Notes under the pieces: generated by a model | What the model saw: the letters and a program-made list of their open reading frames with translations, nothing else | The model's database searches: none | What the model was told of the DNA's origin: nothing | Assembly (NCBI GenBank): GCA_947259165.1 | Contig: CAMYKY010000010.1 | Location: 34,433 to 98,432 of the forward strand | Origin: an uncultured Acidobacteriota bacterium | Lineage (GTDB): Bacteria; Acidobacteriota; Vicinamibacteria; Marinacidobacterales; SMYC01 | Direction of reading: 5' to 3' | Length of the DNA stretch: 64,000 nt | Part shown: positions 1-64,000 of the stretch, piece after piece | How positions within the stretch are numbered: the first letter of the stretch is position 1 | Layout: each line of letters starts with the position of its first letter | Made by a program: the position numbers and the translations under genes

Positions 1-28
1 AACTGCCCGTTCCCGATATTTCGCGGCC

Positions 29-700
29 CTACTCGACCGCGCCGACTTCCCGAGGGGGCCAGATTCGCACAAAGGCTTTGCCGTAGATGTAGCGCTCAGG
101 AACCAGCCCCCAGCTCCGAGAGTCGTTGCTCCCGCGGCGGTTGTCTCCGAGAACGAAATAGTGTCCGGGTCGTATCTCCTGAGCGGCGAAGCCACGGTGG
201 TCGGCATTCTCCGGGAAAACATACGTCTCGGCGATCAAGACTCCATCGACGTAAACGTCCCCGTTGCGAACCTCGACGGTTTCCCCAGGCAGTCCGATGA
301 CGCGCTTGATGAACGAAAGCTCCGGATCTTCCGGGTACCAAAACACGACGACGTCGCTGCGCTCAATATCGGCAAAACGATAGATGAACTTGTTTACCAG
401 AATCCGCTCACCGTCGTGTAGCTCGGGGGACATGCTCGTCCCTTGAACTTTGAATGCCTGGACAACATAGGTAATCAGAAGCACACAAACCACCACCGCG
501 ATCGCGAGATCGTGGAGTAGATCGATGAGTGATTGAAACGGTCGTCCTTTTTCCGGAACGCGCCCATCCGCCCGATCCGCCTCCAGACGCCTCTCCGACT
601 GGAGCGATGCGTCTGGAGAGCTCGTCGCACCCGAATCCGCCGGGGCTCGGTCGCACTCCGCATCCGGTGCAGCGGAATCGGCGGTCGTTGGCGAATCCAC
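29..700 (-). CDS. lepB: signal peptidase I (LepB)
   Basis: ORF 29..991 carries the SPase I boxes GTSMSPEL (Ser box), VVFWYPEDP, IKRVIGLPGE and GDNRRGSNDSRSWG, plus one N-terminal TM helix. The 5' 250 nt overlap the upstream FHA gene and contain no internal ATG, so the true start is probably the in-frame GTG near 700. Confidence 0.85.
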   Translation of the reverse strand: MDSPTTADSAAPDAECDRAPADSGATSSPDASLQSERRLEADRADGRVPEKGRPFQSLIDLLHDLAIAVVVCVLLITYVVQAFKVQGTSMSPELHDGERILVNKFIYRFADIERSDVVVFWYPEDPELSFIKRVIGLPGETVEVRNGDVYVDGVLIAETYVFPENADHRGFAAQEIRPGHYFVLGDNRRGSNDSRSWGLVPERYIYGKAFVRIWPPREVGAVE

Positions 701-741
701 GCCGATTTCGGGTTCGTCGGACTCGGTGCCAATCGGAGTTG

Positions 742-1920
742 TCAAAGTTGCCTCATCACCCGCGTGCCCGCGACGCGGTCGTGGAGTCCACGCTTGTCGT
801 CGGTAAACGCAATCAGAATGAAACCCAATCCGAGTATCAAAGAGCTCGCAAAATACCCTAACACTCTGAGAAAGGCACGCTGAAACCCTATGGGAGAGTC
901 GCCGTCCTCCGTTTGCACCGAAAGCCCCAGAAGACTCTTTCCCGGCGTCGCACCCCGCGCAGCCCAAAAGAAGACGTAATACCCAAGACAAAGCAGAGGG
1001 AACACGATCGACACCGCTGCCAGGCTTCCTTCCGGAACGGGCCTGGGCCCGGTATCCCCGCCGTCAAGAGCGAACGTCCCCCACAAGAGTGTTGCCACGA
1101 GAAGCGGGATCCCGAGGATCATGCTGTCCACCAGGGCTGCAACGAGGCGAATGCCGAATCCGGCGGCCTCCTCCGCGCGTCGAGCGGCGGGGGTCGGTTT
1201 TCCCGGCCGGGGTCTGCCAGCCGCTATCGAAGCCGCGGGTTTGGCGCCACTTTCGGGTGCCTCGCCGAGAAGCTCGGAGCGATTGACTGCCTGAGTCACC
1301 AAACCGCGATCTTTTTTCGGCAGCTCATGGCCGCAATGGCCGCAAAACTCCGCGGGCAGCGGGACGGCTTTGCCGCACGCGGTACAGTTGACACTCGTCT
1401 TTTTATGGAGCTCGCCCCCGCACGCACGGCAGAAGCGGTCGGTGGCCAACGCCTGTTTTCCGCAGGAACGGCAGCTGAGAGTAGCTCCGGCACCGGGTCC
1501 CGCAGCCGGCGAGGAAGACGCGCCCGGCACGACGTCGCCTCCGCCGGGACCTTCCGGGTTGGCCGGATTGGCGCTATCCGCGGCACCAGCCCCCGCCACG
1601 GCGTCCGGTGCCGCTAGTGCGGTCGGTGCATCTTCGAGCTGGAACAGAAGACGCGAGGATCCGATTGCCACCAAATCCCCATCTCGCAGCGTTTTCTCCG
1701 CGTCAACTTTGTCCCCATTGACCAGGGTGCCGTTCGCGCTGTTGTTGTCCCGGAGCACATAGATATCCTCGCGCTGCTCCAAGATCGCGTGCCGGCGCGA
1801 CACCATCGAATCGGAGAGGACGATATCGTTCGAGGGGTCGCGACCGATCGAGATGACCCTCGAGGCAATCGGGATTTCCTTCTTGCTGGCCGAAGTCGGG
1901 TTGATGAAGAGCTTCGCCAC
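742..1920 (-). CDS. FHA domain protein with double zinc-ribbon and C-terminal RDD membrane domain
   Basis: The N-terminus is an FHA fold (ISIGRDPSNDIVLSDSMVSRRHAILE...NGTLVNG). After a Pro/Ala-rich linker come two zinc ribbons (CRSCG..CRACG and CTACG..CGHCGH). The C-terminus is an RDD-type polytopic membrane domain (LVDSMILGIPLL...KRGLHDRVAGTRV). It sits immediately downstream of the Ser/Thr kinase on the same strand. Confidence 0.8.
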   Translation of the reverse strand: MAKLFINPTSASKKEIPIASRVISIGRDPSNDIVLSDSMVSRRHAILEQREDIYVLRDNNSANGTLVNGDKVDAEKTLRDGDLVAIGSSRLLFQLEDAPTALAAPDAVAGAGAADSANPANPEGPGGGDVVPGASSSPAAGPGAGATLSCRSCGKQALATDRFCRACGGELHKKTSVNCTACGKAVPLPAEFCGHCGHELPKKDRGLVTQAVNRSELLGEAPESGAKPAASIAAGRPRPGKPTPAARRAEEAAGFGIRLVAALVDSMILGIPLLVATLLWGTFALDGGDTGPRPVPEGSLAAVSIVFPLLCLGYYVFFWAARGATPGKSLLGLSVQTEDGDSPIGFQRAFLRVLGYFASSLILGLGFILIAFTDDKRGLHDRVAGTRVMRQL

Positions 1921-1926
1921 AGAGCT

Positions 1927-4164
1927 TCACCTTCCCTGCCGGAAACGGAACCGCTGGACCCAGCGAATCTTGACAGGAACGTCGTACTTGGTTGCCGGGT
2001 CCCAACGCCACCGGCCTACCACATCGGTAACCGCCTCGTCGAAAATCTCGCCAGCCGACTCCTGAACTCGGATATCGGTCACGGCCCCGGTCTCGTCGAC
2101 GATGAAACTCAATTCAACGACACCCTCCAGCCCGTCACGCCGCGCACGCTCGGGATAACGCACGGCAGGACACTGGATGCATTCAGGGTCTACGACCCCC
2201 GCGGTGCCCCGCTCAACGAGCTCGCCCACCTCGACTCGCGGAGCCTGGGGTTCGGTGGGCGCCTCCGGAGTCGACGCGACCTCGCCAACCCGTTCGGTCA
2301 AAACCGCCTCCACCTCCACCGTACGTCCCGGGCGGGCGCGCACAGTGTCTTCCCAGGGAAGAAATCCGTCGCGGACGATGCGCAATTTGCGCTCGCCAGC
2401 CTGAACCTGCAGCCGATCCGTCGGTGTGACGCCGACCGCGCGGCCATCGATCTCCACCTGCGCACCGGCAGGGTTGCTGACGACGCGGACGCGCGCAGGC
2501 GGCGGCGGCTTGGGTGGCTCGGGCTGCAGCGTCACTTCGAGTGTGGCAACGGGAGCGTCAATGCTCAGCTCCGCCGTGAGCTCCTCGGACTGAAAGCCTT
2601 CGTGGCGCACCAGAAGATCGTAAGCCGCAAACGGCAGCTCGCCGAGCTCGAGCGGTGTCGTGCCGCGCTCCTCGCCGTCGACGACGACAGTGGCTCCTTC
2701 GGGCCCGCTGGTGATGAACAAGCTTCCGCTCTCGACGACGTCGACGGGCGCAGGCTCGGGGGGGATCACCGGATCCGATTGCTTCTCACCGCTGCCACCG
2801 GCGAGAAAGACAGCCAGGAGCACTACGAGAGCCACAAGCACGGCGCCACCCGCGAGTGCGAGTTTCTTTTGATCGAAGGGAGGCCGACGAGGACTCATTC
2901 CCCCGGAAATTTCCTTGTCGAGGGAGGCCGGCTCCGCTACGTCAACGGCGATGAGAGTCTCGTCAAGTTGGGCACCCGCGTAGAGCGTTTCCTCCGCCTC
3001 CTCGGCGACATAGACCGTTTCCTCTCCCGTGATCGCTGGGAGAGGGACGCTGGCGATAGTCTTCGTGCCATCAACTTCGGGCACGCTCGCTCCTGCGAAC
3101 GTCGCGGTCGCACCTTCGAGAGCCTCATCCCGGTTCGCTGCGGCCGACGGGAGATTGACCGTTTCGTCGCTGGCCGAGCTCTGGGCATCCGCAGCGGGGA
3201 CGAGCGTACCCGTCACCGGAGACGTAGGTTTTTTCGTGTCGGTCGCACTCGGCGCTTTTTCGAGAAAATTCGCCGGGTCTTTGACGATGATCGTCTCGCC
3301 TTCCAGGGCACCAAACCAAGACCCCAAACAGTGCTCGAGCTGCTCGACGAACATCGCCGCAGTCGGGAATCGCTCGAGGGGATCCTTGCTGAGCACCCTC
3401 GAGAAAACCTGATGCCATTTGTCCGGAAGAAGGCCCAAAATCTCGAGACCATCCGGGTGCACGGGATCTGAGTGCACGAGCTTGTACAGAATCGAGGTCA
3501 CGTTGTTGCCCGGAAACGGCTGCTGACCGCTGAGCATTTCGAAGGCCACGACTCCAAGCGAAAAGATATCGGTTCGCCCGTCCAGGTCTTCGCCCATCGC
3601 TTGTTCGGGAGACATATAGCTGGGCGTTCCCATCATCAGTCCGGAGTTCGTCATCTCCGCGTCCATGAGCTTCGCGATCCCGAAATCCGTGACTTTGACC
3701 TTCTCCCCCCCGAAGACGATCACGTTCGAGGGTTTGATGTCGCGATGGATCACGCCTTCGGTGTGCGCGTAGTCCACGGCGGCCGCAATCTGGGAAACGA
3801 GACCGACGACGACTTCTGGGCGGAGCCGCTCCCCCTCGAGTAGCTCGGCGACGGTCTGCCCCTCGACAAACTCCATCGCAAGCCAAGGAACCTGATCTTC
3901 CGTATGCCCGACATCGTACAAAGTGATGATGTTGGGATGGGACAACCGGCCCGCGGTACGCGCCTCCGTTGCGAAGCGCTCGAGAAACGCCTTGTAGTCA
4001 GGGCTCTGGGGAGGCACGTCGAGGCGTAGCGTTTTGACCGCGACGGGCCGTTTGATGAGCGGGTCGAACGCTTTGTAGACCGCGCCCATGGCACCGAAGC
4101 CAACGGCTTCGATGATCTCATAGCGATCGATCTTCTTGGGGATCTCGCCTCTCGATTCGCTCAA
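1927..4164 (-). CDS. transmembrane Ser/Thr protein kinase with two PEGA domains and a TonB C-terminal domain
   Basis: Hanks kinase motifs are present (GFGAMGAVYKA, VAVK, HRDIKPSNVIV, DFG, SPE). One TM helix follows (LALAGGAVLVALVVLLAVFLAGG). Two PEGA-like repeats (ITSGPEGATVVVDGEERGTTP and VVSNPAGAQVEIDGRAVGVTP) and a C-terminal TonB_C-like fold (GLEGVVELSFIVDETGAVTDIRV...KIRWVQRFRF) complete the protein. Confidence 0.85.
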   Translation of the reverse strand: MSESRGEIPKKIDRYEIIEAVGFGAMGAVYKAFDPLIKRPVAVKTLRLDVPPQSPDYKAFLERFATEARTAGRLSHPNIITLYDVGHTEDQVPWLAMEFVEGQTVAELLEGERLRPEVVVGLVSQIAAAVDYAHTEGVIHRDIKPSNVIVFGGEKVKVTDFGIAKLMDAEMTNSGLMMGTPSYMSPEQAMGEDLDGRTDIFSLGVVAFEMLSGQQPFPGNNVTSILYKLVHSDPVHPDGLEILGLLPDKWHQVFSRVLSKDPLERFPTAAMFVEQLEHCLGSWFGALEGETIIVKDPANFLEKAPSATDTKKPTSPVTGTLVPAADAQSSASDETVNLPSAAANRDEALEGATATFAGASVPEVDGTKTIASVPLPAITGEETVYVAEEAEETLYAGAQLDETLIAVDVAEPASLDKEISGGMSPRRPPFDQKKLALAGGAVLVALVVLLAVFLAGGSGEKQSDPVIPPEPAPVDVVESGSLFITSGPEGATVVVDGEERGTTPLELGELPFAAYDLLVRHEGFQSEELTAELSIDAPVATLEVTLQPEPPKPPPPARVRVVSNPAGAQVEIDGRAVGVTPTDRLQVQAGERKLRIVRDGFLPWEDTVRARPGRTVEVEAVLTERVGEVASTPEAPTEPQAPRVEVGELVERGTAGVVDPECIQCPAVRYPERARRDGLEGVVELSFIVDETGAVTDIRVQESAGEIFDEAVTDVVGRWRWDPATKYDVPVKIRWVQRFRFRQGR

Positions 4165-4385
4165 CGGGGTTCTCCGGCCATCCGGAATTGCAACCGGGGC
4201 CGACGGTCAAATTCGGTCAATGGTGCGAGGTAGCTGTCTCGCCACGAGTCAGGATCTATCTCTCCAAGATACAGTTAAGTCACTCTAACATAACCCTTTA
4301 AGGGGTGTCAACGCGACCCATGTAGCGAGCCGCACCGCGGGACGGTATGATAGCCAGGTCCGCGGACCCCCGGAGTTGCCGAGTT

Positions 4386-5987
4386 CCTATGTCACAAGCT
4401 CAATCGCTCGACTATCGCAGCCTTCCTTCCTACAAACCGTTGTTTCTAGACTATCTGCACCGATTCGACGCTTTGTCATCTTTCTTCGCGGGCGATCCGT
4501 TCGAGCCAGAGTCCTGGACGAAAGTGGCTTCCGAGCTCGACGTTGGCAACGCGCGCACCGGCACCGCCGCTCCACTCAAAGCGCTCAACCAGGCACTGGG
4601 TGCGGACGAGCACGCTTTGCGTTCAATCGACGGGCTTGGCGACGGCGCCCTCGCTGTTGTCAGTGGCCAACAGGTTGGGCTTTTCGGCGGCCCGCTCTAT
4701 ACGCTGTACAAAGCGATGAGCTCGGTGCGGTTAGCGCGCGCAGCGGAAGAGCGACTGCAAAAACGAGTCGTCCCAATATTTTGGATGGACGCCGACGACC
4801 ACGATTTCGCCGAGGTGCAAAGCGCCTGGGTGCTCGACCCGTCGTACGATCTCGTTAACCTGCGCTACGAAGGGGGCGACTCCACCGAGAGACTCGCCGT
4901 CGGCGGGCGCAAGCTGTCTCCCGCTATTGAGGCGGTCGTGGATCACGCGGCCCAATCGCTTCCGCAGACCGAGTTCAAGGAAGACGTGCTCTCAGCGCTC
5001 CGCCAAAGCTACTCACCGGGGAAGACGTTGGCAGAAGCGTTTGGCACGTGGCTTTTGCGCATGACGCGCGGTACTGGCCTCGTCGTCGTCGATCCTGCGC
5101 TTCCGGAGCTCAAAGCGATCGGAGCCAGCGTTTTCGAGCGAGAGCTAGCCGGCGGCTCCACGAGCACCCAGTTGGTGCAACAGACAACCGACGAGCTGCT
5201 CGCCCTGGGCTACCACGCGCAAGCGAACGCCTCGGAAACCAACCTGAACTTGTTCTACGCCGACCCGATGCGCAATCCGATCAGCGCCTCAGCGAACGCA
5301 ACGGAAAAAAGTGACCTGGTGCGCCAGCTCCGAGATGAGCCGACCCGGTTCAGCCCGAACGTGTTGCTCCGCCCCGTCTATCAAGACACGCTATTCCCGA
5401 CTCTCGCTTACGTCGCCGGCCCCAACGAGCTCGCCTACTTTGCGCAGCTGAAACGGGTTTACGAGCATTTCGACGTGACCATGCCCCTCATCGCGTCCCG
5501 CACGAGCCTCACGGTCATTGAGCGGCCGCAGGCACGTTTCCTCGATCGCTACGGCGTGGACCTCGTCAAACTCGACTCGGATGACGAGTCCGTGCTCAAC
5601 GACATCGTCCGTGCACAAACTCCACCTCAGCTCGACGAAGATTTGTCCCGCGCCCGGAACTGCATCCAGGACATCACCACCGCTCTCGAGCGAGACCTCA
5701 AGGGTGTCGACGAGTCGCTCGTTCCCGCTGTCAAGTCGACACGGGGAAAGCTATTTCATCATTTGCAAGAACTCGAGACGAAAGCACTTCGTGCGGTCAA
5801 GCGGAAAAACGACACCGTTCGCCAGCAGTTTCTTGCCACGCGCACGGCGCTGTTCCCCGGCTTCGAGATGCAGGAACGGAAATTGTCGCCACTCGGCTAT
5901 TTCAACAAGTATGGCTGGCACTTCGCGTCGATGGTCGAGGACAAGGCGGACCCCGCGCTCAAAGCGCACGCGCTGCTCTATCCTTAA
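4386..5987 (+). CDS. bshC: bacillithiol biosynthesis cysteine-adding enzyme BshC-like (YllA family)
   Basis: About 535 aa, matching BshC in length. It has the conserved N-terminal stretch VVSGQQVGLFGGPLYTLYKA and VAGPNELAYFAQLK, and a C-terminal coiled-coil. The start is taken as ATG 4386 (MSQAQS), which follows a GGAG; the ORF extends upstream to 4347. Confidence 0.55.
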   Translation, partial: PMSQAQSLDYRSLPSYKPLFLDYLHRFDALSSFFAGDPFEPESWTKVASELDVGNARTGTAAPLKALNQALGADEHALRSIDGLGDGALAVVSGQQVGLFGGPLYTLYKAMSSVRLARAAEERLQKRVVPIFWMDADDHDFAEVQSAWVLDPSYDLVNLRYEGGDSTERLAVGGRKLSPAIEAVVDHAAQSLPQTEFKEDVLSALRQSYSPGKTLAEAFGTWLLRMTRGTGLVVVDPALPELKAIGASVFERELAGGSTSTQLVQQTTDELLALGYHAQANASETNLNLFYADPMRNPISASANATEKSDLVRQLRDEPTRFSPNVLLRPVYQDTLFPTLAYVAGPNELAYFAQLKRVYEHFDVTMPLIASRTSLTVIERPQARFLDRYGVDLVKLDSDDESVLNDIVRAQTPPQLDEDLSRARNCIQDITTALERDLKGVDESLVPAVKSTRGKLFHHLQELETKALRAVKRKNDTVRQQFLATRTALFPGFEMQERKLSPLGYFNKYGWHFASMVEDKADPALKAHALLYP

Positions 5988-6057
5988 GCTGTCCCTCGAG
6001 GCCTCTTGTCGGACTAAAGCCGGCCAGACCGGCTGCCGATACAGCTTTGAGCGGAAT

Positions 6058-6258
6058 ATGAGACGAACCCCATCGACAAGAGCCCATGGAGCCACGCCCA
6101 GGGCCTCGCTGGAGCGTGAGCTTCGTTTGACCCGTTTGCGAGACAGCGTGCGGGCGGGTCGCTACCATGTCCCCGCAGATTCTGTCGCCAAGAGTATTCT
6201 CCGGCACCTCGGCACTACGGAACGTGAGGACGAGTCGCTGGCCGCTCAGCAGCGATAG
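6058..6258 (+). CDS. possible FlgM-like anti-sigma-28 factor (short)
   Basis: A 66-aa ORF inside the larger track ORF 5518..6258. Its C-terminus (RLTRLRDSVRAGRYHVPADSVAKSILRHLG) resembles the FlgM consensus (R.A.LK.AI..G.Y.VD..KIA..ML). A FliA-type sigma gene lies 350 nt away. Confidence 0.3.
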   Translation: MRRTPSTRAHGATPRASLERELRLTRLRDSVRAGRYHVPADSVAKSILRHLGTTEREDESLAAQQR

Positions 6259-6542
6259 TCGTAAACCAGTTTGTCGTCTTGAATCGGCCCGAGGATCTCG
6301 TGAACGAACCGCTGGTGCTCGGAGTGGACCTGGTACGCCTCGAGTGCCGCGTCGTCGTCAAACTCCATGACGAGCGCAAGTGGGTGCGATCGCTCGGCTT
6401 TGACCCCGAGCCCCTCACCGACACGCAGATCCCGCACCCCTGGAATAGGGCCGAGAGTTTCTTTGGCCTGCGCGATGAACGCACCGGTATCGGCAGACGA
6501 GATTTCCGGCTTGAGTCGAATAAGAACTACATGGCAAATCAT
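6246..6542 (-). CDS. Dabb-family stress-responsive alpha/beta-barrel protein
   Basis: About 98 aa from MICHVVLIRLKPE. The ferredoxin-like Dabb pattern is visible (HVVLIRLK...LGPIPGVRDLRVGE...ALVMEFDD..ALEAYQVHSEHQRF). Confidence 0.6.
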   Translation of the reverse strand: MICHVVLIRLKPEISSADTGAFIAQAKETLGPIPGVRDLRVGEGLGVKAERSHPLALVMEFDDDAALEAYQVHSEHQRFVHEILGPIQDDKLVYDYRC

Positions 6543-6608
6543 GCGCGCACCTCGGAAGAAAGAATACCCCATTGGAGGCAGAGGGTCCGATGAGCGCGAC
6601 TCCCGCGG

Positions 6609-7334
6609 CTACGCCGTGCGAGCGAGTACGGCGATGGGTCTCGGGTGCAGGTGCGCCGTGAGTCGCGAACGGAGTGTCCGAACTGCCTTGGTGTGGATCT
6701 GAGAAACGCGCGACTCGTTGACACCGAGAACGTCTCCGATTTCCTTCATCGTCAGCTCTTCGTGATAGTACAGAGTCATTACCAGCCGCTCCCGCTCGCC
6801 CAGCCTCTCGACGGCGCTCGCGAGCAGGGCAATGAGCTCCCGCCGCTCGAGCAAATCATGAGGGTCGCTACCCTTGGGATCGCGCACGAAGACGTCGATG
6901 TCATCGACCCCTTCGACACGTTCGGCCCTCACCTCCGCACGGCGGACTTCCTCGACGATTTTGCGAAGCCGGGTCGTGGACAGCTCGAGCTCGGTGGCAA
7001 GCTCCTCGTCGCTCGGTGCTCGTCCCAGGAGACACTCGAGTCTCGCCGACGCTGCGTCGAGCTCACGACGTCGACGACGCACCGAGCGCGGTAACCAGTC
7101 GAGAGCACGGAGACTATCGAGAATCGAGCCACGGATCCGAAGCTCGGCGTACGTCCAAAAACGCACGCCTTTGCTGACATCGTACTTGGCGGCAGCGTCG
7201 AGCAGGCCGAGAAAACCGGCCTGGGTCAAGTCGCAAAGCTCCACCTGCGACGGCAGCCGGCTCGCGACATGAAGTGCCACCCGCCGAACCAGCGGCAAGT
7301 ACTCCTGAACCATGGCCTGTTTGCTTGCGTTCAT
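6609..7334 (-). CDS. fliA: RNA polymerase sigma factor, FliA/WhiG (sigma-28) family
   Basis: Region 2 (LPLVRRVALHVASRL...DLTQAGFLGLLDAAAKYD...FWTYAELRIRGSILDSLRALDWLPRSVRRR), region 3 and region 4 HTH (LTMKEIGDVLGVNESRVSQIHTKAVRTLR) are all recognisable. The start is taken at MNASKQ, inside the longer track ORF. Confidence 0.8.
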   Translation of the reverse strand: MNASKQAMVQEYLPLVRRVALHVASRLPSQVELCDLTQAGFLGLLDAAAKYDVSKGVRFWTYAELRIRGSILDSLRALDWLPRSVRRRRRELDAASARLECLLGRAPSDEELATELELSTTRLRKIVEEVRRAEVRAERVEGVDDIDVFVRDPKGSDPHDLLERRELIALLASAVERLGERERLVMTLYYHEELTMKEIGDVLGVNESRVSQIHTKAVRTLRSRLTAHLHPRPIAVLARTA

Positions 7335-7522
7335 CGTGACGTATTTTCCGGGGTGTTTGCGGCGCGCAGTGGTGTGTTGCAAGAAAACTGCCAGCAACCA
7401 AAGCTCATGAAATGAGCTACTTGGACCTGGGGATGGGGGCAAGTTCCCCTAGGGGCGTGTTAAAACTTTAAACCCGCTGAGAATCCAGCACACCGATCCC
7501 CACTGCTGAAACGGTGACCTTT

Positions 7523-7611
7523 CGTGCCCGTGTCCGCGTGCGTGCCCGTGCCCGATAAATCTTGGTCACGGGTTTTCCTGTGAGTGCTTTTCTTGGTCGG
7601 GCACGGGCACG
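7523..7611. repeat. hexamer-TIR element, copy A: (GTGCCC/GTGTCC)n left arm and (GGGCAC)2 right arm
   Basis: Left arm cgtgcccgtgtccgcgtgcgtgcccgtgcccg, a 44-nt AT-richer core, then right arm cgggcacgggcacg. It sits between the symporter stop and the fliA start. Confidence 0.7.
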
Positions 7612-7620
7612 AAAAGCCAG

Positions 7621-8841
7621 CTACGGCGGCGTCAATTCATGCTCAGCAGCCCCGACCCAGGTCGCGTTCACCAGCTGGCCTACTAGATTCGTCGACGAGC
7701 GCAGCATGTCCAGGGGACGTTCGACACCGAGCACGAGCGCCGCGCCTTCGATCGGAAGTCCTAGGGCGGCGAGAAGGATCGTCAAATTGACGAAGCTCGC
7801 CGCCGGAACGGGCGCTACCGCGAGCGAAGACAGCATCGCGGTCACGATCAAGCTCGTCAAGCCCTGGGCTCCCAATGAGGCGCCGTAGACTTGCGCAATG
7901 AACAACACCGAGATGGCTTGATAGATAGCACTGCCGTCCCGGCCAATCGCCGCACCCAAAGGCAGCACGAAGCTCGCGACTCGTGACGAGAGCCCCATAC
8001 TCTTTTCCATAGCCGCCATCGAGACGGGAAGGGCTGCGGCGGTCGAACAGGTCGCAAAGGTGATCAGAAGCGGCGGCTTCGCCGCGTCGAGGAAACGACC
8101 CACACTCTGCCGCGCCACCACCCGCAGCATCACTCCGTACACGACAACGATATGAACAACGAGCGCGAGCACGACGACACCGGCGTAAGCAGAAAGACTC
8201 CAGAGAATCGAGAGGCCCGATCGACCGACGACCGCAGCCATCAAACCGAAGACACCGAACGGTGCGAGCTGCAAGATCCAACCGGTGATCTTGACGAACA
8301 TCTCCGCAACGCTTCGCGAGAGATCAACGACAGGCTTGCGCTTATCAGCAGGGAGCGCACTCGCGGCAAGACCGACGAGAATCGAGACGAGCAAAACTTG
8401 AACGACGTTGCCCTCGACCGCCGCTCGGATTGGATTATCGGGAACGATACCAACGAGCGTGTCGACGAGAGACTCTCGCGGCGCATCCGGATCCACGTCT
8501 GGAACTTCCTGGCCTTCGAGAAGGCTCGCACGCGCAGCAGCCGACATCGTCGTTCCTGGGCTCAACAACGACCCGATCGAAATCCCGATGATCAGAGCGA
8601 GGAACAGACTGACGAGAATGAATCCGAACGCCCGCAGCCCCATCCGCCCCAACGCTGCCCGTCCTGGTAATCCGGCTATCGCCACGACGAGAGACGCCGC
8701 AACCAAAGGAACGATCACCATCCGAATGAGCTTGATGAACAGCGTCCCCAAGGGCTCGAGGATGGAGGCGGCTTCGCCGAAATACGCACCGACGAGGACA
8801 CCGGCAACGAGCCCAATCGCGACGCGGTTGTGAATCTTCAA
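7621..8841 (-). CDS. dicarboxylate/amino acid:cation (Na+/H+) symporter, DAACS family (GltP-like)
   Basis: Eight or more TM segments with characteristic DAACS motifs (PLVAASLVVAIAGL, VVDLSRSVAEMF, AIGRDGSAIYQAISVLFIAQVYG, MLRSSTNLVGQ). The start is placed at TTG 8841 (LKIHNRVAIG); the track ORF runs to ATG 8991. Confidence 0.8.
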   Translation of the reverse strand: MKIHNRVAIGLVAGVLVGAYFGEAASILEPLGTLFIKLIRMVIVPLVAASLVVAIAGLPGRAALGRMGLRAFGFILVSLFLALIIGISIGSLLSPGTTMSAAARASLLEGQEVPDVDPDAPRESLVDTLVGIVPDNPIRAAVEGNVVQVLLVSILVGLAASALPADKRKPVVDLSRSVAEMFVKITGWILQLAPFGVFGLMAAVVGRSGLSILWSLSAYAGVVVLALVVHIVVVYGVMLRVVARQSVGRFLDAAKPPLLITFATCSTAAALPVSMAAMEKSMGLSSRVASFVLPLGAAIGRDGSAIYQAISVLFIAQVYGASLGAQGLTSLIVTAMLSSLAVAPVPAASFVNLTILLAALGLPIEGAALVLGVERPLDMLRSSTNLVGQLVNATWVGAAEHELTPP

Positions 8842-9133
8842 ACTGGCCGGAGCGTAGCATGATCGGCATTTCGCCGTGAGGGCAGCTTCGACGGAGCCCG
8901 GACGATATCTCACTCCTTCGAAGAGGTCCGATGCGGACGATTCAGCATTCGGTTTCACCACGGAGTCACGGAGAGCACGACGCGAGGACAACCCTTTTCT
9001 CTATGATCCGCCGAGACTCCGCGGTGAAATCGGCGGGCCATTGGGGAGGCGAAATGCGCACTCCACGGGGTCAAGCAAACCGTTCTTTGCTTGGATCTTG
9101 CGCGAGTGCGGAGAAGTTGTTATCACCACTAAT

Positions 9134-12100
9134 ATGAAAGATTCGCCACTCGTCGCCCAGCTGAGCCGCATCGCGTCCGAGCGCATTCTCATCATCGACG
9201 GGGCGATGGGCACGATGATCCAAAGCTACAAGCTGGACGAAGACAGCTTCCGCGGTGACGCCTTTCGCGAGCACTCGATGCCGCTCAAAGGGGCCAACGA
9301 CCTACTCTGCTTGACGCAGCCCAGGATCATCGAGGAAATCCACCAGCGTTTTCTCGACGCGGGCGCCGACGTCATCGAGACGAACACATTCAATGGAACA
9401 TCGATCGCGATGGCGGACTACGGGCTGGAGTCTCAGGTCTATGAAATCAATCGTCAGGCCGCCGTGATCGCGCGTCGCGCCGCTGACGCAGCGACGCAGA
9501 AAACACCCGACCGACCTCGATTCGTCGCCGGCTCGATGGGGCCGACGAACAAGACGGGTTCTATCTCCCCCGATGTCACCAACCCCGCATTCCGCGGCAC
9601 GACCTTCGATGCGTTACGCGATGCGTACTACGAGCAGGTGCGGGGCCTCATCGACGGTGGCGTGGACATCCTTTTGCCGGAGACTGCTTTCGACAGCCTC
9701 AACATGAAAGCAGCGTTGTTCGCGATTCAAGATCTCTTCGAACAACGCGGCGTCATTTTGCCGGTTATCTCTTCTATGACGGTCGTCGACGAGAGCGGGC
9801 GCAACCTGTCAGGGCAAACCCCGGAAGCCTACTGGATCTCGGTCTCGCATGCGCCGTTACTCGCTGTCGGGATCAATTGCGCCCTCGGCCCCTCGACGAT
9901 GCGTCCCTATGTCGAAGAGCTCGCTTCGACGTCAAACGTGCTCGTAAGCTGCGCGCCAAACGCCGGCCTCCCCAACGCTTTTGGCGGCTACGACGAAACC
10001 CCGGAACAAATGGCGCAAACTCTCGGAGAGTTCGCCGCTGAAGGCTGGCTCAACTTCGCCGGAGGTTGCTGCGGCACTACCCCCGAACATATCGAAGCAA
10101 TCGCGGAAAGCGTGCGCCGATACACTCCACACACGCCTTCCCCGTCATCGAGCTTCACACAGCTTTCCGGGCTCGAGCCCCTGACGATCCGGCCCGATTC
10201 CAACTTCATCGTGATTGGCGAGCGAACCAACGTCACGGGCTCTCGCAAGTTTGCGCGTCTCGTCACATCCGGCGCGCTCGAAGATGCACTCGATGTCGCG
10301 AGGGATCAGGTCGAAGGCGGCGCCAATATCCTCGATGTGAACATGGACGAAGGTCTTCTCGACTCCGAGAAAGCAATGACGACCTTTCTCAATCTCGTCA
10401 CCACCGAGCCGGACATCGCCCGGCTTCCCATCATGGTGGACAGCTCCAAGTTCTCCGTAATCGAGGCCGGTCTGAAGTGCCTTCAGGGAAAGAGCATCGT
10501 GAACTCGATCAGCCTCAAAGAAGGCGAAAACGTCTTCACCGCGCAGGCTCGCAAGGTAAGGCAATACGGCGCCGCCGTCGTCGTCATGGCGTTCGATGAG
10601 GAAGGACAAGCGGCCACCACCGATCGCAAAGTGGAAATTTGCAAGCGCGCGTACAAGATTCTCACCGAACAGGTCGGCTTCGCACCACAGGACATCGTGT
10701 TCGATCCCAACGTCCTGACCGTCGCAACGGGCATGGATGAACACAATGATTACGCGTTGGCGTTCATCGACGCGACCAAGCGAATCAAGACAGAGTGCCC
10801 CGGCGCGAAAGTCTCCGGCGGCATTAGCAACTTGTCGTTCTCTTTTCGCGGCAATGACTACGTGCGCGAAGCGATGAACTCGTCGTTTCTTTACTACGCG
10901 ATCCGCGCCGGACTCGACATGGGCATCGTCAACGCCGGACAGCTCGCAGTCTATGACGACGTCGAGCCCGTCTTGCGCGAGCGAATCGAAGACGTCTTGT
11001 TCAACCGCAACTCCGACGCGACCGAAGCTCTGATCGGGTTCGCGGAGGAACAAAAGGGCCCTGGAATCAAGCGAGAGAAGGACGACGCGTGGCGCGAAGC
11101 AACGGTCGAACAGCGACTGTCGCATGCGCTCGTCCGGGGCATCGTTGACCATATCGTGGACGATTCCGAAGAGGCACGGACGAAATACGGCCGCCCATTG
11201 GCCGTTATCGAAGGCCCGCTCATGGATGGGATGAACATCGTGGGGGATCTCTTTGGGGCCGGCAAGATGTTCCTCCCTCAGGTGGTGAAGAGCGCACGGG
11301 TCATGAAAAAGGCCGTGTCCTATCTCGAGCCGTTCATGGAAGAAGAAAAACGCGCTTCGGGAAACACCAGCAGCAAGGCAAAGCTAGTCCTCGCGACCGT
11401 CAAAGGAGACGTTCACGATATCGGCAAAAATATCGTCGGGGTCGTTCTCGCATGCAATGGCTACGAGATTCACGATCTCGGCGTCATGGTCCCCGCCGAA
11501 AAAATCCTGGAAGCCGCGCGTAGCGAGAAAGCGGACTTCATCGGCCTCTCCGGTCTCATTACTCCGTCGCTCGATGAGATGGTACACGTCGCCTCCGAGA
11601 TGCAACGCCAGGGTCTCGAAGTACCTCTGCTAATCGGCGGCGCCACGACATCACGCAAACACACGGCGGTGAAGATTGCGCCGTGCTATCGACACGAAAC
11701 GATTCACGTGCTCGACGCTTCGCGCGCCGTCACCACGGTGAGCGAGCTGTTGAGCGGGGACGCTCGCGCGGATTTTGTCGCCAAAAACCGCGAGGACCAA
11801 GACGTGATGCGACGCGAATACGAGGAGCGCGAGCGAAAACTCCTTCCCTACGAAGCCGCGAAAAGCCAGTCGCTCGCGCTCGAGTGGTGCTCGCAGGACA
11901 TCGCAAAGCCCGATTTTCTCGGAGTCCGCGTTCTCGACTCGGTACCCCTTGCCGAGATCACGGACTACGTCGATTGGACGCCGTTTTTTCATGCCTGGGA
12001 GTTTCGTGGGCTCTACCCGGAGTTGCTCGACAAGCCTGACGCAGGTCCGGCCGCTCGCGAGCTCTTCGACAACGCCCAGAGTCTGGTTCAAGAGCTCATC

Positions 12101-12805
12101 GCGAACGAACAGCTCACGGCGCGAGCCGTCTACGGGTTCTTCCCGGCCAACCGCGACGGGGACGACATCATTATTTATACAGACGACAACCGCGACGTCG
12201 AACGGACACGCCTCCACACGCTTCGCCAGCAGCAGGAAAAACGCAATCAGAACCCCCATCTGGCTCTGGCCGATTTCGTGGCGCCGACGGGTCACGCGGA
12301 CTACATCGGCGCGTTTGTCGTCACTGCCGGAATCGGCACCGACGAGCTCGTCAAACACTACGAGAGCGACCACGATGATTACCACGCCATCATGGTCAAA
12401 GCTCTCGCGGATCGTTTCGCCGAAGCGCTCGCAGAGAAAATCCATGAGCAGGCGCGCCGCGACTCGGGGTTCGGCAAGGAGGAGAAACTCGAGAAGCAGG
12501 ATTTGATCCGCGAGCGCTATCGAGGTATTCGACCCGCACCCGGCTATCCTGCTTTGCCCGATCACAGCGAGAAGGCAACGTTGTTTGCGCTACTCGACGC
12601 GGAAAAAAACGTCGGTGTCACTCTGACCGAGAACTTTGCGATGCTTCCAGCCGCTTCAGTCAGCGGTTTGTACTTCAATCATCCTCGAGCGAAGTACTTC
12701 AGCGTTGGTAAGATCGGACGCGACCAGGCCGAGGACTACGCCGCACGGAAAAACGTGCCGCGCACCGAGATCGAACGCTGGATCCGATCGAACGTCGGCT
12801 ACTGA
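9134..12805 (+). CDS. metH: cobalamin-dependent methionine synthase MetH
   Basis: About 1224 aa with all four modules. Hcy-binding (GAMGTMIQ...GINCALGP...[11 protein letters not shown]). Pterin-binding ([10 protein letters not shown]). B12-binding ([25 protein letters not shown]...GLSGLIT). AdoMet-binding activation domain at the C-terminus. The ATG at 9134 ([10 protein letters not shown]) fits the conserved N-terminus. Confidence 0.95.
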
Positions 12806-12825
12806 GCTAATAACGGCTTTGACAC

Positions 12826-13016
12826 GGAGTCTCATTCGGCTATCGGCTATCGGCATCCGGTTGATGCTCGGTTGACGAGAGTCTTTTTTCCACACACCTG
12901 AGCTCGATAAACAATCTTGGCCTTCCCGAAGGCTTGCGCGCCGCGTCGAGGCGCAGTCGCTGGGGCCGGCAAATAAATCCGGACCGAGCAGTAACCGAAT
13001 GCCGATAGCCGAATGA
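12826..13016. mobile_element. MITE-like element with ~25-bp heptamer-repeat terminal inverted repeats (family 2, copy 1)
   Basis: Left TIR cattcggctatcggctatcggcatccggtt. Right TIR aaccgaatgccgatagccgaatgag, near-perfect reverse complement. The ~130-nt core (ctcgataaacaatc...gcgcgccgcgtcgaggcgcagtcg) is homologous to the copy at 29707..29873. It lies between the metH stop and a convergent lipoprotein gene. Confidence 0.75.
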
Positions 13017-13035
13017 GACTGAGCTGAAAAGGTTG

Positions 13036-13770
13036 TCACCAGAGTACAACGCAGCGGTGGAGCATCACGTCGCTCGCTGATTTCCCTCGGACCTGACCGA
13101 GAAAGTGGATCGGCTGCCAGTCGCGTAGACTCTGAAACTCGGGACGGGCGAGCCGACACTCCACGAAAGAAAGCTCGTAGTCAGTCGCGAGCAGAAGAGG
13201 GTCGTGGACGTAGGGGTTTTGTTCAACGAGCTTGAACCCGTCGGCAAAATCCCTCATGTTATGGGGTGCCACCGTTCCCGAGAATACCGCGAGCCGGCCT
13301 TTGTACTCTGCGTCGGCCTCGGCTTCGGAGTTCGGGAAAAGGTAGTCCGCGTAAAGCTCCGCCACGTTGACGTGCAGAGTCCTCCCTCGCCTCACGAGCT
13401 CGACCGCCCCCTCCCGCAACGCGCGGAGTGACATAGCGCTCGGTGCCTCTTCGAACGCCTTCACGAGTGACGCGAGCCGCGCGTGAGCCTCGGCGGCGTC
13501 CGACTCATCGAGCTCAGCGCGCAAGACGGCTGCGGCCTCGAGCTCGACGTCGGTTAGAAACGGCGGGATCGGAGGCGGCAGTCCTCGCGTGTCCGGCGCC
13601 GGTCGTTGGGTAAAGCCTTGCCGAAGCGGGTTACTCTCGATCGGAGAGCCGACAGGAGGCTCTTTCGCGTTCTCCGGTGCAGCCACGACCGGCGATGCCT
13701 CCGGCGCCGGTTCCTCGGGCCCACCACACGCGATCATCGCCCCACACAGCAACAGGATCGCCTGTCTCAT
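13036..13770 (-). CDS. putative lipoprotein / secreted protein of unknown function
   Basis: N-terminal signal peptide with a Cys-containing lipobox-like MRQAILLLCGAMIACGG, a Pro/Ala-rich linker, and a conserved-looking C-terminal domain. No recognisable family. Confidence 0.45.
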   Translation of the reverse strand: MRQAILLLCGAMIACGGPEEPAPEASPVVAAPENAKEPPVGSPIESNPLRQGFTQRPAPDTRGLPPPIPPFLTDVELEAAAVLRAELDESDAAEAHARLASLVKAFEEAPSAMSLRALREGAVELVRRGRTLHVNVAELYADYLFPNSEAEADAEYKGRLAVFSGTVAPHNMRDFADGFKLVEQNPYVHDPLLLATDYELSFVECRLARPEFQSLRDWQPIHFLGQVRGKSASDVMLHRCVVLW

Positions 13771-13949
13771 CATCGATTCTTTGCTCGCCACTCCGCGACG
13801 GCGCGGTAGCCGCCGCCGAGACTAGCACACTCGCGCGAGCATCCCCGACGACAGCAACGACTTTGACGGGATGGCCTTTGCGCCAAGACTGGCGCCAAAG
13901 GTTTTCGTTTTCAAATCGGTACCGTACAATTATCTTGGGGGAATTCTTC

Positions 13950-14375
13950 TTGAAGAAACTCTTGTGGCTTCTTGCCTTCGTCGTGATGGCGACGGCCGTG
14001 AAAGACATCGTTGGCTACTTCGGCCCAATGGCGGCGGCGTTTCGAGCCTATCGAGACGAGGCCGAGACGCTCGAGCTCGCGCGCGCGAAAGCGAAGTCGT
14101 TCGGAGACATCGAAGGTTATATCGTTGACGCAAGCTACCACTTGGACACGGCGGAGCCCGCCGGCGACAACGAAGTCCGCCTCACGGTCGTCGAAGCAAT
14201 CCAGTTCCAGCGCATGAGCGAAATGAAGCCCTTCGGCAATCGGAGAGTGGCCCAGACTCGCCAGTACGTGCTGATGCGTCACGTCGACGGCCGGTGGGTA
14301 CTGTCCCACATCGAAGAAGACGCCACCGAAGTCGTCGAACTCTCTCAAGTTGTCGAACAGCTCGACGACAAGTAG
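13950..14375 (+). CDS. hypothetical membrane-anchored protein
   Basis: An in-frame TTG start preceded by GGGGGA. N-terminal hydrophobic anchor LKKLLWLLAFVVMATA followed by a ~120-aa soluble domain. The 5' part of track ORF 13677..14375 overlaps the convergent lipoprotein gene and is rejected. Confidence 0.4.
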   Translation: MKKLLWLLAFVVMATAVKDIVGYFGPMAAAFRAYRDEAETLELARAKAKSFGDIEGYIVDASYHLDTAEPAGDNEVRLTVVEAIQFQRMSEMKPFGNRRVAQTRQYVLMRHVDGRWVLSHIEEDATEVVELSQVVEQLDDK

Positions 14376-14421
14376 CGACGGAATCTCTTGTGGTAGTCTT
14401 CGGGCGGAGCGGAACGGAAAC

Positions 14422-14832
14422 ATGAAGAGAATGACACTATGTCTAGGTTTGGTGGGGCTTCTGGCCATGGCGTGGTCGATATCGGCACAGGAGGAGGCCA
14501 CCACGGTTCAATCCGGCGTGTTTTCCGAAGAACAAGCGGGACGCGGTGAGCAGCTCTTCGGCGAAGCCTGCCTGGTCTGCCACCAGCCCGAAGAGTTCGC
14601 CACCGGTGGCTACATGGACGGATGGAGCGGCATGAGCGTGAACGATTTTGTGGAGTTCGTGCGCTCGACCATGCCGGAGGACAACCCCGGTCGTCTCAAA
14701 CGCGAAGAATACATCGACATCATCGCGTTCGTCTTTCAGCAAAACGGGCTTCCGGCGGGAGAGACCGAAATGGAGCGAGCGGGGCTCAAGGACATTCAGA
14801 TCGAAGGCCCCTTCGGCGAGTCCGCCCAGTAG
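14422..14832 (+). CDS. c-type cytochrome (class I, mono-heme)
   Basis: Signal peptide MKRMTLCLGLVGLLAMAWSISAQ and one CxxCH heme site (CLVCHQ). Confidence 0.8.
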   Translation: MKRMTLCLGLVGLLAMAWSISAQEEATTVQSGVFSEEQAGRGEQLFGEACLVCHQPEEFATGGYMDGWSGMSVNDFVEFVRSTMPEDNPGRLKREEYIDIIAFVFQQNGLPAGETEMERAGLKDIQIEGPFGESAQ

Positions 14833-15089
14833 ATTCGTCCGACACGTGGGCTCGAGCCGCACCCAGGCTCGAGCCAATGTGCAACTACCGATTGAGAAAC
14901 GCTCCAGCACAGCTCTTCGGGGCCTCCGACCGAGACCTTGACAACCTCGTTGCCTTCGCCCTAATCTCGCCCCGAAACGAGTGCGGTCGGGGTCCGGCGG
15001 GATGTTTCAAACTCAACGCCGTATTTACCTGCAAGCTTACGGACTGATCCGTGGCGCACGGCGCGAGCCTGGCGTCATTGGAGGGAGGT

Positions 15090-15533
15090 AACATGGGATT
15101 GTTGGACTTTGTTTCAAGTGTTGGCGAGAACTTGTTCGGAGGAGGGGTCGAATCCGATCAAGAACGCTCGGCCAAATTGGAGAACCACGTTCGAAAACTC
15201 GGTCTCGAAGTGCAGCAGCTCAAGATCGATGTGAACAAGGACGTCGCCACGGTGTCAGGTCGGGTCGAGGCCCAGGCCGAGCGGGAGAAGATCCTCCTCG
15301 CTGTCGGGAACACCGAAGGGATCGCCCGAGTCGACGACCAGGTCGAGGTCGTGACGCCCGAGCCGGAGGCGAAGTACTACACCGTGGTCAAAGGAGATTC
15401 TCTCTCCAAGATCGCGAAAGAGGTCTACGGTGACGCGATGCAGTACCCCGTCATCTTCGAGGCGAACAAACCGATGTTAACCAACCCCGACCTGATCTAT
15501 CCCGGTCAAGTTCTGCGCATCCCTAATAAATAG
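15090..15533 (+). CDS. BON + LysM domain protein (Kbp/YgaU-like)
   Basis: GGAGGGAGG lies upstream of the ATG. BON domain (VQQLKIDVNKDVATVSGRVEAQAEREKILLAVGNTEGIARVDDQVEV) followed by a C-terminal LysM (YYTVVKGDSLSKIAKEVYGDAMQYPVIFEANKPMLTNPDLIYPGQVLRIP). Confidence 0.8.
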   Translation, partial: NMGLLDFVSSVGENLFGGGVESDQERSAKLENHVRKLGLEVQQLKIDVNKDVATVSGRVEAQAEREKILLAVGNTEGIARVDDQVEVVTPEPEAKYYTVVKGDSLSKIAKEVYGDAMQYPVIFEANKPMLTNPDLIYPGQVLRIPNK

Positions 15534-15562
15534 TCACGCCGACAGAGTCGGCGTATCAAGCA

Positions 15563-15592
15563 CCCCTCTCCCCCCGAATGGGGGGAGAGGCC
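15563..15592. terminator. perfect palindrome CCTCTCCCCCC-GAAT-GGGGGGAGAGG downstream of the BON/LysM gene
   Basis: 11-bp stem with a 4-nt loop, 30 nt after the stop. No T-tract follows on the plus strand. It belongs to the recurring CCTCTCCCCC/GGGGGAGAGG palindrome family (see also 15826..15891 and 60184..60229). Confidence 0.5.
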
Positions 15593-15825
15593 TGGGTGAG
15601 GGGGATGTACACGCGTTGCACCGTGCACCTGCACCCGTTGTACCCGTGCCCCCGATCTCGGACCCCATTGGGCAGAGCCCCAGACTGAGCAGCTGTGGTT
15701 CGCGATTCGAGTTCTTCGAATGCAGGCGTTGTGCCAGCGCGGATAGAGTCGATTTCTTTGGTTTTCAGCGTCATCACTCGCCTTCGAGCAACGCCCCCTA
15801 ACCCGATGGCGCTGCGCGCCATCGA

Positions 15826-15891
15826 CCTCTCCCCCCTTTTGGGGGAGAGATTAATCAAAATCAACAACCTCTCCCCCAAAAGGCGGAGAGG
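15826..15891 (-). terminator. tandem CCTCTCCCCC-N4-GGGGGAGAGG hairpins; glpK rho-independent terminator candidate
   Basis: Two hairpins (cctctcccccc-tttt-gggggagag and cctctccccc-aaaa-ggcggagagg) separated by attaatcaaaatcaacaa. On the minus strand the distal hairpin is followed by TTGTTGATTTTGATTAAT, a U-rich tract, 50-115 nt after the glpK stop. Confidence 0.55.
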
Positions 15892-15940
15892 GCCTCTTGG
15901 TTAGCCTCTTCCGTCACAGTGCTCACCGACACGCCACACC

Positions 15941-17461
15941 CTAGACCCAATCGAGGGTGCGCTGCACCGCCTTGCGCCAGCCTGCGTAGAGTCGTTCCCG
16001 CTCGTCCGACTCCATCCGCGGAGTCCACTCCTGATCCGCGGCCCAGTTTTCCCGGAGCTCGGCCTCGTTCGACCAAAACCCAACGGCGCGTCCGGCTGCG
16101 TAGGCAGCTCCGAGTGACGTCGTTTCATTTACCCGCGGTCGCACGACCGGCACATCGAGCATATCGGCTTGGAACTGCATGAGAAGATTGTTGACGACCA
16201 TACCGCCATCGACCTTCAGGGACGTCAACTCGACGCCCGAGTCCTTGTGCATTGCGTCCAGCACTTCCTTCGTCTGATACGCCGTGGCCTCGAGACTCGC
16301 TCGCGCGATGTGCTCCTTGCGAATGAAGCGCGTCAGCCCAACCATGACCCCGCGAGCATCGCTGCGCCAGTGGGGCGCAAACAGACCCGAAAAAGCGGGA
16401 ACGAGGTACATCCCGCCATTGTCATCGACGTGATTCGCTAGCTTCTCGACTTCGGGAGCGGACGCGATCAAACCCAGATTGTCGCGTAGCCACTGAACCA
16501 AAGCCCCAGCGATGGCGACCGAACCCTCGAGCGCGTAGACCGTGGGCTCAGACCCGATCCGATAGGCGACGGTGGTGAGAAGTCCGGAATTCGATGGAAC
16601 CACCTCGGTGCCGGTATTCAGCAGGAGGAAGCACCCGGTACCGTAAGTGTTCTTGGCCTCGCCAGCGTTGAAGCACGTCTGACCGTACAGAGCGGCCTGC
16701 TGGTCCCCGAGGTCACCGCAAACGGGAATAGCCCTGCCGAACGCGCCTCGTTTCGACGTGGTCCCGTACAACGCCGGATCGGAAGAGGGGCGAATCTCGG
16801 GCAGCATGGCCGCCGGAATTCCCATGACGTCGAGAATCTCGGAGTCCCAATCGAGGGAGCTCAGACTCATGAGCTGAGTGCGGCTCGCGTTCGTCACGTC
16901 GGTGACGTGCGCCCCCCCGGACACGCCTCCCGTCAGATTCCAAATGAGCCATGTGTCCATGTTGCCGAAGAGGGCGTCTCCCCGTGCAGCGGCCTCCCGC
17001 ACCTCCGGCACTTCGTCAAGAAGCCATCGGATTTTGGGCCCGGAAAAGTACGTGGAGAGCGGCAGACCGGTGGTGGCACGAAACCGGTCCTGACCTCCAT
17101 CGCGCGTCAGCTCCCGACAAATCCCGTCAGTGCGCGTGTCCTGCCACACAATCGCCGGATGAAGCGGCTTTCCGGACTTTTTGTCCCAGACAACCGTGGT
17201 CTCCCGCTGGTTCGTTATCCCGACGGCCGCGATCCCTTCACCTTGAATGCCCGCCTGCTCGAGCGTGCGCCGGATGACAATCTGCGTCCGGTCCCAGATC
17301 TCGTCGGGGTCGTGCTCCACCCAGCCCGGCTTCGGATAGATCTGCTCGTGTTCGAGCTGGTGCGAGGCGACCACTTCACCACTATGGTTGACCAAAAGGC
17401 AGCGAGTGCTGGTCGTCCCCTGGTCCAATGCTGCTACGACGTCAGCCACATCAACCTCCAT
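15941..17461 (-). CDS. glpK: glycerol kinase GlpK
   Basis: FGGY-family signatures throughout ([64 protein letters not shown]) at about 505 aa. Confidence 0.95.
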
Positions 17462-17679
17462 AAGTATCTATTTATCAGCAACTTAGATATTATCACTTGT
17501 TCACAGCCTCATGCAAACCAGAGTTAAAGTAAAATCTCAGGAAACAGCATTAAACCTCTTGCAATATAGAGATCTCCGTTGTAGAGTTTTTCATGGAATG
17601 GGGGTCGCACTTCTCGAGAGACTTCATGCGCGGCTTTCCTTTCCGAAGGGCAATTCACTCCAAGGACGAGGTTAATTGA

Positions 17680-18786
17680 ATGGGCCAGGGATTACAGCTT
17701 AGGCTTCTCACGACGGGACTCCTGGCCCTCCCTTTTCTCATCGGCGGGTGCAAGCTCGAAGAAGCTCTACTTCCCACGGACCCAACCGGCGCCGACGCGG
17801 TCTCGGGCGACGGCGTCGGGGTCTTCGCCACGACTTCAGGAAGCGACATTACAGCGCCCATTATCTCGAATCCGCTCTCAGGGAGCACCGTTTCGGAACC
17901 GCAGCCCAATTTGAGCGTTCTCAATTCGGCGCAAAACAGCACCAGCGCCCGAAGCTACCTTTTCCAAGTCTCGAACGAGTCGAGTTTTGCCAGCCTGGAA
18001 GCCCAGTCGGCACAGGTTCCCGAGGGGCAAAATGGCAGCACCTCGTGGACCGTCGACTCGCCCCTCTCGGATGGACGTTATTTTTGGCGCGTTAGAAGCC
18101 GCTCCGGCACCGTCGACAGCCCATTCTCCTCGACGGCCGACTTCACGATCGGCAACGGAGGCGGCCCACCGCCCCCGAACAACCCGCCCCCGAACAACCC
18201 GGCTCCGTCACCCGCAGCCGGCACCGTCGTTTTCGACCCGCTGATCGGCGGCAGCATCGGACAGGTCGCAGGCGGCCAGTTCACCGCCTCGGGATGGCAG
18301 GTCACGAGTCCTGGTAACTTCATCCGCTACGAAGTCCCAGCGATGGCCAAAGGGTGGGTCGAGTTCGACACCAGCGGCCTCAAGGAGATCAATTCGTCTC
18401 CGGACCAGTTCATGCTCTTCGGGATGTGGGACCCATCTGCGGGCCCGTATCGCGCCAACCCGTTTCGGGTACACCTGCAAAAGCTCCACCCGAACCCCCA
18501 TAACCCGCCGTATCTCAGGCTGCGCTGGATCGCCAACGGCGAGCAGCACGACGAAGGTAACAACTTCCTCGACTGGAACCCGTCACGAACTTATCACTGG
18601 CGTCTCGAGTGGGGCCCCGGTGGCGGCGGGAACACCGCCCGGGTCTATCTCGACGGCCAACTCATGATCACCGTGAACTACAACCGAGCGTACCGGCCGA
18701 ACGTGCTCTACATCGAGCTCGGCATCGGCGAGCGCGGCGAATCTATCGTAGGAGCCAAGTACTCGAACCTACAGATTGGAAATTAG
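17680..18786 (+). CDS. secreted lipoprotein with FN3-like N-terminal domain and C-terminal concanavalin/LamG-like jelly-roll domain
   Basis: Signal peptide with lipobox-like LIGGCK. A (PPPNNP)2 linker. The C-terminal ~190 aa have a jelly-roll-like pattern (WQVTSPGNFIRYEV...HWRLEWGPGGGG.TARVYLDGQLM). The family assignment is tentative. Confidence 0.45.
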   Translation: MGQGLQLRLLTTGLLALPFLIGGCKLEEALLPTDPTGADAVSGDGVGVFATTSGSDITAPIISNPLSGSTVSEPQPNLSVLNSAQNSTSARSYLFQVSNESSFASLEAQSAQVPEGQNGSTSWTVDSPLSDGRYFWRVRSRSGTVDSPFSSTADFTIGNGGGPPPPNNPPPNNPAPSPAAGTVVFDPLIGGSIGQVAGGQFTASGWQVTSPGNFIRYEVPAMAKGWVEFDTSGLKEINSSPDQFMLFGMWDPSAGPYRANPFRVHLQKLHPNPHNPPYLRLRWIANGEQHDEGNNFLDWNPSRTYHWRLEWGPGGGGNTARVYLDGQLMITVNYNRAYRPNVLYIELGIGERGESIVGAKYSNLQIGN

Positions 18787-18974
18787 AGTTTTGAACAGCC
18801 TCGGGTCCGAGACGACCCCCTCGGCCCGACTAGCCTCCCCTGAGGTCTCGTCCTTCTCACCGAGACTTCCGGGGAGGCCCTCCCTCCTGTAGCGGGCGTC
18901 GTCTCCTCGAGGCGCCCGCGCTTGTTTCGGACAACTCCTTCGGCTTCATGTTCCATCGTGCACGGCGATGCAGT

Positions 18975-19090
18975 CAAAGGCAAAGAGAGACGGGGATAGG
19001 AGGGGATGTGGGGATAAGACAAGCTCTGTGCAACGCCCCATCTCCAAACTTCGGATCATGTCCATCCCCTAATCCCCTTTGCCTTTGACG
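18975..19090. repeat. long imperfect inverted repeat upstream of the sigma-54 activator gene
   Basis: gtcaaaggcaaagagagacggggataggaggggatg ... catccatcccctaatcccctttgcctttgac. The arms are ~33 nt with a ~45-nt spacer, about 90 nt upstream of the ATG at 19179. Confidence 0.5.
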
Positions 19091-19178
19091 ACCTCCCAGT
19101 CAGCCGTGACGGCGGGCCGTTGGCGACGGAAATGAGAGTCTCGTATACTAAGTCTTTGAAAACGAGTCACATCGTGTC

Positions 19179-20666
19179 ATGAGTAGCGCTAGCCTAGTCA
19201 GCGATCAGGAACAGACACAGGGCGACCGGAAGACCCTGGTCGTTCTCGTCGATGACGACCGTAATCTGTGCGATCTCGTCGAGCGGTTCCTCGAGCGGGC
19301 TGGGCACCGCGTCATCATCTTTCATGAAGGTGAGAGCTTCCTGGCGGCACTCGGTGCCATGATGCCGGACGCCATTTGCCTCGATCTGAGCATGCCCGGC
19401 ATCGGAGGCTTGGAGACACTCGAGCTCATCAAAGAACGACAGTCGCAATTGCCGGTCATCATCCTGACCGCTGATCACACGGTCGACAGTGTGGTTGGGG
19501 CAATGCAACGCGGAGCCTACGACTACATCGTCAAGCCGATCGACAGGACCAAGCTCATCACCACGGTCGGCAACGCCGTGGAGCACTACCGCATGTCGAT
19601 GCGGTTGCGGCAGCTCGAGCGCGAGGTCGAAGGCGACGGGTACAAAAACATCGTCGGCGAGTCACCTCCGATGAAGGAGCTGTTTCGCCAAATGGACCGT
19701 GTCGCGGCGAGCGATATCACGATCCTCGTTCACGGCGAGAGCGGCAGTGGCAAAGAGCTCGTCGCGCAGGCGATCTACGAGTCGAGCGGACGCAAGTCCG
19801 GCCCATTTGTTGCGCTGAACTGCGCCGCAATCCCCGAGACACTGCAGGAGTCGGAAATCTTTGGGCACGAAAAGGGCGCGTTTACGGGCGCCGTCACCCG
19901 CCATATCGGCAAGTTCGAGCAAGCCGACGGCGGTTGCTTGTTTATGGACGAAGTCGCAGAGCTGAGCTTGACGCTCCAAGCAAAGCTCCTGCGTGCCATC
20001 CAGGAGAAACGATTCCACCGCGTCGGCGGATCCACACAGGTGCGCTCCGATTTTCGCCTTATCGCGGCCACTCACCGAAACCTTCTCGAAGAAGTGAAAC
20101 GGGGCCGCTTCCGCGAGGATCTCTACTTCCGAATCGCGGTGTTCGAGCTGGAGGTCCCGCCGTTGCGCGCGCGCGGTGACGACGTACTTCGCCTCGCCGA
20201 ACGATTCCTCGAGCAGTACAAAGCCAAGGGTCAACCTCGGCCCCGCCTCGCCCATGAGGTCATCAACCTTCTGAAGGGCTACGGCTGGCCCGGCAATGTG
20301 CGAGAGCTCGAGAACATCATGCAACGTTGTCTGTTGATCGCCAAAGGAAACATCATCGAGCCCGACGACCTTCCGCCGCGGCTTTCGAATGCGTCGGTGT
20401 CGGGGGACACACCCTCCCCGGAGCTCGACGCACGATCGACGAGCTCGACGGCATCAGCGGCGGTTGGCACTCACCAGTCCTCCGCACCCTCCGCACCCTC
20501 CGCCTCGTCGCACCTCGACACGCTCGACCTCAAGCAGCTCGAACGCCGTGCGATCGAGCAAGCCCTCGTAGAAGCGAACGGAAATCTTTCTCAGGTCGTG
20601 CGCATCCTGGGCATCGGCCGAACGACCCTTTACCGAAAACTCAAAGCCCACAAGCTCCGAGAATAG
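19179..20666 (+). CDS. sigma-54-dependent response regulator (NtrC family)
   Basis: REC domain (KTLVVLVDDD...D phospho-acceptor context). AAA+ sigma-54 interaction domain (GESGSGKELVA, GAFTGA, ESELFGHEKGAFTGA). C-terminal Fis-type HTH (RTTLYRKLKAH). Confidence 0.9.
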   Translation: MSSASLVSDQEQTQGDRKTLVVLVDDDRNLCDLVERFLERAGHRVIIFHEGESFLAALGAMMPDAICLDLSMPGIGGLETLELIKERQSQLPVIILTADHTVDSVVGAMQRGAYDYIVKPIDRTKLITTVGNAVEHYRMSMRLRQLEREVEGDGYKNIVGESPPMKELFRQMDRVAASDITILVHGESGSGKELVAQAIYESSGRKSGPFVALNCAAIPETLQESEIFGHEKGAFTGAVTRHIGKFEQADGGCLFMDEVAELSLTLQAKLLRAIQEKRFHRVGGSTQVRSDFRLIAATHRNLLEEVKRGRFREDLYFRIAVFELEVPPLRARGDDVLRLAERFLEQYKAKGQPRPRLAHEVINLLKGYGWPGNVRELENIMQRCLLIAKGNIIEPDDLPPRLSNASVSGDTPSPELDARSTSSTASAAVGTHQSSAPSAPSASSHLDTLDLKQLERRAIEQALVEANGNLSQVVRILGIGRTTLYRKLKAHKLRE

Positions 20667-20689
20667 CCCCCCGCCGCGGGGACCTCGAC

Positions 20690-23600
20690 GTGATCAAATC
20701 AACTTCGGTACGGCGTGAACGTGAGGTCGCGGCGCGTATTCGCGAGCTCGGACGGATGCTCGCCGACCCGAATGCGACGCTGCAAACCCATGAGCTAGGC
20801 TCCGACGTGCTACTCGCCCTTCTCGACGGCGAGCGCCGGTATCGACAGCTAATGGAGCACAGTGGCGCGTTCATCTGCAGCCACGATCTCGGCGGGGTTC
20901 TACTCTCGGTCAATCAGTCGGGGGCGAAGAGCCTCGACTACCAACAAGACGAGATGGTCGGGCGAAATCTCAACGAGTTCATCGATATACAGCAGCAAGA
21001 TCAATTCGACGAATACTTGCGATTGGTCGCAATCGAGCCCTCGGTCAGCGGCGTGATGAGCGTCCGACGACGCGACGGTGAGAGTCGCACCTGGGCTTAT
21101 CACAACTCCCGATTCCAGGAGCCCGGTCAAGAGCCTTGCGTTCTCGGACACGCACAGGACATCACCGAGATGAAGCAGCTCGAGGAGACGCTGAAGCTCA
21201 CCCAGTTTTCAGTCGACAGAGCCGCCGACTCCGTCTTTTGGATCGCCGCCGACGGCCAGCTCCGCTACGTGAACGACGCCGCCTGCGACTATCTCGGATA
21301 CACGCGGGACGAGCTTCTCTCGATCTCGATTTACGATGTTGATATAACCCTCGAGCGCGCCGAATGGCCGGCACATTGGGAGCAAGTCAAGCAGCTCGAG
21401 CGTTTCACCACCGAGACGATCTACCGCACAAAGGACGGCCGCACCTTCCCGGTCGAGGTCACTGTCAACTTCCTGAGCTTCCGTGGACTGGAGTATCACT
21501 GCGTCTTCGCGCGCGAAATCTCGGAGAGAAAAGAAGCCGAGGACGCCATCATCGCAACGACCGCGCGGCTCGAAGGACTGCTCGAGAATCTGCAAGCTGG
21601 CATCTTGTTCGAAGACGACAATCGGCGCGTCGTTCTCGCAAACCAGACTCTGTGCCAAATCCTCGACATTCCCGTCCCTCCGAGCGCGCTCGCAGGCGCG
21701 GACTCGCGAACGTTGCTCGACCAGTGCAAGGACTTGTTCCCGGCCCCTGCGGCGTTTTTGGAGCGAGTCGAGAGCATCTTGCTGTCGCATACTTTGGTCA
21801 GGAACGAAGAGCTCACGCTCGACGACGGGCGCGTCCTCGCAAGGGACTTCATTCCGATCGTCACCCAGAACTACCGCGCTCACCTTTGGCAATATCGCGA
21901 TGTGACCGAGCGCAAGCGCGCCGAATCCGAGATTCTCAACGCCAAACTTGAGGCGGAGAAAGCGAACGCTGCCAAGAGCAGTTTTCTAGCGATGATGAGT
22001 CACGAGCTCAGAACGCCTCTCAACGCCATTTTGGGCATGACAGAGCTCTCTCTGGACACGAAACTGAACAAAGAGCAACACGAGTTCTTACAAACCATTC
22101 AAACCAACTCGGAGAACCTCCTGCGGCTCATCGACGACGTTCTCGACCTTTCCAAGATCGAGGCGAATCGCATGGATCTGGAACAGATCCCGTTTGATCC
22201 GCGCGAGCTCGCAGAGGAAGTTGCCGAGTCGTTGAATGTTCGCGCAGCTTCCAGAGATGTCGAGCTCGTCCTCGATATCGATCCTCACCTGCCGATGGAA
22301 ATCGTTGGCGATCCGAAACGGGTACGTCAGGTGCTCGTCAACTTGGTCGGCAACGCAGTGAAGTTCACCGAACAAGGCTCGGTAGAGCTATGCGTGGAAG
22401 TCGAGGACTGGAAACCGGGAGACCGTGTCGATCTGGTTTTCGTCGTAACCGACACCGGTATCGGGATTCCTCGGGACAAACAGGACAAGCTGTTCTCACG
22501 GTTCTATCAAGCCGAGAGCTCGACGACCCGCAAGTTCGGTGGCACCGGACTCGGCCTCAACATTTCACGCTCGCTCGTGGACCTCATGGGCGGGCGGATC
22601 GACTTCACGAGTAAAGCAGGCGAGGGCAGCACGTTCCGCGTCAACATTTCAACAGAGTCGCCCACCGATACGGAACCGAACTCGGCGCGCCATCGCGCTC
22701 AACTCGCGGAGGCAAAAGCGAAGGTTTTGCTGTGGGTGCCACAGGAGAAACGTCGCCGCACCCTCGCCAGGCTATTCATCGCATGGGGACTCGAGGTCGA
22801 GCTCGTGAGCTCGCTCGATGAGCTCGACGCCAAGCTCGCCGCGGCGGGCACGAGGCAAACTCTCACGGTATTAGAGCATCGCCCCAACCAACTGGATCTG
22901 GGCGCGCTGCGCAAGCTGCGCCAGCCTCCATTGCGCGAGCTTCTGCTATTGACCTCGATCGGCGCGAGCACATCGGCGGTCCTCACCGAAACGTGCCCTC
23001 ACCTCGTCGTCAAGCCGACGCGTCAGCAACGGCTCGCGGAGACCATCGCCCGCGCCCTCGGGCTGCGCGCCCAGGCGACGGCCGCTTCCGTCAGTGACCC
23101 CGCTCCGAGCCCAGCGGTGGCAGAGGGGAGCGCGCCGTTTCGCATCCTGCTCGTGGAAGACAACCCGGACAATCAGAAACTCGCGGCCCGCATCCTTCAA
23201 GGCGCTGGCGCAAGAGTCGATACCGCCGAGAATGGGCGGGAAGCGGTCACGATGGCCGAGCACACACTCTACGACTTGATCGTCATGGATCTCATGATGC
23301 CCGTGATGGATGGCTTCCAGGCGACCGGGCAAATCCGAGCCGGCGAAGCCGAGCCGAACCGGGTCCCGATCGTGGCTCTCACCGCGCACGCCACCGAGGG
23401 TTTCCGGGATCGGTGCTTGAAGGCCGGCATGGACGACTACCTGTCCAAGCCGTTCAAGAAGGAGCGTTTCCTCGCCGTCGTCGACCAATGGGTCGATCGT
23501 CGTCCTGTCATTCTCGTGACCGATGACGCCCCGGAGAACCGACTCATCGTGAAACGCTTCTTAATGCTCGGCGGCGACTACCGGCTCTTGTTCGCCGCCA

Positions 23601-24217
23601 ACGGCCAAGAAGCGGTCGAAATCTTCAAACGCCAGGCGCTTTCGCTGGTCCTGCTGGACATGGAGATGCCAGTCCTCAATGGATTCGAAGCCGCCCGCAC
23701 CATTCGAGGGCTTTCCGACGGGGATACGATCCCCATCATCGCCATGACCGCCCACAACGACACGCGCGAGCTCGCCCGCTGCACGGAAGCGGGCTGCACG
23801 ACGGTGATTCAAAAGCCGCTGGAGCGCAAGACGTTGAACGCGCTCGTCGCCAAACATGTCAAGGCCCGCGCCGATGACGAGCTCGAAATTCCCGTCGAAT
23901 CCGACTCTCGACCAGCACCCGCGGGGGTCGTCGCAGTGGATCCGGACATCCAGGACCTCGTACCTCGTTTTCTCGAGAACCAGCAAAACAACGCCGGGCT
24001 GGTACTCGAGCTCCTCGAAAACGAAGACTTCGCCTCGATCCGCCGGATTGGGCACAACATGAAAGGCACCGGCAAAGGCTACGGGTTCGAGATCATCAGC
24101 TCTCACGGCGCCTCACTGGAGCAAGCCGCGTCGCGCTCCCGCGCTGAAGATGTGCGACAAATCGCAACCGAGCTAGCCACCTACCTCGCCAACGTCCGTT
24201 GGCGGCCTAGCGGTTAG
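20690..24217 (+). CDS. hybrid sensor histidine kinase (PAS/PAC - HisKA - HATPase - 3x REC - HPt)
   Basis: GTG start 23 nt after the ntrC-like stop, with GGGGA upstream. PAS repeats, then HisKA (MMSHELRTPLNAILGMTEL) and HATPase (GTGLGLNISRSLVDLMGG). Three receiver domains (ILLVEDNPDNQKLA..DLIVMDLMMP; ILVTDDAPENRLIV..SLVLLDMEMP; plus one more). C-terminal HPt (HNMKGTGKGYGF). The upstream 363 nt of track ORF 20327.. overlap the ntrC-like gene. Confidence 0.85.
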   Translation: MIKSTSVRREREVAARIRELGRMLADPNATLQTHELGSDVLLALLDGERRYRQLMEHSGAFICSHDLGGVLLSVNQSGAKSLDYQQDEMVGRNLNEFIDIQQQDQFDEYLRLVAIEPSVSGVMSVRRRDGESRTWAYHNSRFQEPGQEPCVLGHAQDITEMKQLEETLKLTQFSVDRAADSVFWIAADGQLRYVNDAACDYLGYTRDELLSISIYDVDITLERAEWPAHWEQVKQLERFTTETIYRTKDGRTFPVEVTVNFLSFRGLEYHCVFAREISERKEAEDAIIATTARLEGLLENLQAGILFEDDNRRVVLANQTLCQILDIPVPPSALAGADSRTLLDQCKDLFPAPAAFLERVESILLSHTLVRNEELTLDDGRVLARDFIPIVTQNYRAHLWQYRDVTERKRAESEILNAKLEAEKANAAKSSFLAMMSHELRTPLNAILGMTELSLDTKLNKEQHEFLQTIQTNSENLLRLIDDVLDLSKIEANRMDLEQIPFDPRELAEEVAESLNVRAASRDVELVLDIDPHLPMEIVGDPKRVRQVLVNLVGNAVKFTEQGSVELCVEVEDWKPGDRVDLVFVVTDTGIGIPRDKQDKLFSRFYQAESSTTRKFGGTGLGLNISRSLVDLMGGRIDFTSKAGEGSTFRVNISTESPTDTEPNSARHRAQLAEAKAKVLLWVPQEKRRRTLARLFIAWGLEVELVSSLDELDAKLAAAGTRQTLTVLEHRPNQLDLGALRKLRQPPLRELLLLTSIGASTSAVLTETCPHLVVKPTRQQRLAETIARALGLRAQATAASVSDPAPSPAVAEGSAPFRILLVEDNPDNQKLAARILQGAGARVDTAENGREAVTMAEHTLYDLIVMDLMMPVMDGFQATGQIRAGEAEPNRVPIVALTAHATEGFRDRCLKAGMDDYLSKPFKKERFLAVVDQWVDRRPVILVTDDAPENRLIVKRFLMLGGDYRLLFAANGQEAVEIFKRQALSLVLLDMEMPVLNGFEAARTIRGLSDGDTIPIIAMTAHNDTRELARCTEAGCTTVIQKPLERKTLNALVAKHVKARADDELEIPVESDSRPAPAGVVAVDPDIQDLVPRFLENQQNNAGLVLELLENEDFASIRRIGHNMKGTGKGYGFEIISSHGASLEQAASRSRAEDVRQIATELATYLANVRWRPSG

Positions 24218-24317
24218 GCATTTCTCCAAAGAAAGATGGCGTTTCGAGGCGGGTTGAAGCCCAAAATTCCGTCCTATCAGAGAGGGATTAGACGAGCACG
24301 ACTCCTAGCGTCTGCTG

Positions 24318-26246
24318 GTGCTCTCACGAAAAAGATCGTGCCCGTGCCCGCGTGCGTGCCCGTGCCCGAAAAGCGAGCCTTCCGGATTTAGTCGGGGACG
24401 GGGACGGGGACGGGAACGGGAACGGGAACGGGAACGGGAACGGGGCACCCGAACCACGGACATTCTTCGCGGAGTGTTTGGGTATCGCACTTTTCGCGGC
24501 CAACAGGAGTCGGTCATCAACCGCATCGTCTCCGGTGGGAACGCTCTGGTGTTGATGCCCACCGGGGGCGGCAAAAGTCTGTGCTATCAGATCCCAGCGA
24601 TTGCCCGCGACGGGGTCGGAATCATCATTTCGCCGCTCATCGCGCTGATGCAGGATCAGGTGGCGGCTCTCACGGAGGCTGGAGTCCGGGCGGCGTTCGT
24701 GAATTCCAGCCTCGAGCGCCATGTGGCAAGTCGCGTCGAGGACGACATGGTCGCGGGTCGATACGATCTGGTGTACGTCGCGCCGGAGCGCCTCGCCACC
24801 GACTCGTTCGTCAAACGATTGGACGATACCCGCTTGGCGTTGTTCGCCATCGATGAAGCGCACTGCGTGAGCCAGTGGGGCCACGACTTTCGGCCCGAGT
24901 ACCGCAAGCTCGACTTGTTGCACCAACGCTATCCCAACGTCCCGAGAATCGCACTCACCGCAACCGCTGACGCCCCAACTCGGGGTGAGATTCTGACGCA
25001 CCTCGCGTTGTCCGACTCCGACGTGTTCGTCGCCGGCTTCGATCGTCCCAACTTGCGCTACGAGGTCGTACCCAAAGCGAACGGCCGCCAACAACTGTTT
25101 CGATTCATCCGGAGCCGCCATGAGGGGGAGAGTGGCATCGTCTACTGCATGAGTCGCAAGAAGGTCGAGCAAACCACGGAAGTGCTGATAGGCGAGGGGG
25201 TGCCGGCGCTCCCCTACCACGCCGGCTTGGACAAGTCAGTGCGCCAGTCCCATCAAAGGCGGTTCAAGGACGAGCCCGGGATCGTCATCGTCGCCACCAT
25301 CGCCTTCGGTATGGGAATCGACAAGCCGGATGTACGATTCGTCGCCCATCTCGACCTGCCCAAGAGCCTCGAGGCTTACTATCAGGAGACCGGTCGGGCC
25401 GGACGCGACGGGCTGCCCTCGGACGCATGGATGACCTACGGCTATGGAGACGCCGTGTTTATCCGACAAATGGTCGAGCGTTCCGACGCGCCTGCGGAGC
25501 GCAAGCGTCTCGAACAGCTCAAGTTGAACTCATTGCTCGGCTACTGCGAGAGCGCGGAATGTCGACGCGCAATCTTGCTTCGTTACTTCGGTGAAGAGCA
25601 CGCGGGAACGTGCGGCAACTGCGATACCTGCACAAATCCCGTCGAATCGTTCGATGGCACCACGCAAGCCCGCAAAGCGCTATCGAACGTCTACCGCACC
25701 GGCCAACGCTTTGGTGCTGCGTATCTTGCCGACATCCTCGTGGGCGCGTCCGACCCGCGGATCGAGCGCAATGGACACGCGCGCATCTCGACGTTCGGCA
25801 TTGGCGACGAGTTCGACCGGAACGGGTGGATGAGCGTGTACCGCCAGCTCGTAGCAGCCGCACTCCTCTTAGTAGAGCCGGAGCACGGAGGCCTGTCGCT
25901 CTCCGATCGAGCGGCGCCTCTGCTGAAAGGCGACGATACGTTCCGCTTGCGTCGCGACCCGACGCCGGTCAAGGGCAAGTCGCAACCACGCACCGGTTCA
26001 ACCGTCGATACAGTGCTGAGCTCATCCGCAGACCAGAAGCTGTTCGAAGCGCTTCGACAAAAACGCCTCGAGCTCGCGAAATCACAGCGCGTTCCGCCCT
26101 ACGTGATTTTCCACGATCGCACGCTCCTCGAGATGGCCCGCGTCCGTCCCCGCTCGCTGTCCGCCCTAGCCGACATCACCGGCGTGGGTGCCACGAAGCT
26201 GGACAAGTACGGGGATACGTTTCTTGAGTTGCTGAAGGATGAGTGA
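24318..26246 (+). CDS. recQ: ATP-dependent DNA helicase RecQ
   Basis: DEAH helicase motifs ([30 protein letters not shown]). Helicase-C and the Zn-binding RQC ([20 protein letters not shown]). C-terminal HRDC domain. The only in-frame start upstream of the conserved FGYRTFRG block is GTG 24318, so the repeat element is part of the ORF or the start is non-canonical. Confidence 0.9.
24337..24447. repeat. hexamer-TIR element, copy B, lying inside the 5' end of the recQ reading frame
   Basis: Left arm cgtgcccgtgcccgcgtgcgtgcccgtgcccg. 24-nt spacer. Right arm (cggggac)3(cgggaac)4cggggcac. The recQ frame reads it as [11 protein letters not shown]...[16 protein letters not shown]. Confidence 0.75.
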
Positions 26247-26275
26247 ATCCGACACCGAACTCCCAAGCTGAGATC

Positions 26276-26416
26276 GTTCCCGTTCCCGTTCCCGATTGAT
26301 CTTGCTCCTGGCCACTTTTCGGTTCGAAACCGAGCTATTTCGAGCCGCAGGCGGCGACCGAACGAGTTCGATTCAGCATACGTCGGGAACGGGAACGGGG
26401 ACGGGAACGGGGCACC
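26276..26416. repeat. hexamer-TIR element, copy C: (GTTCCC)3 ... (GGGAAC)n
   Basis: Left gttcccgttcccgttcccg. A 90-nt core containing ggttcgaaaccgag. Right cgggaacgggaacggggacgggaacggggcac. It lies 30 nt after the recQ stop and 26 nt before the selenoprotein-candidate ATG. Confidence 0.8.
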
Positions 26417-26441
26417 TTCATTCATGCTATAGATCTCAGCC

Positions 26442-27215
26442 ATGCCAGAGTACAACTACAAAACCTTCCCCCTCGACGCCGATATGCACGACTTCGTGCA
26501 ATTTCCCAATATCGCGCGGGTTGGGACCAAGGCACCGGACGGAGTGCTTATCGATGCCAAGGACGGCAGCGAAGTGCGGCTCGGGGCGCTCTACCGTAAT
26601 GGAGTGAGCGTCATCGAGTTCGGCTCGTTCACGTGACCCTACTGCGCGCAGGCGGGACCCGCGCTCGAGTCCATGGCCACCGAGTTTCGAGAATACGACT
26701 GCCAGTTCGTTTTCGTGTATACCCGCGAGGCGCACCCCAGCGATCGTTATCCGGGCCATGACAACATCGAGCGCAAGCTCGCGCACGCGCGGGCGATGGT
26801 GGAGCAGCTGGGCTTCGCGCGTCCGATGCTCGTCGACGATCTCGACGGGACCGTCCATCATGAGTTCGGACGGCTCCCCAACATGACCTATATCGTCAAC
26901 GCGGGCGGAACGATCGTCTATCGGGCTGCCTGGACCGACCCGCGTACGATTCGTGGCGCCTTCGAGCAAATTCTGTTCGAGCGAGGCGAGAGACGCGAAA
27001 AGAGACGGATCACCCCCTACTATATGGAGTGGCTCCCCCAACGCACCAACGACGACGTCCGGTTCGTCCAGGAGCTGTTCGAGCTCGGGGGCGGCCGGCC
27101 GGTCGACGAGTTCATCACGGCGATGGACAACGTGGAAGGGAATACGGCGACGAAGCAAATCAAACAGTGGTGGGAGAGGCGACAATCGCAACCCGAGACA
27201 ACCACCGAAAGTTGA
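26442..27215 (+). CDS. candidate selenoprotein: thioredoxin-fold, iodothyronine-deiodinase-like protein with in-frame UGA (Sec) at 26634-26636
   Basis: Track ORFs 26442..26636 and 26673..27215 are in the same frame and are split only by that TGA. The read-through peptide is ...VIEFGSFT-U-PYCAQAGPALESMATEFREYD..., close to the deiodinase/Dio-like motif FGSxT-U-PxF and in a redoxin-like context. A GC hairpin (GCGCG-caggcgggacc-CGCGC) begins 8 nt after the UGA, as expected for a bacterial SECIS. Confidence 0.55.
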
Positions 27216-27281
27216 ATTGCCTCGCCGGCCTAGCGGCGCGGTCTCGTTCTTATCCCTAGACCGAACTGCCGAGACGGCGCG

Positions 27282-29684
27282 CTAGACGTCGAGCGGTCGC
27301 CACGCGAGCGCGAACCGACCGACCGTCGTATCCGACTTGCGGAAACGCAACGGCACCTCGTCGACGTCGAGAAGAGAGTTGTCGACCGCGCTTCGAAGCT
27401 CGCTGGTCTTCGCCGCCAGCTCGCTCTCGAGCTCGCGGAGTTTTCGCTTCTCCACTTTGAACGCCTTTTCTGCACGCGCGACGTCTTCGCGCTCCCGCGA
27501 CGCTCTCGTCGCCGAGCGGGCCGTTCGTGAGGCGCGGCCGACGTTCGTAAGACTGCCGAGTTTACGGCCGAAAAGAGCACCCACCAGTGTCTCCCCAATA
27601 GAGATCGCGGTGTGGGTCTTTTGTGCACTGTATTGGTCCGACTCACGCGCGACCCGCAGGCCGGCTTTTTCGACGCGCTCCTCGAGCTTTTGCAGCCTGG
27701 CGCCGTAGCGATTTCGGAGCTTCGACAGCTCTTCGTCTCGTTTCTGATGAAGTGCATGGGTCAACCTGACGCGAAACTCCCCTTCGCTCTCGCCGGCCCG
27801 CGAGCTCATCTTGAGCTTCTTGCAACGAAAGAGGGTCAGCGCATGCTCACGGTAAAGACGCGCGAGACACGACTTTTGCCAACGAACGTAATTCTTCTCG
27901 AGACCCGCCGTTTTCGGCAGCACGGCGAACGATGCGCCGGGGCTCGGCTCCTCCCCCACCACGACCGTGGGCAATTCCTCGCCGCTGGGCCAGTCGGGAC
28001 CTCCGCTAGCGAGCGGCGTCAGCCAATTCAACTTCGTCCAGTGATCCACCTCCAAGGAGGAACGAACGTAGTGCACTTCAACGGACGCCAGCAGATGAGG
28101 TGAATAGGTCACGTCCCCCCCACGACTCACCGGCAGGAAACACTCTTCGATGCCTTCAGGAGCTCGCGGACGCTGCGATACGACGTCCGTAGCCGTGAGA
28201 GTGACTCGACGCGGCTTGGGTACCGCCGGCAGATCGCGCGTTCCGGTCAAGTCCTTGATTTGCAGCAGCGTGAGCGGTCCTCGCAGATAAGAAAGAGCCC
28301 ATCGCGTCCGGAACAGAACCGGCGAGTCTTCATGAACGTTTTGCACGAGAAACATGCGTTTTTCCAGCGACGCCAGGAGCTGTTCGGTGCGCTTGCGATC
28401 GAACGCCTCGCCGTTCGAAGACGTTGCGAGTCCGTCCATCAACCGGTCGCGATCCCGCGTCGTTTGTAATCTTCCCAGAAACCAAGTGCCCATGTTCGCG
28501 AGGCCCTTGTAATCCAAATCGACTGGGTTTTGGGTCGCAAGCAATACACCCACGCCATAGGCACGTGCCTGTTTCAACAACGTCAGCATCGGAGCCTTGG
28601 AAGGCGGGGTCTTCACGGGCGGAAAGTAGCCAAAAATCTCGTCCATGTAGACAATCGCCCGGAGGCTTCCGGTACCCTCGAGGCTTCGCATCCAGGAGAT
28701 CACCTCGTTCAGGAACAACGTTACGAAGAACATGCGCTCTTCGTCCGACAAATGAGCGATCGACAAAATCGCGAGGCGGGGCTTACCGGCATCGGTGTAG
28801 AGAAGCTTGGGAATGTCGAGCGGCTCCCCCTCACGCCACGCGGCAAACGCGGGCGATGCGAGCAGGTTGTTGAGCCGCGCCGTCAGCACAAAGCGCTCCT
28901 TCGCGGGGAAGAAAGATTCCAAATCCAAAACGCCCAGCTTCTCGAAAGGCGGTTCCTGGATTTCGCGCAGGAGGGTTTCCAAGTCACGATCTTCGCCATC
29001 GCGCCAGGCGCGATGGAGGATGGTCGACAGGAGAATGTGCTCACGACTCGTCACCGGGTCCGCTTCGACGCCGACGAGGCCTAGCAGACCGGACACAGCA
29101 TTGAGCACGCGCTCTCGCAGCGCGTCCTCGTCCTCCCGCACTGCCTCGGAGGGAGCGTCGAACGCTCGCAGTAGCGCGATAGGCCGGCCGGCCGAGCTTC
29201 CTGGCGTGTAGATGCGGACCTCGGCCGACTTCCTGGAGGCCGCGATGCGAGACTTCGACTGCCCCCATTCACTAATCCCGCGATCCCATGTCGTGGCGAT
29301 CTCAGCCGCATGCTCGTCGAGCGTCTGTCCGTGGCGGGTAGCCTCGGCGGTGTCGACCCAGGGCCGGAAGTCATCGGGCTCGAGCTTGGGGAACTGGAGC
29401 ATTAGGTTCCCCATATCGCCTTTGGGGTCGATGATGAGGGCCGGGATACCGTCGAGCGCCGCCTCTTCGAGCACAACCACCGAGAGCCCCGTCTTACCGC
29501 TGCCGGTCATACCGACAACGAGACCGTGGGTCGTGAGATCCTTTGAGTCGTAGAGAAAGGGAGTCCTCGCGTCACCGCCCAAACCACCGAGATAGAACGC
29601 GCCGAGTTTCTCGAAGTTCTTCATGCGGACACGCGTCGAGGTCGGAGTTCGTTTTTCAATAGCATCGCCGACAGAATTTATCAC
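27282..29684 (-). CDS. HerA/FtsK-superfamily P-loop ATPase, YjgR (DUF853)-like, with ~300-aa C-terminal coiled-coil extension
   Basis: Walker A (LVVGMTGSGKTGL) in a YjgR-like N-terminal context (LGAFYLGG..DLTTHGLVVGMTGSGKTG..ALIIDPKGDM). Walker B/sensor region (AIVYMDEIFGYFPP...LLATQNPVDLDYKGL). The C-terminal third is Arg/Glu-rich predicted coiled-coil. GTG start; an ATG is 60 nt downstream. Confidence 0.6.
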   Translation of the reverse strand: MINSVGDAIEKRTPTSTRVRMKNFEKLGAFYLGGLGGDARTPFLYDSKDLTTHGLVVGMTGSGKTGLSVVVLEEAALDGIPALIIDPKGDMGNLMLQFPKLEPDDFRPWVDTAEATRHGQTLDEHAAEIATTWDRGISEWGQSKSRIAASRKSAEVRIYTPGSSAGRPIALLRAFDAPSEAVREDEDALRERVLNAVSGLLGLVGVEADPVTSREHILLSTILHRAWRDGEDRDLETLLREIQEPPFEKLGVLDLESFFPAKERFVLTARLNNLLASPAFAAWREGEPLDIPKLLYTDAGKPRLAILSIAHLSDEERMFFVTLFLNEVISWMRSLEGTGSLRAIVYMDEIFGYFPPVKTPPSKAPMLTLLKQARAYGVGVLLATQNPVDLDYKGLANMGTWFLGRLQTTRDRDRLMDGLATSSNGEAFDRKRTEQLLASLEKRMFLVQNVHEDSPVLFRTRWALSYLRGPLTLLQIKDLTGTRDLPAVPKPRRVTLTATDVVSQRPRAPEGIEECFLPVSRGGDVTYSPHLLASVEVHYVRSSLEVDHWTKLNWLTPLASGGPDWPSGEELPTVVVGEEPSPGASFAVLPKTAGLEKNYVRWQKSCLARLYREHALTLFRCKKLKMSSRAGESEGEFRVRLTHALHQKRDEELSKLRNRYGARLQKLEERVEKAGLRVARESDQYSAQKTHTAISIGETLVGALFGRKLGSLTNVGRASRTARSATRASREREDVARAEKAFKVEKRKLRELESELAAKTSELRSAVDNSLLDVDEVPLRFRKSDTTVGRFALAWRPLDV

Positions 29685-29706
29685 ACAGGTCCGTGGCCCA
29701 TGGTGG

Positions 29707-29873
29707 TGTATACGGCATTCGGGCGAAAGCTCGTTTGAAGAGCGCTTGCCCGCACACCGGAGCCTCGATAAACGATCGTAGAAGGTGTGCGCGCAGCATC
29801 GAGACGCAGTCGTGTTGACTCGATGAGGAATCCGAAACCAGACTCGAACCGTATGCCGTATGCCGTTTTTACC
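29707..29873. mobile_element. MITE-like element, family 2 copy 2, between the vWA gene stop and the ATPase start
   Basis: Right end cgaaccgtatgccgtatgccg (heptamer CCGTATG x2) abuts the vWA stop. Left end tatacggcattcggg is a partial inverse. The core ctcgataaacgatc...gcgcgcagcatcgagacgcagtcg is homologous to 12826..13016. Confidence 0.7.
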
Positions 29874-31389
29874 GCACGACGCGTTCGTGGCTGCGGCGCA
29901 TGCGCAGCGCCCGTTGGATCTTTCCCGGGATGAAGCGTTTGAGGAACAAGCGGGAGGGGACGTTTTCGTAGGCGAGGCCGAGCTTCACATCCTTGCGGCC
30001 GCCCATCCCGAGCTCGTCGACCCGAAACTCATAGCGTCCGAGTCGAACCTTACTGCCGTAACGCAGCTCGAACTCCTGGGATTTCACTCCGTAGGTCTTG
30101 CAATCAATCGTGGGACCGGTGAGTTTCTTATTGAGCTTGTCATTGTGCAGCAGATGGACTTTCGCCCGCAGAAAATCGAGTGGACCAAACTTGGCCCGCT
30201 CGGCGGGTGCACTGGTGACGAGTCTTTCGACGAGCGCCTCTTCCATGTCGCCTGCGACATACTCTAGATTGAGCGCGTAGATCTGCTCGTCTTTCGTCCC
30301 CTCCTTGGAGAGGAGCTCGACACGTTCGCGCAGTTGTTCGAGCGGTAGCTCGATGAGCCCTCGAGCGATCTCGTCGATGCCATCGATGTGAAAGCCCGTC
30401 GGTGGAAGCTCTGTGGAGCGCTCCTTGGCGGTCAACATCGCCACAGCATGCTTCGACGATTCGACCAGCGAGAGTCCTTTCCAACTCCAACGAGGGCCAT
30501 CGGGTGAAACCCGGCGCAGCCGGTCAACTGCCATTTGCAGTGGACTGCCGGTCTTCAATTCGACGATCTCGCGATCTCCGGAGCCCGGAAAAGATCGGAC
30601 GCCAATACCTATGAAGATCGCGAGCATGGCCGTCAGAACGCCTGCAATCCCGAACTCGACTCTTGACGCCGGAGGCGTGGCGATCCGAGTGACGATAGGC
30701 TCGATCTCTTCGAGTCCCTCATCCTTCTCGATGCGGAAAATGAAGCGGCGCAGCAGCATGCCGTCATCGTCGAAAAACTCGGCAATTCCCTGAGCGTAGT
30801 CGCTCGAGGCGATCGACCCGTTGGCCGCGACGACCATTCGCTGAATCAATTCGTAGTCGACTTCTTCGCCGATGAGGATTGCGTAGAGAGGCAGTCCGAG
30901 ACTCTCGAGCAAGCGAACCGTTCGGGAGCCGGCTTCCTGTCTCAAGTCCGCGCCTTTCGCGACCGATTGGTCCTGCCAGTCACGCGGCGACGGGTCGATC
31001 ATCCCGTCGGTGATCAGCACGATTTTGAATTCGGTGCCCTCGGGATACTCCGCAGCCACGTCGCGCGCGGCTTCGAACGCAAAATAGAAGTCAGTCCACT
31101 TCCCCGCATTGCGGTAGTGCTGGGGAGCGTCGACGTAAACCTCGTTACGGCCGCCGAAGAGGATGAGTCGGTAGGGCTGGCCTTTCAGGAAGGAATAGAT
31201 CTTCTCGATGGCTTCACGTCGCTGGGTGTCTGGATCGAGCGGAGGAAGGCTCGCCGAGTTGTCCAACAGGAACAGGATGACCGATTCGCCGGCCTGCGGC
31301 TGGAGGAGCGGAGTTTTCGTTTCCTCCGCGCTCGAGAGCACCGAGGACAAAACGGCCGCGCCCACAAAGAGCGTTCTGACGGTCTTCAT
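29869..31389 (-). CDS. membrane-anchored von Willebrand factor A (vWA) domain protein
   Basis: Sec signal peptide (MKTVRTLFVGAAVLSSVLSSA). vWA with MIDAS (LLDNSASL ... LITDG). One TM helix (FGIAGVLTAMLAIFIGIGV). About 250-aa cytoplasmic C-terminal domain of unknown function. Start taken at ATG 31389; the track ORF extends to 31467. Confidence 0.75.
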   Translation of the reverse strand: MKTVRTLFVGAAVLSSVLSSAEETKTPLLQPQAGESVILFLLDNSASLPPLDPDTQRREAIEKIYSFLKGQPYRLILFGGRNEVYVDAPQHYRNAGKWTDFYFAFEAARDVAAEYPEGTEFKIVLITDGMIDPSPRDWQDQSVAKGADLRQEAGSRTVRLLESLGLPLYAILIGEEVDYELIQRMVVAANGSIASSDYAQGIAEFFDDDGMLLRRFIFRIEKDEGLEEIEPIVTRIATPPASRVEFGIAGVLTAMLAIFIGIGVRSFPGSGDREIVELKTGSPLQMAVDRLRRVSPDGPRWSWKGLSLVESSKHAVAMLTAKERSTELPPTGFHIDGIDEIARGLIELPLEQLRERVELLSKEGTKDEQIYALNLEYVAGDMEEALVERLVTSAPAERAKFGPLDFLRAKVHLLHNDKLNKKLTGPTIDCKTYGVKSQEFELRYGSKVRLGRYEFRVDELGMGGRKDVKLGLAYENVPSRLFLKRFIPGKIQRALRMRRSHERVVR

Positions 31390-31514
31390 ATTGGGGTTCG
31401 GTGGACTACTTTGATTATAGAGGGTGAAACGCTTTCTAGCCACGCCTATCGGAAGCTCCGAACCCAACGAGTCCTACGATCGACGAGCCCCAACTCCACC
31501 GAACGCGTTAGTGG

Positions 31515-31901
31515 CTAGCGCATTGCCCAGCGTTCGCCTTCCAACTCCCAAACATAGTCGTAGCTTCGTTCGAACCGCTCGGTCGCGGTGCCATCAAGCT
31601 CAGGCGTTTTACTCTCGATGACAAAGGCAATCGTTCCGGCCCACGGTTCGGCTTCGTTACCTGGCTGTTCACGGACGTCGACCGACTGGACCGTCCAACT
31701 CACGCTCACGCCGAGCGACGGGTTGACGTCCGATTCACCTTCGCGTTTCATCGTCTCGGCCTCCTCTTGCAGCAGCGGAACGACATGCTCGCGTTGCGGC
31801 GCTTCTTTCTTTGCGTCACCGCACGAGGCTGCGAGGACGAACAGGGCAGCACACAGCGCCCAGAACGAGATTTTGGATCCCACGTTGCCGATATTGCCCA
31901 T
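31515..31901 (-). CDS. small lipoprotein, unknown function
   Basis: Lipobox LAASCG after a hydrophobic signal peptide; acidic mature part. It lies directly upstream of the vWA gene on the same strand. Confidence 0.5.
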   Translation of the reverse strand: MGNIGNVGSKISFWALCAALFVLAASCGDAKKEAPQREHVVPLLQEEAETMKREGESDVNPSLGVSVSWTVQSVDVREQPGNEAEPWAGTIAFVIESKTPELDGTATERFERSYDYVWELEGERWAMR

Positions 31902-32111
31902 AAGGAGAGGCTAGCAGAGAGGACGGTGAAATCAAACTGCTGTCGCTCGCTCGTCGGAGGTTTGACGTAGGCCGACCAGTTAGGCACACTGGATGGATAG
32001 GATCCTGGCCCTCCTCACTTGGGCGAGTTTTATCCAGCTCGAGCCTCAGCCAGCTCGACGCAAGGAGAACGCGTGCCCACAGTTGAACCCGTCGCGGCGA
32101 AGGAAGAGCCG

Positions 32112-32462
32112 ATGACAACACCAGCGCCTCGTTTCTTGCCGCTCGAGACAATATCGGTTCGGCTGGTCGGACCCAACACGACCAACAAGCGCCGAGTCTT
32201 TGGCGTCATCTCGAACATGTCGGAAACGGGCGCATGCGTGATCACGAACTTGAGCGTCCCGCAGGAAACGGACGTCCGCCTCACGATTGTCGGCGCTCGC
32301 ACCGAAGCCACGACCGTCACCGCCCACGTCATTTGGTGCGCTGAGCGATTGGAGCCCGTCAAAGAAATCGTGGGCTATTTGACCGGTGTCACTTTCGATC
32401 ACGAAACCGAAGAAACGATCCGCAAGCTTCTAGCCACCGGCATCTTCCAGCTCGTCCCGTAG
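32112..32462 (+). CDS. PilZ domain protein (c-di-GMP binding candidate)
   Basis: PilZ signatures RxxxR (PAPRFLPLETISVRL) and D/NxSxxG (ISNMSETGACVIT) in ~115 aa from MTTPAPRF. The alternative track start is 32019. Confidence 0.55.
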   Translation: MTTPAPRFLPLETISVRLVGPNTTNKRRVFGVISNMSETGACVITNLSVPQETDVRLTIVGARTEATTVTAHVIWCAERLEPVKEIVGYLTGVTFDHETEETIRKLLATGIFQLVP

Positions 32463-32561
32463 AGGCTTTTCACCACGCAGGCACGCAGCTCACGGAGGGT
32501 GCACGGAGAAATTCGTGTTTCCCTCCGCGGTCTCCGTGCCTCCGTGGTGAAAAAACGGAGT

Positions 32562-33272
32562 TTAGTGGCCGGGCTCGTAGCGGTGAACCGCCCCGGTCAC
32601 GACGGTAAACGGGTCGTGGCTCGACTTGGTCGCGGTTCGGCCCGCGCACAGCGCGAACAAGACGTTGGCTCCCTGCTGCCGAAGTCTCGCCGCACACGCC
32701 CGAAGCGTGGCGCTCCCGGTAAAGAGATAGTCGACGAGAACGACGCGACTCTCCGGCGGCAATGGCTGCAACACGGCAAGGTTCTCATAGAGCTCCGCGG
32801 CGGTCTGCTCTCGTTGGCTAGGCGGCGCCAGCGGCTCTCTCCATCGAAGCAGGTCCGTAATCGACACGTCGTCGAGACCGCTCGACGCAATCGAAATGGC
32901 CAAAAGCGACGTCCACGGACCGGCGCTCGACTCTAGAGTGGTCTTCGACGTCGGAACCGGCACGAGAGTGAAGGGCGGCTGGATGTGGCAGCCATCCAGG
33001 TACTCCGACACCATCTCGCCGAACCAATCGATGGAATCCTTCGCGTTGCGATTCGTCAACACCCGGTCTTCTGAGCCGACGGGAATCGTCGATTCGCCCC
33101 GAATGCTTTCGCCCCTCAAAGCCAGTAGAAAATTTCGAACATCATAATGCCGATTCGTCTGCTGGGACTGTTCTGCGACATAAGTAGTAAGACAAACGAC
33201 ATGAAGAGGATGAACGGCGGATTTACTTGCCTCGGCACCTTGGGCTGCTTGCTTGGACTCGAATGTCTGCAT
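32562..33272 (-). CDS. phosphoribosyltransferase-domain protein (ComF/GntX-like, no N-terminal zinc finger)
   Basis: Type I PRTase PRPP-binding motif VVLVDYLFTGSATLRACAARLRQQGANV at the C-terminus. Confidence 0.55.
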   Translation of the reverse strand: MQTFESKQAAQGAEASKSAVHPLHVVCLTTYVAEQSQQTNRHYDVRNFLLALRGESIRGESTIPVGSEDRVLTNRNAKDSIDWFGEMVSEYLDGCHIQPPFTLVPVPTSKTTLESSAGPWTSLLAISIASSGLDDVSITDLLRWREPLAPPSQREQTAAELYENLAVLQPLPPESRVVLVDYLFTGSATLRACAARLRQQGANVLFALCAGRTATKSSHDPFTVVTGAVHRYEPGH

Positions 33273-33673
33273 CTCGCTCCTCCGAAACAAGAGACTTTGG
33301 GAAAAGTCTGACTAGACGATCTCGATCAGGCAATCTCGATCGTAGGAGGTTGGGGTAGCGGTACGTTACGTTTTTTCCCCATATCTGTCAAGGCTGTTTC
33401 GCAGGATCTTGTTCAGAGTTAATAGTTTACGGTATTCGAACAAGTGGTGCGCGGGTGATAATACCTACGCCCTTTCGCTAAATCTTCGTCGGTGTCTTTC
33501 TACTTTACCAAAACGGTAGAGTTCAACGCGGCGCTTCCAACGATTCCGCGGACGCTCACCGGTCCTCGACACCTATGTTTCATTACGGTGTACCGCGTCT
33601 TCTTGAAATCGTTGCTCCCAACCCCCAAGTTCGTGAATTCTCGTTGGTTGAAATGCCCCGCAGCCTTTGTTTT

Positions 33674-34834
33674 TCATTCGCACGAGCGCGACGGAAGAAT
33701 TTTCCCGTCGTCAACCAGTCGTCGCCAAAGTTTCCGCATTCTTCGACGGTTGACCCCGAAATCCGAGTAGCCTACCCGCGACGCCGAACGGAAATCGATG
33801 GTCTTCGACGCAGCATCGACGGCGACCTCAACGTCATCGACGAATCCAAAAACTCGCGACGAGAACTCCGAGCGCAAATAGTCGGCTTCCGACACGACCA
33901 CGACGCCCCCGAGGGCAGCAAGTGCGCGCTCAATCGCGACTCGTACTGCCGCAGCAGAGCCACCGAACCGCCGAGGCGCCATCCGCTGTCTCGATTCCCG
34001 CGCTCGGGATGAAATGCAGCTACGGTTGTTGGGACACGGCTCGAAGATCCGGCGCTTCATGAGCTCACCGTAGCCGTGACGGTAGGTCGGGTACCTGAAC
34101 ACGTACCCGGACGCTCTGAGCATCTCACTCGAACACCGTTTGCCGAGGCCATGGGTGTTCGTATCCTCGGACGGCGACGGCCCCCTCTCGTGTTCGGCAA
34201 GCCATCGGTACAAAAGCTCGCTCTCCACCGGTTCTTCGTCGATTCCCAGGTAGACCGATCTAGGCTCTGGAAGTGACATCAAGTGCACGAGCGCCCCGCA
34301 CACGTCGTCACGATGGATGAGATTGAGAAAACGGCCCGGCTGGTAGCGCGCTTCCCCCGCGCGCACGCGCGCGAGAGCCCGCGCCCGACCGGGCCCATAG
34401 ATCCCTCCAAGCCGGAGCGTGACCTGCGCCGCCGCCTCAGCCTCCAACAGCACACGACCACGGAAGTTTTGCGGAACCGTGGGAGAGTTTTCATCAACCT
34501 CGCTGCCGTCATCCTGTCCATAGACTGCGGTACTCGATGTGAAAATGAGGCGTGTCGTGGCATCGAGCTTCGACGCTACATTCCGTAGTCCCTCGACATA
34601 GATCGCCCGGTAGGCGCCCTCGCCACTCGAATCGGGCGCGGCGGTAAAAAACACCACCTCCACATCTGGAAGCTTCAGCGTCGACGGCTCGGTGATATCG
34701 GCCGCGAAGGTCTCGATGCCTTCGAGCTTGGTTGAACGCCGCTGCAGCGCATAGACCTCGTGCCCGATGTCTAGAAGCGCGAGCGCCAAATTGGATCCGA
34801 CGTAGCCGGCTCCGACGACAAGAACTCGTGCCAT
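33674..34834 (-). CDS. NAD-dependent epimerase/dehydratase (SDR) fused to a DUF1499-like C-terminal domain
   Basis: The N-terminal Rossmann fold (MARVLVVGAGYVGSNLALAL) and SDR body cover ~280 aa. The C-terminal ~100 aa (FRSASRVGYSDFGVNRRRMRKLWRRL) resemble DUF1499. The frame is continuous with no stop between the two parts. Confidence 0.6.
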   Translation of the reverse strand: MARVLVVGAGYVGSNLALALLDIGHEVYALQRRSTKLEGIETFAADITEPSTLKLPDVEVVFFTAAPDSSGEGAYRAIYVEGLRNVASKLDATTRLIFTSSTAVYGQDDGSEVDENSPTVPQNFRGRVLLEAEAAAQVTLRLGGIYGPGRARALARVRAGEARYQPGRFLNLIHRDDVCGALVHLMSLPEPRSVYLGIDEEPVESELLYRWLAEHERGPSPSEDTNTHGLGKRCSSEMLRASGYVFRYPTYRHGYGELMKRRIFEPCPNNRSCISSRARESRQRMAPRRFGGSAAAVRVAIERALAALGGVVVVSEADYLRSEFSSRVFGFVDDVEVAVDAASKTIDFRSASRVGYSDFGVNRRRMRKLWRRLVDDGKILPSRSCE

Positions 34835-34917
34835 GCTTGATAGGTTCTCCCGGAACTTCGCGACAGGAGCTCTCAGAAGTAGGCCGACTCCCCGTGGCGC
34901 TGGATCATCAGGTGCCG

Positions 34918-37041
34918 CTACTGGCCATCCAGCTCCGCCAGACGAGCGCGCACCCCATCTTGGCTGGGATTGACAGACAACGATAGCTCGAACATCTCTC
35001 GAGCCTTACCCGGGCGGCCCAACTTTTGGTAGCAGTCGCCCGCAGCGTTCAGCAACGAAGCCTCCGGAGGACGAAGCGACATAGCGTGCTCGAGACGCGG
35101 CAGCGCCATCCGATACTCCTTCTCTAGATAGTACGCAAAACCGAGTCCTTCGACGACTTCCGGCTGGTCGGGAAACGTGTTTTCGATTGGCGCCAGAAGC
35201 TCGAGCGCTTCAGCGCCCCGTCCCGTGTAGAGCAGCACGCTTGCGAGCTTCCATCGAACCACGTCGGCACGGGGAGTCGCGTTGCCGAAGACCCTTCGCA
35301 GCTCGTGCTCCGCCTCACCCAAATCGCCTCGCGCAATGAATTGCTCCGAGAGCGTCAGCGCTGTGATATCAGACTCAGGTTGAGCCATGACATTGCGGTA
35401 CACGAGCGCTGGGCGTGGAAAGCTCTCGACATCAGCCACGTCGAATGCCGAGCTCTTCGTCTCCACCACGTTACCGTCCGGGTCCAGCAAATCGAACAGC
35501 ATGGAGTACGAGCCAGGGTCAACGTCGGCCATGGGTATCGGCTCGGCCGCCACCCTGCCCTGCGGGCGGATCTCGCGCTGCTGAACAACGCCATCGGCAC
35601 CGCTCACGCTGACGCGAATCGCCCCGCCGCTCGCATCGCCGGGATGGACGAGTTGAGCGAACACGTGGACTGCGCTGTCGCGCGAGAAGCGCGCGTCCCC
35701 CGCAGGAAGCACTCGAAATCCCGCTGACGCGAAGCTTCCCTGCTCTTGTGGCGAGGCGATGTCGTAGCCTACCGCCACGCCACCGAGCACCGGGCGAGTC
35801 TCGGAGAGTTGCGCAACTGACAGATTCCTTTCGACAATCGTGAAGTGCTCCCCCGCGAGATTGCGAAGCGTCACCGCGACTTGATACGCCCCCGGAATCA
35901 ACGGGAAACTGTCCTGATAGGACAGGGGCCACGCGCTCACGGCCTCGGTCTGCTCAGCGCTCAGTCGAATGTAGGCGTCACGACTCGGGATCGCGACCGA
36001 ACCGCCGGAACGAGGACGTACTTCGATATCCACGCTGAGTCGCGTCTCGAACGCGGTACCATCCTCGTTTCTCCGGAAGGTCACATCTTGCGGATCGAGC
36101 TCGATGCTGAAATGGACAAACGGCGTCCCGTCCGACTCGTACAGAACCGTCCAATAGTCCCGGCTCGAGATGTACTTGAACGAGTAGTCGGAGTCGACAC
36201 GGCTGCCGTAGCGCCGGTAGCCCTCGACGTAATCGGTGTCGATGTCGCGCGTGGCAGACTCGAGGAGAGTCGCAAGGACCGCGTTCGAGCCTTGCGATGG
36301 TCTCACGTTCAACGGAATGGCCGCGTTTTCGAATCTGCCATCCGGCGTGAGTCCGCTGTTCCTTCCGAGAAAAGCACCGACAGCCTCCGTCAGATCCACG
36401 GTGAGAGATGCGCGCGCGAGGTCCATGGATACGATTTCGAGAATGTCCACGGCGTCGTTCCGATCGTTTCGTAACCAAACGCTAGCGTTGAGAAGCGCAG
36501 CCGGACCGTCGTCGAGAGGGCTATAGAGCTCGTAGTCCCCGGTGTTATTCTCTTTGAAGAACACCAAGTTGAACCGGGGTGGAAGCCCCTCAGACGGAGA
36601 GCCGTTGTAGAACCAGATCTCAGTCGAGACAACTTCATTGCTGCCAATGAATCTGTCGACACGCTGAGGCTCTCCCAGAAGAATGTAGAAGCGGCCCCGC
36701 TCGGTCCGCGAGCCCGCCCACGTCACACCGCCGCCAAAGAGTCGATCCGAGGCTTCGAGACGCTGATAATGTTGGTCACGAAATTCGTTCGCGGGTGTCA
36801 GACGATCGGGATCCCGATGATCCCAGAACGCGTCAATGGCCTGATCCCGCTCTTCACGCGTGCCGAGACTCAGGAACAGCTCCCGCTCCGCGTCGGTGAT
36901 GATGAACGAAACTTCGTCATCCAACCACCGCCGGTGCTCGTCCGAAAGCTCAGGCCCCGCTGCCTGAGAACCCATCGAGAGAAAGAACAAAAGAGCCGTC
37001 AGCACGTAGCCGCCTTCATGGCCGAGATTCTGCCACAGCAC
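34918..37041 (-). CDS. GWxTD-domain protein with C-terminal TPR repeats
   Basis: Signal peptide; GWxTD-like motif (VTWAGSRTERGRFYILLGEP); a long beta-rich middle; three or four C-terminal TPR-like repeats. Confidence 0.6.
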   Translation of the reverse strand: MLWQNLGHEGGYVLTALLFFLSMGSQAAGPELSDEHRRWLDDEVSFIITDAERELFLSLGTREERDQAIDAFWDHRDPDRLTPANEFRDQHYQRLEASDRLFGGGVTWAGSRTERGRFYILLGEPQRVDRFIGSNEVVSTEIWFYNGSPSEGLPPRFNLVFFKENNTGDYELYSPLDDGPAALLNASVWLRNDRNDAVDILEIVSMDLARASLTVDLTEAVGAFLGRNSGLTPDGRFENAAIPLNVRPSQGSNAVLATLLESATRDIDTDYVEGYRRYGSRVDSDYSFKYISSRDYWTVLYESDGTPFVHFSIELDPQDVTFRRNEDGTAFETRLSVDIEVRPRSGGSVAIPSRDAYIRLSAEQTEAVSAWPLSYQDSFPLIPGAYQVAVTLRNLAGEHFTIVERNLSVAQLSETRPVLGGVAVGYDIASPQEQGSFASAGFRVLPAGDARFSRDSAVHVFAQLVHPGDASGGAIRVSVSGADGVVQQREIRPQGRVAAEPIPMADVDPGSYSMLFDLLDPDGNVVETKSSAFDVADVESFPRPALVYRNVMAQPESDITALTLSEQFIARGDLGEAEHELRRVFGNATPRADVVRWKLASVLLYTGRGAEALELLAPIENTFPDQPEVVEGLGFAYYLEKEYRMALPRLEHAMSLRPPEASLLNAAGDCYQKLGRPGKAREMFELSLSVNPSQDGVRARLAELDGQ

Positions 37042-37051
37042 TCATCCCGCA

Positions 37052-37145
37052 TCCAATGTTCCACCACGGGGAGAATCACCGAGGTGAGTCCGTCCGTTCT
37101 CCGGATCCCCTCCGTGCGTCCGTCGCAACCCGTATGCCGTATGCC
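37052..37145. repeat. hairpin cluster plus solo heptamer motif (CCGTATG)2CCG downstream of the gdh stop
   Basis: ccacggggagaatcaccgaggtgagtccgtccgttctccggatcccctccgtg forms nested inverted repeats. cccgtatgccgtatgccgtgag matches the family-2 TIR. It is a likely terminator region for the minus-strand gdh gene. Confidence 0.5.
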
Positions 37146-37154
37146 GTGAGCCGC

Positions 37155-40100
37155 CTAAAGCCCGATGCTTTTTCTCAGGTCAGCAACGGCACCCGCGGGG
37201 TCGTTGTATTCGCCATTCAAGGCGTCGTGGGTGGCTGACTCGAGGACCCGCTCGAGCTCGAGTAGCGCGCGCTGCGTTTCGTCGGCTGAGCGGCCCCGCC
37301 CGGCTATCTCGCGCCGAAGCTCGGCCACCCCCGCTTTTCGCGAGCACGTGAGATAAGCCCTAATCACGGTGCCGATATCGGTACCCGTCGTGCTCGTCAT
37401 CCTTTTGAAGAAATCGACGCCGGCATGATTCACGACGTGATTCACCGCTACCGTGGCGATGATCTCGCGCCGCAGTGGGTGCTCGACGAAGTAGTCGGAG
37501 AACTCATGAAGGCGGCCCGGGAAATAGTCGTGAAGCAGGGGCGCGCCTTCCTCGCTGTCAGGAAAATCGGTCTCGAGAACGCCAGAGAAGGCCCAAATCT
37601 TGACGTAGCCGAGAAGCAACGCCAATAAAGGCCGCATCAAGCCGCGCGCTTGTCCCGTCGAGTCTGACCCACCCTCGGCAGATTGCAAAGCCGCGGGCTC
37701 GCGCAACTCGCTCCACGGCGGGACATTGTCGTCAGCGCGGTTCATGACGCCTTCGTGAAGGAGCTCTCCGAGAAGATCCAGGAAGTCCTCGTAGCGCTCG
37801 GCGCTCCGCCGCCCGTCGAGGGTCAATGCGAGCGCCTGCGCCGCGTTGTCCTCGAGAACGAGGGAGGCGACGTCCTCCGTCATATCCAGAAAGATGCGAT
37901 CACGTTCCTTCCTGTTCGAAAGCGCGCCCTGTTTCACGAGCACGTCCATCAGTATCTTGATGTTCACCTCATGGTCGGACATGTCGACGCCACCCGAATT
38001 GTCCACGGCATCGGTGTTGACGATGCCGCCTTTAGCCCAGTATTCGAGGCGAGCCTTCTGCGTCAACCCTAGATTGCCCCCTTCGCCGATCACTTTTGCT
38101 CGAACCTCAACGGCATTGACGCGGACTCGATCGTTCGCGCGATCGCCGGCGTGAAGATGTTCCTCGCTGGTCGCCTTGAGGTATGTTCCAATCCCGCCGT
38201 TGTAGAGCAGGTCGACAGGTGCCTTGAGAACGCACCGGATCATCTCCTCACCACTGACCCGATCGGCCTCGATCTGCAACACGGCCTTGATTTCGGGTGT
38301 GACCGCGATCGCCTTCGCCGAGCGATCGAAGATGCCCCCGCCTTCGCTGATCACCGATGAGTCGTAGTCCCGCCAGCTCGAGCGCGAGAGCCGAAAGAGC
38401 CGCTCGCGTTCTTCGAAGCTCTTCTCGGGGTCAGGATTCGGATCGACGAAGATGTGGACATGATTGAAGGCCGCCACGAGCTTGATCGCCCGAGAGCTGA
38501 GCATGCCGTTGCCGAAAACGTCCCCGTTCATGTCGCCAATACCGACGACGGTGAAGAGATCCTTGGCCACGTCCGTGCCGAGGTTGTGGAAGTGGTGTTT
38601 GATGCACTCCCACGCGCCACGAGCAGTGATGCCTACTTTCTTGTGGTCATAACCCACACTGCCGCCGGACGCGAACGCGTCACCAAGCCAGAAACCGTAA
38701 TGCTTGGCAACGGAGTTGGCCGTATCGGAAAGGTGTGCCGTACCCTTGTCGGCAGCCACGACGAGGTAGGGGTCATCGCCATCGTGGCGAACGACCTCGG
38801 GTGGATGGCCTACTTTGCCATCCACCATGTTGTCGGTAACGTCGAGAAGCCCAGAGATGAATTCCCGATAGCGGTCGACGAGGTAGCCGTCGAGCGCGGG
38901 GTGAGGCGGCAGTTCCCCTTTTAGGACGAAGCCACCCTTCGAGCCCACGGGCACGATGATCGAGTTCTTGACCATCTGCGTCTTCTGAAGATCGAGCACT
39001 TCGGTACGGAAGTCATCGTGCCGATCGCTCCACCGAATACCACCTCGCGCAACACGACCGCCCCGAAGATGAATTCCCTCGAGCTTGCGGGAGCGAACAT
39101 AGATCTCGAACATCGGGCTCGGCGACGGCATCCCTTCGACCTTGGCGCTTTCTACTTTCATGACGAACACAGGTCGTTCGGGTCGCTGGTAGAAGTTCGT
39201 GCGCGTGGTCGACGCGATAAGGTTCGAAAACGCTCGCAACACTTCGTCGTCCACGAGGCTTCCCACATCATCCAACGCTCGCTGCAAATCAATCTCCGCC
39301 TGACTCTCGATTTCCTCACGCTCGCCGTCGAAAGCGGGGTCGAAGCGCGCCTCGAAGGCTCTAAAGAGTGCTCGCGCCGCTGACGCGTTGGAGAGCAAAA
39401 CGCCGTTAACGGTCTCGAAATTGTAGTGTGGTCGAATTTGCTGCAGGTGCGCGCGAAGCGTACGCAATACCTCCACCTGTCTCCATTCGAGCTCGGCCGT
39501 CAATATCAACGCATTGAGAGAGCCGTCGGTCGCTCGTTTTTCATCAAGGGCGCGAAGCGCGTGCGCGAGCCGGCCGGTACCAGCTAACAGCACGGCGATG
39601 CGCTCTGCGGTGTCTTCGATTTCGTAGCGGTGCATGTGCGCGGTGCGTCGCGACGGAAGCCGGATGGGAATGTGAAGCTCGTCAGTAACGCCGAGTCCCA
39701 GGTTTCGAAGCGTCGTCAGGGTCTCGATGAAGTTCAGGGGTTTGGCGGAGTAGGTCTTGATCGTCGCGTGCTCGGGCGATCGCGGGACGACAGCGATCTG
39801 AAGACGAGCATCGAGTTGTTCCAAGTGCCCGACGTCAAAGGGAACTTCTTCGGCCGGCGTCGCTTCCCGATAGATCCCGCTTCTCGTGTCGTAGGTGATC
39901 CAACGGCCAAACAACAGCCGCCCCTCTCGTTCTCCGAACGCTTCCGTCAACGCTCGAGAAACGACGTCCTTCCACGTCGTGATGGTCTCTTCGGTGACCC
40001 TGAGTGCCACGTCCTCGTCGATCGGATGCTCCAACCGATCGAGATCGAAATAGAAAACCAGAACCTCTACGGCGCCCGCGTTCTCCGAAGCGGTGAAGCC

Positions 40101-41471
40101 GACGGGGCCGAAGCGCTCGGTGAACGCGCGCTCCAGCGAATTCGCACATTCGTGAGAGTAGCGCAGCTTCGAGAACGCGAGATAAAGTACTGCGTAACCG
40201 GGGCCGAGCCGGTGGTGCACGGCGATCTCGTCATCTCCGGTGATGTGGACGATGCGATCGAAAAACGGTTTCAACTCCGTCGCCGGAGCATAGAAGAGCT
40301 CGCGGCGCGGAAAGCGGTTGAACAACGCACGCACCTGTCGAAACGCGTGCGACATCGACGCGGCACCGCTCCTGTCGATGAGCCAACGCCGTTTTTCCCG
40401 CAACAGTGGGACGTCCGCCGCGCGTTGCGCGAACGAGCCTTGCGAGAATCGTCCGAGCAGAAACGTCGCCTGCTCGAGTTTGCCGTTCCCTCCCCAGTGG
40501 CGGATGACAATGTCGTCGATCGGTTCGAGATGGTAGATCGCCGACGCGTTAGAGCAGTAGTCGATCTCGATAATGCGCTCGTCGTCCGGTGCCGGAACCA
40601 ACTGGCTTTCGACCTCTTCGACGAGCCCGGGAAAAACGACCGGCAACAGGGCTGGATCGCGAAACGCGCCCAGCGCGCTCTCGGCGATTCGGTCTCCTGT
40701 GCCGTCCGGCGCAATACGGTAGCTCATGAGCCCCATGAGGATGAAATTTTCGTCCGTGAGCCATTTCAAGAACGCCCGCGCCGGCTCGAGATCCTCGGCC
40801 TTGTCGCTGCGGGATCTCATATCTCCCGTGATTTCCGAGACTGTATTCGTCATCTCTTCGAAATCCTCGAGCGCGAGGAACAGGCATTTCAGCACCGAGA
40901 AAATCTCGTGCTGGACGCGCCGCAGCCGCTCTTTCGATTCGATATGCTCGATCCGGAAGCGGCACAAAAGCTCCTTGTCGCCCTCGGCGTGGGCATCGCC
41001 AATCCACTCGACCCGCTCCCACTGCCGCCGGACGGTAAGAATCGGATGGAAGGCCGAGAACACACGCAAGCCAGCCTTGCGAAAATAGTTCATCAGGCTG
41101 TCGAAGATGAAGGGAGCGTCGTGCGTATGGGTCTCGACAATGGTCGTATCCATTGGGATCGTTTTACCGCCCACCGAAGGAAGCCACTCCTCCTCGACCG
41201 AGTGGCGCGCAACGACATGAAGGCCCGGCAGGCCCCGATAAAGCTGCGGCGGCGGCGGGAGTTCTTTGACAAAGAACCGAAAATTGTCCGCGAGCCGGTT
41301 AGCCAGATTCGGCGCGGAGACACCTTCGATCATCCACTCGGGGAGCCCGCCATAGACAACTTTGGCGAAGGACTCCACGAGCTCCCAATTCTCGTCCGCT
41401 TTGATTTTTTTGAGATGCTCGAGGACTTCGTCGAGCTTGCGCTGTTTGTCTTCCGAGCTAACGCTTGGCAT
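37155..41471 (-). CDS. gdhB: NAD-specific glutamate dehydrogenase, large (~160 kDa) bacterial type (GdhB)
   Basis: A 1438-aa ORF whose catalytic core follows the large-GDH pattern (GGIRWSDRHDDFRTEVLDLQKTQMVKNSIIVPVGSKGGFV...MSDHEVNIKILMD) with long N- and C-terminal regulatory regions. Confidence 0.85.
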   Translation of the reverse strand: MPSVSSEDKQRKLDEVLEHLKKIKADENWELVESFAKVVYGGLPEWMIEGVSAPNLANRLADNFRFFVKELPPPPQLYRGLPGLHVVARHSVEEEWLPSVGGKTIPMDTTIVETHTHDAPFIFDSLMNYFRKAGLRVFSAFHPILTVRRQWERVEWIGDAHAEGDKELLCRFRIEHIESKERLRRVQHEIFSVLKCLFLALEDFEEMTNTVSEITGDMRSRSDKAEDLEPARAFLKWLTDENFILMGLMSYRIAPDGTGDRIAESALGAFRDPALLPVVFPGLVEEVESQLVPAPDDERIIEIDYCSNASAIYHLEPIDDIVIRHWGGNGKLEQATFLLGRFSQGSFAQRAADVPLLREKRRWLIDRSGAASMSHAFRQVRALFNRFPRRELFYAPATELKPFFDRIVHITGDDEIAVHHRLGPGYAVLYLAFSKLRYSHECANSLERAFTERFGPVGFTASENAGAVEVLVFYFDLDRLEHPIDEDVALRVTEETITTWKDVVSRALTEAFGEREGRLLFGRWITYDTRSGIYREATPAEEVPFDVGHLEQLDARLQIAVVPRSPEHATIKTYSAKPLNFIETLTTLRNLGLGVTDELHIPIRLPSRRTAHMHRYEIEDTAERIAVLLAGTGRLAHALRALDEKRATDGSLNALILTAELEWRQVEVLRTLRAHLQQIRPHYNFETVNGVLLSNASAARALFRAFEARFDPAFDGEREEIESQAEIDLQRALDDVGSLVDDEVLRAFSNLIASTTRTNFYQRPERPVFVMKVESAKVEGMPSPSPMFEIYVRSRKLEGIHLRGGRVARGGIRWSDRHDDFRTEVLDLQKTQMVKNSIIVPVGSKGGFVLKGELPPHPALDGYLVDRYREFISGLLDVTDNMVDGKVGHPPEVVRHDGDDPYLVVAADKGTAHLSDTANSVAKHYGFWLGDAFASGGSVGYDHKKVGITARGAWECIKHHFHNLGTDVAKDLFTVVGIGDMNGDVFGNGMLSSRAIKLVAAFNHVHIFVDPNPDPEKSFEERERLFRLSRSSWRDYDSSVISEGGGIFDRSAKAIAVTPEIKAVLQIEADRVSGEEMIRCVLKAPVDLLYNGGIGTYLKATSEEHLHAGDRANDRVRVNAVEVRAKVIGEGGNLGLTQKARLEYWAKGGIVNTDAVDNSGGVDMSDHEVNIKILMDVLVKQGALSNRKERDRIFLDMTEDVASLVLEDNAAQALALTLDGRRSAERYEDFLDLLGELLHEGVMNRADDNVPPWSELREPAALQSAEGGSDSTGQARGLMRPLLALLLGYVKIWAFSGVLETDFPDSEEGAPLLHDYFPGRLHEFSDYFVEHPLRREIIATVAVNHVVNHAGVDFFKRMTSTTGTDIGTVIRAYLTCSRKAGVAELRREIAGRGRSADETQRALLELERVLESATHDALNGEYNDPAGAVADLRKSIGL

Positions 41472-41660
41472 GGTGTGACTGGTATCTCCGGATCGAAACT
41501 CGGGTGCAATCCCTTAGTGTAGACCGGTCGCGGGCACGATGCCACGACTAGCGAGACTTTCGACAATGCCCAGGTCAGCTCCACGACCTTCTAACGTTAA
41601 TTTTGAACCGAAGGTTGGACCTGTCCGGCTCGGTTGTGCTCCCGCCGAAGAGAGTTCTTC

Positions 41661-41791
41661 GTTCCCGTTCCCGTTCCCGTTCTCGACTAAGAATGTCCAG
41701 ACCCGTCGGCGAGCGGAGCTCGCCGCGATCAGTCCGTGGTCACGTGAACATCTTTAATCGGGAACGGGAACGGGAACGGGAACGGGAAACG
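41661..41791. repeat. hexamer-TIR element, copy D: (GTTCCC)3-4 ... (GGGAAC)5
   Basis: gttcccgttcccgttcccgttctcg, then a 73-nt core with internal hairpin cggcgagcggagctcgccg, then cgggaacgggaacgggaacgggaacgggaaacg. It is intergenic, upstream of the divergent gdh start. Confidence 0.8.
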
Positions 41792-41961
41792 AAAAGACTT
41801 CATAATGTTGCTAGGTGCGAGGAATACGGACGTCGGAGGCGCAACGGTCAACCAGAGATTTCAGGAGCTCCGGTGATTGGAAATCGGACCGGGCACGGAT
41901 GGGGTACGAACAGGGGAGAAGTGACAGGGCCGGAGAGAGACACCTCCCCCCGGCCCAACGC

Positions 41962-42759
41962 TCAGTTGTTGGCGTGTTGTATGTGGACCGCTCGGTACGG
42001 CGAAACGAGGTCGACCACGACACCCTCGATCCGCGCCTCGGCGCCGACGGCCGGAGCGCTCAAACCCGGCGATAACGCGAAGCACAAAGGGACGCTTCCG
42101 CGAACGAGAAGACTCATTTCGCACCCGGTTGCCGGTGTCACAACCATCCCCGTCGCATGAATCTCATCGTCGATACGTAACTCAGAGGCAACGAGTCCGC
42201 CACCACCGTCCACACCCCGAGCTCGTAGCGGCAGCCCCAGATGGTCTCCCAGCAACGAGGACAACTCTGACGGCGGCAAGCGTTCGACGAGTGCAGGCTC
42301 GTTGTCGACTCGAGTTTCGTTGGTGACGATCACGAGCGTGTCTTTGACTCTTACCGCCACGACACAATCGAGCTCGGGCGGGCAGCTTTCGATTCCAAAA
42401 AAGAGCCCGCGCACCCGAGCATCGTCCCCATCGGAGCCGCTCGATCCCCTGTTGCTGTCATCGTCGTTGCTGTCATCGTCGTCGCTGTCATCGTCGTTGC
42501 TGTCATCGTCGTCGCTGTCATCGTCGTCGCTGTCATCGTCGTCGCCGTCATCATCCGGCGAATCGCCGCTAGCATCGTCGCCATCGCTATGCGCTCGCGA
42601 GCTCGCCAGTGCTACACCGGCGGCATCACCACTCACGATCGAGGGCGCAGTCGCGCTGACGCCGTCGTCACCGCACCCCACGAAAACGAGCGCAGCGAAC
42701 ACCGCGGCAACTACCATCGCAATCCATTTCATTTGCCGTGTCATTTCCATTTCGGACAT
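41962..42759 (-). CDS. lipoprotein with poly-acidic (DDDDSDDDDSN)n repeat region
   Basis: Lipobox LVFVGCG. About 45 residues of Asp/Ser repeats are encoded by 15-bp tandem DNA repeats (gttgctgtcatcgtc, ~7 copies, 42447..42555). A C-terminal globular domain follows. Confidence 0.6.
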   Translation of the reverse strand: MSEMEMTRQMKWIAMVVAAVFAALVFVGCGDDGVSATAPSIVSGDAAGVALASSRAHSDGDDASGDSPDDDGDDDDSDDDDSDDDDSNDDDSDDDDSNDDDSNRGSSGSDGDDARVRGLFFGIESCPPELDCVVAVRVKDTLVIVTNETRVDNEPALVERLPPSELSSLLGDHLGLPLRARGVDGGGGLVASELRIDDEIHATGMVVTPATGCEMSLLVRGSVPLCFALSPGLSAPAVGAEARIEGVVVDLVSPYRAVHIQHANN

Positions 42760-43020
42760 GTCTCCTCGGGTCCGGTACGGAGCCCAAACCGACACCCGTA
42801 TGAACCCAGGCTACGGACGCCGGCGACGCACTAGGTCAATCCCTCTATGCGGCAGAGTCATTGTGCGTCGACCACGCCGAACGCGCGATGATCCGCGGCA
42901 CGCTTTTGGGGTGAGGTTGCTAACGCCCGGCCGGTGAGGAGCGTCACGGACACGAACGAAAAGGCCGAGGCAGTCTTGTTAAACTAGCGGCGTGACGCAC
43001 CGCGATCTCTAGACAATCTT

Positions 43021-46000
43021 ATGGATGCCTTCCAAGCTTCGGTACGGGGGTGGTTCGAAGCGAGCTTCGAAGCACCCACTCGCGTCCAGCGTGAGGGGTG
43101 GCCGGCGCTGGCGCGGGGTGAGCACGCGCTCTTGCTCGCACCGACAGGGAGCGGGAAGACGCTTGCAGCGTTTTTGTGGGCGATCGACCAAATCACTCAA
43201 CTCGATCCCGACTCGAAGCCTGGCGTGCGAATTCTGTATGTCTCTCCGCTCAAGGCACTCGTCTACGACATCGAACGCAACCTGAGGGCACCTCTCGCAG
43301 GGATCCGCCGCTGGTCGGAGCGGGACGGGGGCGCGTTTCGAAACATTCGCGTCGACGTCCGTACCGGCGACACCACACCCAAGCAGCGCCGTCAGCAGCT
43401 TCGCGACCCGGCAGACATTCTGGTGACAACGCCGGAGTCCCTGTTTCTCATTCTCGGCTCACAGGCTGCGGCCAACCTGGTTCCGGTGCATACCGTCATC
43501 GTCGACGAGATCCATTCGCTCGCGCCGACCAAGCGCGGTGTCCACCTGGCATTGTCGCTCGAGCGCCTCGCCGAAGTGACGTCGAGCGAACCCCAACGGA
43601 TCGGGCTCTCAGCGACGGTGCGTCCTCCAAAAGAGGTCGCGCGATTTCTCGGAGGGGACCGCGAGGTTCACATTGTCGATGCCAGCGAGCGGGCGCACAT
43701 CGAGCTCTCGATTCACGTGCCTGTCCCGGATATGGAGCATGTGCCGCCGAGCGCTCGCGAAATCGAAACGTTGCCCGCTCCAGCGACCCAGGGGGAGCCC
43801 ACTGCCCCGGAAAAACCTCCGGCGAGGGAGCCAGGCTCAATTTGGTCAGAAATCTATCCGAAGCTTCTCGATCTCGTTCAGAAACACCGCGCGACGATCG
43901 TCTTCGTCAACAGCCGCGGGCTCGCCGAACGGCTTGCCCAACGCCTCAACGAGCTCGCTGACGCGCCACTCGTCCGCGCCCATCACGGCAGCGTGTCCCA
44001 CGCAAAGCGCAACGAGATCGAAGAGGCGCTCAAAACTGGCGCTCTCAAGGGACTCGTCGCAACCTCGTCGCTCGAGCTCGGCATCGACATGGGTGCGGTC
44101 GATCTCGTCGTTCTCGTTGAATCACCCGGCTCAGTCGCGCGCGGTCTTCAACGTGTCGGACGCTCCGGACACGGTGTCGGCGAAAAGAGTCTCGGAATGA
44201 TTTTCCCCAAGTTCCGCGGCGATCTCCTCGAATCGACGGTGGTCGCCCAGCGCATGCTCGCCGGCGAGATCGAGTCGCTTCAGATCCCGGAGAACCCCCT
44301 CGACGTCCTCGCGCAACAAGTCGTAGCGATGTGCGCCGACAAGCCACGGCAAGTCGACGAGATCACGGCACTCATCCGTCGCGCAGCTCCCTACCGCGAT
44401 CTGTCGCGCGATGTGCTCATATCGGTCATCGAGATGCTTTCCGGGCAATACCCGTCCCAGGATTTCGCCGATCTCAGAGCCCGCCTGGCGTGGGACCGTG
44501 CTCAGGACATCTTGTCGCCGCGCAAAGGCGCCAAGATGATCTCGCTTCTCAACGCCGGCACAATTCCGGATCGCGGGCTCTACAGTGTTCACATCGGCGA
44601 GGGCGGTCCCCGGGTCGGAGAGCTCGACGAGGAGATGGTCTACGAGTCTCGTAAGGGTGAGGTCTTCTTTCTAGGGGCGTCGTCATGGCGAGTCGAGGCC
44701 ATCACCCGTGATCGGGTGATCGTCTCGCCCGCACCGGGTCAGCCGGGGAAGATGCCGTTTTGGCATGGCGACGGCCCGGGGCGCCCCATCGAGCTTGGAC
44801 GTGCCATTGGCGCCTTCGTCCGGAAAACCGGCGAGATGCCGGCCGACGAGGCTGAGCGGTGGCTCGAGGCCCACACGCGGCTCGACGAGTTCGCCGCGTC
44901 GAATCTCGTTCGCTACATCCAAGAACAAAAAGAGCACACCGGCTCGCTTCCAACCGACCAGCACATCACCGTGGAGCGTTTTCGAGACGAGCTTGGAGAT
45001 TGGCGAGTTTGCATCCTGACTCCGTTCGGCTCACGGGTGCACACGCCGTGGGCTCTGGCAATCCAAAACGCCCTGAGCACTCGCGCCGGGTACGAAGTCG
45101 AGACGATGTACACCGATGACGGTATCGTGCTGCGATTCGCAGACGTCGAAGAGCTCCCCGATCTCGAGTCGCTGCTACCCGACCCAGAAGAAGTCGAAGA
45201 TCGCGTCGTCGAGGAGCTCGGCCATTCGGCGATGTTCGCGAGCACCTTCCGCGAGAATGCCGCCCGTGCTCTGCTTCTGCCGCGGCGCCGGCCCGGCCTG
45301 CGTACTCCTCTTTGGCAGCAGCGCCTGCGTGCAAAGAATCTCCTCGCCAACGTCACGCAATACCCATCGTTTCCCATCGTGCTCGAAACCTACCGGCAGT
45401 GCCTGCAAGACGTCTTCGATGTGCCGGCGCTGCAAACCCTGTTGCGCTCGATCGCGAGCCGTGAGGTCCAGGTGTCGGAGGTCGAGACGGCAACCGCGTC
45501 ACCGTTTGCCCGCTCGCTCACGTTTGCCTACGTGGCGAACTATCTCTACGAGCAGGATGCACCGCTCGCGGAGCGGAAGGCACAGGCGCTAACGCTCGAT
45601 CGCAACATGCTACGCGAGCTGCTCGGCCAGGCGGAGCTGCGTGAGCTCATCGACGCCGAGGTGCTGGATGACGTCGAAGCAGAGCTAGCCGGCATCGCTG
45701 ATAGCTGGAAAGCGCGTAGCGCCGACGAGCTCGAAGACCTTCTTCGGCGCGTTGGAGATATGAGCGAAGCAGAAGTTCAACTGAGGACGACCGAGGATCC
45801 GGCGCCGTGGCTCGACAAGCTCGAAGCGGAGCGCCGCGCGGCGCGGGTTCACATCGCGCAAGAGGATCGCTTCATCGCCGTGAGCGACGCGGCGCGCTAC
45901 CGTGACGCTCTCGGCACCGTGCCCCCGACAGGTCTTCCGCTCAGTGTCCTCGAGCACGCGGCCTCCCCGCTCGAAGATCTCGTCCGTCGCTACGGCCGCA

Positions 46001-47481
46001 CCCACGGGCCGTTTTTGACCGAAGCGGTCGCCGAGCGGTGGGACTTGCTGCCGTCGCAAGTCGAGCCCGTCTTGCAGCGACTCGAATCCGAGGGTCATCT
46101 CGTCCGAGGTGAGATTCGCCCCCACGGCGTTCGTCCCGAATGGTGCGACGCGGAAGTCCTTCGCCGCTTGAAACGCCGCACGCTCGCGAAGCTGAGAAAG
46201 GAGGTCGCCCCGGTCGAGGCGAGCGTCCTCGGACGTTTTCTTCCCGAGTGGCACGGGCTCCGCCAAGGCTCGAGCGGAGCCAGCGGGCTCCCCCGCCTCG
46301 AAGAGGTGCTCGCGCAACTCGAAGGTCTTCCCCTGCCGTGGTCGACTCTACTCGACGGGATCCTACCGCAGCGCGTCCAGAACTTTCGCCCGGAGATGCT
46401 CGACATGCTGTCCGCATCGGGCACGGCGGTCTGGGTCGGCGTCGGCGCCCTCGGCACTTCGGACGGACGGGTCGCACTCTATCGGCGCGACCGCGCCCCA
46501 CTCTTGCTCCCACCCCGAGAGCCTTACGAGCCACGCTCGGCACTCGAGACAACCATCCTGCAACACCTCGCCGAGCGCGGCGCGTCCTTCACCCTCGAGT
46601 TCGCGCCGAAGAGCTCGGAGCTCTCCGTCACCGAGCTCGAGCAGGCGCTCATGAACTTGCTCTGGGCTGGCCAGATCACGAATGACACGTTCTCGCCACT
46701 ACACGGTGCCGGCAGAAAAACCCGCCCCAGCCGACGAAAAGAACATGTGAAATATGCGGGCGGGCGTTGGTCTCTGGTCGAGGGCTTGATGGACCCCACC
46801 GTGAGCGACACCGAACGGGCGCACGCTCGAGTTACCATGTTGCTCGAGCGTTACGGCCTCGTCAGCCGCACCGCTGCATTGTTCGAAGAGCTCCCTGGCG
46901 GGTACCAGGCGATCTACCCGGTGCTGCGGGAGATGGAAGAGCGCGGCCGACTGCGGCGCGGCCATTTCGTCGAGGGACTCTCCGGCTCTCAGTTCGCTCT
47001 GCCCGGCGCGGTCGAGCGGCTCCGCTCAGTGCGCGACCGACTCGACGGAGCGGACCGAGGCGCCACCCAGGAAAGCGAAATCCGGGCCTACCTCGCTCTC
47101 GACCCTGCCAATCCGTATGGTTCCGTTCTCCCGTGGCCCCGTCCGGAGGGCGAACGCCGGGCCCGAGCCCGTCGGGTCCCCGGCGCCTGGGTTCTCTTAT
47201 ATAGAGGTAGGCTCGTGCTTTACATGGAGCGCGGCGGCCGGTCGCTACTGAGCTTCGGTGAGCTCAACGACCCCGACGTCGCGAGAGCCGCGTTTCGAGC
47301 CCTGACGAGCCTACCGAGGCGACGACCCCACCGACTCCGTATCGAGTCCATCGATGACGAAGTCCCAACGAAGGGCCCCTATGCGGCACTTCTGCGCGAG
47401 CTCGGGTTCTTCCCCGACATCCATTCGATGGTGTTCGCGGAGACACCAACTGACACTCGGTCTTCCGATCGAGTACATTAG
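43021..47481 (+). CDS. lhr: Lhr-family large ATP-dependent helicase (DEAD/DEAH box)
   Basis: Motif I (LLAPTGSGKTLAAF) and DEIH (VIVDEIHSL). Helicase C (VATSSLELGIDMG, LQRVGRSGH). A long Lhr-type C-terminal extension at 1486 aa. Confidence 0.9.
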   Translation: MDAFQASVRGWFEASFEAPTRVQREGWPALARGEHALLLAPTGSGKTLAAFLWAIDQITQLDPDSKPGVRILYVSPLKALVYDIERNLRAPLAGIRRWSERDGGAFRNIRVDVRTGDTTPKQRRQQLRDPADILVTTPESLFLILGSQAAANLVPVHTVIVDEIHSLAPTKRGVHLALSLERLAEVTSSEPQRIGLSATVRPPKEVARFLGGDREVHIVDASERAHIELSIHVPVPDMEHVPPSAREIETLPAPATQGEPTAPEKPPAREPGSIWSEIYPKLLDLVQKHRATIVFVNSRGLAERLAQRLNELADAPLVRAHHGSVSHAKRNEIEEALKTGALKGLVATSSLELGIDMGAVDLVVLVESPGSVARGLQRVGRSGHGVGEKSLGMIFPKFRGDLLESTVVAQRMLAGEIESLQIPENPLDVLAQQVVAMCADKPRQVDEITALIRRAAPYRDLSRDVLISVIEMLSGQYPSQDFADLRARLAWDRAQDILSPRKGAKMISLLNAGTIPDRGLYSVHIGEGGPRVGELDEEMVYESRKGEVFFLGASSWRVEAITRDRVIVSPAPGQPGKMPFWHGDGPGRPIELGRAIGAFVRKTGEMPADEAERWLEAHTRLDEFAASNLVRYIQEQKEHTGSLPTDQHITVERFRDELGDWRVCILTPFGSRVHTPWALAIQNALSTRAGYEVETMYTDDGIVLRFADVEELPDLESLLPDPEEVEDRVVEELGHSAMFASTFRENAARALLLPRRRPGLRTPLWQQRLRAKNLLANVTQYPSFPIVLETYRQCLQDVFDVPALQTLLRSIASREVQVSEVETATASPFARSLTFAYVANYLYEQDAPLAERKAQALTLDRNMLRELLGQAELRELIDAEVLDDVEAELAGIADSWKARSADELEDLLRRVGDMSEAEVQLRTTEDPAPWLDKLEAERRAARVHIAQEDRFIAVSDAARYRDALGTVPPTGLPLSVLEHAASPLEDLVRRYGRTHGPFLTEAVAERWDLLPSQVEPVLQRLESEGHLVRGEIRPHGVRPEWCDAEVLRRLKRRTLAKLRKEVAPVEASVLGRFLPEWHGLRQGSSGASGLPRLEEVLAQLEGLPLPWSTLLDGILPQRVQNFRPEMLDMLSASGTAVWVGVGALGTSDGRVALYRRDRAPLLLPPREPYEPRSALETTILQHLAERGASFTLEFAPKSSELSVTELEQALMNLLWAGQITNDTFSPLHGAGRKTRPSRRKEHVKYAGGRWSLVEGLMDPTVSDTERAHARVTMLLERYGLVSRTAALFEELPGGYQAIYPVLREMEERGRLRRGHFVEGLSGSQFALPGAVERLRSVRDRLDGADRGATQESEIRAYLALDPANPYGSVLPWPRPEGERRARARRVPGAWVLLYRGRLVLYMERGGRSLLSFGELNDPDVARAAFRALTSLPRRRPHRLRIESIDDEVPTKGPYAALLRELGFFPDIHSMVFAETPTDTRSSDRVH

Positions 47482-47503
47482 TAGAATTTCAAGGAGATAG
47501 CTG

Positions 47504-47827
47504 ATGGAACATACATACGACGAGCTCAAGAAGAAAACCGTCGCCGAGCTCCGCGAGGTCGCGGACGGAATGGACCACGAGAAGGTCCCTGGCTTCAAGA
47601 CGCTCCACAAAGAGGACCTCGTCAAACTCCTTTGTAACGCTTTGGGGATCGAGGCCCATGAGCACCACACCGTCGTAGGAGTCGACAAGGCAAAAATCAA
47701 AGCGAAGATCCAGGTTCTCAAGGTAGCGCGGGCGGCCGCGATCGAAGCACATGACGCCAAACAGCTCAAGTGGACGCGCCTCAACATCAAACGTCTCAAG
47801 CACAAGATCCGTCAGGCAACCGTCTAG
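47504..47827 (+). CDS. small basic protein with Rho-N/SAP-like N-terminal helix motif
   Basis: 107 aa. The N-terminus (ELKKKTVAELREVADGMD..FKTLHKEDLVKLL) resembles the Rho_N/SAP DNA/RNA-binding motif. A GGAG precedes the ATG. Confidence 0.4.
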   Translation: MEHTYDELKKKTVAELREVADGMDHEKVPGFKTLHKEDLVKLLCNALGIEAHEHHTVVGVDKAKIKAKIQVLKVARAAAIEAHDAKQLKWTRLNIKRLKHKIRQATV

Positions 47828-47869
47828 CCAAGCACGCAAGCTCGCGCGTTCAGCGTTCGGTATTCCGTA

Positions 47870-49069
47870 TTGAACATGGACACCACGGATCTAGAAGGGA
47901 TTTGGGAGGCACATGCTCGCTACGATCCCCTGTGGGCAATCCTTTCGGACCCTGCGAAGAAAAATCGCGGATGGGAGATCGACCGCTTCTTCGCCTCGGG
48001 GCAGCGAGAAGTTCGATTCCTGCTTCGTGATCTGGAGGTGGCAGGAATTGACGTCCTGCGACGAGACGTACTCGACTTCGGCTGCGGTATCGGCCGGCTG
48101 ACGCAAGCGTTATCACTTCACTTCGAACACGTGGTCGGCGTCGACATATCGCCCACGATGATCGAGCTCGCGGAGGAGCTCAACTCGAGCGGGCCGAATC
48201 CTCATCGTGTTCGTTTCATACGAAACCCAAGCGACGATCTTGCGGTGCTGAGCACGGAGGCGTACGATTTCGTCTACACGAACATCGTTTTGCAGCACAT
48301 TCCGCCGGCGCTCATGAAAAGCTACCTTCGTGAATTCCTTCGAGTCTTGCGGACGGGTGGCGTGCTCGTCTTCCAGCTGCCGTCCCACCCCCGCCCCAAC
48401 GCCGAGCTCACGGTTCGAGCCATGCCCGACGAGGCCTACCGGGCAGAGCTTCGCGTGGACGAATGGCCGCGTGTCGTCGAACCGTCGACTCGAGTCGGAC
48501 TCGCGGTTCAGGTCGTCAATGCCAGCTCTCACGCGTGGCATCCAAACGCGCTCGGTCAGGTCAACCTGGGAAACCATTGGATCGCGCCAGATGGCACCAT
48601 GGAGAGGCAGGACGACGCACGCGCCGGACTTCCCAGAACCGTCAATCCCGGGGAGCACGCGGAAATTCTCATCGGAGTGACAGCGCCCGACCAAGAGGGA
48701 TCGTATCTCTGTGAGCTCGACCTCGTGCACGAGACGATTAGCTGGTTCAAAGATCGCGGCTCGAAAAGTTGTCAGATTCCTATCGAAGTCGCGGTGAACG
48801 CGACTCAGCCGTCGGGACCCATCGAGCCCTCGGCGGCGGCGGTCGAGGCGACGAACCGCTGGACCGATGCATGGAGTGCCGCACAAAGACACCTACCCAC
48901 CCTATCGCCCGCGCTCGAGCCAAAGCCCTTCCCGATGTTCGGGATCCCTCGAGACGAGGTTCTCGATTATCTCGCACGCAACGACGCCACGGTTTTGTCC
49001 GTAACCGAGGACGGCCACGCGGGATGGGATTGGGTCGGCTACCGCTATACCCTCCGCAAAACGGTCTGA
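47870..49069 (+). CDS. class I SAM-dependent methyltransferase with ~200-aa C-terminal beta-rich domain
   Basis: Motif I VLDFGCGIGRLT, post-I DISPTMI and a motif II region. The C-terminal half has no assignable family. Confidence 0.65.
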   Translation: MNMDTTDLEGIWEAHARYDPLWAILSDPAKKNRGWEIDRFFASGQREVRFLLRDLEVAGIDVLRRDVLDFGCGIGRLTQALSLHFEHVVGVDISPTMIELAEELNSSGPNPHRVRFIRNPSDDLAVLSTEAYDFVYTNIVLQHIPPALMKSYLREFLRVLRTGGVLVFQLPSHPRPNAELTVRAMPDEAYRAELRVDEWPRVVEPSTRVGLAVQVVNASSHAWHPNALGQVNLGNHWIAPDGTMERQDDARAGLPRTVNPGEHAEILIGVTAPDQEGSYLCELDLVHETISWFKDRGSKSCQIPIEVAVNATQPSGPIEPSAAAVEATNRWTDAWSAAQRHLPTLSPALEPKPFPMFGIPRDEVLDYLARNDATVLSVTEDGHAGWDWVGYRYTLRKTV

Positions 49070-49128
49070 CGAGCACACCACGAAGACACGGAGCCGCAGC
49101 GCGGAAAGTCCGCAACCCACTGCTTTTT

Positions 49129-49281
49129 CAACGCAAAGGCGCAAAGTCGCGGAGACGCAAAGGTCGTCGAGTATGAGCTTCTGCAGACGATGATTTGACA
49201 CTTGTGAAAGAGACATGCGCCGGAACACGTCCGCCGCAAGGCGCTCACTTTGCGCCTTTGCGCCGTTGCGCCTTTGCGTTG
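49129..49281. mobile_element. MITE-like element with 16-bp perfect TIR built from GCGCAAAG repeats (family 3)
   Basis: Left arm caacgcaaaggcgcaaagtcgcggagacgcaaaggtcg. Right arm cactttgcgcctttgcgccgttgcgcctttgcgttg. The terminal 16 nt are exact reverse complements and the octamer GCGCAAAG is repeated 3x per arm. It overlaps the 5' end of a truncated gene. Confidence 0.7.
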
Positions 49282-49524
49282 AGTTCTTCTTTTTGTAGCG
49301 AGTTCTTCGATGTCGGTAGTGCGGAGGGAGCACGGAGACAAGTCTTTGAATCGATCGCCCTGAACCTCACGATGTACCTTCAGCACGCGATGGTGCACGC
49401 GGTACCTCTTTTGTGGCGTCCTCATCGCGTCCATCACGCCGATCTCGACGTCGATGTCACCACCGGAGCGCGGTTTCACGTTATCGAAGTCGTCCTCTAC
49501 GCAATAACCCGCCGCGCGGCCTAG
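49195..49524 (+). pseudogene. C-terminal fragment of a fatty-acid hydroxylase/sterol desaturase-family protein
   Basis: Only the last ~70 aa of the family, including the His box HRVHHADLDVD, are present. The reading frame begins inside the 49129..49281 element. Confidence 0.45.
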
Positions 49525-49635
49525 AAGTGCGCCAAAAAACCCAATATTTGGGTTCCTAGGCGCTTGCGACTGCCGACCCTCGACCGGAACTCCGTCAAAG
49601 ACTGAAGTGCAGGGACTTTGCCCCGTCCCCAAGAG

Positions 49636-49651
49636 TGGAACACCGCTTGCA
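49636..49651 (+). promoter_or_regulatory. candidate sigma-54 (-24/-12) promoter for the nos operon
   Basis: TGGAAC-accgc-TTGCA matches TGGCAC-N5-TTGCW with correct spacing, ~105 nt upstream of the cytochrome c start. It overlaps a palindrome CTTGCacGCAAG. Confidence 0.4.
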
Positions 49652-49756
49652 CGCAAGCAGCTGTGGCTCAGCTCAGAACCCAACGGTGATACTGTAGCCA
49701 GGGTTCAGAGCTTTGTATTTTTCAAAACTCTTCAAGAGAAAGGCAGGGTCGGACGG

Positions 49757-50533
49757 ATGAAACGGAAATCGACCATTCTTTTTATTCTGGTCCTAGGAGT
49801 CGCCATGTGGTCGGGGGACACGCTGGCACAGGACGTCGAGCGGGGTAAGGCCGTTTACGATTCGCGCTGTGTCATATGCCACGGTGATCAAGGCGACGGC
49901 AAAGGCCTCATCGGGATTGTGCATCGAGCTCAGCAAAACGGCATGGTGGTCACGATCTACCCTCGAGACTTCACCGCGGGTGTCTACAAGTTCCGAAGCA
50001 CACCTAGCGGCGACCTCCCCACCGACGACGATCTCATGCGCATCGTGACCGAAGGGATTTCGCGTTCGGGGATGCCGTCCCACACGGATATTTCCGAGGC
50101 CGACCGTCAAGCCGTCATCGCGTACATCAAGACATTCTCCAAACGGTGGGCGGAAGAGGAGCCTGGCACACCGCTCGTCATCGAGGCCGCCCCGGCGGCA
50201 GTCGGCTCGGGCGAATCCAGCGGGCGCGGTAAGGACGTCTACGCGACCATGCAGTGCTCCAAGTGTCACGGTGATACCGGCAAGGGCGACGGACCGTCAT
50301 CCGCCGATCTCGAAGACAGCTGGGGCGACAAGATTCTGCCTTTCGATTTCACATCCGGTCCTCTCAAGGGTGGTTCGACGCCGGAAATGGTTTATCGCAC
50401 GTTCATGACCGGCCTCGACGGCACGCCGATGCCTTCCTATCAAGACGCGCTACCCGAGGAGCAGGCGCGGTGGGATCTCGTTTCGTACTGTTTAGAACTG
50501 ATGGCCGGGGCACCCGGCGACACCGACCAATGA
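49757..50533 (+). CDS. di-heme c-type cytochrome (probable electron donor to NosZ)
   Basis: Signal peptide MKRKSTILFILVLGVAMWSG and two CxxCH sites (CVICHG, CSKCHG). It overlaps the nosZ start. Confidence 0.85.
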   Translation: MKRKSTILFILVLGVAMWSGDTLAQDVERGKAVYDSRCVICHGDQGDGKGLIGIVHRAQQNGMVVTIYPRDFTAGVYKFRSTPSGDLPTDDDLMRIVTEGISRSGMPSHTDISEADRQAVIAYIKTFSKRWAEEEPGTPLVIEAAPAAVGSGESSGRGKDVYATMQCSKCHGDTGKGDGPSSADLEDSWGDKILPFDFTSGPLKGGSTPEMVYRTFMTGLDGTPMPSYQDALPEEQARWDLVSYCLELMAGAPGDTDQ

Positions 50534-50571
50534 AGGCTAGAGGAATGCGAATGTCAAACAGGAGGGATTTA

Positions 50572-52383
50572 ATGGTTTCTACGCGGTTTCTTATCGTCCT
50601 ATCGGTCGCACTCGCCGTCGGTCTCACTTTTGGCTGCGCCGGCGGCGGTTCGCAGGAGGGCGGCGGCTCTGGAGCGGCGGTATCACACGCAGACCACGAA
50701 GTAGCTCCGGGCGAGCTCGACGATTACTACGGTTTCTTCAGCGGAGGCCACTCGGGCGAGGTTCGCGTCCTAGGCATTCCGTCTATGCGCGTTTTGAAAC
50801 GCATCCCGGTTTGGAACATCGACCCGGGTAGCGGTTGGGGGATTACCAACGAGAGCCGGGCACTACTGGGCGGCATGCAAACCGGCGACACCCACCACGT
50901 CCACGGCTCCTACGAAGACGGGACCTACGACGGCAAATGGCTCTTCGTGAACGACAAGCTCAACAATCGCATGGCGCGCATTCGTGTCGACCTCATGGAA
51001 GTTGATGCCGTCGTCAACGTCCCGCACGCACAAGGAGCCCACGGACTCTTCCCGCAGCGCTACCCCTCGACCGAGTGGGTCGTTCTCAACAGCGAGTTCC
51101 GCACGCCGCTTTCAAACGACGGTCGCGGCGACATGCTCGATGCATCCACCTACGGCGGCGTCCATACAATCATCAACGCCGCCGACATGGAAATCGTGGC
51201 TCAAGTCACAACGCCGGTGAACCTCGATCTCGCGGCCACCGACTACCAGGGCAAGTACTCGTTCGCAACGTCCTACAACAGCGAAGGCGGTGCGACGATC
51301 TCCGAAATGCTCGCGAGCGATCGTGACTATCTCGTGGTCTTCAACTGGGAGGCGATCAAAGAAGCGCTCGCCAACAACAACTACCGAATCGTCGACGACA
51401 TCAAGATCCTAGATGGCACCGAGGGCACAGGGCTCACTGCCTACATCCCGATCCCGAAGAACCCGCACGGCGTGAACATCAGCCCTGACGGGAACTACGC
51501 TGTCGCTTGCGGCAAAGTGTCTCCGACGGTGAGTATCATCGACATCAACAAGCTCGACGACCTCTTCGCCGGTAACATCGAGCCTAGGGACGCTGTCGTG
51601 GGCGAGCCCGAAGTAGGTCTCGGCCCCCTGCACACCACTTTCGACGGTCGGGGCAACGCGTACACATCGCTGTTCATCGACAGCCAGGAAGTGAAGTGGA
51701 ACATCCAAAAGGCCATCGACCTGTACTCCAACCCCGTCGAGGGTGAGACCGCCGTCGTCGATCGTCTCGATATCCACTACCAGGTCGGGCATACCATGGC
51801 TTCGATGGCCGAGACGAAGGAAGCGGACGGAAAGTACCTCATCTCGCTCAACAAGATCTCCAAGGATCGCTTCTTGAACGTGGGCCCGCTCAAACCGGAG
51901 AACGATCAGCTCATCGACATCTCGAACGATGAAATGATTCTCTTGAAAGACGAGCCCGCGTACATCGAGCCGCACGATTGCATCATCGTCAGACGAGACC
52001 TCATCGAGCCCCATGTCGTACACCGAGCGGTCCTCGAAGAGCATCCCTTGGCGGTCACGCAGAGCTCGGTAGAACGCGTTGGCAACAAGGTGACGGCGCG
52101 CATCACGGCGTCGGCACCGGTTTATGGCCTCCAGGAAGTGGTCGTCAATCAAGGGGACGAGGTAACGTTCATCGTCACCAACACCGATGAGATACCCGAT
52201 TTGGCGCACGGCTTCGCGATCTCGAACTACAACGTCAGCTTCGTCGTCGGCCCATTCCAGACGAAGTCAGTAACGATCACTGCGGACAAGCCGGGTATGT
52301 ATTGGATCTACTGCACGAACTTTTGCCACGCGCTTCACCTAGAAATGCGGATGCGGTTCGTCGTCAATCCACGCTCGACTTAG
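50572..52383 (+). CDS. nosZ: nitrous-oxide reductase NosZ
   Basis: Conserved N-terminal beta-propeller (DDYYGFFSGGHSGEVRVLGIPSMRVLKRIPVWN, GDTHHVHGSYEDGTYDGKWLFVNDKLNNRMARIRVD). C-terminal cupredoxin CuA site (YCTNFCHALHLEM). The signal peptide type is ambiguous: an RRDLM motif is present, but a strong AGGAGGG precedes the ATG at ~50575, which would give a Sec-type or lipoprotein signal. Confidence 0.95.
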   Translation: MVSTRFLIVLSVALAVGLTFGCAGGGSQEGGGSGAAVSHADHEVAPGELDDYYGFFSGGHSGEVRVLGIPSMRVLKRIPVWNIDPGSGWGITNESRALLGGMQTGDTHHVHGSYEDGTYDGKWLFVNDKLNNRMARIRVDLMEVDAVVNVPHAQGAHGLFPQRYPSTEWVVLNSEFRTPLSNDGRGDMLDASTYGGVHTIINAADMEIVAQVTTPVNLDLAATDYQGKYSFATSYNSEGGATISEMLASDRDYLVVFNWEAIKEALANNNYRIVDDIKILDGTEGTGLTAYIPIPKNPHGVNISPDGNYAVACGKVSPTVSIIDINKLDDLFAGNIEPRDAVVGEPEVGLGPLHTTFDGRGNAYTSLFIDSQEVKWNIQKAIDLYSNPVEGETAVVDRLDIHYQVGHTMASMAETKEADGKYLISLNKISKDRFLNVGPLKPENDQLIDISNDEMILLKDEPAYIEPHDCIIVRRDLIEPHVVHRAVLEEHPLAVTQSSVERVGNKVTARITASAPVYGLQEVVVNQGDEVTFIVTNTDEIPDLAHGFAISNYNVSFVVGPFQTKSVTITADKPGMYWIYCTNFCHALHLEMRMRFVVNPRST

Positions 52384-52396
52384 GCAGACTGCGCTC

Positions 52397-55300
52397 ATGA
52401 GTCACGGAGGACTAAGAGCGCTGATTCTCGTAGGGCTCGGGGCGATCTTCGCCTCGAGCCCCGTCGGGGCTCAGCTTCCGTTCGGCGAACAACAGTACGA
52501 GTACGAGCTTTCGGACGTCCTACCGGGCGCCTCGAGCTTCGAGCAAGTCGAGGATCCGGAGCACTACTGGCGAGGCTACGCCGACGAGGGCCAACAACAG
52601 CTCGTCGGTTTCGTTTTTCTGACCGACGATCTCGTCGACATCCCCGGGTATTCCGGCGAGACCATGAACACTCTCGTCGGGATGGATACCGAGGGGACGA
52701 TCACCGGGATCAAGATCGTCCATCACTCGGAGCCCATCGTTCTCATCGGTCTCGACGAGTCCGTTATTCACGAGTTTACGGGTCAATACACTGGCAAGAG
52801 CATCACCGATCGCATCCTCATCAGTAACGAGCCGAAGGAAGGCTACACCGTCGTCGACGCCATCAGCGGAGCTACCGTGACCGCCGTGGCAGAGAACGCG
52901 ACCGTGCTCGAGGCGGGTCGTTTGGTCGCTCGCGCCGAAGGGATCGTCAGCGCAGCAGACATTCGCTCGCGAAGACCCAGCATGGTTTTCGAGGAGCTCT
53001 CGTGGACGGAGCTCGTTTCCCGAGGCGCCATCGGTTCGATTTCGGCAGAGCCCGGGGAGCAGGGTTTACCGTCCGGAGCGGGGAGCGTCGATGTCCGGTT
53101 CACCGTCTTGGATCCGCCGAGCGTCGGTCAAAACCTCCTGGGCGAGCGTTTCTACACCGTCGTGAAAGAGCGTCTTGCCAACGATGGAGGCAGCGCCCTG
53201 TACATCGGAAGCATCGCGGGAGTTTCTTTCAAGGGGGCCGGCTTCGCACGCGGCGGCATCTTCGACCGGTTTGTCATCGAGCAGTCAGGAGATCTCTTCG
53301 TCTTCAAGGATCTCGACTACATGGGTTTTCCGGCGCTCGAGCTCGACGATGCTCCCCGCTTCCAGGAAGGCGGGATCTTTTTCGTCGACGAGGGGTTCGA
53401 CCCCGCGGAGGAGTTCTCGTTTCGACTCACGTTTCCGTATCGCGTGGCCGACCAGCGAACCTACGCGACGCTCATCGCCGACTTCGGATTGCCCAGTAGG
53501 TTCATCGAGTCAGACCAGCCGTTCTGGGTGAGCCGATGGCAAGCGGCATGGGGCGCAGTGCTGTTCACCGGGCTGCTCTTGGGGGTCATCACCACGGCGT
53601 TCGTGTTCAAGGAGCGCATGACGCCGCATCGTAAGCTTCTACACAACACGACGGCGCTGCTCGCCGCGGTTGTCCTCGGACTCATTTTCAAAGCCCAACC
53701 GAGCACGACGCAGATACTCACTCTTTTTGGCTCGCTCGCGAGACTCGAGTTCCCCAAGGAAATCTTCCTGTCCGAGCCGCTCATCTTCATGCTGTGGATC
53801 TCGATCGCAGTCACCCTCGTCATCTGGGGTCGCGGATTCTTCTGTGGCTGGGTGTGCCCGTACGGCGCACTACTCGAGTCCTTCATCTCCGTGTGGCACA
53901 AGCTCGCACCCAAGAAACTGCAGAAAAGAATCGACGCCTGGCGTCCGCCACCGTTTCTCCGCTACGGAAAGATGTTCACGTTCGTGGTCATCCTCCTCGT
54001 CTCCTTCGCTAGCCTGCCGCTCGCCGAGGCACTCGACGAGATCGAGCCGTTCAAGACGTTCGTTCTGCACCTCGCTCGGCCTTCGGCCTTCGTCATTTAC
54101 TTCGTGCTCATCACCCTGGTCTCGGTCGTCAGCTATCGATTCTTCTGCCGGTTCATGTGTCCTCTCGGCGGCGCACTCGCCATCCCGTCGGCGAGGAAAC
54201 CGCTTCTTCCTTTGTACCGCTACGAGACGTGCACAAACTGCAAGATCTGCGCGAAAGGTTGCGAGCCCCAGGCGATCTCGTTCGACACGGGCGTCATCGA
54301 CTATCAAGAATGCCTCCAGTGTTGGGACTGCCAGGCGACCGGGAAGAACGAGGGCGTCTGTCCCGAGCTCATCGTCTCCAAGAAAGAGAACCGTGCGCCC
54401 AGATATCTCGTTGTCAGCATTCTCTTGATGATCTTGGGAACACCCGCCACACCGGAAGCGGAGGAAATTCAGGTGCAACCCGGCGGCCTCGAGCATGCCC
54501 TGGCTGCTGCGAGCGACGGTGATACTCTCGTGCTCGCGTCGGGAGTCCATCCGGGCGCCCTCATCCTCACGAAGTCCGTCTCGCTGCGCGGACAACCGGG
54601 CGCAATTCTCGACGGTGGCGGAACCGGCCACGCTCTCATGATCGATGCACCCGCAGTGACGGTCGAGAACCTGACCGTGCGCAACTGCCGCGTCGACGAC
54701 GAGTACGCCGACACCGGTATTTGGGTCGAGAAGGCTTCCAAGGGCACGCGACTCATCGGCAACACTGTCGAGTCTTGCCGCTTCGGCATCTGGATCCACG
54801 GCTCACAAGAGACCGAGGTTATCGACAACCAGGTAATCGGCATCGAAGAGCTGACTCAGAACCAGCGCGGAGACTGCATCCATCTGTGGGACGCCGACGG
54901 GACCAAGGTGTCGGGGAACAAGATCAGACACTGCCGCGACGGAATTTACATGGAGCTCACCAGCGAGGGGGAGATCGAGAACAACCAGATCTTCGACTCG
55001 CGCTACGCGGTTCACACCATGTGGTGCGATCGCAGCCGCTACATCGACAACTACGCGTCCGGGAACCTCGTCGGTTTGGCGCTCATGTTCTCCTCGCACA
55101 TCGAATCGAGAGGGAACATCCTTCACAATAACCGGACGCACGGCATGCTGTGGATTCAGGTCACTCGTGGAAAAGCCCTTGACAACGTCATCATCGGCAA
55201 TACCAAAGGCATCTTCGTCTATAACTCGCTCTACAACGAGATCCGAGGTAATCTGATCGCACGGAACAATCTGGGCGCGCACTACTGGGGCGGCTCCGAA

Positions 55301-55708
55301 GACAACGTCATGGAGCAAAACGCCTTCATCGATAACGAGATCCAAGCCAAATACGTTGCCGCGAAAGACCAGCAGTGGAACGGGAACTTCTGGAGCGATT
55401 ACGGTGGGTGGGACATGGACGAAGACGGCACCGGCGAGACGCCGTATCGCTCGAACACACTGGTCGACGCGCTTCTTTGGCAGTACCCGCACTCCAAGTT
55501 CCTGCTCGCGAGCCCGGCGTTTCAACTTCTGGCCCTGGCCGAAAGAGAGTTCCCCGTGATCACCTATCCGAAAGCGGTCGACTCATCGCCGCTGATGTCG
55601 CCGTCCATGGCCGAGTGGGAGTCGCTCCTGGAACGCTATCCCGGCAATCCTCAGCAGTACTATTTGGAGATGCAGAAGCTTCCTCATCTGCCCGGAGAGG
55701 TCGACTGA
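52397..55708 (+). CDS. nosR-nosD: NosR-like (FMN-binding + NapH-type FeS membrane + ferredoxin) protein fused to NosD (periplasmic copper-binding beta-helix protein)
   Basis: Residues 1-~680 contain an FMN_bind motif (ISGATVTAV), a polytopic membrane region with CxxxCP motifs (FFCGWVCPYG, FFCRFMCPLG) and a 2x[4Fe-4S] C-terminus (CTNCKICAKGC..CLQCWDCQ). After one further TM segment (YLVVSILLMILG), residues ~700-1103 show NosD-like parallel beta-helix repeats (NTVESCRFGIWIHGS, NKIRHCRDGIYME, NQIFDSRYAVHTMW, GNLIARNNLGAHYWG). A single continuous ORF. Confidence 0.8.
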   Translation: MSHGGLRALILVGLGAIFASSPVGAQLPFGEQQYEYELSDVLPGASSFEQVEDPEHYWRGYADEGQQQLVGFVFLTDDLVDIPGYSGETMNTLVGMDTEGTITGIKIVHHSEPIVLIGLDESVIHEFTGQYTGKSITDRILISNEPKEGYTVVDAISGATVTAVAENATVLEAGRLVARAEGIVSAADIRSRRPSMVFEELSWTELVSRGAIGSISAEPGEQGLPSGAGSVDVRFTVLDPPSVGQNLLGERFYTVVKERLANDGGSALYIGSIAGVSFKGAGFARGGIFDRFVIEQSGDLFVFKDLDYMGFPALELDDAPRFQEGGIFFVDEGFDPAEEFSFRLTFPYRVADQRTYATLIADFGLPSRFIESDQPFWVSRWQAAWGAVLFTGLLLGVITTAFVFKERMTPHRKLLHNTTALLAAVVLGLIFKAQPSTTQILTLFGSLARLEFPKEIFLSEPLIFMLWISIAVTLVIWGRGFFCGWVCPYGALLESFISVWHKLAPKKLQKRIDAWRPPPFLRYGKMFTFVVILLVSFASLPLAEALDEIEPFKTFVLHLARPSAFVIYFVLITLVSVVSYRFFCRFMCPLGGALAIPSARKPLLPLYRYETCTNCKICAKGCEPQAISFDTGVIDYQECLQCWDCQATGKNEGVCPELIVSKKENRAPRYLVVSILLMILGTPATPEAEEIQVQPGGLEHALAAASDGDTLVLASGVHPGALILTKSVSLRGQPGAILDGGGTGHALMIDAPAVTVENLTVRNCRVDDEYADTGIWVEKASKGTRLIGNTVESCRFGIWIHGSQETEVIDNQVIGIEELTQNQRGDCIHLWDADGTKVSGNKIRHCRDGIYMELTSEGEIENNQIFDSRYAVHTMWCDRSRYIDNYASGNLVGLALMFSSHIESRGNILHNNRTHGMLWIQVTRGKALDNVIIGNTKGIFVYNSLYNEIRGNLIARNNLGAHYWGGSEDNVMEQNAFIDNEIQAKYVAAKDQQWNGNFWSDYGGWDMDEDGTGETPYRSNTLVDALLWQYPHSKFLLASPAFQLLALAEREFPVITYPKAVDSSPLMSPSMAEWESLLERYPGNPQQYYLEMQKLPHLPGEVD

Positions 55709-55712
55709 CTCG

Positions 55713-56603
55713 ATGATTCGCTTTGACCGTGCCACCAAGACCTTCGGCTCCTTGGAAGCGCTTGCGCCGCTCGATCTCGAGATCAAGGACAGCGAATGGC
55801 TCGGGGTCTTCGGTCGCAACGGCTCGGGCAAAACGACGCTGTTGCGAATGCTGGTGGGGCTGTCGCAGCCGTCCGGCGGACAACTCCTGATCGACGGCAA
55901 GCCGCCCGGCCCGGAGGACTGGCGAGAGTTTCGGCGCTCGCTCGGTTTCATGCCGGAGCGGGTTGCGCTATTCGACAACCTTACCGGTGAGAAAACGCTA
56001 CGGTATTTCGCGCGACTCAAACAGGTCGACCTAGGCGAAGTCATGCCAATCCTCGAGCGCGTCGGACTGGCGGACGCGGCCCATCGGAAGACCTCGGATT
56101 ACTCCAAGGGAATGCGTCAACGCTTGAACCTCGCGCAAGCGCTGCTGGGGGATCCGAAGTTCCTCGTCCTCGACGAGCCGATCGAAGGTCTCGACGCTCA
56201 CGGTGTGCGCGATTTCTTCGAGCTGCTGAAAAGTGTGAAGGGACGCACGGTCGTGTTCTCGTCGCACCGGCTTCCGCTCATCTCTCGGATCGTCGATCGA
56301 ATCTGCATTCTGAGTCAAGGCAAGATCAAAGCGCTCGGAACGGAGGATGAGCTCTACGAACAGGTCAACCTTCCAGTCCGAGTCGTGATCCATCCCGCGG
56401 ACAGCGCGTCCACGCGCCTGGCTGCCGCCGTCGACAAGCTCGACTCGGCGTCTCTGGTGAGCCAAAACGGTCGTCTCGTCGTGAGCGTGGCGCAAAAGGA
56501 CAAGCTGCGGTTTCTCAGCGACCTGCAAGCTCTGAGCTCCGAGATGCACGACATCCGCATCGAGGAACCCTCTCTCGAGGAGGTGCTTCTTGAAACGGGT
56601 TGA
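55713..56603 (+). CDS. nosF: ABC transporter ATP-binding protein NosF
   Basis: Walker A GRNGSGKTTL, signature YSKGMRQRL, Walker B LVLDEP, in the nos context directly after nosD. Confidence 0.9.
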   Translation: MIRFDRATKTFGSLEALAPLDLEIKDSEWLGVFGRNGSGKTTLLRMLVGLSQPSGGQLLIDGKPPGPEDWREFRRSLGFMPERVALFDNLTGEKTLRYFARLKQVDLGEVMPILERVGLADAAHRKTSDYSKGMRQRLNLAQALLGDPKFLVLDEPIEGLDAHGVRDFFELLKSVKGRTVVFSSHRLPLISRIVDRICILSQGKIKALGTEDELYEQVNLPVRVVIHPADSASTRLAAAVDKLDSASLVSQNGRLVVSVAQKDKLRFLSDLQALSSEMHDIRIEEPSLEEVLLETG

Positions 56604-57423
56604 CGCGGTCTGGAGCATCGCTCGAAAAGAGTTATCTGACCGGCTGCGGAACCAGTGGATCTGGACGGTGAGCCTTCTCGTTCTCGCGGCAACCCTCGCG
56701 ATCGCCTTTCTCGGCGCAGCACCCGTGGGTGTCGTCGGCGCTCACGGAGGCGGCGCGATCCTCGCGAGCATCATGAACCTCGCCGTCTACCTCGTCCCCC
56801 TTTTGGCGTTGGTCATGGGCGCGGGGGCGATCATCGACGAGAAGCGCCGCGGGCTGCTGGATTTGATCCTCGCCTACCCGATCTCGTCGAGCGAGTACTT
56901 TCTCGGGACGTTTTTGGGCTATGCTCTCGCGCTCGCAATCGCTCTCGTCGCGAGTTTCGTCCCCACCGGCGTGGTCCTCAGCATGACCACAGGGATCAAC
57001 GTCTTTCAGTACAGCCTTCTCCTCGTGCTCATTCTCGGCCTCGGCACGAGCTTTCTCGCGCTCTCGTTCCTGATCTCGATTCTTTCACGAGACCCCGCGC
57101 GCGGCATCGCCTCGTCAGTGCTCGTATGGATATTCGCGGTGCTGGTATTCGACCTCGGGCTCGTGGGACTCCTCGTTGGGTTCGGGGGGCAAATTCCAGC
57201 GCCGGCGTTTGGCGCCATGATGCTGTTGAACCCAACGGACGTATTTCGATTGATCGCGTTTACCTGGGTCGGAAGCGCGTCGTCACCCCTGGGGCTCGCC
57301 ACGGTGAGCCCTCCTTTTCCAGCGGTGGTGCTCGTGAGCGCCATGACAGCTTGGGCGATCGTGCCGCTTTGGCTCAGCCACCGCTTGTTTCAAAAACGCC
57401 TAGCTCTGGACAGGTTGATATGA
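56590..57423 (+). CDS. nosY: ABC-2 type permease NosY
   Basis: Six TM helices. It overlaps the nosF stop and shows the typical nosFY translational coupling. Confidence 0.85.
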   Translation: MKRVDAVWSIARKELSDRLRNQWIWTVSLLVLAATLAIAFLGAAPVGVVGAHGGGAILASIMNLAVYLVPLLALVMGAGAIIDEKRRGLLDLILAYPISSSEYFLGTFLGYALALAIALVASFVPTGVVLSMTTGINVFQYSLLLVLILGLGTSFLALSFLISILSRDPARGIASSVLVWIFAVLVFDLGLVGLLVGFGGQIPAPAFGAMMLLNPTDVFRLIAFTWVGSASSPLGLATVSPPFPAVVLVSAMTAWAIVPLWLSHRLFQKRLALDRLI

Positions 57424-58100
57424 CAAAGAAAGACTACGACTCATTTGTTTTCAGCGTTCTTCTCGTTGCTTTCACTCTAATTCTCGCCACCGGTTGCGAC
57501 ACCCTAGCCGGCGAGCCGGTCCTCAAAGGACGCGTCGACATCGGTGCAGGCGAAGCTCCCGCCGTCGTCTACTTGAAAAACGTGCCGGGGGGGCTCGTAC
57601 CCGAAACCGACACCGTGATCACCCACCTGCCGGACGGAACCTTCGACCCTCCCGTCAGCATCGGCTTCGTCGGCAACGAATTCGTCTTTCGCAACGAAGA
57701 CGACGAGCTCCACACCACGCACCTCTATATGCATCTGGCCTACCAGGAGAAGATATCCGGACGTCCGATCGAAAACGGTGCCACCCTCTACAACATCGCT
57801 CTTCCGAAGAAGGATATGGAAGTGCGGCGACCCATCAAGACATATCACCATTTCGGCGACGAGACAGGAGTCATCGACGTGCGGTGCAACCCTCATCCCG
57901 CCGAGGGCGCTGCCGCGCTCGTCTTCGACCACCCTTACGTCGTCGTGACCGAAGCCGATGGAACGTTCGAGATGCCCAACGCCCCCCCTGGAACGCATGA
58001 GCTCTGGGTCTGGCACAACGGCGAAACGCGACTGTGGCAGAGCGTGGAAGTCAAAGAGAGTGGCCCGACGGAGGTTACCGTAGGTATGGGAGGCTCCTAG
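57420..58100 (+). CDS. cupredoxin-like copper lipoprotein with C-terminal CarboxypepD_reg-like domain
   Basis: ATGA overlap with the nosY stop. Lipobox LILATGCD. Type-1 Cu ligand pattern (HLYMH ... CNPHP). C-terminal DGTFEMPNAPPGTHELWVWH beta-sandwich. Frame-overlap with nosY explains the long track ORF 56655..58100. Confidence 0.55.
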   Translation: MTKKDYDSFVFSVLLVAFTLILATGCDTLAGEPVLKGRVDIGAGEAPAVVYLKNVPGGLVPETDTVITHLPDGTFDPPVSIGFVGNEFVFRNEDDELHTTHLYMHLAYQEKISGRPIENGATLYNIALPKKDMEVRRPIKTYHHFGDETGVIDVRCNPHPAEGAAALVFDHPYVVVTEADGTFEMPNAPPGTHELWVWHNGETRLWQSVEVKESGPTEVTVGMGGS

Positions 58101-58104
58101 ACCA

Positions 58105-58650
58105 ATGCTTCTTTCCACTTTCGCACTGGCGCTTCTTCTCAGCGGCGCGGGAGACGGTGAGCCCTTCCCCTCGTTCGCGCTCGAAAACTTCGACGGACGG
58201 TCGTTCTCGAATAAATCGTTTACAGGGAAGACCACCATTGTCGTACCGACCTACGCCAAGTGCATTTTTGCATGCCCGATGATCACGTTCTTTCTCACGG
58301 AGTTGGACAAAGAGCTCGGAGCTCCGGCCAACCTCCAATACGTTCACGTGTCCGTGCAACCGAGCGAGGATACCGCCGAGGAGATCCTTGAGCATTTCGA
58401 GGAACACTCGATCGACGCGACTGCCGACCCGCGGTGGATGTTCATTAACGGGCCCGATTCGGAGGTTGCGGAGTTCCTCTCCGACGCGGATGTGCAAGTG
58501 ACCAGGACCCAAGTCGATGAAGGCGTTCTGATCGAGCACACCACGCGCATTTTCGTTGTCGGTCCGCAAGGTGAGACTCTGGCAACGTTCGACAGCTATT
58601 TTTGGGATAAGAAGGAGATGCACCATGCGCTTCGATACGCAATCGAGTAG
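58105..58650 (+). CDS. SCO1/SenC family copper chaperone (thioredoxin fold)
   Basis: CxxxCP motif (YAKCIFACPMI) and a conserved His (HTTRIFVVGP) in a ~180-aa thioredoxin-like protein inside the nos cluster. Confidence 0.75.
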   Translation: MLLSTFALALLLSGAGDGEPFPSFALENFDGRSFSNKSFTGKTTIVVPTYAKCIFACPMITFFLTELDKELGAPANLQYVHVSVQPSEDTAEEILEHFEEHSIDATADPRWMFINGPDSEVAEFLSDADVQVTRTQVDEGVLIEHTTRIFVVGPQGETLATFDSYFWDKKEMHHALRYAIE

Positions 58651-59686
58651 AGAACTGAATCGAAGGGATTTCATCCGAGTCGCCGGGCTCGGAACTGCAG
58701 CCGCTCTCACCGGAGGGCTTCACCCTCTCGACGCTGCCGACTTCGACCCCGCAGGCGTTCGCCTCATGGAGTTCGACGTCAGCTACCGCACGCAAGTCAT
58801 GAAGCTTCCGAAAGACGCGGAGAACGTACAAATCTGGATGCCGCTGCCGCCAAACAACGCCGGTCAAATGATCTCGAACTTCGAGGTCGACTCCCCGTTT
58901 CCTCACAAGTTCACGCGGGACGCCACCTTCGGGACGAGGATGCTGCACGTCGAGACCGGCAAGCAGAAAACCCCGTTCGGTGTCGAAGCTCGCTACCGCG
59001 TAACCCGCAAACAGGTGGGCATCGAGAAGGCCACGCTCAGCGACGAGGAGCTCGCGAAATACTTGAAGCTCACCAGCAAGGTGCGTTATACGCCCGACGT
59101 CGAGCTGTTCGCACGAGAAATCCTCGGCGACGAGAAAGATCCCTACAAAATGGGACGACTCGTTTTCGACGGCATCCGCGATGCACTGTTCTACGACAAG
59201 ACGATCCCCGGATGCGGCACTGGCGACACGCAGTGGATCATGAAATACCGCCGCGGCAAGTGTGACGACTATCATGCTCTGGCGATGGCGATCTTGATCT
59301 CGAACGGCGTTCCCGTGCGTTGGGAACAGGGTTTTCCGCTTCCGTTCCCCGAAGGCGGCAAGGTCGCAAGCGGCGAGCTCGAAGGCGACTGCACCGGCTC
59401 GCATTGCTGGATAAGTTTCTACGCACCGTCCCACGGATGGGTCCCCATAGACGTTTCCGAAGGCGACAAGGGCGCCCCCAACAGCGATTTCTTCTTCGGC
59501 AACCTGTCACCAAACCGCTTTCAAGTCTCGGTGGGCCGGTCGGCGACGCTGAACCCCGCGCAGGGCGGCGACCCTCTGCCGACGTTCGCATTCGCGTACG
59601 CCGAAGCCGACGGCATCCCTCTCGTCTACTTGATGAACTACGAAAACATCATCAAGTACGACGTGACCCGGGTGGAGATGGCCTAA
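58625..59686 (+). CDS. Tat-secreted transglutaminase-like cysteine protease domain protein
   Basis: Twin-arginine signal (SRELNRRDFIRVAGLGTAAALTG). Transglutaminase core (GKCDDYHALAMAILISNGVPVRW ... H ... D). AAGGAGA upstream of the ATG. Confidence 0.65.
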   Translation: MRFDTQSSRELNRRDFIRVAGLGTAAALTGGLHPLDAADFDPAGVRLMEFDVSYRTQVMKLPKDAENVQIWMPLPPNNAGQMISNFEVDSPFPHKFTRDATFGTRMLHVETGKQKTPFGVEARYRVTRKQVGIEKATLSDEELAKYLKLTSKVRYTPDVELFAREILGDEKDPYKMGRLVFDGIRDALFYDKTIPGCGTGDTQWIMKYRRGKCDDYHALAMAILISNGVPVRWEQGFPLPFPEGGKVASGELEGDCTGSHCWISFYAPSHGWVPIDVSEGDKGAPNSDFFFGNLSPNRFQVSVGRSATLNPAQGGDPLPTFAFAYAEADGIPLVYLMNYENIIKYDVTRVEMA

Positions 59687-59702
59687 GGTGAAATTAGCAG
59701 CA

Positions 59703-60179
59703 ATGGTATTGGCGGTCGCGATGTGCGCGGCCGCCTTGCGGGCGGACGAAGTCGCCGAAGAAGGCCAAGCCCCACCGCACTTCGCCCTCCCCGACGAGAA
59801 TGGTGAAGTCCACGACCTCGCTGACTTCATCGGCCGCCCGACGATTCTGTACTTCACCCACAACATGTGCCACTACTGCACACAAATCATCGCGTTCCTC
59901 AAACGCGCCCACGCAAAATACGAAGGCACCGACCTCGCCATCTTGACGTTGAACGTCTGGGCCGCTGACGACAAGTTCATCATCCGCTACAAAGAGGCCA
60001 TGGGCCTGCCTTTCACGATGCTCGCCGGAAAAAACTCACAGCTACTACGCGACTACGAAGTCAACTACGTCCCCATCATCGTTTTCATCGGACGAGACGG
60101 CAAGATCCGCCACATCTACCACCACTACGTGTTGCAGGGCGATTTCGAAAAAACCACCGCCGAGATCGTAGAAGAATAG
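59703..60179 (+). CDS. TlpA/ResA-like thiol:disulfide oxidoreductase (thioredoxin fold, CxxC)
   Basis: Signal peptide and CHYC active site in a redoxin-type context (PTILYFTHNMCHYCTQ). Confidence 0.7.
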   Translation: MVLAVAMCAAALRADEVAEEGQAPPHFALPDENGEVHDLADFIGRPTILYFTHNMCHYCTQIIAFLKRAHAKYEGTDLAILTLNVWAADDKFIIRYKEAMGLPFTMLAGKNSQLLRDYEVNYVPIIVFIGRDGKIRHIYHHYVLQGDFEKTTAEIVEE

Positions 60180-60183
60180 GTAA

Positions 60184-60229
60184 CCTCTCCCCCGAGGGGG
60201 AGTGGTCGGCCTCGCAAAGCGAGGCCGGG
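60184..60229. terminator. CCTCTCCCCC-GAG-GGGGAGTGG palindrome followed by GGCCTCGC-AAA-GCGAGGCC hairpin
   Basis: A third occurrence of the CCTCTCCCCC/GGGGGAG palindrome, 5 nt after the tlpA-like stop, marking the end of the nos operon. Confidence 0.5.
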
Positions 60230-60257
60230 TGAGGGGGGAGCGGCGACCGCGTCTCGT

Positions 60258-60527
60258 TCAAGGAGCGAGCCGCTCGAGCTCGTCGAACCAGTTCAAGATT
60301 ATCCGAATCTCCGTCAGAGACTCGCCGTAAATTTCTTCGCTCATGATGAACGACTGACCGTCCGGCATCACGTCGTAGCCGGCGTGCCCGGTCTGGTCGA
60401 GCCGGAAGCTACCAGAGAATAGCTCCTCCGGCCTGCCAAATGGATTGACCGAATCTTCAGTCACGGGCACGCTCATGAGGGCGTCGCCGACACGATAGAA
60501 AAGCGCGGACCCATCGCGTGACCACAT
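60258..60527 (-). pseudogene. C-terminal remnant of a PD40/WD40-like beta-propeller protein
   Basis: An 89-aa ORF matching only the last blades of TolB-like propeller repeats (YDVMPDGQSFIM). No upstream coding continuation. Confidence 0.35.
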
Positions 60528-60637
60528 CGGTTCGGCGCCGCCGTCAATCGAGACCTTCCACTTGTACCTGTCCCCTTTTTCGCCGCATTGCTAGGGCGGT
60601 TGCGTCGTGAAAATTTGCGTCCTATCCTCGAGCAACC

Positions 60638-60946
60638 ATGCCGAGAGAAACGCTACACATCGTCGCGCGCGCCATCGCTCGCGCGGGTACAGAATCACGG
60701 GTGCGCGAGCAGTTCGAGGCGCTCGTCGAGCCGACGCGCGCGGAGCCTGGGTGCCTGAGCTACGAGCTGTTCGTTCACGAGGAGAATCCGGCGGAGTTCC
60801 TGTTCGTCCAGGAGTATCAGGACGAAGCCGCGTTCGACGCCCACCTCGCCTCGGCGCACATCACCGCGATGCTGGAGGTCGTGTTGCCGCTGCTGGCCGA
60901 GCCGCCGGACATACGACGCTACCGGCGCCTGAGCTACTCCGCTTGA
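60638..60946 (+). CDS. antibiotic biosynthesis monooxygenase (ABM) domain protein
   Basis: About 100 aa ferredoxin-like ABM pattern (LHIVARAIARAG...CLSYELFVHEENPAEFLFVQEYQDEAAFDAHLASAH). Confidence 0.6.
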   Translation: MPRETLHIVARAIARAGTESRVREQFEALVEPTRAEPGCLSYELFVHEENPAEFLFVQEYQDEAAFDAHLASAHITAMLEVVLPLLAEPPDIRRYRRLSYSA

Positions 60947-61227
60947 AGAGTTCTTACGTAGTGGACGACCTGCCAGCGCTCCTCCTCGGACAGCTTTGAC
61001 TCCATCGCCGGCATTGGGGTCTTCCCGACGGTCATCTTGTAGAAGATTTCACCGTCCGTCAGGCGTTGTCGCGCCTCACGGGTGGAGAGGTCGGGCGGTT
61101 TCTTGGGGAACATCGCAACGGCAGAGCCGTCACCTTGGAACGATTCCCCGTGGCACAGCACACATTGTTTTTTGTACGAGGCCTCGCCCGCCGCTAGCAA
61201 CTCGGGCGAGACCTCGAGCGGGTTCAC
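60934..61227 (-). CDS. mono-heme c-type cytochrome (c6/c553-like) lacking a recognisable signal peptide
   Basis: CxxCH (CVLCHG) and a distal Met (MPAM). GTG start with GGGAGG upstream. There is an in-frame stop 12 codons upstream, so no signal peptide is encoded. Confidence 0.55.
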   Translation of the reverse strand: MNPLEVSPELLAAGEASYKKQCVLCHGESFQGDGSAVAMFPKKPPDLSTREARQRLTDGEIFYKMTVGKTPMPAMESKLSEEERWQVVHYVRTLQAE

Positions 61228-61304
61228 CGTCGCTCGCTCCTGCTCGGGAACCTCCCACGCCTACGTCAGTGAGAGGACGCCACTCAAGAGCACGACGGCG
61301 TACA

Positions 61305-62072
61305 CTATTCGCTGAAGGAGAAGCTGGCGTCGGCGCCATCGGCTCCGACGGTAACGCTCATCTGCTGGGTGCCGTACTTCTCGTGCCACGCCTCCACGAC
61401 GTAGTCACCAGCCGGCAAACCTGGAATCGAGTAGCTACCGTTGATGTCGGTCGTCGCGAAGAACGGGTGGTCGACGACGCCGACGTACGAGGCCATCCAT
61501 TTGTGCACGTCGCACTTGAAAGGAACCATGACCTCGGGATTGGCGAAGATTCTGTCGGTCGTCAATCCCTGGACCGGCTGGCCGATATTGAATTCCTTGT
61601 TGTCGGCCGGCATCGCGTGGATGTTGTGAAGCGTCTCGTCACTGTTTCTGATCGTGAGCGTCTGCCCCGCACGGACACCGAAGACGTGCGGTGTGTACAT
61701 ACAGCCCTGCTGGTCGAGCATCACAGCCTCGGTCGGGATATCGAACATCTGACCTTCGAGACCTTCTTTCACGTATACGAAGACGTTTTTCAACCCACCG
61801 CCGTCGCCAACAATAACGAACTCGGTCATCACAGCATCGGGGTGCATCCGGGCGCAACTCGGATCGGCGGCCATTTGAATTGCCGAAGCCTCAGGCGCCT
61901 CACCGTCGAACTTCACCGTCCCATTGAGCGCTCCCGCAGCGCCGCCACTCGGTGCACTAGCAGCCGGGGCCGGCTTCGCAGCCGGAGATGGCGCAGCCGC
62001 CTCGTCGCTGCCACCGCCACAACCGAGCGCGAGCGCCGAAATCACCAAAGACGACATCAAGATTCTGATCAT
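61305..62072 (-). CDS. cupredoxin (plastocyanin/azurin-like) lipoprotein with C-terminal CarboxypepD_reg-like domain
   Basis: Lipobox LALGCGG. Type-1 Cu site (H...FKCDVHKWM). C-terminal DINGSYSIPGLPAGDYVVEAWH. A paralogue of 57420..58100. Confidence 0.6.
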   Translation of the reverse strand: MIRILMSSLVISALALGCGGGSDEAAAPSPAAKPAPAASAPSGGAAGALNGTVKFDGEAPEASAIQMAADPSCARMHPDAVMTEFVIVGDGGGLKNVFVYVKEGLEGQMFDIPTEAVMLDQQGCMYTPHVFGVRAGQTLTIRNSDETLHNIHAMPADNKEFNIGQPVQGLTTDRIFANPEVMVPFKCDVHKWMASYVGVVDHPFFATTDINGSYSIPGLPAGDYVVEAWHEKYGTQQMSVTVGADGADASFSFSE

Positions 62073-62338
62073 AAGAGACCCTCCCTATCTTTCGAAGGAC
62101 AGACTAGTGCAACGGGCGTTCCGGATCCAGGGAAATCAAGACGTCTAGTCTAGTTTGCCGTCAATTACTTACACCGAAGAGCTTCGATTATCGCCGCGTA
62201 GTCGACCGCCAAAGTGCGTCATTTGGCCCGGACAAAGCTGAGGATTCTGACGCACATCGACCCGCGAGCCGACGTGAAGTAACGCTGGCACTCGTACGCG
62301 GGTGCGCTTAGACTTTCGGACCAGAGGATGCCTTCACA

Positions 62339-63952
62339 ATGACGCGACCCTACTTCCTGGTTCAGACTGTCGCCGCCACGGTTTTGGCGCTCGCCACGCT
62401 CGTGCGCGCCGAGACGCTCGAGCTCACAACGGCCACCATCACCGAGATCCAGGCCGCGTTCGACGCGGGCGCGCTGAGCTCAGAAAGACTCGTGGAGCTT
62501 TGCCTGGCCCGGATCGAAGCGTATGACAAGACCGGACCGATGCTCAACGCGGTCATTACCGTGAACCCCAACGCACTCCAAAGAGCACGGGAGCTCGACG
62601 TAGAACGTCGACGGAGTGGGCGACGCTCACCCATGCACGGAATCCCGGTCGTATTGAAAGACAACTACGACACGGCGGATCTCCCGACGACGGCCGGCTC
62701 GTTCATGCTGGCGGGGTCGATCCCTCCCGACGATGCTTTCGTCGTGGCCAAGCTCCGCGAGGCCGGGGCGATCATCCTGGCGAAGCTCAACATGAGCGAA
62801 TTCGCTTCCGGGGCTCCAATGAGCTCGATCGCGGGTCCGACGCGCAATCCCCACGACCCGGCTCGCTCGCCTTCTGGCTCGTCAGGCGGTAGCGGCGCCG
62901 CGGTGGCTGCCGCCTATGCCCCCATCGGCTTCGGAACCGACACCGGCGGATCGGTACGCGGACCGTCCGCGGCCAACGGGATCGTCGGACTCAAGACAAC
63001 CCATGGCCTTTTGAGTCGCGACGGCATCGTACCGCTCGGCCTCTCGTTCGACACGGCCGGTCCCATGGCGCGCAACGTTGAGGGCATCGCCATCGTCCTC
63101 GGGGTGATCACCGGAATCGATCCCGCGGACGATTCGACACAGAAAAGTGATGGCAAGTTCGACACCGACTACACGCGGTTTCTCGACCCCGACGCGTTGC
63201 GCGGCACCCGTATCGGTGTGGCCCGCGATTTTCTCGAAAACGATCCTGACGTAGATTGGGTCATCGAAGCCTCGCTCGAGGCAATGCGCGCCGCGGGTGC
63301 CACCGTCGTCAACGTAAGCTTCCCCGAATGGCTCCTTGATTCCGAACGAAAATTCTACGACGCGATTCGCCATCGTGAATTTCCCGTGCAGATCCAAGAG
63401 TACCTGGCGACACTCGACGATGGATATCCGAAAACGCTCGACGAGATCGTGGAGCGCTCGATGAAGCTCCCCTCGCGGAACGAACAGGGTTTCGTTCCGA
63501 ATCCGTCACGTTGGAACTTGATGAAACGTGAGCTCGAGGCCGGCTCTCTCGAGGACTACGAGTACGTGTCCGTACACGAGCACGCGCTGCCGTTGGTACG
63601 CGGAATCATCGAAGGCATCCTGAACGCCGAGCAACTCGACGCCATCGTGTACCCGACGTCGCCGCGCCGTCCGCCCCAACGCGACGCCGATCCTGGAACA
63701 TCCAACGGTGGACGATCCCCGGTCCGTCTCGCCAACATGAGCGGGTTTCCGGACTTGATCGTGCCGGCCGGGTTCACCGGCACCGGCCTTCCGGTGTGCT
63801 TGTCGTTCCTCGGTCCCGCGTTCAGCGAGCCGCGACTGCTCGGTCTTGGTTACGCGTTCGAGCAAGCGACGAAAGCCCACCGGATTCCCGTGCACACGCC
63901 CTCGCTTCGGGGTGAGCGGTTCGAGTACCAGCCGCTCTCAACGCAGCCGTGA
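62339..63952 (+). CDS. amidase (amidase-signature family), secreted
   Basis: Signal peptide. AS-family GGSSGGSGAAVAA motif and a catalytic Lys/Ser-cisSer/Ser context (KDNYDTADLPTTAGS). Confidence 0.85.
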   Translation: MTRPYFLVQTVAATVLALATLVRAETLELTTATITEIQAAFDAGALSSERLVELCLARIEAYDKTGPMLNAVITVNPNALQRARELDVERRRSGRRSPMHGIPVVLKDNYDTADLPTTAGSFMLAGSIPPDDAFVVAKLREAGAIILAKLNMSEFASGAPMSSIAGPTRNPHDPARSPSGSSGGSGAAVAAAYAPIGFGTDTGGSVRGPSAANGIVGLKTTHGLLSRDGIVPLGLSFDTAGPMARNVEGIAIVLGVITGIDPADDSTQKSDGKFDTDYTRFLDPDALRGTRIGVARDFLENDPDVDWVIEASLEAMRAAGATVVNVSFPEWLLDSERKFYDAIRHREFPVQIQEYLATLDDGYPKTLDEIVERSMKLPSRNEQGFVPNPSRWNLMKRELEAGSLEDYEYVSVHEHALPLVRGIIEGILNAEQLDAIVYPTSPRRPPQRDADPGTSNGGRSPVRLANMSGFPDLIVPAGFTGTGLPVCLSFLGPAFSEPRLLGLGYAFEQATKAHRIPVHTPSLRGERFEYQPLSTQP

Positions 63953-64000
63953 GCAAGGCTGGTAGCGAAAACAGCTCACGACGTGGTCATTCACCATGCC

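What the first reader, a model, noticed from the sequence alone, without database searches (positions are those of the whole stretch)
742..4164. Ser/Thr kinase with extracytoplasmic PEGA x2 + TonB-C domain, paired with an FHA - double zinc-ribbon - RDD membrane protein
FHA/STPK pairs are common, but both partners here have unusual architectures. The kinase carries a TonB C-terminal-like fold at its periplasmic tip after two PEGA domains. This suggests interaction with TonB-box-bearing outer-membrane receptors or a mimic of TonB. Its neighbour combines an FHA phospho-Thr reader with two zinc ribbons and an RDD polytopic membrane domain. Together they look like a membrane-spanning phospho-signalling pair, possibly linked to envelope or uptake sensing. 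lepB lies immediately downstream.
Basis: partly seen in the sequence, partly recalled or inferred. Interest (0 to 1): 0.55.

Follow-up and report, generated by a model that had tools for sequence, protein, structure and literature searches.

The report
TonB-tipped Ser/Thr kinase with FHA-RDD partner
A marine acidobacterium encodes a membrane-spanning protein kinase whose outer tip is a genuine TonB-type docking domain. It is locked in an operon with a phospho-threonine-reading membrane protein. The pair is real and conserved across the whole bacterial class, auto-annotated but never studied, so it is a modestly interesting uncharacterised signalling module rather than a one-off oddity.

Summary
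The kinase (1927..4164, minus strand) has an active Hanks kinase domain, a disordered linker, one TM helix, two PEGA domains and a TonB_C domain. An AlphaFold model (pLDDT 94.6) of the TonB_C tip superposes on receptor-bound P. aeruginosa TonB (TM 0.90, 1.4 Å).

The partner (742..1920) has an FHA domain, two zinc ribbons and an RDD domain. Its phospho-Thr pocket, eight Zn cysteines and R/D/D signature are invariant or nearly invariant.

The architecture is not unique. More than 100 database clusters (42-76% identity; class Vicinamibacteria, Acidobacteriota) share it, named "TonB family protein" or "RDD family protein". All 11 distinct loci inspected keep the order bshC (divergent), then kinase, partner, lepB.

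New evidence for pairing:
- The two genes are 3-6 nt apart.
- The kinase linker carries (D/E)ETΦ threonine motifs enriched 8-fold over shuffles.

The kinase is not a TonB: it lacks the His-bearing TM motif, has a 430-aa cytoplasmic part, and no exbBD lies nearby. No paper describing a kinase-TonB_C fusion was found.

Verdict: a real, conserved, uncharacterised variant of STPK/FHA signalling. The ligand and the output are unknown.

The parts
4282..4311 (-). σ70-like promoter candidate upstream of the kinase (TTGACA, 18-nt spacer, TG-TAGAGT)
   Evidence: It matches 10 of 12 consensus positions and has an extended-10 TG. It is one of only 2 sites found in 4.7 kb. This is a consensus match only.
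1927..4164 (-). Gene for the 745-aa transmembrane Hanks-type Ser/Thr kinase (Pkinase, linker, TM, PEGA x2, TonB_C)
   Evidence: ORF. Pfam and NCBIfam domain calls. A 100%-identical database entry exists (P0001), and orthologues share 42-74% identity over the full length.
3367..4122 (-). Cytoplasmic protein kinase domain (residues 15-266)
   Evidence: Pkinase E=1e-46. HRDIKPSN, DFG and GTPSYMSPE are about 100% conserved. Activation-loop T172 is conserved in 95% and T180 in 100% of sequences.
2863..3312 (-). Disordered juxtamembrane linker (residues 285-434) with five (D/E)ETΦ motifs at T291, T335, T383, T393 and T403; candidate pThr docking sites for the FHA domain
   Evidence: The linker is unconserved except at these islands: T291 96%, T335 73%, T383 87%, T393 88%. 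The motif [DE]T[VILM] occurs 3.5 times per linker against 0.44 expected from shuffles, across 75 orthologues.
2794..2862 (-). Single transmembrane helix (residues ~435-457)
   Evidence: There is exactly one hydrophobic peak in 75 of 75 orthologues. A His is present in only 3-6 of 75.
2527..2724 (-). PEGA domain 1 (residues 481-546), periplasmic β-sandwich
   Evidence: Pfam PEGA matches in 2 stretches. The AF2 model has pLDDT ~98 here. It resembles carboxypeptidase-regulatory and CnaB-type sandwiches.
2293..2496 (-). PEGA domain 2 (residues 557-624); it follows a PPKPPPP spacer
   Evidence: This is the best Pfam PEGA stretch, residues 559-624.
1930..2187 (-). CxxC hairpin (C662, C665) plus TonB C-terminal domain (residues 660-745)
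   Evidence: TonB_C scores 68.8 bits. PDB sequence hits are TonB only. Foldseek gives 6i97_D with TM 0.90 and rmsd 1.4 Å. Y670 is conserved in 88%, P671 in 100%, G693 in 100% and W719 in 97%. The CxxC pair is present in all 50 homologues at ≥48% identity and in none of 24 below that.
742..1920 (-). Gene for the 392-aa FHA, double zinc-ribbon and RDD membrane protein; it starts 6 nt after the kinase stop, behind a GGAAGG Shine-Dalgarno-like motif
   Evidence: ORF, junction sequence, Pfam. The family has 982 hits, and nearly all of the top 120 share the architecture.
1636..1920 (-). FHA domain (residues 1-95), cytoplasmic pThr reader
   Evidence: FHA E=5.6e-20. G26, R27, S41, R42, H44, N63, G64 and T65 are invariant in 53 sequences.
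1321..1482 (-). Two zinc ribbons (residues 147-200)
   Evidence: DZR and Zn_Ribbon_1 (two stretches) match. C150, C153, C164 and C167 are invariant; C179, C182, C193 and C196 are conserved in ≥90%.
766..1164 (-). RDD polytopic membrane domain (residues 253-385)
   Evidence: RDD E=5e-24, 85.5 bits against 24.1. R258 is conserved in ≥90%; D265 and D381 are invariant.
29..700 (-). lepB (signal peptidase I), third gene of the conserved cluster; the start is provisional (in-frame GTG at 700)
   Evidence: Peptidase_S26 E=2.6e-48 and TIGR02227 162.5 bits. Start reasoning is. lepB lies directly after the partner gene in all 11 distinct loci.
4347..5987 (+). bshC (bacillithiol synthesis), the conserved divergent neighbour. 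It is listed as context; a functional link is not shown.
   Evidence: TIGR03998 scores 440 bits against 265.8. It is divergent from the kinase in all 11 distinct loci.

Best explanation
This is a three-gene operon (kinase, FHA-ZnR-RDD protein, lepB). It encodes a conserved trans-envelope Ser/Thr phospho-signalling module of Vicinamibacteria.

Shown:
- The kinase is a single-pass inner-membrane protein with a catalytically competent cytoplasmic Hanks domain.
- It has a periplasmic arm made of Pro-rich spacers, two PEGA β-sandwiches and a terminal TonB_C domain.

Inferred:
- The TonB_C tip acts as a passive docking or sensing head, not an energised transducer.
- It binds a β-strand ('TonB-box-like') of an outer-membrane or periplasmic partner by strand addition, as TonB does.
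- Engagement or clustering promotes autophosphorylation of the activation loop and of the repeated (D/E)ETΦ threonines in the juxtamembrane linker.
- These pThr sites recruit the invariant FHA pocket of the neighbouring protein. That places its zinc ribbons and RDD membrane domain under phospho-control.

Unknown: the output. It is probably an inner-membrane or envelope process, given the RDD domain and the co-transcribed signal peptidase I.
For: - Domain identities and fold.
- Active-site and activation-loop conservation.
- One TM helix in 75 of 75 orthologues, with Pro-rich spacers between the periplasmic domains.
- Operon structure: a 6-nt gap with an SD-like motif, a 41-nt gap to lepB, a promoter-like site upstream, and no intergenic terminator.
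- Strict co-occurrence and order in 11 of 11 distinct loci, reached independently from kinase homologues and from partner homologues, down to 38-42% identity.
- About 70 kinases from other phyla lack the partner.
- The FHA pThr-binding residues are invariant.
- ETΦ motifs are conserved inside an otherwise unconserved linker and are 8-fold enriched.
- TonB_C is also attached to other signal transducers, namely BlaR1/M56 proteins. It also sits in the FHA- and ZnR-bearing trans-envelope proteins GltG and GltJ (PMC11761067). So a non-transport docking role has precedent.
Against: - No binding partner for the TonB_C tip was identified.
- No TonB-dependent receptor, exbBD or PP2C phosphatase gene lies in the 64-kb window.
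- Phosphorylation of the ETΦ threonines and FHA docking are inferred from sequence only. The enrichment test uses related sequences, so it overstates independence.
- Conserved gene order with housekeeping genes (bshC, lepB, argS nearby) could partly reflect a frozen ancestral order within one class, rather than functional coupling of lepB and bshC.
- RDD function is unknown (PMC12419801), so the output step has no support.
Confidence: 0.55

Rival explanations
1. PknB-like growth and envelope regulator. The periplasmic PEGA-TonB_C arm binds peptidoglycan or simply localises the kinase in the envelope, as PASTA domains do in Gram-positives. The kinase/FHA pair then controls cell-wall synthesis, division or membrane biogenesis as a housekeeping circuit, not ligand sensing at the outer membrane.
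For: - The best NCBIfam match of the kinase domain is the PknB/Stk1 family (285.6 bits). The best match of the FHA domain is FhaB/FipA of the mycobacterial division cluster (58.4 bits).
- The module appeared as a fixed cluster in every related locus examined, among housekeeping genes.
- A TonB-like protein with a peptidoglycan/septum role exists (SjdR, PMC8262864).
Against: - Both NCBIfam matches are far below their cut-offs (450 and 125) and cover only the generic domains.
- There is no PASTA or other known PG-binding domain.
- The tip best matches TonB in its receptor-bound form.
- No division or cell-wall genes are adjacent.
Confidence: 0.25
2. A true TonB paralogue with an added kinase. 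The protein couples to ExbB/ExbD and energises TonB-dependent transporters. The cytoplasmic kinase reports or regulates that activity.
For: - It has a genuine TonB_C fold, with the YP motif and the aromatic core conserved.
- It has a membrane anchor N-terminal to the periplasmic arm, plus Pro-rich spacers.
- Databases name it 'TonB family protein'.
Against: - The TM helix has no conserved His or SHLS-type motif; a His is present in 3-6 of 75.
- It has a 430-residue cytoplasmic part, whereas TonB proteins generally lack a cytoplasmic domain (PMC8262864).
- Folded PEGA domains replace the long Pro-rich rod.
- No exbBD lies nearby, either in the window or in the related loci.
Confidence: 0.08
3. 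An anti-phage or conflict kinase (PD-T4-6 / MADS-type), with the FHA protein as its effector.
For: PADLOC PD-T4-6 and mad6 models hit the kinase strongly (up to 305 bits). The NCBIfam MAD6 model scores 146 bits.
Against: - The hits cover only the generic kinase domain (residues ~13-324) and are below the NCBIfam cut-off (146 against 460).
- The partner and lepB have no PADLOC hits.
- The locus is a vertically conserved core cluster with constant housekeeping neighbours, not a variable island.
Confidence: 0.02

Closest known systems
Mycobacterial/actinobacterial transmembrane STPKs with FHA partners (PknB/PknA with FhaA and FhaB/FipA; PknB/PknG with GarA/OdhI)
   Same: - A single-pass Hanks kinase with an extracytoplasmic sensor and a disordered juxtamembrane segment carrying threonines.
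- An adjacent FHA-domain protein with a canonical pThr pocket.
- FipA is also membrane-anchored.
- The best NCBIfam matches of both domains point to this group.
   Different: - The sensor is PEGA x2 plus TonB_C instead of PASTA.
- The host is a diderm acidobacterium.
- The FHA partner carries two zinc ribbons and an RDD polytopic domain.
- No PP2C phosphatase or division genes lie in the cluster.
- Scores are well below the family cut-offs (285.6 against 450; 58.4 against 125).
TonB (ExbB-ExbD-TonB energy transducer)
   Same: - A C-terminal domain of the same fold and sequence family (Foldseek TM 0.90 to 6i97_D; phmmer E=3.7e-7 to 6fip).
- A membrane anchor preceding a periplasmic arm with Pro-rich spacers.
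   Different: - A 430-aa cytoplasmic kinase and linker.
- No His/SHLS motif in the TM helix.
- Two folded PEGA domains in the periplasmic arm.
- A CxxC hairpin in front of the domain.
- No exbBD neighbours.
Myxococcus Agl-Glt gliding machinery proteins GltG (FHA, TM, TonB-CTD-like) and GltJ (ZnR, GYF, TM, TonB-CTD-like) (PMC11761067)
   Same: It uses the same set of modules (FHA, zinc ribbon, single TM, periplasmic TonB_C) in inner-membrane proteins that bridge cytoplasm and envelope. There, TonB_C serves as a docking domain rather than for transport.
   Different: - Here TonB_C is on a kinase, while FHA and ZnR are on a separate RDD protein.
- There are no Agl/Glt motor or outer-membrane genes.
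- NCBIfam GltG scores 44.5 bits against a cut-off of 650, and the AgmX/PglI tail model 20.9 against 40. So there is no membership, only a shared set of domain types.
BlaR1/M56-type membrane signal transducers fused to tandem TonB_C domains
   Same: An inner-membrane signal-transducing protein uses TonB_C as its periplasmic module. These were 7 of 10 long TonB_C proteins sampled among the best matches to this TonB_C.
   Different: - The output is a protease/anti-repressor, not a kinase.
- There are 3-7 TonB_C repeats instead of one.
- There are no PEGA domains and no FHA partner.
- These proteins are uncharacterised too, as far as I know.

Membership tests
Hanks-type (eukaryotic-like) Ser/Thr protein kinase | A Pkinase fold with the catalytic Lys, the HRD catalytic loop, the DFG motif and the activation loop/P+1 motif | tested here: met
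   PF00069 scores 159.8 bits against 31.7. VAVK, HRDIKPSN, DFG and GTPSYMSPE are ~90-100% conserved in 75 orthologues.
TonB_C domain family (PF03544 / TIGR01352) | A sequence profile match above the curated cut-off, and the TonB CTD fold | tested here: met
   Scores are 68.8 bits against 24.6 and 54.9 bits against 27.1. PDB sequence hits are TonB only. Foldseek gives 6i97_D with TM 0.90 and rmsd 1.4 Å on a pLDDT-94.6 model.
TonB energy-transducer protein (functional TonB) | An N-terminal TM anchor carrying the conserved Ser/His (SHLS) motif that couples to ExbB/ExbD (the motif is from established knowledge of E. coli TonB) | tested here: not met
   A His occurs in the TM segment of only 3-6 of 75 orthologues, and none in the window's protein.
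TonB energy-transducer protein (functional TonB) | [quoted passage not shown] | tested here: not met
   About 430 cytoplasmic residues, comprising a kinase domain and a linker.
TonB energy-transducer protein (functional TonB) | Dependence on, or genomic association with, ExbB/ExbD, and binding to TonB boxes of TonB-dependent transporters | not testable with these tools
   No exbBD or TBDT genes lie in the window or in the flanks of the related loci. Functional dependence and binding need experiments or a complex prediction.
PEGA domain (PF08308) | A profile match above the cut-off; a β-sandwich with the PEGA-like motif | tested here: met
   92.7 bits against 20.8, in two stretches. The motifs GPEGA and NPAGA are visible in the sequence. 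The model shows two β-sandwiches at pLDDT ~98.
FHA phospho-threonine-binding domain | The FHA fold with the conserved Gly-Arg, Ser-Arg-x-His and Asn-Gly pocket residues | tested here: met
   PF00498 scores 72 bits against 20.7. G26, R27, S41, R42, H44, N63, G64 and T65 are invariant in 53 sequences. Actual pThr binding was not tested.
RDD family (PF06271) | A profile match above the cut-off and the conserved Arg/Asp/Asp signature in a polytopic membrane domain | tested here: met
   85.5 bits against 24.1. R258 is conserved in ≥90%; D265 and D381 are invariant.
PknB/Stk1 PASTA kinase (NF033483) | Extracellular PASTA repeats, and a full-length match above 450 bits | tested here: not met
   285.6 bits, and only model positions 7-303 (the kinase domain) match. 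There is no PASTA hit in Pfam.
Agl-Glt gliding proteins GltG / AgmX-type tail | Full-length equivalog match (cut-off 650) or myxo_SS_tail domain match (cut-off 40) | tested here: not met
   GltG scores 44.5 bits (FHA region only). myxo_SS_tail scores 20.9 bits.
PD-T4-6 / MADS defence kinases | A match beyond the generic kinase domain, and location in a defence context | tested here: not met
   PADLOC hits cover residues ~13-324 only, and the partner genes have no hits. NCBIfam MAD6 scores 146 bits against 460. The housekeeping synteny is conserved.
Signal peptidase I (LepB) | The TIGR02227 equivalog above its cut-off | tested here: met
   162.5 bits against 47; Peptidase_S26 E=2.6e-48.

The most novel reading that the evidence does not exclude
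The kinase is a new kind of 'cell-surface signalling' receptor. Its un-energised TonB_C tip reads exposure of the TonB box on ligand-loaded TonB-dependent transporters (or a similar strand on another outer-membrane protein). It converts outer-membrane receptor occupancy directly into cytoplasmic Ser/Thr phosphorylation. The FHA-ZnR-RDD protein is the first phospho-regulated RDD effector. That would give both orphan TonB_C domains and the enigmatic RDD domain a testable function.
Probability: 0.15. Interest if true: 0.75.

Novelty: new variant of a known kind. Interest (0 to 1): 0.4.

Why it matters
- STPK/FHA pairs are well known, but their sensor domains in diderm bacteria are mostly unexplored. 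A bona fide TonB C-terminal domain used as the sensing tip of a kinase would link outer-membrane events to Ser/Thr phosphorylation. That route differs from FecA-FecR-type signalling.
- The partner offers a handle on the RDD domain, whose role is stated to be unknown (PMC12419801).
- The module appeared as a fixed cluster in every related locus examined across Vicinamibacteria, an abundant soil and marine acidobacterial class. It therefore probably serves a basic envelope function there.
- The practical significance is limited. The hosts are largely uncultured, and neither the ligand nor the output is known.

Tried and rejected
- **Single-sequence AlphaFold of the periplasmic region:** pLDDT 45, unusable. 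It was replaced by an alignment-based model.
- **Exact look-up of the window's own kinase in the contig index:** not on record.
- **Genome scan with the single protein:** it found only 5 orthologous genomes. The other ~74 loci were unrelated kinases matched through the kinase domain. They served as negative controls.
- **Literature searches** for kinase+TonB+PEGA+FHA, TonB C-terminal+Hanks+Acidobacteria, kinome+PEGA+TonB and TonB_C+Pkinase: none describes this fusion. The PEGA-defining paper is held only as an abstract.
- **Defence-system reading:** rejected. PADLOC hits are to the generic kinase domain only.
- **'True TonB' reading:** rejected on the TM motif, the cytoplasmic domain and the genomic context.
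- **GltG/GltJ membership:** rejected on scores.
- **Naturally split kinase / PEGA-TonB_C genes:** these database entries look like frameshift artefacts of long-read assemblies. In L085 the reading frame changes between the two halves, with a G7 run near the junction.
- **Profile search with the periplasmic module alone:** it returned mainly fragments and split calls, plus generic PEGA proteins. It returned no second full-length kinase architecture, except one 390-aa Pkinase+TonB_C entry on a 1.8-kb contig.

Full report
**1. Observation**

The finding's limits coincide exactly with two adjacent minus-strand ORFs. One encodes a 745-aa protein (1927..4164) and the other a 392-aa protein (742..1920).

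Pfam on the 745-aa protein:
- Pkinase, residues 15-266, E=1e-46.
- PEGA, two stretches, E=1.3e-26.
- TonB_C, residues 667-742, 68.8 bits against a gathering score of 24.6.

Pfam on the 392-aa protein:
- FHA, residues 23-87.
- Double zinc ribbon, residues 150-197, and Zn_Ribbon_1 (two stretches).
- RDD, residues 253-385, 85.5 bits against 24.1.

NCBIfam agrees: tonB_Cterm scores 54.9 bits against 27.1. The next gene is signal peptidase I and the divergent upstream gene is bshC.

**2. Is the C-terminal domain really a TonB domain?**

- A sequence search of the last 107 residues against all PDB chains returns only genuine TonB C-terminal domains. These include P. aeruginosa 6fip (E=3.7e-7) and E. 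coli 1u07, 2gsk and 2grx.
- A single-sequence AlphaFold run failed, with pLDDT 45.
- A 75-sequence alignment (A1) gave a model of residues 481-745 with mean pLDDT 94.6.
- The model shows two β-sandwiches, a low-confidence Pro-rich linker, and an α/β domain.
- Foldseek's top hit for that α/β domain is TonB bound to the transporter FoxA (6i97_D, TM 0.90, rmsd 1.4 Å). Other TonB structures follow, including the BtuB and FhuA complexes.
- The PEGA units resemble carboxypeptidase-regulatory and CnaB-type sandwiches.
- The TonB 'YP' motif (Y670 88%, P671 100%), G693 (100%) and W719 (97%) are conserved in the family.

The refutation 'a profile search assigns a different fold' therefore does not apply.

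**3. How common is it?**

- The kinase has a 100%-identical database entry.
- More than 100 further clusters at 90% identity have the same Pkinase+PEGA+TonB_C composition, at 42-74% full-length identity. They are named 'TonB family protein' or 'serine/threonine-protein kinase', and where an organism is given it is Vicinamibacteria.
- The partner family gave 982 hits. Nearly all of the top 120 are FHA+DZR+RDD, named 'RDD family protein' or 'FHA domain-containing protein'.
- The closest genomes are 'Candidatus Marinacidobacterales' MAGs (best 71% identity, OZ250169.1). That order belongs to class Vicinamibacteria, phylum Acidobacteriota.
- So the architecture is widespread within one class and is auto-annotated.
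- Four targeted full-text searches found no paper describing a kinase-TonB_C fusion. It is catalogued but uncharacterised.

A phmmer scan of 1.84 billion representatives with the TonB_C domain alone gave 25,182 hits:
- About 13 representatives (54-65% identity, single stretch) are the kinase orthologues.
- The remaining top hits have 3-7 tandem TonB_C repeats.
- Of ten long examples sampled, seven are BlaR1/M56 signal transducers and none is a kinase.

A profile of the periplasmic module alone found fragments and split calls of the same family, plus generic PEGA proteins. It also found a single short Pkinase+TonB_C entry without PEGA.

**4. Are the two genes a functional pair?**

*Gene organisation*
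- The kinase stop and the partner's GTG start are 6 nt apart. A GGAAGG Shine-Dalgarno-like motif sits inside the kinase's 3' end.
- The probable lepB start (GTG at 700) lies 41 nt after the partner's stop.
- A σ70-like promoter (10 of 12 matches, extended-10 TG) lies upstream of the kinase. No intergenic terminator was found.

*Synteny*
- Loci reached from kinase homologues at 50%, 42% and ~47% identity all show bshC (divergent), then kinase, FHA-DZR-RDD and lepB.
- The five orthologous genome loci show the same order. One exception is L009: its FHA and zinc-ribbon part gave no match and its kinase gene changes frame, probably through assembly errors.
- Loci reached independently from the most distant partner homologues (38-53% identity) show the same order again, with a 3-nt gap between the two genes.
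- In total the order holds in 11 of 11 distinct loci.
- About 70 unrelated kinases from other phyla, fetched in the same scan, have no such neighbours.

*FHA partner residues*
- The FHA pocket residues (G26, R27, S41, R42, H44, N63, G64, T65) are invariant in 53 sequences.
- The eight zinc-ribbon cysteines and the RDD signature (R258, D265, D381) are invariant or nearly invariant.

*Kinase residues*
- The catalytic motifs are essentially invariant. The activation-loop threonines T172 and T180 are conserved in 95% and 100% of sequences.
- The ~150-residue juxtamembrane linker is unconserved except for islands of (D/E)ETΦ: T291 96%, T335 73%, T383 87%, T393 88%, plus T403.
- The motif [DE]T[VILM] occurs 3.5 times per linker against 0.44 expected from shuffles.
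- Threonines followed by hydrophobic residues in kinase juxtamembrane segments are the classic FHA docking sites in the mycobacterial systems. That comparison rests on established knowledge and was not tested here.

**5. Is it a TonB?**

No.
- All 75 orthologues have exactly one TM helix, but it lacks a conserved His. A His occurs in only 3-6 of 75, and not in the window's protein. In TonB the Ser/His TM motif couples to ExbBD (established knowledge).
- TonB proteins generally lack a cytoplasmic domain (PMC8262864). This protein has about 430 cytoplasmic residues.
- No exbBD or TonB-dependent receptor genes occur in the 64-kb window or in the flanks of the related loci.

What it shares with TonB is the overall geometry: a membrane anchor, Pro-rich spacers (50% proline between the PEGA domains) and a terminal TonB_C head.

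**6. Most likely mechanism**

*Shown*
- It is a single-pass, catalytically competent Hanks kinase with a periplasmic PEGA-PEGA-TonB_C arm.
- It is co-inherited and almost certainly co-transcribed with an FHA-ZnR-RDD membrane protein and with lepB.

*Inferred*
- The TonB_C head docks passively onto a β-strand of an envelope partner, as TonB does with TonB boxes.
- That engagement controls autophosphorylation of the activation loop and of the linker ETΦ threonines.
- The partner's FHA domain binds those pThr sites, bringing the zinc ribbons and RDD domain under phospho-control.

*Unknown*
- The output. The RDD domain's role is explicitly unknown. One group reports a conserved intramembrane binding site facing the cytoplasm (PMC12419801).

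I put 0.55 on this overall picture. I put only about 0.15-0.3 on the specific idea that the ligand is the TonB box of a TonB-dependent transporter.

**7. Rivals**

- **PknB-like housekeeping regulator (0.25).** The ectodomain would bind peptidoglycan or merely localise the kinase. Support comes from the best, sub-threshold, family matches (PknB/Stk1, FhaB/FipA), the core-genome context, and the precedent of SjdR. The absence of PG-binding domains and of division genes argues against it.
- **A true TonB paralogue with a kinase (0.08).** See section 5.
- **A defence kinase (0.02).** PADLOC PD-T4-6 and mad6 hits are confined to the generic kinase domain, and the locus is conserved core genome.

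**8. Comparison with known systems**

- Functionally it is closest to actinobacterial transmembrane STPK/FHA pairs, with a different sensor and a different FHA partner.
- Structurally its tip is TonB.
- Combinatorially it recalls Myxococcus GltG (FHA, TM, TonB-CTD-like) and GltJ (ZnR, GYF, TM, TonB-CTD-like). There, TonB_C domains dock within a trans-envelope machine (PMC11761067). Membership is excluded by scores.
- It also parallels the uncharacterised BlaR1/M56-TonB_C transducers.

**9. Novelty and score**

- The instance in this window is one ordinary member of a large orthologous family.
- The family itself is an undescribed variant of STPK/FHA signalling: a TonB_C sensor plus an RDD partner.
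- It would mildly surprise a specialist. It does offer handles on two orphan domains (non-TonB TonB_C, and RDD). It does not open a long-standing question by itself, and no ligand or output is known.
- Interest 0.40; novelty: new variant of a known kind.

**10. Additional details**

- A CxxC pair (C662, C665) directly precedes the TonB_C core. It is present in all 50 homologues at ≥48% identity and absent in all 24 more distant ones. It therefore marks a subclade. Whether this periplasmic cysteine pair is redox-active, and whether that relates to the ever-present divergent bacillithiol gene bshC, was not tested.
- Several database entries show the kinase split into a ~480-aa kinase and a ~300-aa PEGA-TonB_C protein. 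In L085 the two halves lie in different frames, with a G7 run near the junction. In L009 the frame also changes. These are most likely long-read indel artefacts.

Noticed in passing
window 2170..2181 (kinase residues C662-C665): A periplasmic CxxC pair sits immediately before the TonB_C 'YP' motif. It is present in 50 of 50 homologues at ≥48% identity and replaced by K/R..G in 24 of 24 more distant ones. Genuine TonB domains matched in the PDB show no such pair in the printed alignments. It may be a disulfide or redox switch.
   Followed up: partly
window 4347..5987 (+) and loci L001-L009, L084-L086: The bacillithiol gene bshC is divergently adjacent to the kinase in all 11 distinct loci; in L002 the GT4 and PIG-L genes next to it look like bshA and bshB. 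Most relatives also carry a small ArsR/HTH_5 regulator between bshC and the kinase. That regulator is missing in this window, where the gap 4165..4346 is only 182 bp.
   Followed up: partly
L085 3668..5997; L009 6001..8500: The kinase gene is called as two ORFs (473 aa with Pkinase, 302 aa with PEGA-TonB_C) in L085, with a frame change and a G7 homopolymer near the junction. In L009 the frame also changes and the FHA/Zn part is not detected. These are probably long-read assembly indels. They explain the 'Pkinase only' and 'PEGA+TonB_C only' database entries.
   Followed up: partly
P0440: A 390-aa protein on a 1.8-kb metagenome contig carries Pkinase plus TonB_C without PEGA. It may be a second, independent kinase-TonB_C architecture, or a fragment.
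   Followed up: no
proteins P0247-P0393, e.g. P0278, P0385: Many proteins carry 3-7 tandem TonB_C domains. Seven of ten long ones sampled are BlaR1/M56 peptidase signal transducers; others carry LRR or FG-GAP repeats. This looks like a large class of non-TonB uses of the domain.
   Followed up: partly
window 49607..56603 (+): A nitrous-oxide reductase cluster: a dihaem cytochrome c (49607..50533), a NosZ-like propeller/cupredoxin protein (50470..52383), and a 1103-aa ORF (52397..55708). That ORF combines NosR-like FMN_bind and Fer4_5 domains with NosD/β-helix, an apparent NosR-NosD fusion.
   Followed up: no
window 26436..31467 (-): An 800-aa HerA/DUF87-like ATPase (27282..29684) is flanked by ORFs of 251 and 532 aa with no Pfam match. 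It could be a mobile-element or defence-type module.
   Followed up: no
window 6246..7442 (-): A σ70-family sigma factor (regions 2, 3 and 4; 6609..7442) is followed by a small Dabb stress-responsive α/β-barrel protein (6246..6572), just beyond bshC. A Dabb gene also lies near bshC in L086.
   Followed up: no
window 742..1920: The kinase has a 100%-identical database entry (P0001). The best match for the partner encoded right beside it is only 76% identical, so the partner's exact sequence was not among the listed hits, perhaps because a different start was called.
   Followed up: no

Follow-up and report, generated by a model that had tools for sequence, protein, structure and literature searches.

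Intergenic palindromes of the window

The sequence analysed is a 64-kb window, 64,000 nt from an uncultured Acidobacteriota bacterium, in which metH, recQ and other genes are separated by intergenic regions rich in inverted repeats. It contains 11 palindromes of 78–195 nt each and one solo arm. Every one of the 11 elements is intergenic, and together the palindromes account for 2% of the total window sequence and about 21% of its intergenic sequence. They occupy 8/15 tandem, 2/6 convergent and 1/8 divergent intergenic regions. Stems of 15–45 bp enclose loops of 20–110 nt, and as single-stranded DNA the elements fold better than dinucleotide shuffles (z −2.8 to −8.4). All of the elements named in an initial annotation of this DNA were found at or within a few bases of where it had placed them, and E4a, E4b and E5, described below, are additions to its list.

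The hairpin arms are ordered runs of 6–9-nt sub-repeats in which variant units keep a fixed order. Arm periodicity, measured against shuffles, is significant in most window elements, including every arm of family 1 (p ≤ 0.0065), E3 (p ≤ 0.001) and one arm each of E2a and E2b (p = 0.003). Gapped alignment of the two arms gave complementarities of 15/15 (E1a), 25/33 (E1b), 20/21 (E1c), 29/31 (E1d), 27/30 (E2a), 12/13 (E2b) and 30/35 (E3), in agreement with the initial annotation, which had described the arms as mutual reverse complements. It had also called them microsatellite-like, and this description did not hold. An arm is instead a conserved terminal sequence of about 25–35 nt with internal periodicity; as judged by sequence comparison, the arms are specific conserved sequences and not free microsatellites. 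Apart from those of E2a and E2b, which are related to each other, the loops lack homologues in all of the fetched data.

The control for chance was a set of 80 unrelated RecQ loci (1.45 Mb) from the matches listed in a RecQ scan of a genome collection; RecQ relatives among the matches listed have 59% identity or less. With the same strict criterion, 1 periodic-arm hairpin was found in the 1.45-Mb control and at least 3 in the 64-kb window.

Element families

Family 1 comprises two arm types. E1a (7522–7612), a family 1A palindrome with left arm CGTGCCCGTGTCCGCGTGCGTGCCCGTGCCCGA and right arm CGGGCACGGGCACG, is flanked by minus-strand genes on both sides, at a distance of 6 nt from the stop codon of the gene at 7621–8991 (folding z −5.7; period 6, p = 0.0005). 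E1b (24336–24446) is a chimera that adjoins the conserved N-terminal coding sequence of recQ. Its left arm is a 33-nt family 1A sequence of the GTGCCC type and its right arm is (GGGGAC)3(GGGAAC)5, and because of this difference the arms are only about 76% complementary. The left arms of E1a and E1b match at 35/37 positions. The start codon of recQ is displaced by one element. Two palindromes are of type 1B. E1c (26275–26413), with arms (GTTCCC)3 and (GGGAAC)n around an unrelated 88-nt loop, begins 29 nt past the recQ stop codon and finishes 28 nt ahead of the next start codon (z −4.3). E1d (41660–41790), with arms (GTTCCC)4 and (GGGAAC)5, has the inner boxes GAYTAA/TTARTC on both sides (z −8.4). 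The cores of family 1 are mutually unrelated, so that the copies have their arms alone in common, and the G-arms contain 3–9 G3 tracts. A degenerate C-rich arm at 15610–15660 (TGCACCG/GTGCCCCC, ending in CCCGATC) has no clear partner and is tentatively considered family 1-like.

Family 2 is built from heptamers. E2a (12826–13020) lies between convergent genes, starting 21 nt past the metH stop codon, and its arms consist of four units of CATTCGG/CTATCGG and three of CCGAATG/CCGATAG around a core of about 110 nt. The second copy, E2b (29707–29873), has a right arm of (CCGTATG)2.6 and overlaps the stop codon of the minus-strand gene at 29869–31467. E2a and E2b have about 75 nt of their cores in common at about 80% identity, the sole case of a core shared between copies. 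A solo family 2 arm, also (CCGTATG)2.6, is found at 37130–37147 with no partner arm and matches the right arm of E2b exactly over 19 nt.

E3 (49128–49282), the family 3 palindrome, begins 59 nt past the stop codon of the gene at 47870–49069 and has the head TTCAAC followed by the units ACGCAAAG/GCGCAAAG/TCGCGGAG/ACGCAAAG (z −3.05). Family 4, with units of the form CACGSAG, has two members. E4a (32467–32553; head TTTTCACC, units CACGCAGG/CACGCAGCT/CACGGAGGG) occupies the 99-nt intergenic region of two convergent genes (z −7.5). E4b (8953–9030; head TTTCACC, units CACGGAG) lies in the divergent intergenic region between an SDF transporter gene and metH (z −3.95), and its ungapped periodicity is not significant. 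The composite palindrome E5 (18973–19090) has outer (AAAGGC)2 and inner (GGGGATN)3 arms and lies downstream of a conserved double-hairpin block (z −4.1).

Three unrelated families had been proposed in the initial annotation. Dispersed families are present, and with the three further elements they are more numerous; they are not all unrelated, because families 3 and 4 share the superfamily unit nCGCrrAG and on that evidence form one superfamily. Conserved boxes are GAYTAA/TTARTC in family 1 and TTNAAC/TTCACC in families 3 and 4. E5 contains three G3 tracts, and families 2, 3 and 4 contain 0–1. Intergenic pairs with at least four G3 tracts, the G-quadruplex (G4) type, would thus include family 1, E5 in part, and none of families 2–4.

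Presence and absence at orthologous sites

Orthologous intergenic regions were compared with those of related loci. In L082 the orthologous intergenic region measures 42 nt and has no E1c. E1b is missing in the closest relative, L205, and present in L082, where the left arm matches at 31/33 positions and stands at the same position although the flanks are unalignable. Downstream of metH, the window has E2a, L251 and L252 have a family 3 element, and L250 is empty. Upstream of metH, the window has E4b, L251 has a family 1 element, and L250 is again empty. In the region after the gene for a 368-aa protein, the window (E5), L082 and L252 hold three different elements and L206 holds none, while all four lineages carry the same conserved hairpin block, which ends in a T-run in L206. 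At the site of the solo arm, the orthologous intergenic region of L082 is just 33 nt long and has no arm. Since orthologous regions are empty or hold another family, gain and loss of elements take place at permissive sites directly after genes.

Assemblies that are 99.93% identical showed no element differences, no fresh insertion and no variation in repeat number; the initial annotation had asked whether the arms vary in this way between strains. Between the available relatives the flanks are too diverged for exact insertion boundaries. Intergenic regions of relatives also contain short tandem repeats that are not palindromic, such as (ACTAATC)4 and (CTCTGCGTC)3.8 in L082.

Arms in other genomes

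Arms of the same sequence recur at unrelated loci, in Acidobacteriota relatives and on one Chlamydiota-like contig, and those of family 3 also on prophage-like contigs. A family 1 arm is identical at 33/33 nt between L082 (60% GC) and the Chlamydiota-like L166 (43% GC). The E3 arm is matched at 31/34 positions in L251, 28/34 in L083 and 22/24 in L166, whose family 3 element has the variant TAAG in both arms. In the Chlamydiota-like loci, multiple families lie adjacent to each other amid housekeeping genes. The same arms were recovered from multiple independent assemblies (NCBI, ENA and JGI). The architecture common to several families, which the initial annotation had recognised within the window, is real, and more families and other phyla have it as well.

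In metagenomic loci, 16/19 clear members of family 1 form inverted pairs, in which the C-rich arm is always the 5′ one. Their outer flanks run on as other C-rich tandem units, and many loops hold a small GC hairpin plus T5–7. Low-GC copies of the elements are flanked by an A-tract and a T-tract. A minimal form in L128 consists of (GTGCCC)2GAT, a loop of 8, ATC(GGGCAC)2 and then GTTTTTT. For families 2–5 the metagenome loci gave only two matches, both family 3-like (L110 and L166). The family 1 arm had no match in a plasmid BLAST or a viral scan.

Within 12 kb, one prophage-like contig carries 10 nearly identical family 3 arrays, mostly solo. Their density and mostly solo state point to a regulatory role rather than to pure selfishness. 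By eye, many of these arrays are followed by a ribosome-binding site and ATG. Association of the arrays on viral contigs with gene starts was considered and rejected, as their distance to ORF starts is no different from that of random positions.

Searches for transposases, terminators and described repeats

No recurrent direct repeat flanks 23 family 1 palindromes, and no target-site duplication is visible at the window elements. Searching the window, about 100 kb of relatives and the Chlamydiota-like loci revealed no cognate transposase, and neither the window nor the fetched loci gave a RAYT (HUH Y1) gene. The IS3, IS66, ISAzo13 and IS4-like elements of L251 and L252 have ends unrelated to the palindrome arms. 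The trans-acting transposase with matching ends envisaged by the initial annotation was not encountered in these sequences.

Searching Rfam 15 over the whole window produced no match at the gathering score, and E2a at an E-value threshold gave a chance-level match only (E = 0.76). A literature search for the repeat strings found no match. In a terminator scan of the window the main stems were not called, and terminator-like counts equalled the shuffle expectation; only an inner mini-hairpin of E1a was called, and the flanking genes lie on the other strand. No window element has a 3′ T-tail. Strand asymmetry of RNA folding, taken as a sign of the direction of transcription, is uninformative because three cases were for and three against.

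Integron attC sites were considered for family 3, whose ends are GTTRRRY-like, and rejected: core genes flank the element in both orientations, with no integrase and no cassette array. CRISPR, tRNA-linked and riboswitch readings were also unsupported.

Relation to described repeats

The nearest precedent for family 1 is in Xanthomonas, whose genomes each have 70–75 convergent inverted pairs of (GGGAATC)n that are capable of forming stem-loops (Rehm et al. 2015, PMC4692102). These repeats form G4 structures and often occur as convergent pairs about 28 nt after ORFs, and Nostoc has a G-rich heptamer simple sequence repeat (SSR), GGGGA(C/T)T (Rehm et al. 2015, PMC4692102). Both are intergenic tandem 6–7-mers with a G3 tract, in 2–26 units that follow the upstream ORF at a short distance; related species differ in unit number and sequence, and the GGGAAC of the window is one base off GGGAATC. 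The claim that the architecture had not been described must accordingly be narrowed, as the inverted Xanthomonas pairs anticipate it in part. However, Rehm et al. describe one G4-forming SSR unit type, whereas the window also has several families that are not G-rich (CCGWATG, nCGCrrAG), its arms are ordered sequences conserved across phyla, and its elements carry head boxes (GAYTAA, TTNAAC) and have clearly been gained and lost at orthologous sites.

REP and REPIN elements are mobilised by RAYT transposases, and Acidobacteria have RAYT-like "TIRYT" genes with inverted-repeat families of their own (Bertels and Rainey 2011, PMC3116915; Di Nocera et al. 2013, PMC3733652). Like REPINs, the window elements are extragenic, abundant and dense, lie mostly after genes, form several families per genome and lack target duplication; they are inverted doublets that give long hairpins with variable, less conserved spacers, and singlets occur as remnants. 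The arm itself differs. A REP unit is a short imperfect palindrome tagged GTAG or CGTC, whereas the window arm is a non-self-complementary direct tandem array with no GTAG. REPINs are reported as vertically inherited within lineages, unlike the window arms, which are common to different phyla.

Bacterial MITEs include Correia/NEMIS, ERIC, Nezha and the Tn3-derived TIMEs. The window elements resemble them in size (80–200 nt), intergenic position, presence/absence polymorphism and terminal inverted repeats around a short non-coding core (arms 15/15 to 30/35, all of which fold), and the family 2 copies have a homologous core. They are unlike MITEs in that no target-site duplication and no matching autonomous IS were seen in the data examined, copies of families 1, 3 and 4 share arms alone in the 64 kb of the genome examined, and the arms are internally periodic and variable in length. 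"MITE-like", the term used in the initial annotation, therefore fits the inverted repeats and the presence/absence differences and does not extend to classical MITE copies.

With intrinsic terminators the elements have in common a position after stop codons or between convergent genes, GC-rich stems and, in low-GC copies, A- and T-tract flanks. Unlike terminators, they have stems 3–5 times longer, loops of 20–110 nt and, in the window, no U-tails; they are additional to a conserved hairpin block, and their families are shared between loci and phyla. Direct repeats of 5–9 nt in non-coding DNA are also found as cyanobacterial STRR heptamers, transposon subterminal arrays and HUH Rep iterons. At transposon ends and replication origins, short-repeat arrays serve as multiple binding sites beside a hairpin. 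The resemblance of the window arms to STRR and iteron arrays would be one of architecture alone.

Origin of the elements

With the same arms in relatives, on a Chlamydia-like contig and on prophage-like contigs, the elements look like undescribed, widespread mobile palindromes, unlike ordinary terminators. Our preferred reading, to which we give about an even chance, is that they are non-autonomous, dispersed mobile palindromes of REPIN/MITE-like type with several arm families. An enzyme encoded at another place in the genome, for which a RAYT/TIRYT-like HUH transposase is the leading candidate, would copy or move them in trans, probably in the form of single-stranded hairpins. To such an enzyme the iterated sub-repeats might present several binding sites side by side, and the periodic ends would then probably be iterated recognition sites. 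After insertion, replication slippage may lengthen or shorten the arrays, and templated repair inside the palindrome could keep the arms roughly complementary. Stabilisation of mRNA 3′ ends, termination or, for family 1, G-quadruplex formation are possible secondary effects on the host and would not be the elements' reason to exist. Counting against mobility, family 1 loops differ within one genome, unlike those of a recent MITE burst. The common mechanism of mobilisation or generation that the initial annotation proposed is plausible.

More tentatively, the families may belong to an unrecognised cross-phylum superfamily, each module being a head box (TTARTC or TTNAAC/TTCACC) plus an ordered 6–9-nt array, exchanged among Acidobacteriota, Chlamydiota-like bacteria and prophages and spread by an iteron-reading enzyme. 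Modules would stand head-in in family 1 and head-out in families 3 and 4, or occur singly, and the enzyme would recognise sub-repeats beside a hairpin in the way that iterons are read by a transposase or HUH nuclease.

Alternatively, the arrays could be host signals and not mobile DNA, selected in place and used singly or as inverted pairs, an account that we consider rather unlikely. Modules of a TTNAAC/TTARTC head and a purine-rich array would act as G-quadruplex/i-motif or long hairpin in transcription stop, 3′ end stabilisation or the binding of a conserved protein, and prophages of the same hosts would adopt them. The position of most elements just downstream of genes fits such a role, as does the retention of the E1b left arm in L082 amid unalignable flanks. 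The G3 tracts of the family 1 G-arms resemble the G4-forming arrays of Xanthomonas, but families 2, 3 and 4 have no G-tracts. Similarly, the A- and T-tracts beside low-GC copies recall bidirectional terminators and family 1 loops often carry a GC hairpin with T5–7, but the window elements lack 3′ T-tails and escaped the terminator scan, and the conserved hairpin block, with its T-run end in L206, already precedes E5 and its counterparts. The 10 near-identical arrays of the prophage-like contig also favour a signal, whereas distances from arrays to ORF starts are those of random positions. Sites in the closest relatives are empty, and one site can hold different families. Function alone leaves the cross-phylum 33/33 identity, variant units included, unexplained.

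Generation in place is improbable as the main process. It would have 3′ hairpins grow by slippage of 6–9-mers while template switching copies each expansion to the other arm, so that the common architecture reflects a common mutational process in which long-lived hairpins drift towards tandem-repeat arms. Unit number does vary between arms and copies, from 2 to 9 (5 vs 9 in E1b), arrays contain variant units, and variants co-occur in both arms, as TAAG does in the family 3 element of L166. The non-palindromic repeats of L082 and the C-rich units that extend metagenomic family 1 copies also fit slippage. Nevertheless, ordered variant units recur across loci and phyla (33/33, 31/34 and 35/37), so independent slippage cannot account for the arms. 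The cores of E2a and E2b are homologous at two loci, several sites have no hairpin at all in the closest relatives, near-identical assemblies do not vary in length, and a clustering of arms into few families with many dispersed copies per genome is already indicated. Slippage and template switching probably act only as secondary modifiers.

Ordinary rho-independent terminators with chance repetition, the possibility that the initial annotation had set against its own proposal, are scarcely credible, as are chance inverted repeats and assembly artefacts, and this reading is largely refuted: a place after stop codons and some textbook-like metagenomic minimal forms (L128) agree with it, whereas the long stems and loops and missing T-tails of the window elements, their folding scores, the shuffle-level scan, the strong enrichment over control loci and, for artefacts, the recurrence of the arms in independent assemblies do not.

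If the elements are mobile palindromes, small palindromic repeats with periodic ends would be a general part of the intergenic DNA of poorly studied phyla, and one that spreads horizontally. They would provide a mechanistic handle on the heptamer and hexamer arrays of Xanthomonas and cyanobacteria and point to a mobilising enzyme that recognises iterated sites. They would bear on the annotation of gene starts and terminators in metagenome-assembled genomes, as the displaced start codon of recQ illustrates, and could be used as markers to type strains and to trace gene flow between phyla.

Periodic-arm palindromes of the window

Each element is an intergenic palindrome in which two inverted arms of tandem 6-9-nt units enclose a loop. 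All elements named in the initial annotation were recovered when the window was re-read. Repeat and tandem-repeat scans, together with reading of the intergenic regions (genes were called from ORFs and GC3), added three palindromes, E4a (32467-32553), E4b (8953-9030) and the composite E5 (18973-19090). The window, with a GC content of ~60%, is from an Acidobacteriota MAG: its RecQ shows 100% identity to an NCBI protein, and the relatives that bear names are 'Acidobacteria bacterium' and 'Vicinamibacteria'. It contains 11 palindromes of 78-195 nt and one solo arm, and their combined length of 1,290 nt amounts to 2% of the window and ~21% of the intergenic DNA in it.

Folding predicts a long hairpin for each element, with energies 2.8-8.4 sd below dinucleotide shuffles when folded as single-stranded DNA. 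The arms had been described as mutual reverse complements, and alignment bears this out with matches of 15/15 to 30/35. The exception is E1b (25/33), because its two arms are built from different units. Periodicity of 6-8 nt is significant in all arms of family 1 (GTTCCC/GTGCCC hexamers), and in E3, the family 3 element; in the family 2 elements E2a and E2b, with heptamers of the CCGTATG type, one of the two arms reaches significance. Periodicity is marginal in E5, and in E4a and E4b it is seen by eye only because unit length varies. A strict detector of periodic-arm hairpins called 1 in 1.45 Mb from 80 unrelated bacterial loci versus 3 in the 64-kb window. Given the fold z-scores, complementarity, periodicity and rarity in controls, the palindromes are real and not a chance effect. 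The sole control hairpin (L004 5669-5769, Stenotrophomonas nitritireducens) has (CGGGACC)n and (GGTCCCC)n arms with the G-rich arm 5', the reverse of the family 1 arrangement, and is consistent with Xanthomonadaceae repeat arrays in the literature.

Other features were noted in the window. A separate family of small REP-like hairpins (CCTCTCCCCC, N4, GGGGGAGAGG; stem ~10 bp) has several copies in one convergent intergenic region (about 15563-15590, 15826-15850 and 15870-15895) and one in another (60184-60203). Within a minus-strand gene (41962-42795) for a secreted-looking protein, a 15-nt coding tandem repeat at 42454-42552 (GCTGTCATCGTCGTC x6.6) gives an Asp/Ser-rich stretch, DDDSDDDDSN. E3 closely precedes a putative nitrous-oxide reductase cluster (about 49600-57400), assigned by eye, with genes for a cytochrome c, a NosZ-like protein, a large NosR/NosD-like fusion and ABC NosF/NosY-like proteins.

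Sequence specificity of arms and loops

The arms had been called microsatellite-like. They are instead specific sequences with ordered variant units, common to several genomes. Family 1A arms share the 33-mer CGTGCCCG(T/A)GCCCG(C/T)GTGCGTGCCCGTGCCCGA, in which an interrupting GYGTGC unit always occupies the same place. Identity is 35/37 between E1a and E1b, 31/33 between E1b and the orthologous element of the relative L082, and 33/33 between L082 and the metagenome locus L166. The family 3 arm consists of the head TTCAAC and the units ACGCAAAG-GCGCAAAG-TCGCGGAG-ACGCAAAG, and is matched at 31/34 positions in the relative L251, 28/34 in the comparison locus L083 and 22/24 in L166. Ordered variant units of this kind are not reproducible by independent slippage. 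The shared arms are copies that descend from common ancestral sequences.

Families 3 and 4 have a common unit, nCGCrrAG, and a common T-rich head that finishes with AAC or ACC. In L236, each arm of a composite palindrome combines the two array types. Where family 1 arrays meet the loop, they terminate in GAYTAA in one arm and in TTARTC in the opposite arm. The loops are unrelated between copies except in E2a and E2b, whose cores of ~75 nt are ~80% identical.

Presence, absence and family at orthologous sites

Relatives were collected through RecQ and MetH homologues, and the reading covered 64 kb of the source genome and ~20-kb pieces of the relatives. Upstream of recQ, where the window has E1b, L082 (RecQ 81%) has an element whose left arm is nearly the same, whose right arm differs and whose flanks cannot be aligned, and the closest relative, L205 (RecQ 86%), has an 88-nt intergenic region without an element. 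Downstream of recQ, E1c lies in a 195-nt intergenic region that in L082 is 42 nt and empty. Downstream of metH, the site of E2a holds an intact family 3 element in L251 and a decayed one in L252, and in L250 (MetH 89%) the genes overlap and there is no element. Upstream of metH, the site of E4b holds a family 1 element in L251 and nothing in L250. Following a 368-aa gene, the window has E5, L082 a (GGCAGGAA)n hairpin with other short tandem repeats, L252 a (CTAYCCG)3 hairpin and L206 nothing. The solo CCGTATG arm downstream of gdh is absent from L082. L206 (RecQ 73%) has no such element in the 21 kb examined. Target-site duplications were looked for and none was evident. The initial annotation had raised the question of whether arm repeat number varies between strains; no differences were found inside the elements between 99.93%-identical assemblies.

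Just upstream of the E5 site, a double-hairpin block is kept in 4/4 genomes (window 18795-18900; L082 4134-4235; L206 3466-3571; L252 about 21575-21665). Since it precedes the site in all four, the elements are additions downstream of an existing structure. The block is ~105 nt of non-coding DNA downstream of the 368-aa gene, with 92% identity across genomes whose RecQ proteins are only 73-81% identical. It folds as two hairpins, ends in a T-run in L206 and has no match in Rfam. It could be a conserved terminator or a structured RNA outside Rfam.

At 24318-24480 the G-rich arm of E1b adjoins the conserved RecQ N-terminus, and the TTG that serves as the recQ start codon in the relatives L205 and L082 is missing. 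E1b is wholly open in the recQ frame from GTG 24318 and would be coding; the 590-aa length of the database RecQ would place the start at GTG 24474, at the cost of conserved residues. IS elements interrupt the SDF transporter gene upstream of metH in L251 (1436-8774; two identical IS3-family copies and one IS66-family element) and L252 (4180-9792; ISAzo13-like and IS4-like). The IS ends there were compared with the palindromes and are unrelated.

Occurrence in metagenomes and viral contigs

Metagenomes were scanned with GTBCCCGTBCCCGAYTAA, a query for which many matches are due to chance. Among the matches listed, at least 19 have at least three hexamers and the box. A G-rich partner array follows 19-106 nt downstream in 16/19 of these clear family 1 matches, and the pairs have the C-rich arm 5' and the G-rich arm 3' without exception. 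In some cases two family 1 elements share one 3-5-kb contig. At L090, L110 and L166 (42-43% GC) several families, including GTGCCC, RCRCAAAG, CGCNGAG and AAGATC, occur together amid housekeeping genes, and no transposase was found at these loci. L166 is a 43%-GC contig whose ComEC, next to a UhpC-like transporter, is closest among named matches to a Parachlamydiaceae protein. This one named homologue suggests a Chlamydiota-like contig.

The family 1 arm was not found in IMG/VR or plasmids. The family 3 arm matched 43 viral contigs, where we estimate ~28 chance matches for a 16-mer; ~30 matches have at least three units and the head box, and the arrays are mostly solo. One IMG/VR contig (L220 1-12149, 64% GC) is prophage-like, with an integrase, a ParB-like protein and a sigma factor, and carries 10 arrays of family 3 within 12 kb. 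Five of these, nearly the same in sequence (TTNAAC GCAAAGACGCCAAGGGGCAAAGACGCAAAG), are placed 10-20 nt ahead of apparent start codons, an association that found no statistical support.

Origin of the elements

The combination of features best fits non-autonomous mobile palindromes of the REPIN/MITE type. The features in question are arms that are ordered and conserved while their loops are unrelated, the co-residence of several families, an abundance that depends on the lineage, the use of one permissive site by different families, the decay of older copies, the lack of target duplication and arms identical across phyla. Most simply, the periodic substructure would represent iterated recognition sites, to which slippage and templated repair inside the palindrome may add length variation, such as the 5 versus 9 units of E1b. 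HUH/RAYT-like proteins would be the leading candidate enzymes, because their substrates are single-stranded hairpins and they leave no target duplication, and because Acidobacteria are described as having a specific 'TIRYT' group with inverted-repeat families of its own (Di Nocera et al. 2013, PMC3733652). As a side observation, L083 (16358-16426) has a perfect 31-bp hairpin flanked by A6 and T6; it contains CGGGGACAGG, in agreement with the GGGGWSAS motif that the same paper reports for the inverted repeats around RAYT-like 'TIRYT' genes.

The main rival is that the elements are a selected host signal. The G4 potential of family 1, the conservation of an E1b arm at one site, the dense arrays in the prophage-like contig and a Xanthomonas precedent speak for it; in the last, paired convergent arrays of a short G-rich unit that follow an ORF were mentioned in passing with no mechanism (Rehm et al. 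2015, PMC4692102). The elements mostly start close behind a stop codon; of the intergenic regions in the window that measure 40 nt or more, 8/15 tandem, 2/6 convergent and 1/8 divergent ones are occupied. A small GC hairpin together with T5-7 occurs inside some of the metagenomic family 1 loops, and A-tracts and T-tracts flank the low-GC copies of family 3, so a host-level role in some contexts is possible.

Pure in-place slippage is largely excluded. The same holds for ordinary rho-independent terminators, an alternative raised in the initial annotation: the terminator scan calls no main stem, terminator-like counts in the window equal the shuffle expectation, and window copies have no T-tail. 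Rfam has no match to the elements in the window.

Dispersed palindromes as such are already covered by REP/REPIN and MITE biology. Our literature searches did not find descriptions of the same architecture in several non-G-rich families of one genome, of arms as ordered, conserved sequences, of the head boxes, or of arms that are identical between Acidobacteriota, a Chlamydiota-like contig and prophage-like contigs. Only tentatively, and with the odds against it, would we propose that non-autonomous palindromes of this kind make up a separate superfamily that spans phyla and has mobilisation machinery of its own.

Follow-up and report, generated by a model that had tools for sequence, protein, structure and literature searches.

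Four intergenic elements with inverted tandem-hexamer arms, probably gene-less members of a cassette family that carries a four-helix-bundle gene

Four hexamer-armed elements between protein-coding genes

The window, that is, the whole 64-kb stretch of DNA analyzed here, contains four small elements, A to D, one of which lies at the 5' side of recQ and another just behind it (Table 1). They are 89-144 nt long, have no coding capacity, and are all intergenic, each being placed between co-directional protein-coding genes at 10 nt (A), 29 nt (C), 120 nt (B), or 173 nt (D) behind a stop codon. Their arm order is constant: the left arm is always (GNNCCC)n and the right arm (GGGNNC)n. The initial annotation had drawn attention to these four copies, and their presence and positions are borne out by direct reading of the sequence, by the period-6 arrays that TRF reports, and by the two-unit motif CGTBCCCGTBCCCG, which matches the window 21 times where 100 shuffles predict 0.02; every one of these matches falls within A-D, on the plus strand in the left arms and on the minus strand in the right arms. 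Three to seven tandem units had been counted in each left arm; that of A has 2+2 perfect units with degenerate units between them, and its right arm has two.

Table 1. Coordinates of elements A-D, of their parts, and of the adjoining genes in the window
Feature	Position	Strand	Description	Period-6 arrays (TRF)
Sigma-70 gene	6609-7442	-		
Element A	7523-7611	.	GTGCCC type, 89 nt	7523-7554
A, left arm	7523-7555		CGTGCCCGTGTCCGCGTGCGTGCCCGTGCCCGA	
A, core	7556-7596			
A, right arm	7597-7611		TCGGGCACGGGCACG	
SDF symporter gene	7621-8991	-		
recQ	24318-26246	+	longest ORF, from GTG 24318; 642 aa; in frame through B	
Element B	24337-24449	.	hybrid	24337-24368, 24393-24444
B, left arm	24337-24369		GTGCCC type	
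B, core	24370-24392			
B, right arm	24393-24446		(GGGGAC)3(GGGAAC)5; terminates GGGGCACC, as does the right arm of C	
Element C	26275-26418	.	GTTCCC type	26275-26294, 26384-26411
C, left arm	26275-26295		(CGTTCC)3CGA	
C, core			87 nt, structured	
C, right arm	26383-26418		TCGGGAACGGGAACGGGGACGGGAACGGGGCACC	
NAD-glutamate dehydrogenase gene	37155-41471	-		
Element D	41660-41788	.	GTTCCC type	41660-41682, 41759-41788
D, inverted repeat	41660-41699 / 41745-41784		40 nt, complementarity 88%; outer parts (CGTTCC)4 and (GGGAAC)5	
ORF	41962-42795	-		

Element A adjoins the stop codon of the SDF symporter gene, with the sigma-70 gene 80 nt beyond, and D lies between an ORF and the NAD-glutamate dehydrogenase gene. 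Element C had been placed about 30 nt after recQ; the distance from its stop codon is indeed 29 nt, and the next ATG (26442) follows the element after 23 nt. The cores of A-D share approximately 10-15 nt beside the arms (CCCGAYTAA... / ...TCGGG) rather than their whole length, and the G-rich right arms of B, C, and D each contain at least four G3 tracts at 3-nt spacing. Across the whole window, Rfam at gathering thresholds gave no match and no rRNA, and ARAGORN likewise found nothing; no transposase was found among the 25 window ORFs scanned against Pfam. A search of IMG/VR for a phage vehicle returned no match to either the GTGCCC-type arm or the GTTCCC hairpin.

Folding of the elements

Every copy had been expected to fold into a long stem, and this applies to A, C, and D, whose folding z-scores relative to shuffled sequences are -5.3, -5.1, and -10.6, respectively (0 of 200 shuffles equally good), but not to B (z -0.9; 36 of 200 shuffles equally good). 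The arms of A, C, and D are 15-40 nt long and 86-100% complementary, with stems of about 20 bp or more, and direct reading of the arm sequences finds no U-tract after the stems. Element B does not fold well because the GTGCCC units of its left arm have no complement in the GGGGAC/GGGAAC units on its right; it is most plausibly a rearranged hybrid, in which a GTGCCC-type left arm has been joined to a GTTCCC-type right arm and the capacity to fold has been lost.

The recQ locus and its relatives

The deposited RecQ protein (P0001; 590 aa, 100% identical, with RecQ Pfam domains) starts at a GTG at about 24474. Element B, which the initial annotation put inside the 5' end of recQ, is therefore within the gene if the longest ORF is taken and upstream of it if the deposited start is used. 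Between the two GTG codons sit the conserved N-terminal codons TRTTDILRG (24447-24473), and comparison with the N-termini and spacers of the related loci L202 and L002 shows that the right arm of B adjoins recQ codon 4, in place of the ancestral start codon. Translation may now include B and so extend RecQ at its N-terminus; the RecQ homologues examined begin without any B-like extension. The best named RecQ matches are from Vicinamibacteria and Phycisphaerae, and the gene content includes TonB/CarboxypepD_reg, with GWxTD in relatives; together these give no more than a hint of Acidobacteriota or Planctomycetota.

The bracketing of recQ by two copies had also raised the idea of recombination hot-spots tied to the helicase gene. 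In such a case, B and C would be recombination or regulatory sites specific to recQ (for example, G4 substrates of the helicase, or a movable recQ module), or else low-complexity repeats coding for part of RecQ. The right arms of B and C are in fact direct repeats, both ending GGGAACGGGGCACC, on either side of the gene, and B is in frame from GTG 24318, with the conserved codons lying upstream of the annotated start. The layout is nevertheless conserved in none of the relatives examined (L202, L002, L203, L204, and L003). The closest of these, L202 (RecQ 86% identical), has an element on neither side of recQ, L002 and L204 (81% identical) have one upstream at another position and none downstream, and L003 (76% identical) has a downstream hairpin of a different, octamer-armed family. 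The upstream element of L002 was considered as the orthologue of B and rejected, because the two occupy opposite sides of a conserved spacer motif. Element C is missing from the orthologous 42-nt spacer of L002, L203, and L204, and from L202, and in close relatives the elements are missing from orthologous spacers without visible replacement. In addition, A and D adjoin unrelated genes, and four elements placed randomly in about 45 spacers bracket some gene in approximately 25% of cases. From the relatives' differing layouts and this chance expectation, the bracketing is judged incidental: the placement of B and C around recQ looks like a coincidence and has no demonstrated function, the hot-spot idea finds no support, and a recQ-specific role of any of these kinds is very improbable.

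The filled site of C (...GCTGAGAT, element, TTCATTCATG...) and the empty site of L002 (AGATTAATATTGGATTCG) reveal no direct repeat and no target-site duplication, this single pair with a diverged spacer being a weak test.

Complete cassettes with a four-helix-bundle gene

Arms of the same kind bracket genes in many unrelated metagenomic contigs. In the complete form, a left arm of (GNNCCC)3-6 is followed by a leader of 5-50 nt with a ribosome-binding site, by a gene of about 120 codons annotated as 'four helix bundle protein' (TIGR02436/PF05635), and by a right arm of (GGGNNC)3-6. The protein matches TIGR02436 at 74-79 bits (cut-off 24) and PF05635 at an E-value of 1.9e-22, and it also matches PDB 2gsc, an entry with five chains. 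TIGR02436/PF05635 is the family of the S23p/IVP ORF of 23S rRNA intervening sequences and a relative of Avd, a protein of diversity-generating retroelements (DGRs). Complete cassettes were found at loci L043 and L016, and the same arms with the gene occur at L125, L133, and others. The arms of L133 (GTGCCCGTGCCCGCGTGCGTGCCCGTGCCCGA) are identical over 32 nt to the left arm of B and differ by 1 nt from that of A, and the irregular subtype of A and B, (GTGCCC)2-GCGTGC-(GTGCCC)2-GA, also brackets four-helix-bundle genes in metagenomic contigs.

The association was quantified in a sample of 80 metagenomic IVP loci, of which 69 were scored for inverted repeats and 67 for hexamer arms. An inverted-repeat score of at least 30 was reached by 37 of the 69, compared with 3 of 69 in a direct-orientation control; about half of the sampled IVP genes have no bracketing inverted repeat within 220-nt flanks on each side. 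Hexamer arms in the cassette arrangement, (GNNCCC)>=2 upstream and (GGGNNC)>=2 downstream, accompany 30 of the 67 loci, and the reverse configuration none. The majority dinucleotide of the unit is complementary between the two arms in 23 of these 30 loci (TG in 9, TT in 6, AG in 5, CT in 2, and TC in 1), and when whole cassettes are folded in silico to minimum energy, their terminal arms are paired over a distance of about 450 nt. Mismatches between arms, read on the sense strand of the gene, comprise 30 G.U and 24 A.C; with no excess of G.U, selection on an RNA stem, as distinct from a process at the DNA level, is not indicated. None of 20 cassettes examined for location lies in rRNA.

A scan of GTDB, which used one arm only as its pattern and matched at least 117 stretches, extended the distribution of paired arrays. 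Among the matches listed, an inverted partner lies no more than 260 nt away, on the side that would give a hairpin, for 16 of 125 (GTTCCC)>=3 arrays, and on the wrong side for 1 of 125; the paired arrays listed come from MAGs of Planctomycetota, Holophagae, Thermoanaerobaculia, Longimicrobiales, and a 'delta proteobacterium'. The literature searched, whose coverage was incomplete, yielded no paper on these arm sequences in a bacterial context and none linking four-helix-bundle genes to tandem-repeat arms.

Gene remnants and turnover in other genomes

In gene-less copies from relatives, the start and end codons of the four-helix-bundle gene are still present in decayed form. A DNA profile of the cassette (nhmmer) detects the gene-less copies L050 (1e-10), L106 (6e-8), L002_2 (6e-4), and L204 site 2 (0.015); L002_2 contains TTCGACCACGAGAAGCTCG, which reads FDHEKL, and the core in L204, ATGAACTCGACCCCAAGAAGCTCGACGTCTGCC, is similar to MNFDHEKLDVY. 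L050 and L106 share a common internal deletion and are 83% identical throughout, yet their flanks are unrelated; one deleted copy has reached a second place in the same genome. Genomes 98-99% identical differ by copies gained or lost and by changes of unit type. Adjacent sequence has been lost at some elements, namely the recQ start in the window and, in L204, the 3' end of a gene with a BON domain.

The cores of A-D themselves contain no gene remnant detectable by jackhmmer on six-frame segments or by nhmmer. The string 'ATGTTCACGTGACCACGG' in D was considered as one and is suggestive only, the profile searches of the window cores being negative. The derivation of A-D from the cassette rests on the identity of the arms and on the copies in relatives.

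Origin of the elements

On the evidence of arm identity, including the shared irregular unit, and of the remnants in relatives, a common descent is supported, and the four copies constitute one dispersed, intergenic, hairpin-type family whose members some genomes carry and related ones lack. This much of the initial suggestion of a MITE or REP-like family stands. Cores without similarity, or the same repeats as ordinary coding sequence in relatives, had been named as findings that would speak against a single family; neither was found in a decisive sense, given the same arms and remnants. We consider it probable that A-D are gene-less members of the hairpin-bounded cassette family with the four-helix-bundle gene, and, judging from sequence, A, C, and D would be its empty hairpins. 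The cassette is widespread and probably selfish. Mobility is read from distribution rather than from mechanism, because no target-site duplication was seen and no transposase is associated.

A selfish element of this kind would spread horizontally and enter intergenic spacers close behind stop codons, where it would be transcribed by read-through. By analogy with the intervening sequences (IVSs) of rRNA, its perfect stem of 20-40 bp would be a probable substrate of RNase III, and from this putative cutting it would follow that insertion does little harm to the flanking RNAs; experiments on the IVSs in rRNA of Salmonella, Leptospira, and Coxiella have demonstrated such cutting (PMC4990558). Slippage would alter the arrays, as would copying from arm to arm or from one copy to another. 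The history may also have run in reverse, with the hairpins existing first and the gene later settling in their loops.

Other origins must be weighed against descent from the cassette. If A-D were ordinary MITEs, they would be non-autonomous and would descend by deletion from an insertion sequence of the DDE type, whose transposase would bind the hexamer ends and move the elements by cut-and-paste. The small, non-coding form, the terminal inverted repeats, and the variable presence between relatives all suit such an origin, as do the propagation of an internally deleted copy (L050/L106) and a DDE_Tnp_1_4 fragment between the arrays of L043. The repeated full-length partner, however, encodes a four-helix-bundle protein and not a transposase, the DDE piece of L043, which was met once, is a fragment from the C-terminus, and the site of C has no visible duplication. 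The sequence and unit number of the arms, moreover, vary freely while complementarity is kept, and change even between the nearly identical genomes, unlike protein-binding transposon ends. Ordinary MITEs are thus quite unlikely. An origin as REP or REPIN-type elements moved by a RAYT (Y1 HUH) transposase would suit the form of A-D, which are palindromes scattered between genes, vary in their loop, and look like REP doublets, but the arms, when read directly, have no GTAG or CGTC head and are tandem 6-mers of 20-50 nt instead of imperfect palindromes of 20-40 nt, and the associated gene is PF05635 and not a RAYT; we consider this origin extremely improbable.

An unlikely alternative of a different nature is that the elements are immobile structures selected by the host, either hairpins that stabilize or terminate 3' ends or G-quadruplex/i-motif switches, which arise by recurrent slippage and selection and are tolerated by four-helix-bundle genes. 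Their position, 10-173 nt behind a stop codon and between co-directional genes, speaks for such a role. The (GGGAAC)>=4 arrays match the G3N3 quadruplex motif, and a group II intron lies just behind one cassette arm, as is seen behind terminator-like hairpins. The GGGAATC arrays of Xanthomonas are placed likewise, with a preference for four units; they are transcribed, and they form G4 in vitro (PMC4692102). Against host selection stand the lack of a U-tract after the stems, the decayed gene remnants inside gene-less copies, and the spacers of close relatives that do without the elements. The irregular arms shared by the window and L133 are identical in unrelated organisms of different base composition, which argues for descent and not for convergence.

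A bolder extension of the cassette reading, which is tentative and which we hold to be unlikely, treats the hexamer arrays and the heptamer arrays of Xanthomonas as cis sites of an unrecognized mobile or RNA-processing element. Its sole gene would encode the pentameric four-helix-bundle protein, the ring of which would read four to five units per arm, and A, C, and D would be served in trans. Avd of diversity-generating retroelements is a nucleic-acid-binding protein. If true, this would bring three orphans into one system that has no conventional transposase, namely the intervening sequences of rRNA, TIGR02436 as a very large family, and the G-rich tandem repeats known from Xanthomonas and Nostoc.

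Comparison with known systems

Like MITEs such as Correia/NEMIS and RUP, the elements are small, non-coding, and intergenic, have inverted ends, would be co-transcribed with their neighbors, and include an internal deletion of a larger element (L050/L106). Unlike these MITEs, they showed no target-site duplication and have no known transposase partner, and their ends are tandem arrays of variable length whose sequence covaries between arms. In architecture they recall the Foldback (FB) elements of Drosophila, the long terminal inverted repeats of which consist of tandem short sub-repeats; FB arms are unequal and variable in length and often have little or nothing between them. Foldback elements belong to a different domain of life and a different scale, and the likeness is one of analogy only, with no evidence of relatedness.

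The 23S rRNA IVSs of Leptospira, Coxiella, and Brucella resemble the complete relatives of A-D in having a PF05635/TIGR02436 ORF, about 120 codons long, between terminal inverted repeats that form a stem of 20-30 bp or more (PMC4990558), and short IVSs without an ORF, which are extended stem-loops only, are known in Salmonella (PMC4990558). Unlike these IVSs, A-D lie between protein-coding genes and not in helix 9, 25, or 45, their stems are made of tandem GNNCCC hexamers, and they have no ORF; excision by RNase III would, for the elements described here, be an analogy.

The initial annotation recognized no described repeat family in these elements. Their arms are those of the four-helix-bundle cassette, and their closest described analogue is the set of GGGAATC inverted repeat pairs of Xanthomonas (PMC4692102). 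Heptamer repeats of the types GGGAATC and GGGGAYT were described in Xanthomonas and Nostoc by Rehm et al. (2015; PLoS One, PMC4692102), who gave them no function and tied them to no gene family. As here, the arrays consist of short tandem G3 units, mostly about four per array and very often in inverted pairs; they are intergenic, lie close behind the upstream stop codon where both neighboring genes run the same way, and differ from one related species to another. The unit is 7 nt rather than 6 nt, the G-rich arm comes first in Xanthomonas whereas the hexamer elements are C-rich first, and the heptamer stems have a mismatch at every seventh position. A four-helix-bundle gene of the Xanthomonas XCC0516 family, located between accB and accC, is itself enclosed by four heptamers of the GGGAATC type and the inverted complements of these; XCC0516 is the protein of PDB 2gsc.

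Significance

The four-helix-bundle 'IVS proteins' are among the commonest uncharacterized small proteins in bacterial genomes, and the origin and spread of rRNA intervening sequences has been a standing question since the early 1990s. A single architecture—a small gene within two inverted arrays of G3/C3 units, whose variable bases covary, together with many gene-less copies—ties the IVS proteins, the rRNA intervening sequences, and the G-rich repeats to one another, and the link to the cassette helps to explain a puzzling class of bacterial repeats. There is a practical side as well, as the elements rearrange neighboring genes, such as the recQ start and the BON-domain gene of a relative, and their hexamer arrays mislead gene callers because they are stop-free in all frames.

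Structure and placement of the hexamer-armed elements

Re-reading of the sequence confirmed the four repeats of the initial annotation, here elements A to D, and period-6 arrays were found to flank each of them on both sides (Tandem Repeats Finder). A two-unit probe, CGTBCCCGTBCCCG, matched the window 21 times against 0.02 matches expected from shuffles; all 21 matches lie inside the four elements, left arms on the + strand and right arms on the - strand, so that the arms always come in the order 5'-(GNNCCC)n ... (GGGNNC)n-3', which is identical when read from either strand and distinct from the opposite order. The proposal that every copy can fold held for A, C, and D (z of -5.3, -5.1, and -10.6 against dinucleotide shuffles, with 0 of 200 shuffles as good) but not for B (z -0.9), because pairing its left arm (GTGCCC) with its right arm (GGGGAC/GGGAAC) leaves a mismatch in each unit. 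No Rfam family was detected anywhere in the window, and a tRNA search of the whole window returned none. Co-directional genes flank all four elements.

Coordinates of repeats and associated features in the window and in the compared loci (L-numbers)
Sequence	Position	Feature	Placement or remark
Window	7523-7611	Element A	10 nt after stop of sodium:dicarboxylate symporter gene; before sigma-70 gene
Window	24337-24449	Element B	120 nt after hybrid histidine kinase gene
Window	26275-26418	Element C	29 nt after recQ; 23 nt before next start codon
Window	41660-41788	Element D	Between ORF of no known kind and NAD-glutamate dehydrogenase gene
Window	24265-24285	Counterpart of spacer motif AAAACTCGTCTCTTATAGACA	5' of B
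Window	49128-49282	Octamer foldback (CGCAAAGG)n / (CCTTTGCG)n, GCGCCAAG variants	Intergenic; second family
L003; L070; L125; L016	11880-12092; about 2460-2590; about 1020-1170; about 455	Octamer foldbacks	L003 copy directly behind recQ
Window	12828-13020	Heptamer foldback, (TCGGCTA)n arms, 200 nt	After metH
Window	18962-19100; 32467-32553	Hairpins	One with (CAAAGG)2 arms, the other a 33-bp stem right after PilZ gene
Window	15564-15591; 15826-15850; 15868-15892	Palindrome CCTCTCCCCC-loop-GGGGGAGAGG	BON-FGGY spacer
Window	15630-15655	CCCGTTGTACCCGTGCCCCCGA	Resembles a GTGCCC-type left arm in decayed form
Window	29849-29866; 37130-37147	Micro-array (CCGTATG)2.6	A few bases 3' of stops of 29869-31467(-) gene and glutamate dehydrogenase gene 37155-41471(-)
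Window	42454-42552	15-nt tandem repeat, 6.6 copies	Encodes Asp/Ser-rich low-complexity stretch of ORF 41962-42795(-)
L002	14760-14870	GTGCCC-type hairpin	Loop contains TTCGACCACGAGAAGCTCG
L204; L002	1315-1421; 935-1171	Octamer-type arm; last 237 nt of BON-domain gene	The former in place of the latter
L204; L003	4523-4593; 16358-16426	Perfect hairpin AAAAAAGGGGACAGGTA... / ...TACCTGTCCCCTTTTTT	
L133; L125	92-552; 420-870	Predicted stem	Extends beyond hexamer arms
L146	545-768	Group II intron (RF02005, 185 bits)	Starts about 70 nt past cassette's right arm

Cassettes encoding four-helix-bundle proteins

When GTDB species, each represented by a single genome, were scanned for (CGTTCC)3CG, at least 117 stretches were returned. 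Among the matches listed, the majority are solitary arrays in long stop-free frames of actinomycetes and others, probably coding repeats; an inverted partner lies within 260 nt of 16 of 125 arrays on the hairpin side and of 1 on the other side, and the hairpin-type arrays listed belong to Planctomycetota, Holophagae, Thermoanaerobaculia, Sulfomarinibacteraceae, Longimicrobiales, and 'delta proteobacterium' MAGs. Locus L043 has two arrays separated by 1.2 kb, and between them lies a 124-codon ORF with a match to PF05635, the 23S rRNA-intervening sequence protein (E 1.9e-22). In the compact cassette of an Acidobacteriota MAG (L016), (CCCGTT)5 is separated by about 45 nt from a gene with 67% identity, whose end is overlapped by (GGGAAC)4. 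Two gene-less copies from a single Planctomycetota MAG (L050 and L106) are 83% identical within unrelated flanks. Both retain seven codons from the start of such a gene (MNFDHER) and a dozen from its end (VVSMLTR...), with the same stretch between them deleted; a deleted copy has spread, which is the behavior of a non-autonomous derivative copied to a new site.

Independent cassettes were collected from metagenomes with an alignment of four proteins as query (80 loci), and the upstream flank of each locus was aligned to the reverse complement of its downstream flank. The inverted-repeat score reached at least 30 in 37 of 69 usable loci, compared with 3 of 69 in the direct-orientation control, and at least two GNNCCC units upstream with at least two GGGNNC units downstream were present in 30 of 67 loci, the reverse configuration in none (0/67). 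At its two free positions, the unit varies among cassettes (TG, TT, AG, CT, ...), and the majority unit is complementary between arms in 23 of the 30 loci, which is covariation preserving pairing. It is the arms that define membership in this family, whose cassettes occur both with and without the gene. Arms carry 3-6 units, most commonly 4 or 5. In L133, from an AT-rich organism, they read GTGCCCGTGCCCGCGTGCGTGCCCGTGCCCGA and include an irregular GCGTGC unit; this is exactly the left arm of B and one base off that of A, and the irregular unit common to L133 and the window therefore argues for descent rather than convergence.

Cassettes are tightly organized: the first arm is followed by a leader of 5-50 nt that includes a Shine-Dalgarno sequence, and then by the ORF; no more than about 45 nt separate the protein match from the second arm, which in some cases overlaps the ORF. 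When whole cassettes are folded in silico, the minimum-energy structures pair one arm with the other over a distance of about 450 nt. The encoded proteins score 74-79 bits against TIGR02436 'four helix bundle protein' (cut-off 24) and match PDB 2gsc (XCC0516), an entry with five chains. In L133 and L125, the predicted stem also pairs the Shine-Dalgarno region (AAGAGGAG) with sequence just past the stop codon, an extension by which the folded RNA would hide the site of translation initiation. A group II intron lies beyond the cassette of L146; settling behind terminator-like hairpins is known for some bacterial introns of this class.

The recQ locus and element turnover in related genomes

The initial annotation had suggested recombination hot-spots beside recQ, which B and C bracket. 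The closest relative compared (L202; RecQ 86% identical) has no element on either side of the gene. In L002, L203, and L204 (RecQ 81%), whose synteny with the window spans the BON-domain to glutamate dehydrogenase genes, the gene preceding recQ is immediately followed by a hexamer-armed element, and downstream of recQ there is a 42-nt spacer and no element. In L003 (76%), an inverted-repeat scan found none upstream, and the hairpin downstream is octamer-armed, of another family. Since no relative examined conserves the flanking pair, the bracket is treated as incidental; with four elements in about 45 spacers, some gene would be bracketed by chance with a probability of 1-C(42,4)/C(45,4), about 0.25. 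The element of L002 lies 5' of motif AAAACTCGTCTCTTATAGACA and B lies 3' of its window counterpart; falling on opposite sides, the two insertions were independent.

The deposited RecQ (P0001), identical to that of the window, has 590 residues and starts at a GTG near 24474, downstream of B. In L202, recQ begins TTG AGC GAA ACG CGA GCC ACC GAG ATT CTT, 88 nt past the kinase gene, and the window sequence ACC CGA ACC ACG GAC ATT CTT is homologous to this N-terminus up to the right edge of B, which indicates that B replaced the ancestral start codon. The annotated GTG leaves out the conserved codons TRTTDILRG, which precede it (window 24318-24473); the only canonical start retaining them is GTG 24318, in frame through all of B, which would lengthen RecQ by about 43 residues. 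B and C have almost identical right arms, which form a direct repeat and share the end GGGAACGGGGCACC. B looks like a hybrid of a GTGCCC-type left arm and a GTTCCC-type right arm, and probably arose by a deletion that also took the 5' region of recQ.

Related genomes also hold remnants of the gene. The loop of a second GTGCCC-type hairpin in L002 includes a stretch that reads FDHEKL (nhmmer E 6e-4), the N-terminal motif of the four-helix-bundle protein. Upstream of recQ in L204, whose DNA is 98-99% identical to that of L002, a GAGCCC-type element has the loop ATGAACTCGACCCCAAGAAGCTCGACGTCTGCC, a decayed MNFDHEKLDVY; at the same site, L002 has GTGCCC units with one GAGCCC unit among them. Hairpin elements differ between L002 and L204 at four or five intergenic sites, and the elements thus turn over quickly, with both arms switching unit type together. 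At one of these sites, the end of the BON-domain gene, intact in L002, is lost in L204, paralleling the loss of the recQ start beside B; these two cases link the elements to loss of adjacent DNA, with damage to the neighboring gene.

Known systems and possible mechanism

In Leptospira, Coxiella, and Brucella, the 23S rRNA intervening sequences (IVS) have an S23p ORF enclosed by terminal inverted repeats, whose stem (28 bp in Coxiella) is cut by RNase III; a mobile origin of the IVS is an old proposal, without explanation since (PMC4990558). In Xanthomonas, Rehm et al. reported arrays of the heptamer GGGAATC: a genome has about 185, among them 70-75 inverted pairs, and four units are the preferred number. 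The arrays lie between aligned ORFs, at a mean of 28 nt past the preceding one; they are transcribed and form G4 in vitro, and four-helix-bundle or IVS proteins go unmentioned (PMC4692102). The XCC0516 family was taken from its PDB alignment, and the X. campestris and X. sacchari loci were read. The gene, between accB and accC, is bracketed upstream by GGGAATC GGGAGTG GAGAATC GGGAATC and downstream by CATTCCC CATTCTC GACTCCC TATTCCC, the inverted complement except at every seventh base. These arms pair in the predicted fold, and the GTG start lies inside the left arm, consistent with the PDB residue numbering. The gene family and inverted short G3/C3 arrays are thus associated in a second phylum too, although unit length differs from that of the hexamer cassettes and arm order is opposite. 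A literature search of incomplete coverage found no paper linking four-helix-bundle genes to such arrays.

The window elements are best placed with the IVS/four-helix-bundle cassettes, as a variant that has hexamer arms and mostly lacks the gene, and are best regarded as equivalents of the heptamer pairs in Xanthomonas. The main gap in deriving them from cassettes is their own four loops, in which no significant match to a four-helix-bundle gene was found. The earlier reading as a mobile or structured repeat was partly right, in that the elements are a real hairpin family, and its recQ-specific part is not supported. Significance rests on the shared architecture, which connects three poorly understood bacterial genome features and makes them testable, and not on recQ.

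We infer that the element is selfish, would have no promoter of its own, and would be transcribed by read-through from the upstream gene; by analogy with rRNA, its perfect 20-40-bp stem could serve as an RNase III site, freeing the element cleanly from flanking RNA, and slippage, together with copying from arm to arm or from one copy to another, may drive change in the arrays. Symmetric arms could equally well be regenerated by a process acting on DNA; the arm mismatch spectrum (G.U 30, A.C 24) gives no sign of RNA-specific selection. No transposase, phage carrier, or target-site duplication, the last proposed as a check in the initial annotation, was found for the elements.

Other foldbacks and small repeats

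Several other intergenic foldbacks of the window also have tandem short-unit arms. Octamer foldbacks occur in the same kinds of genomes as the hexamer elements, with no gene inside any copy found. The heptamer foldback and the two hairpins tabulated after it are intergenic, between convergent genes, and each single-copy in the window. The BON-FGGY spacer, which holds three palindromes in the window, is only 31 nt in L002. The 15-nt tandem repeat is unrelated to the hairpin elements. The spacers that hold the AAAAAAGGGGACAGGTA/TACCTGTCCCCTTTTTT hairpin contain different hairpins in the 98-99% identical L002.
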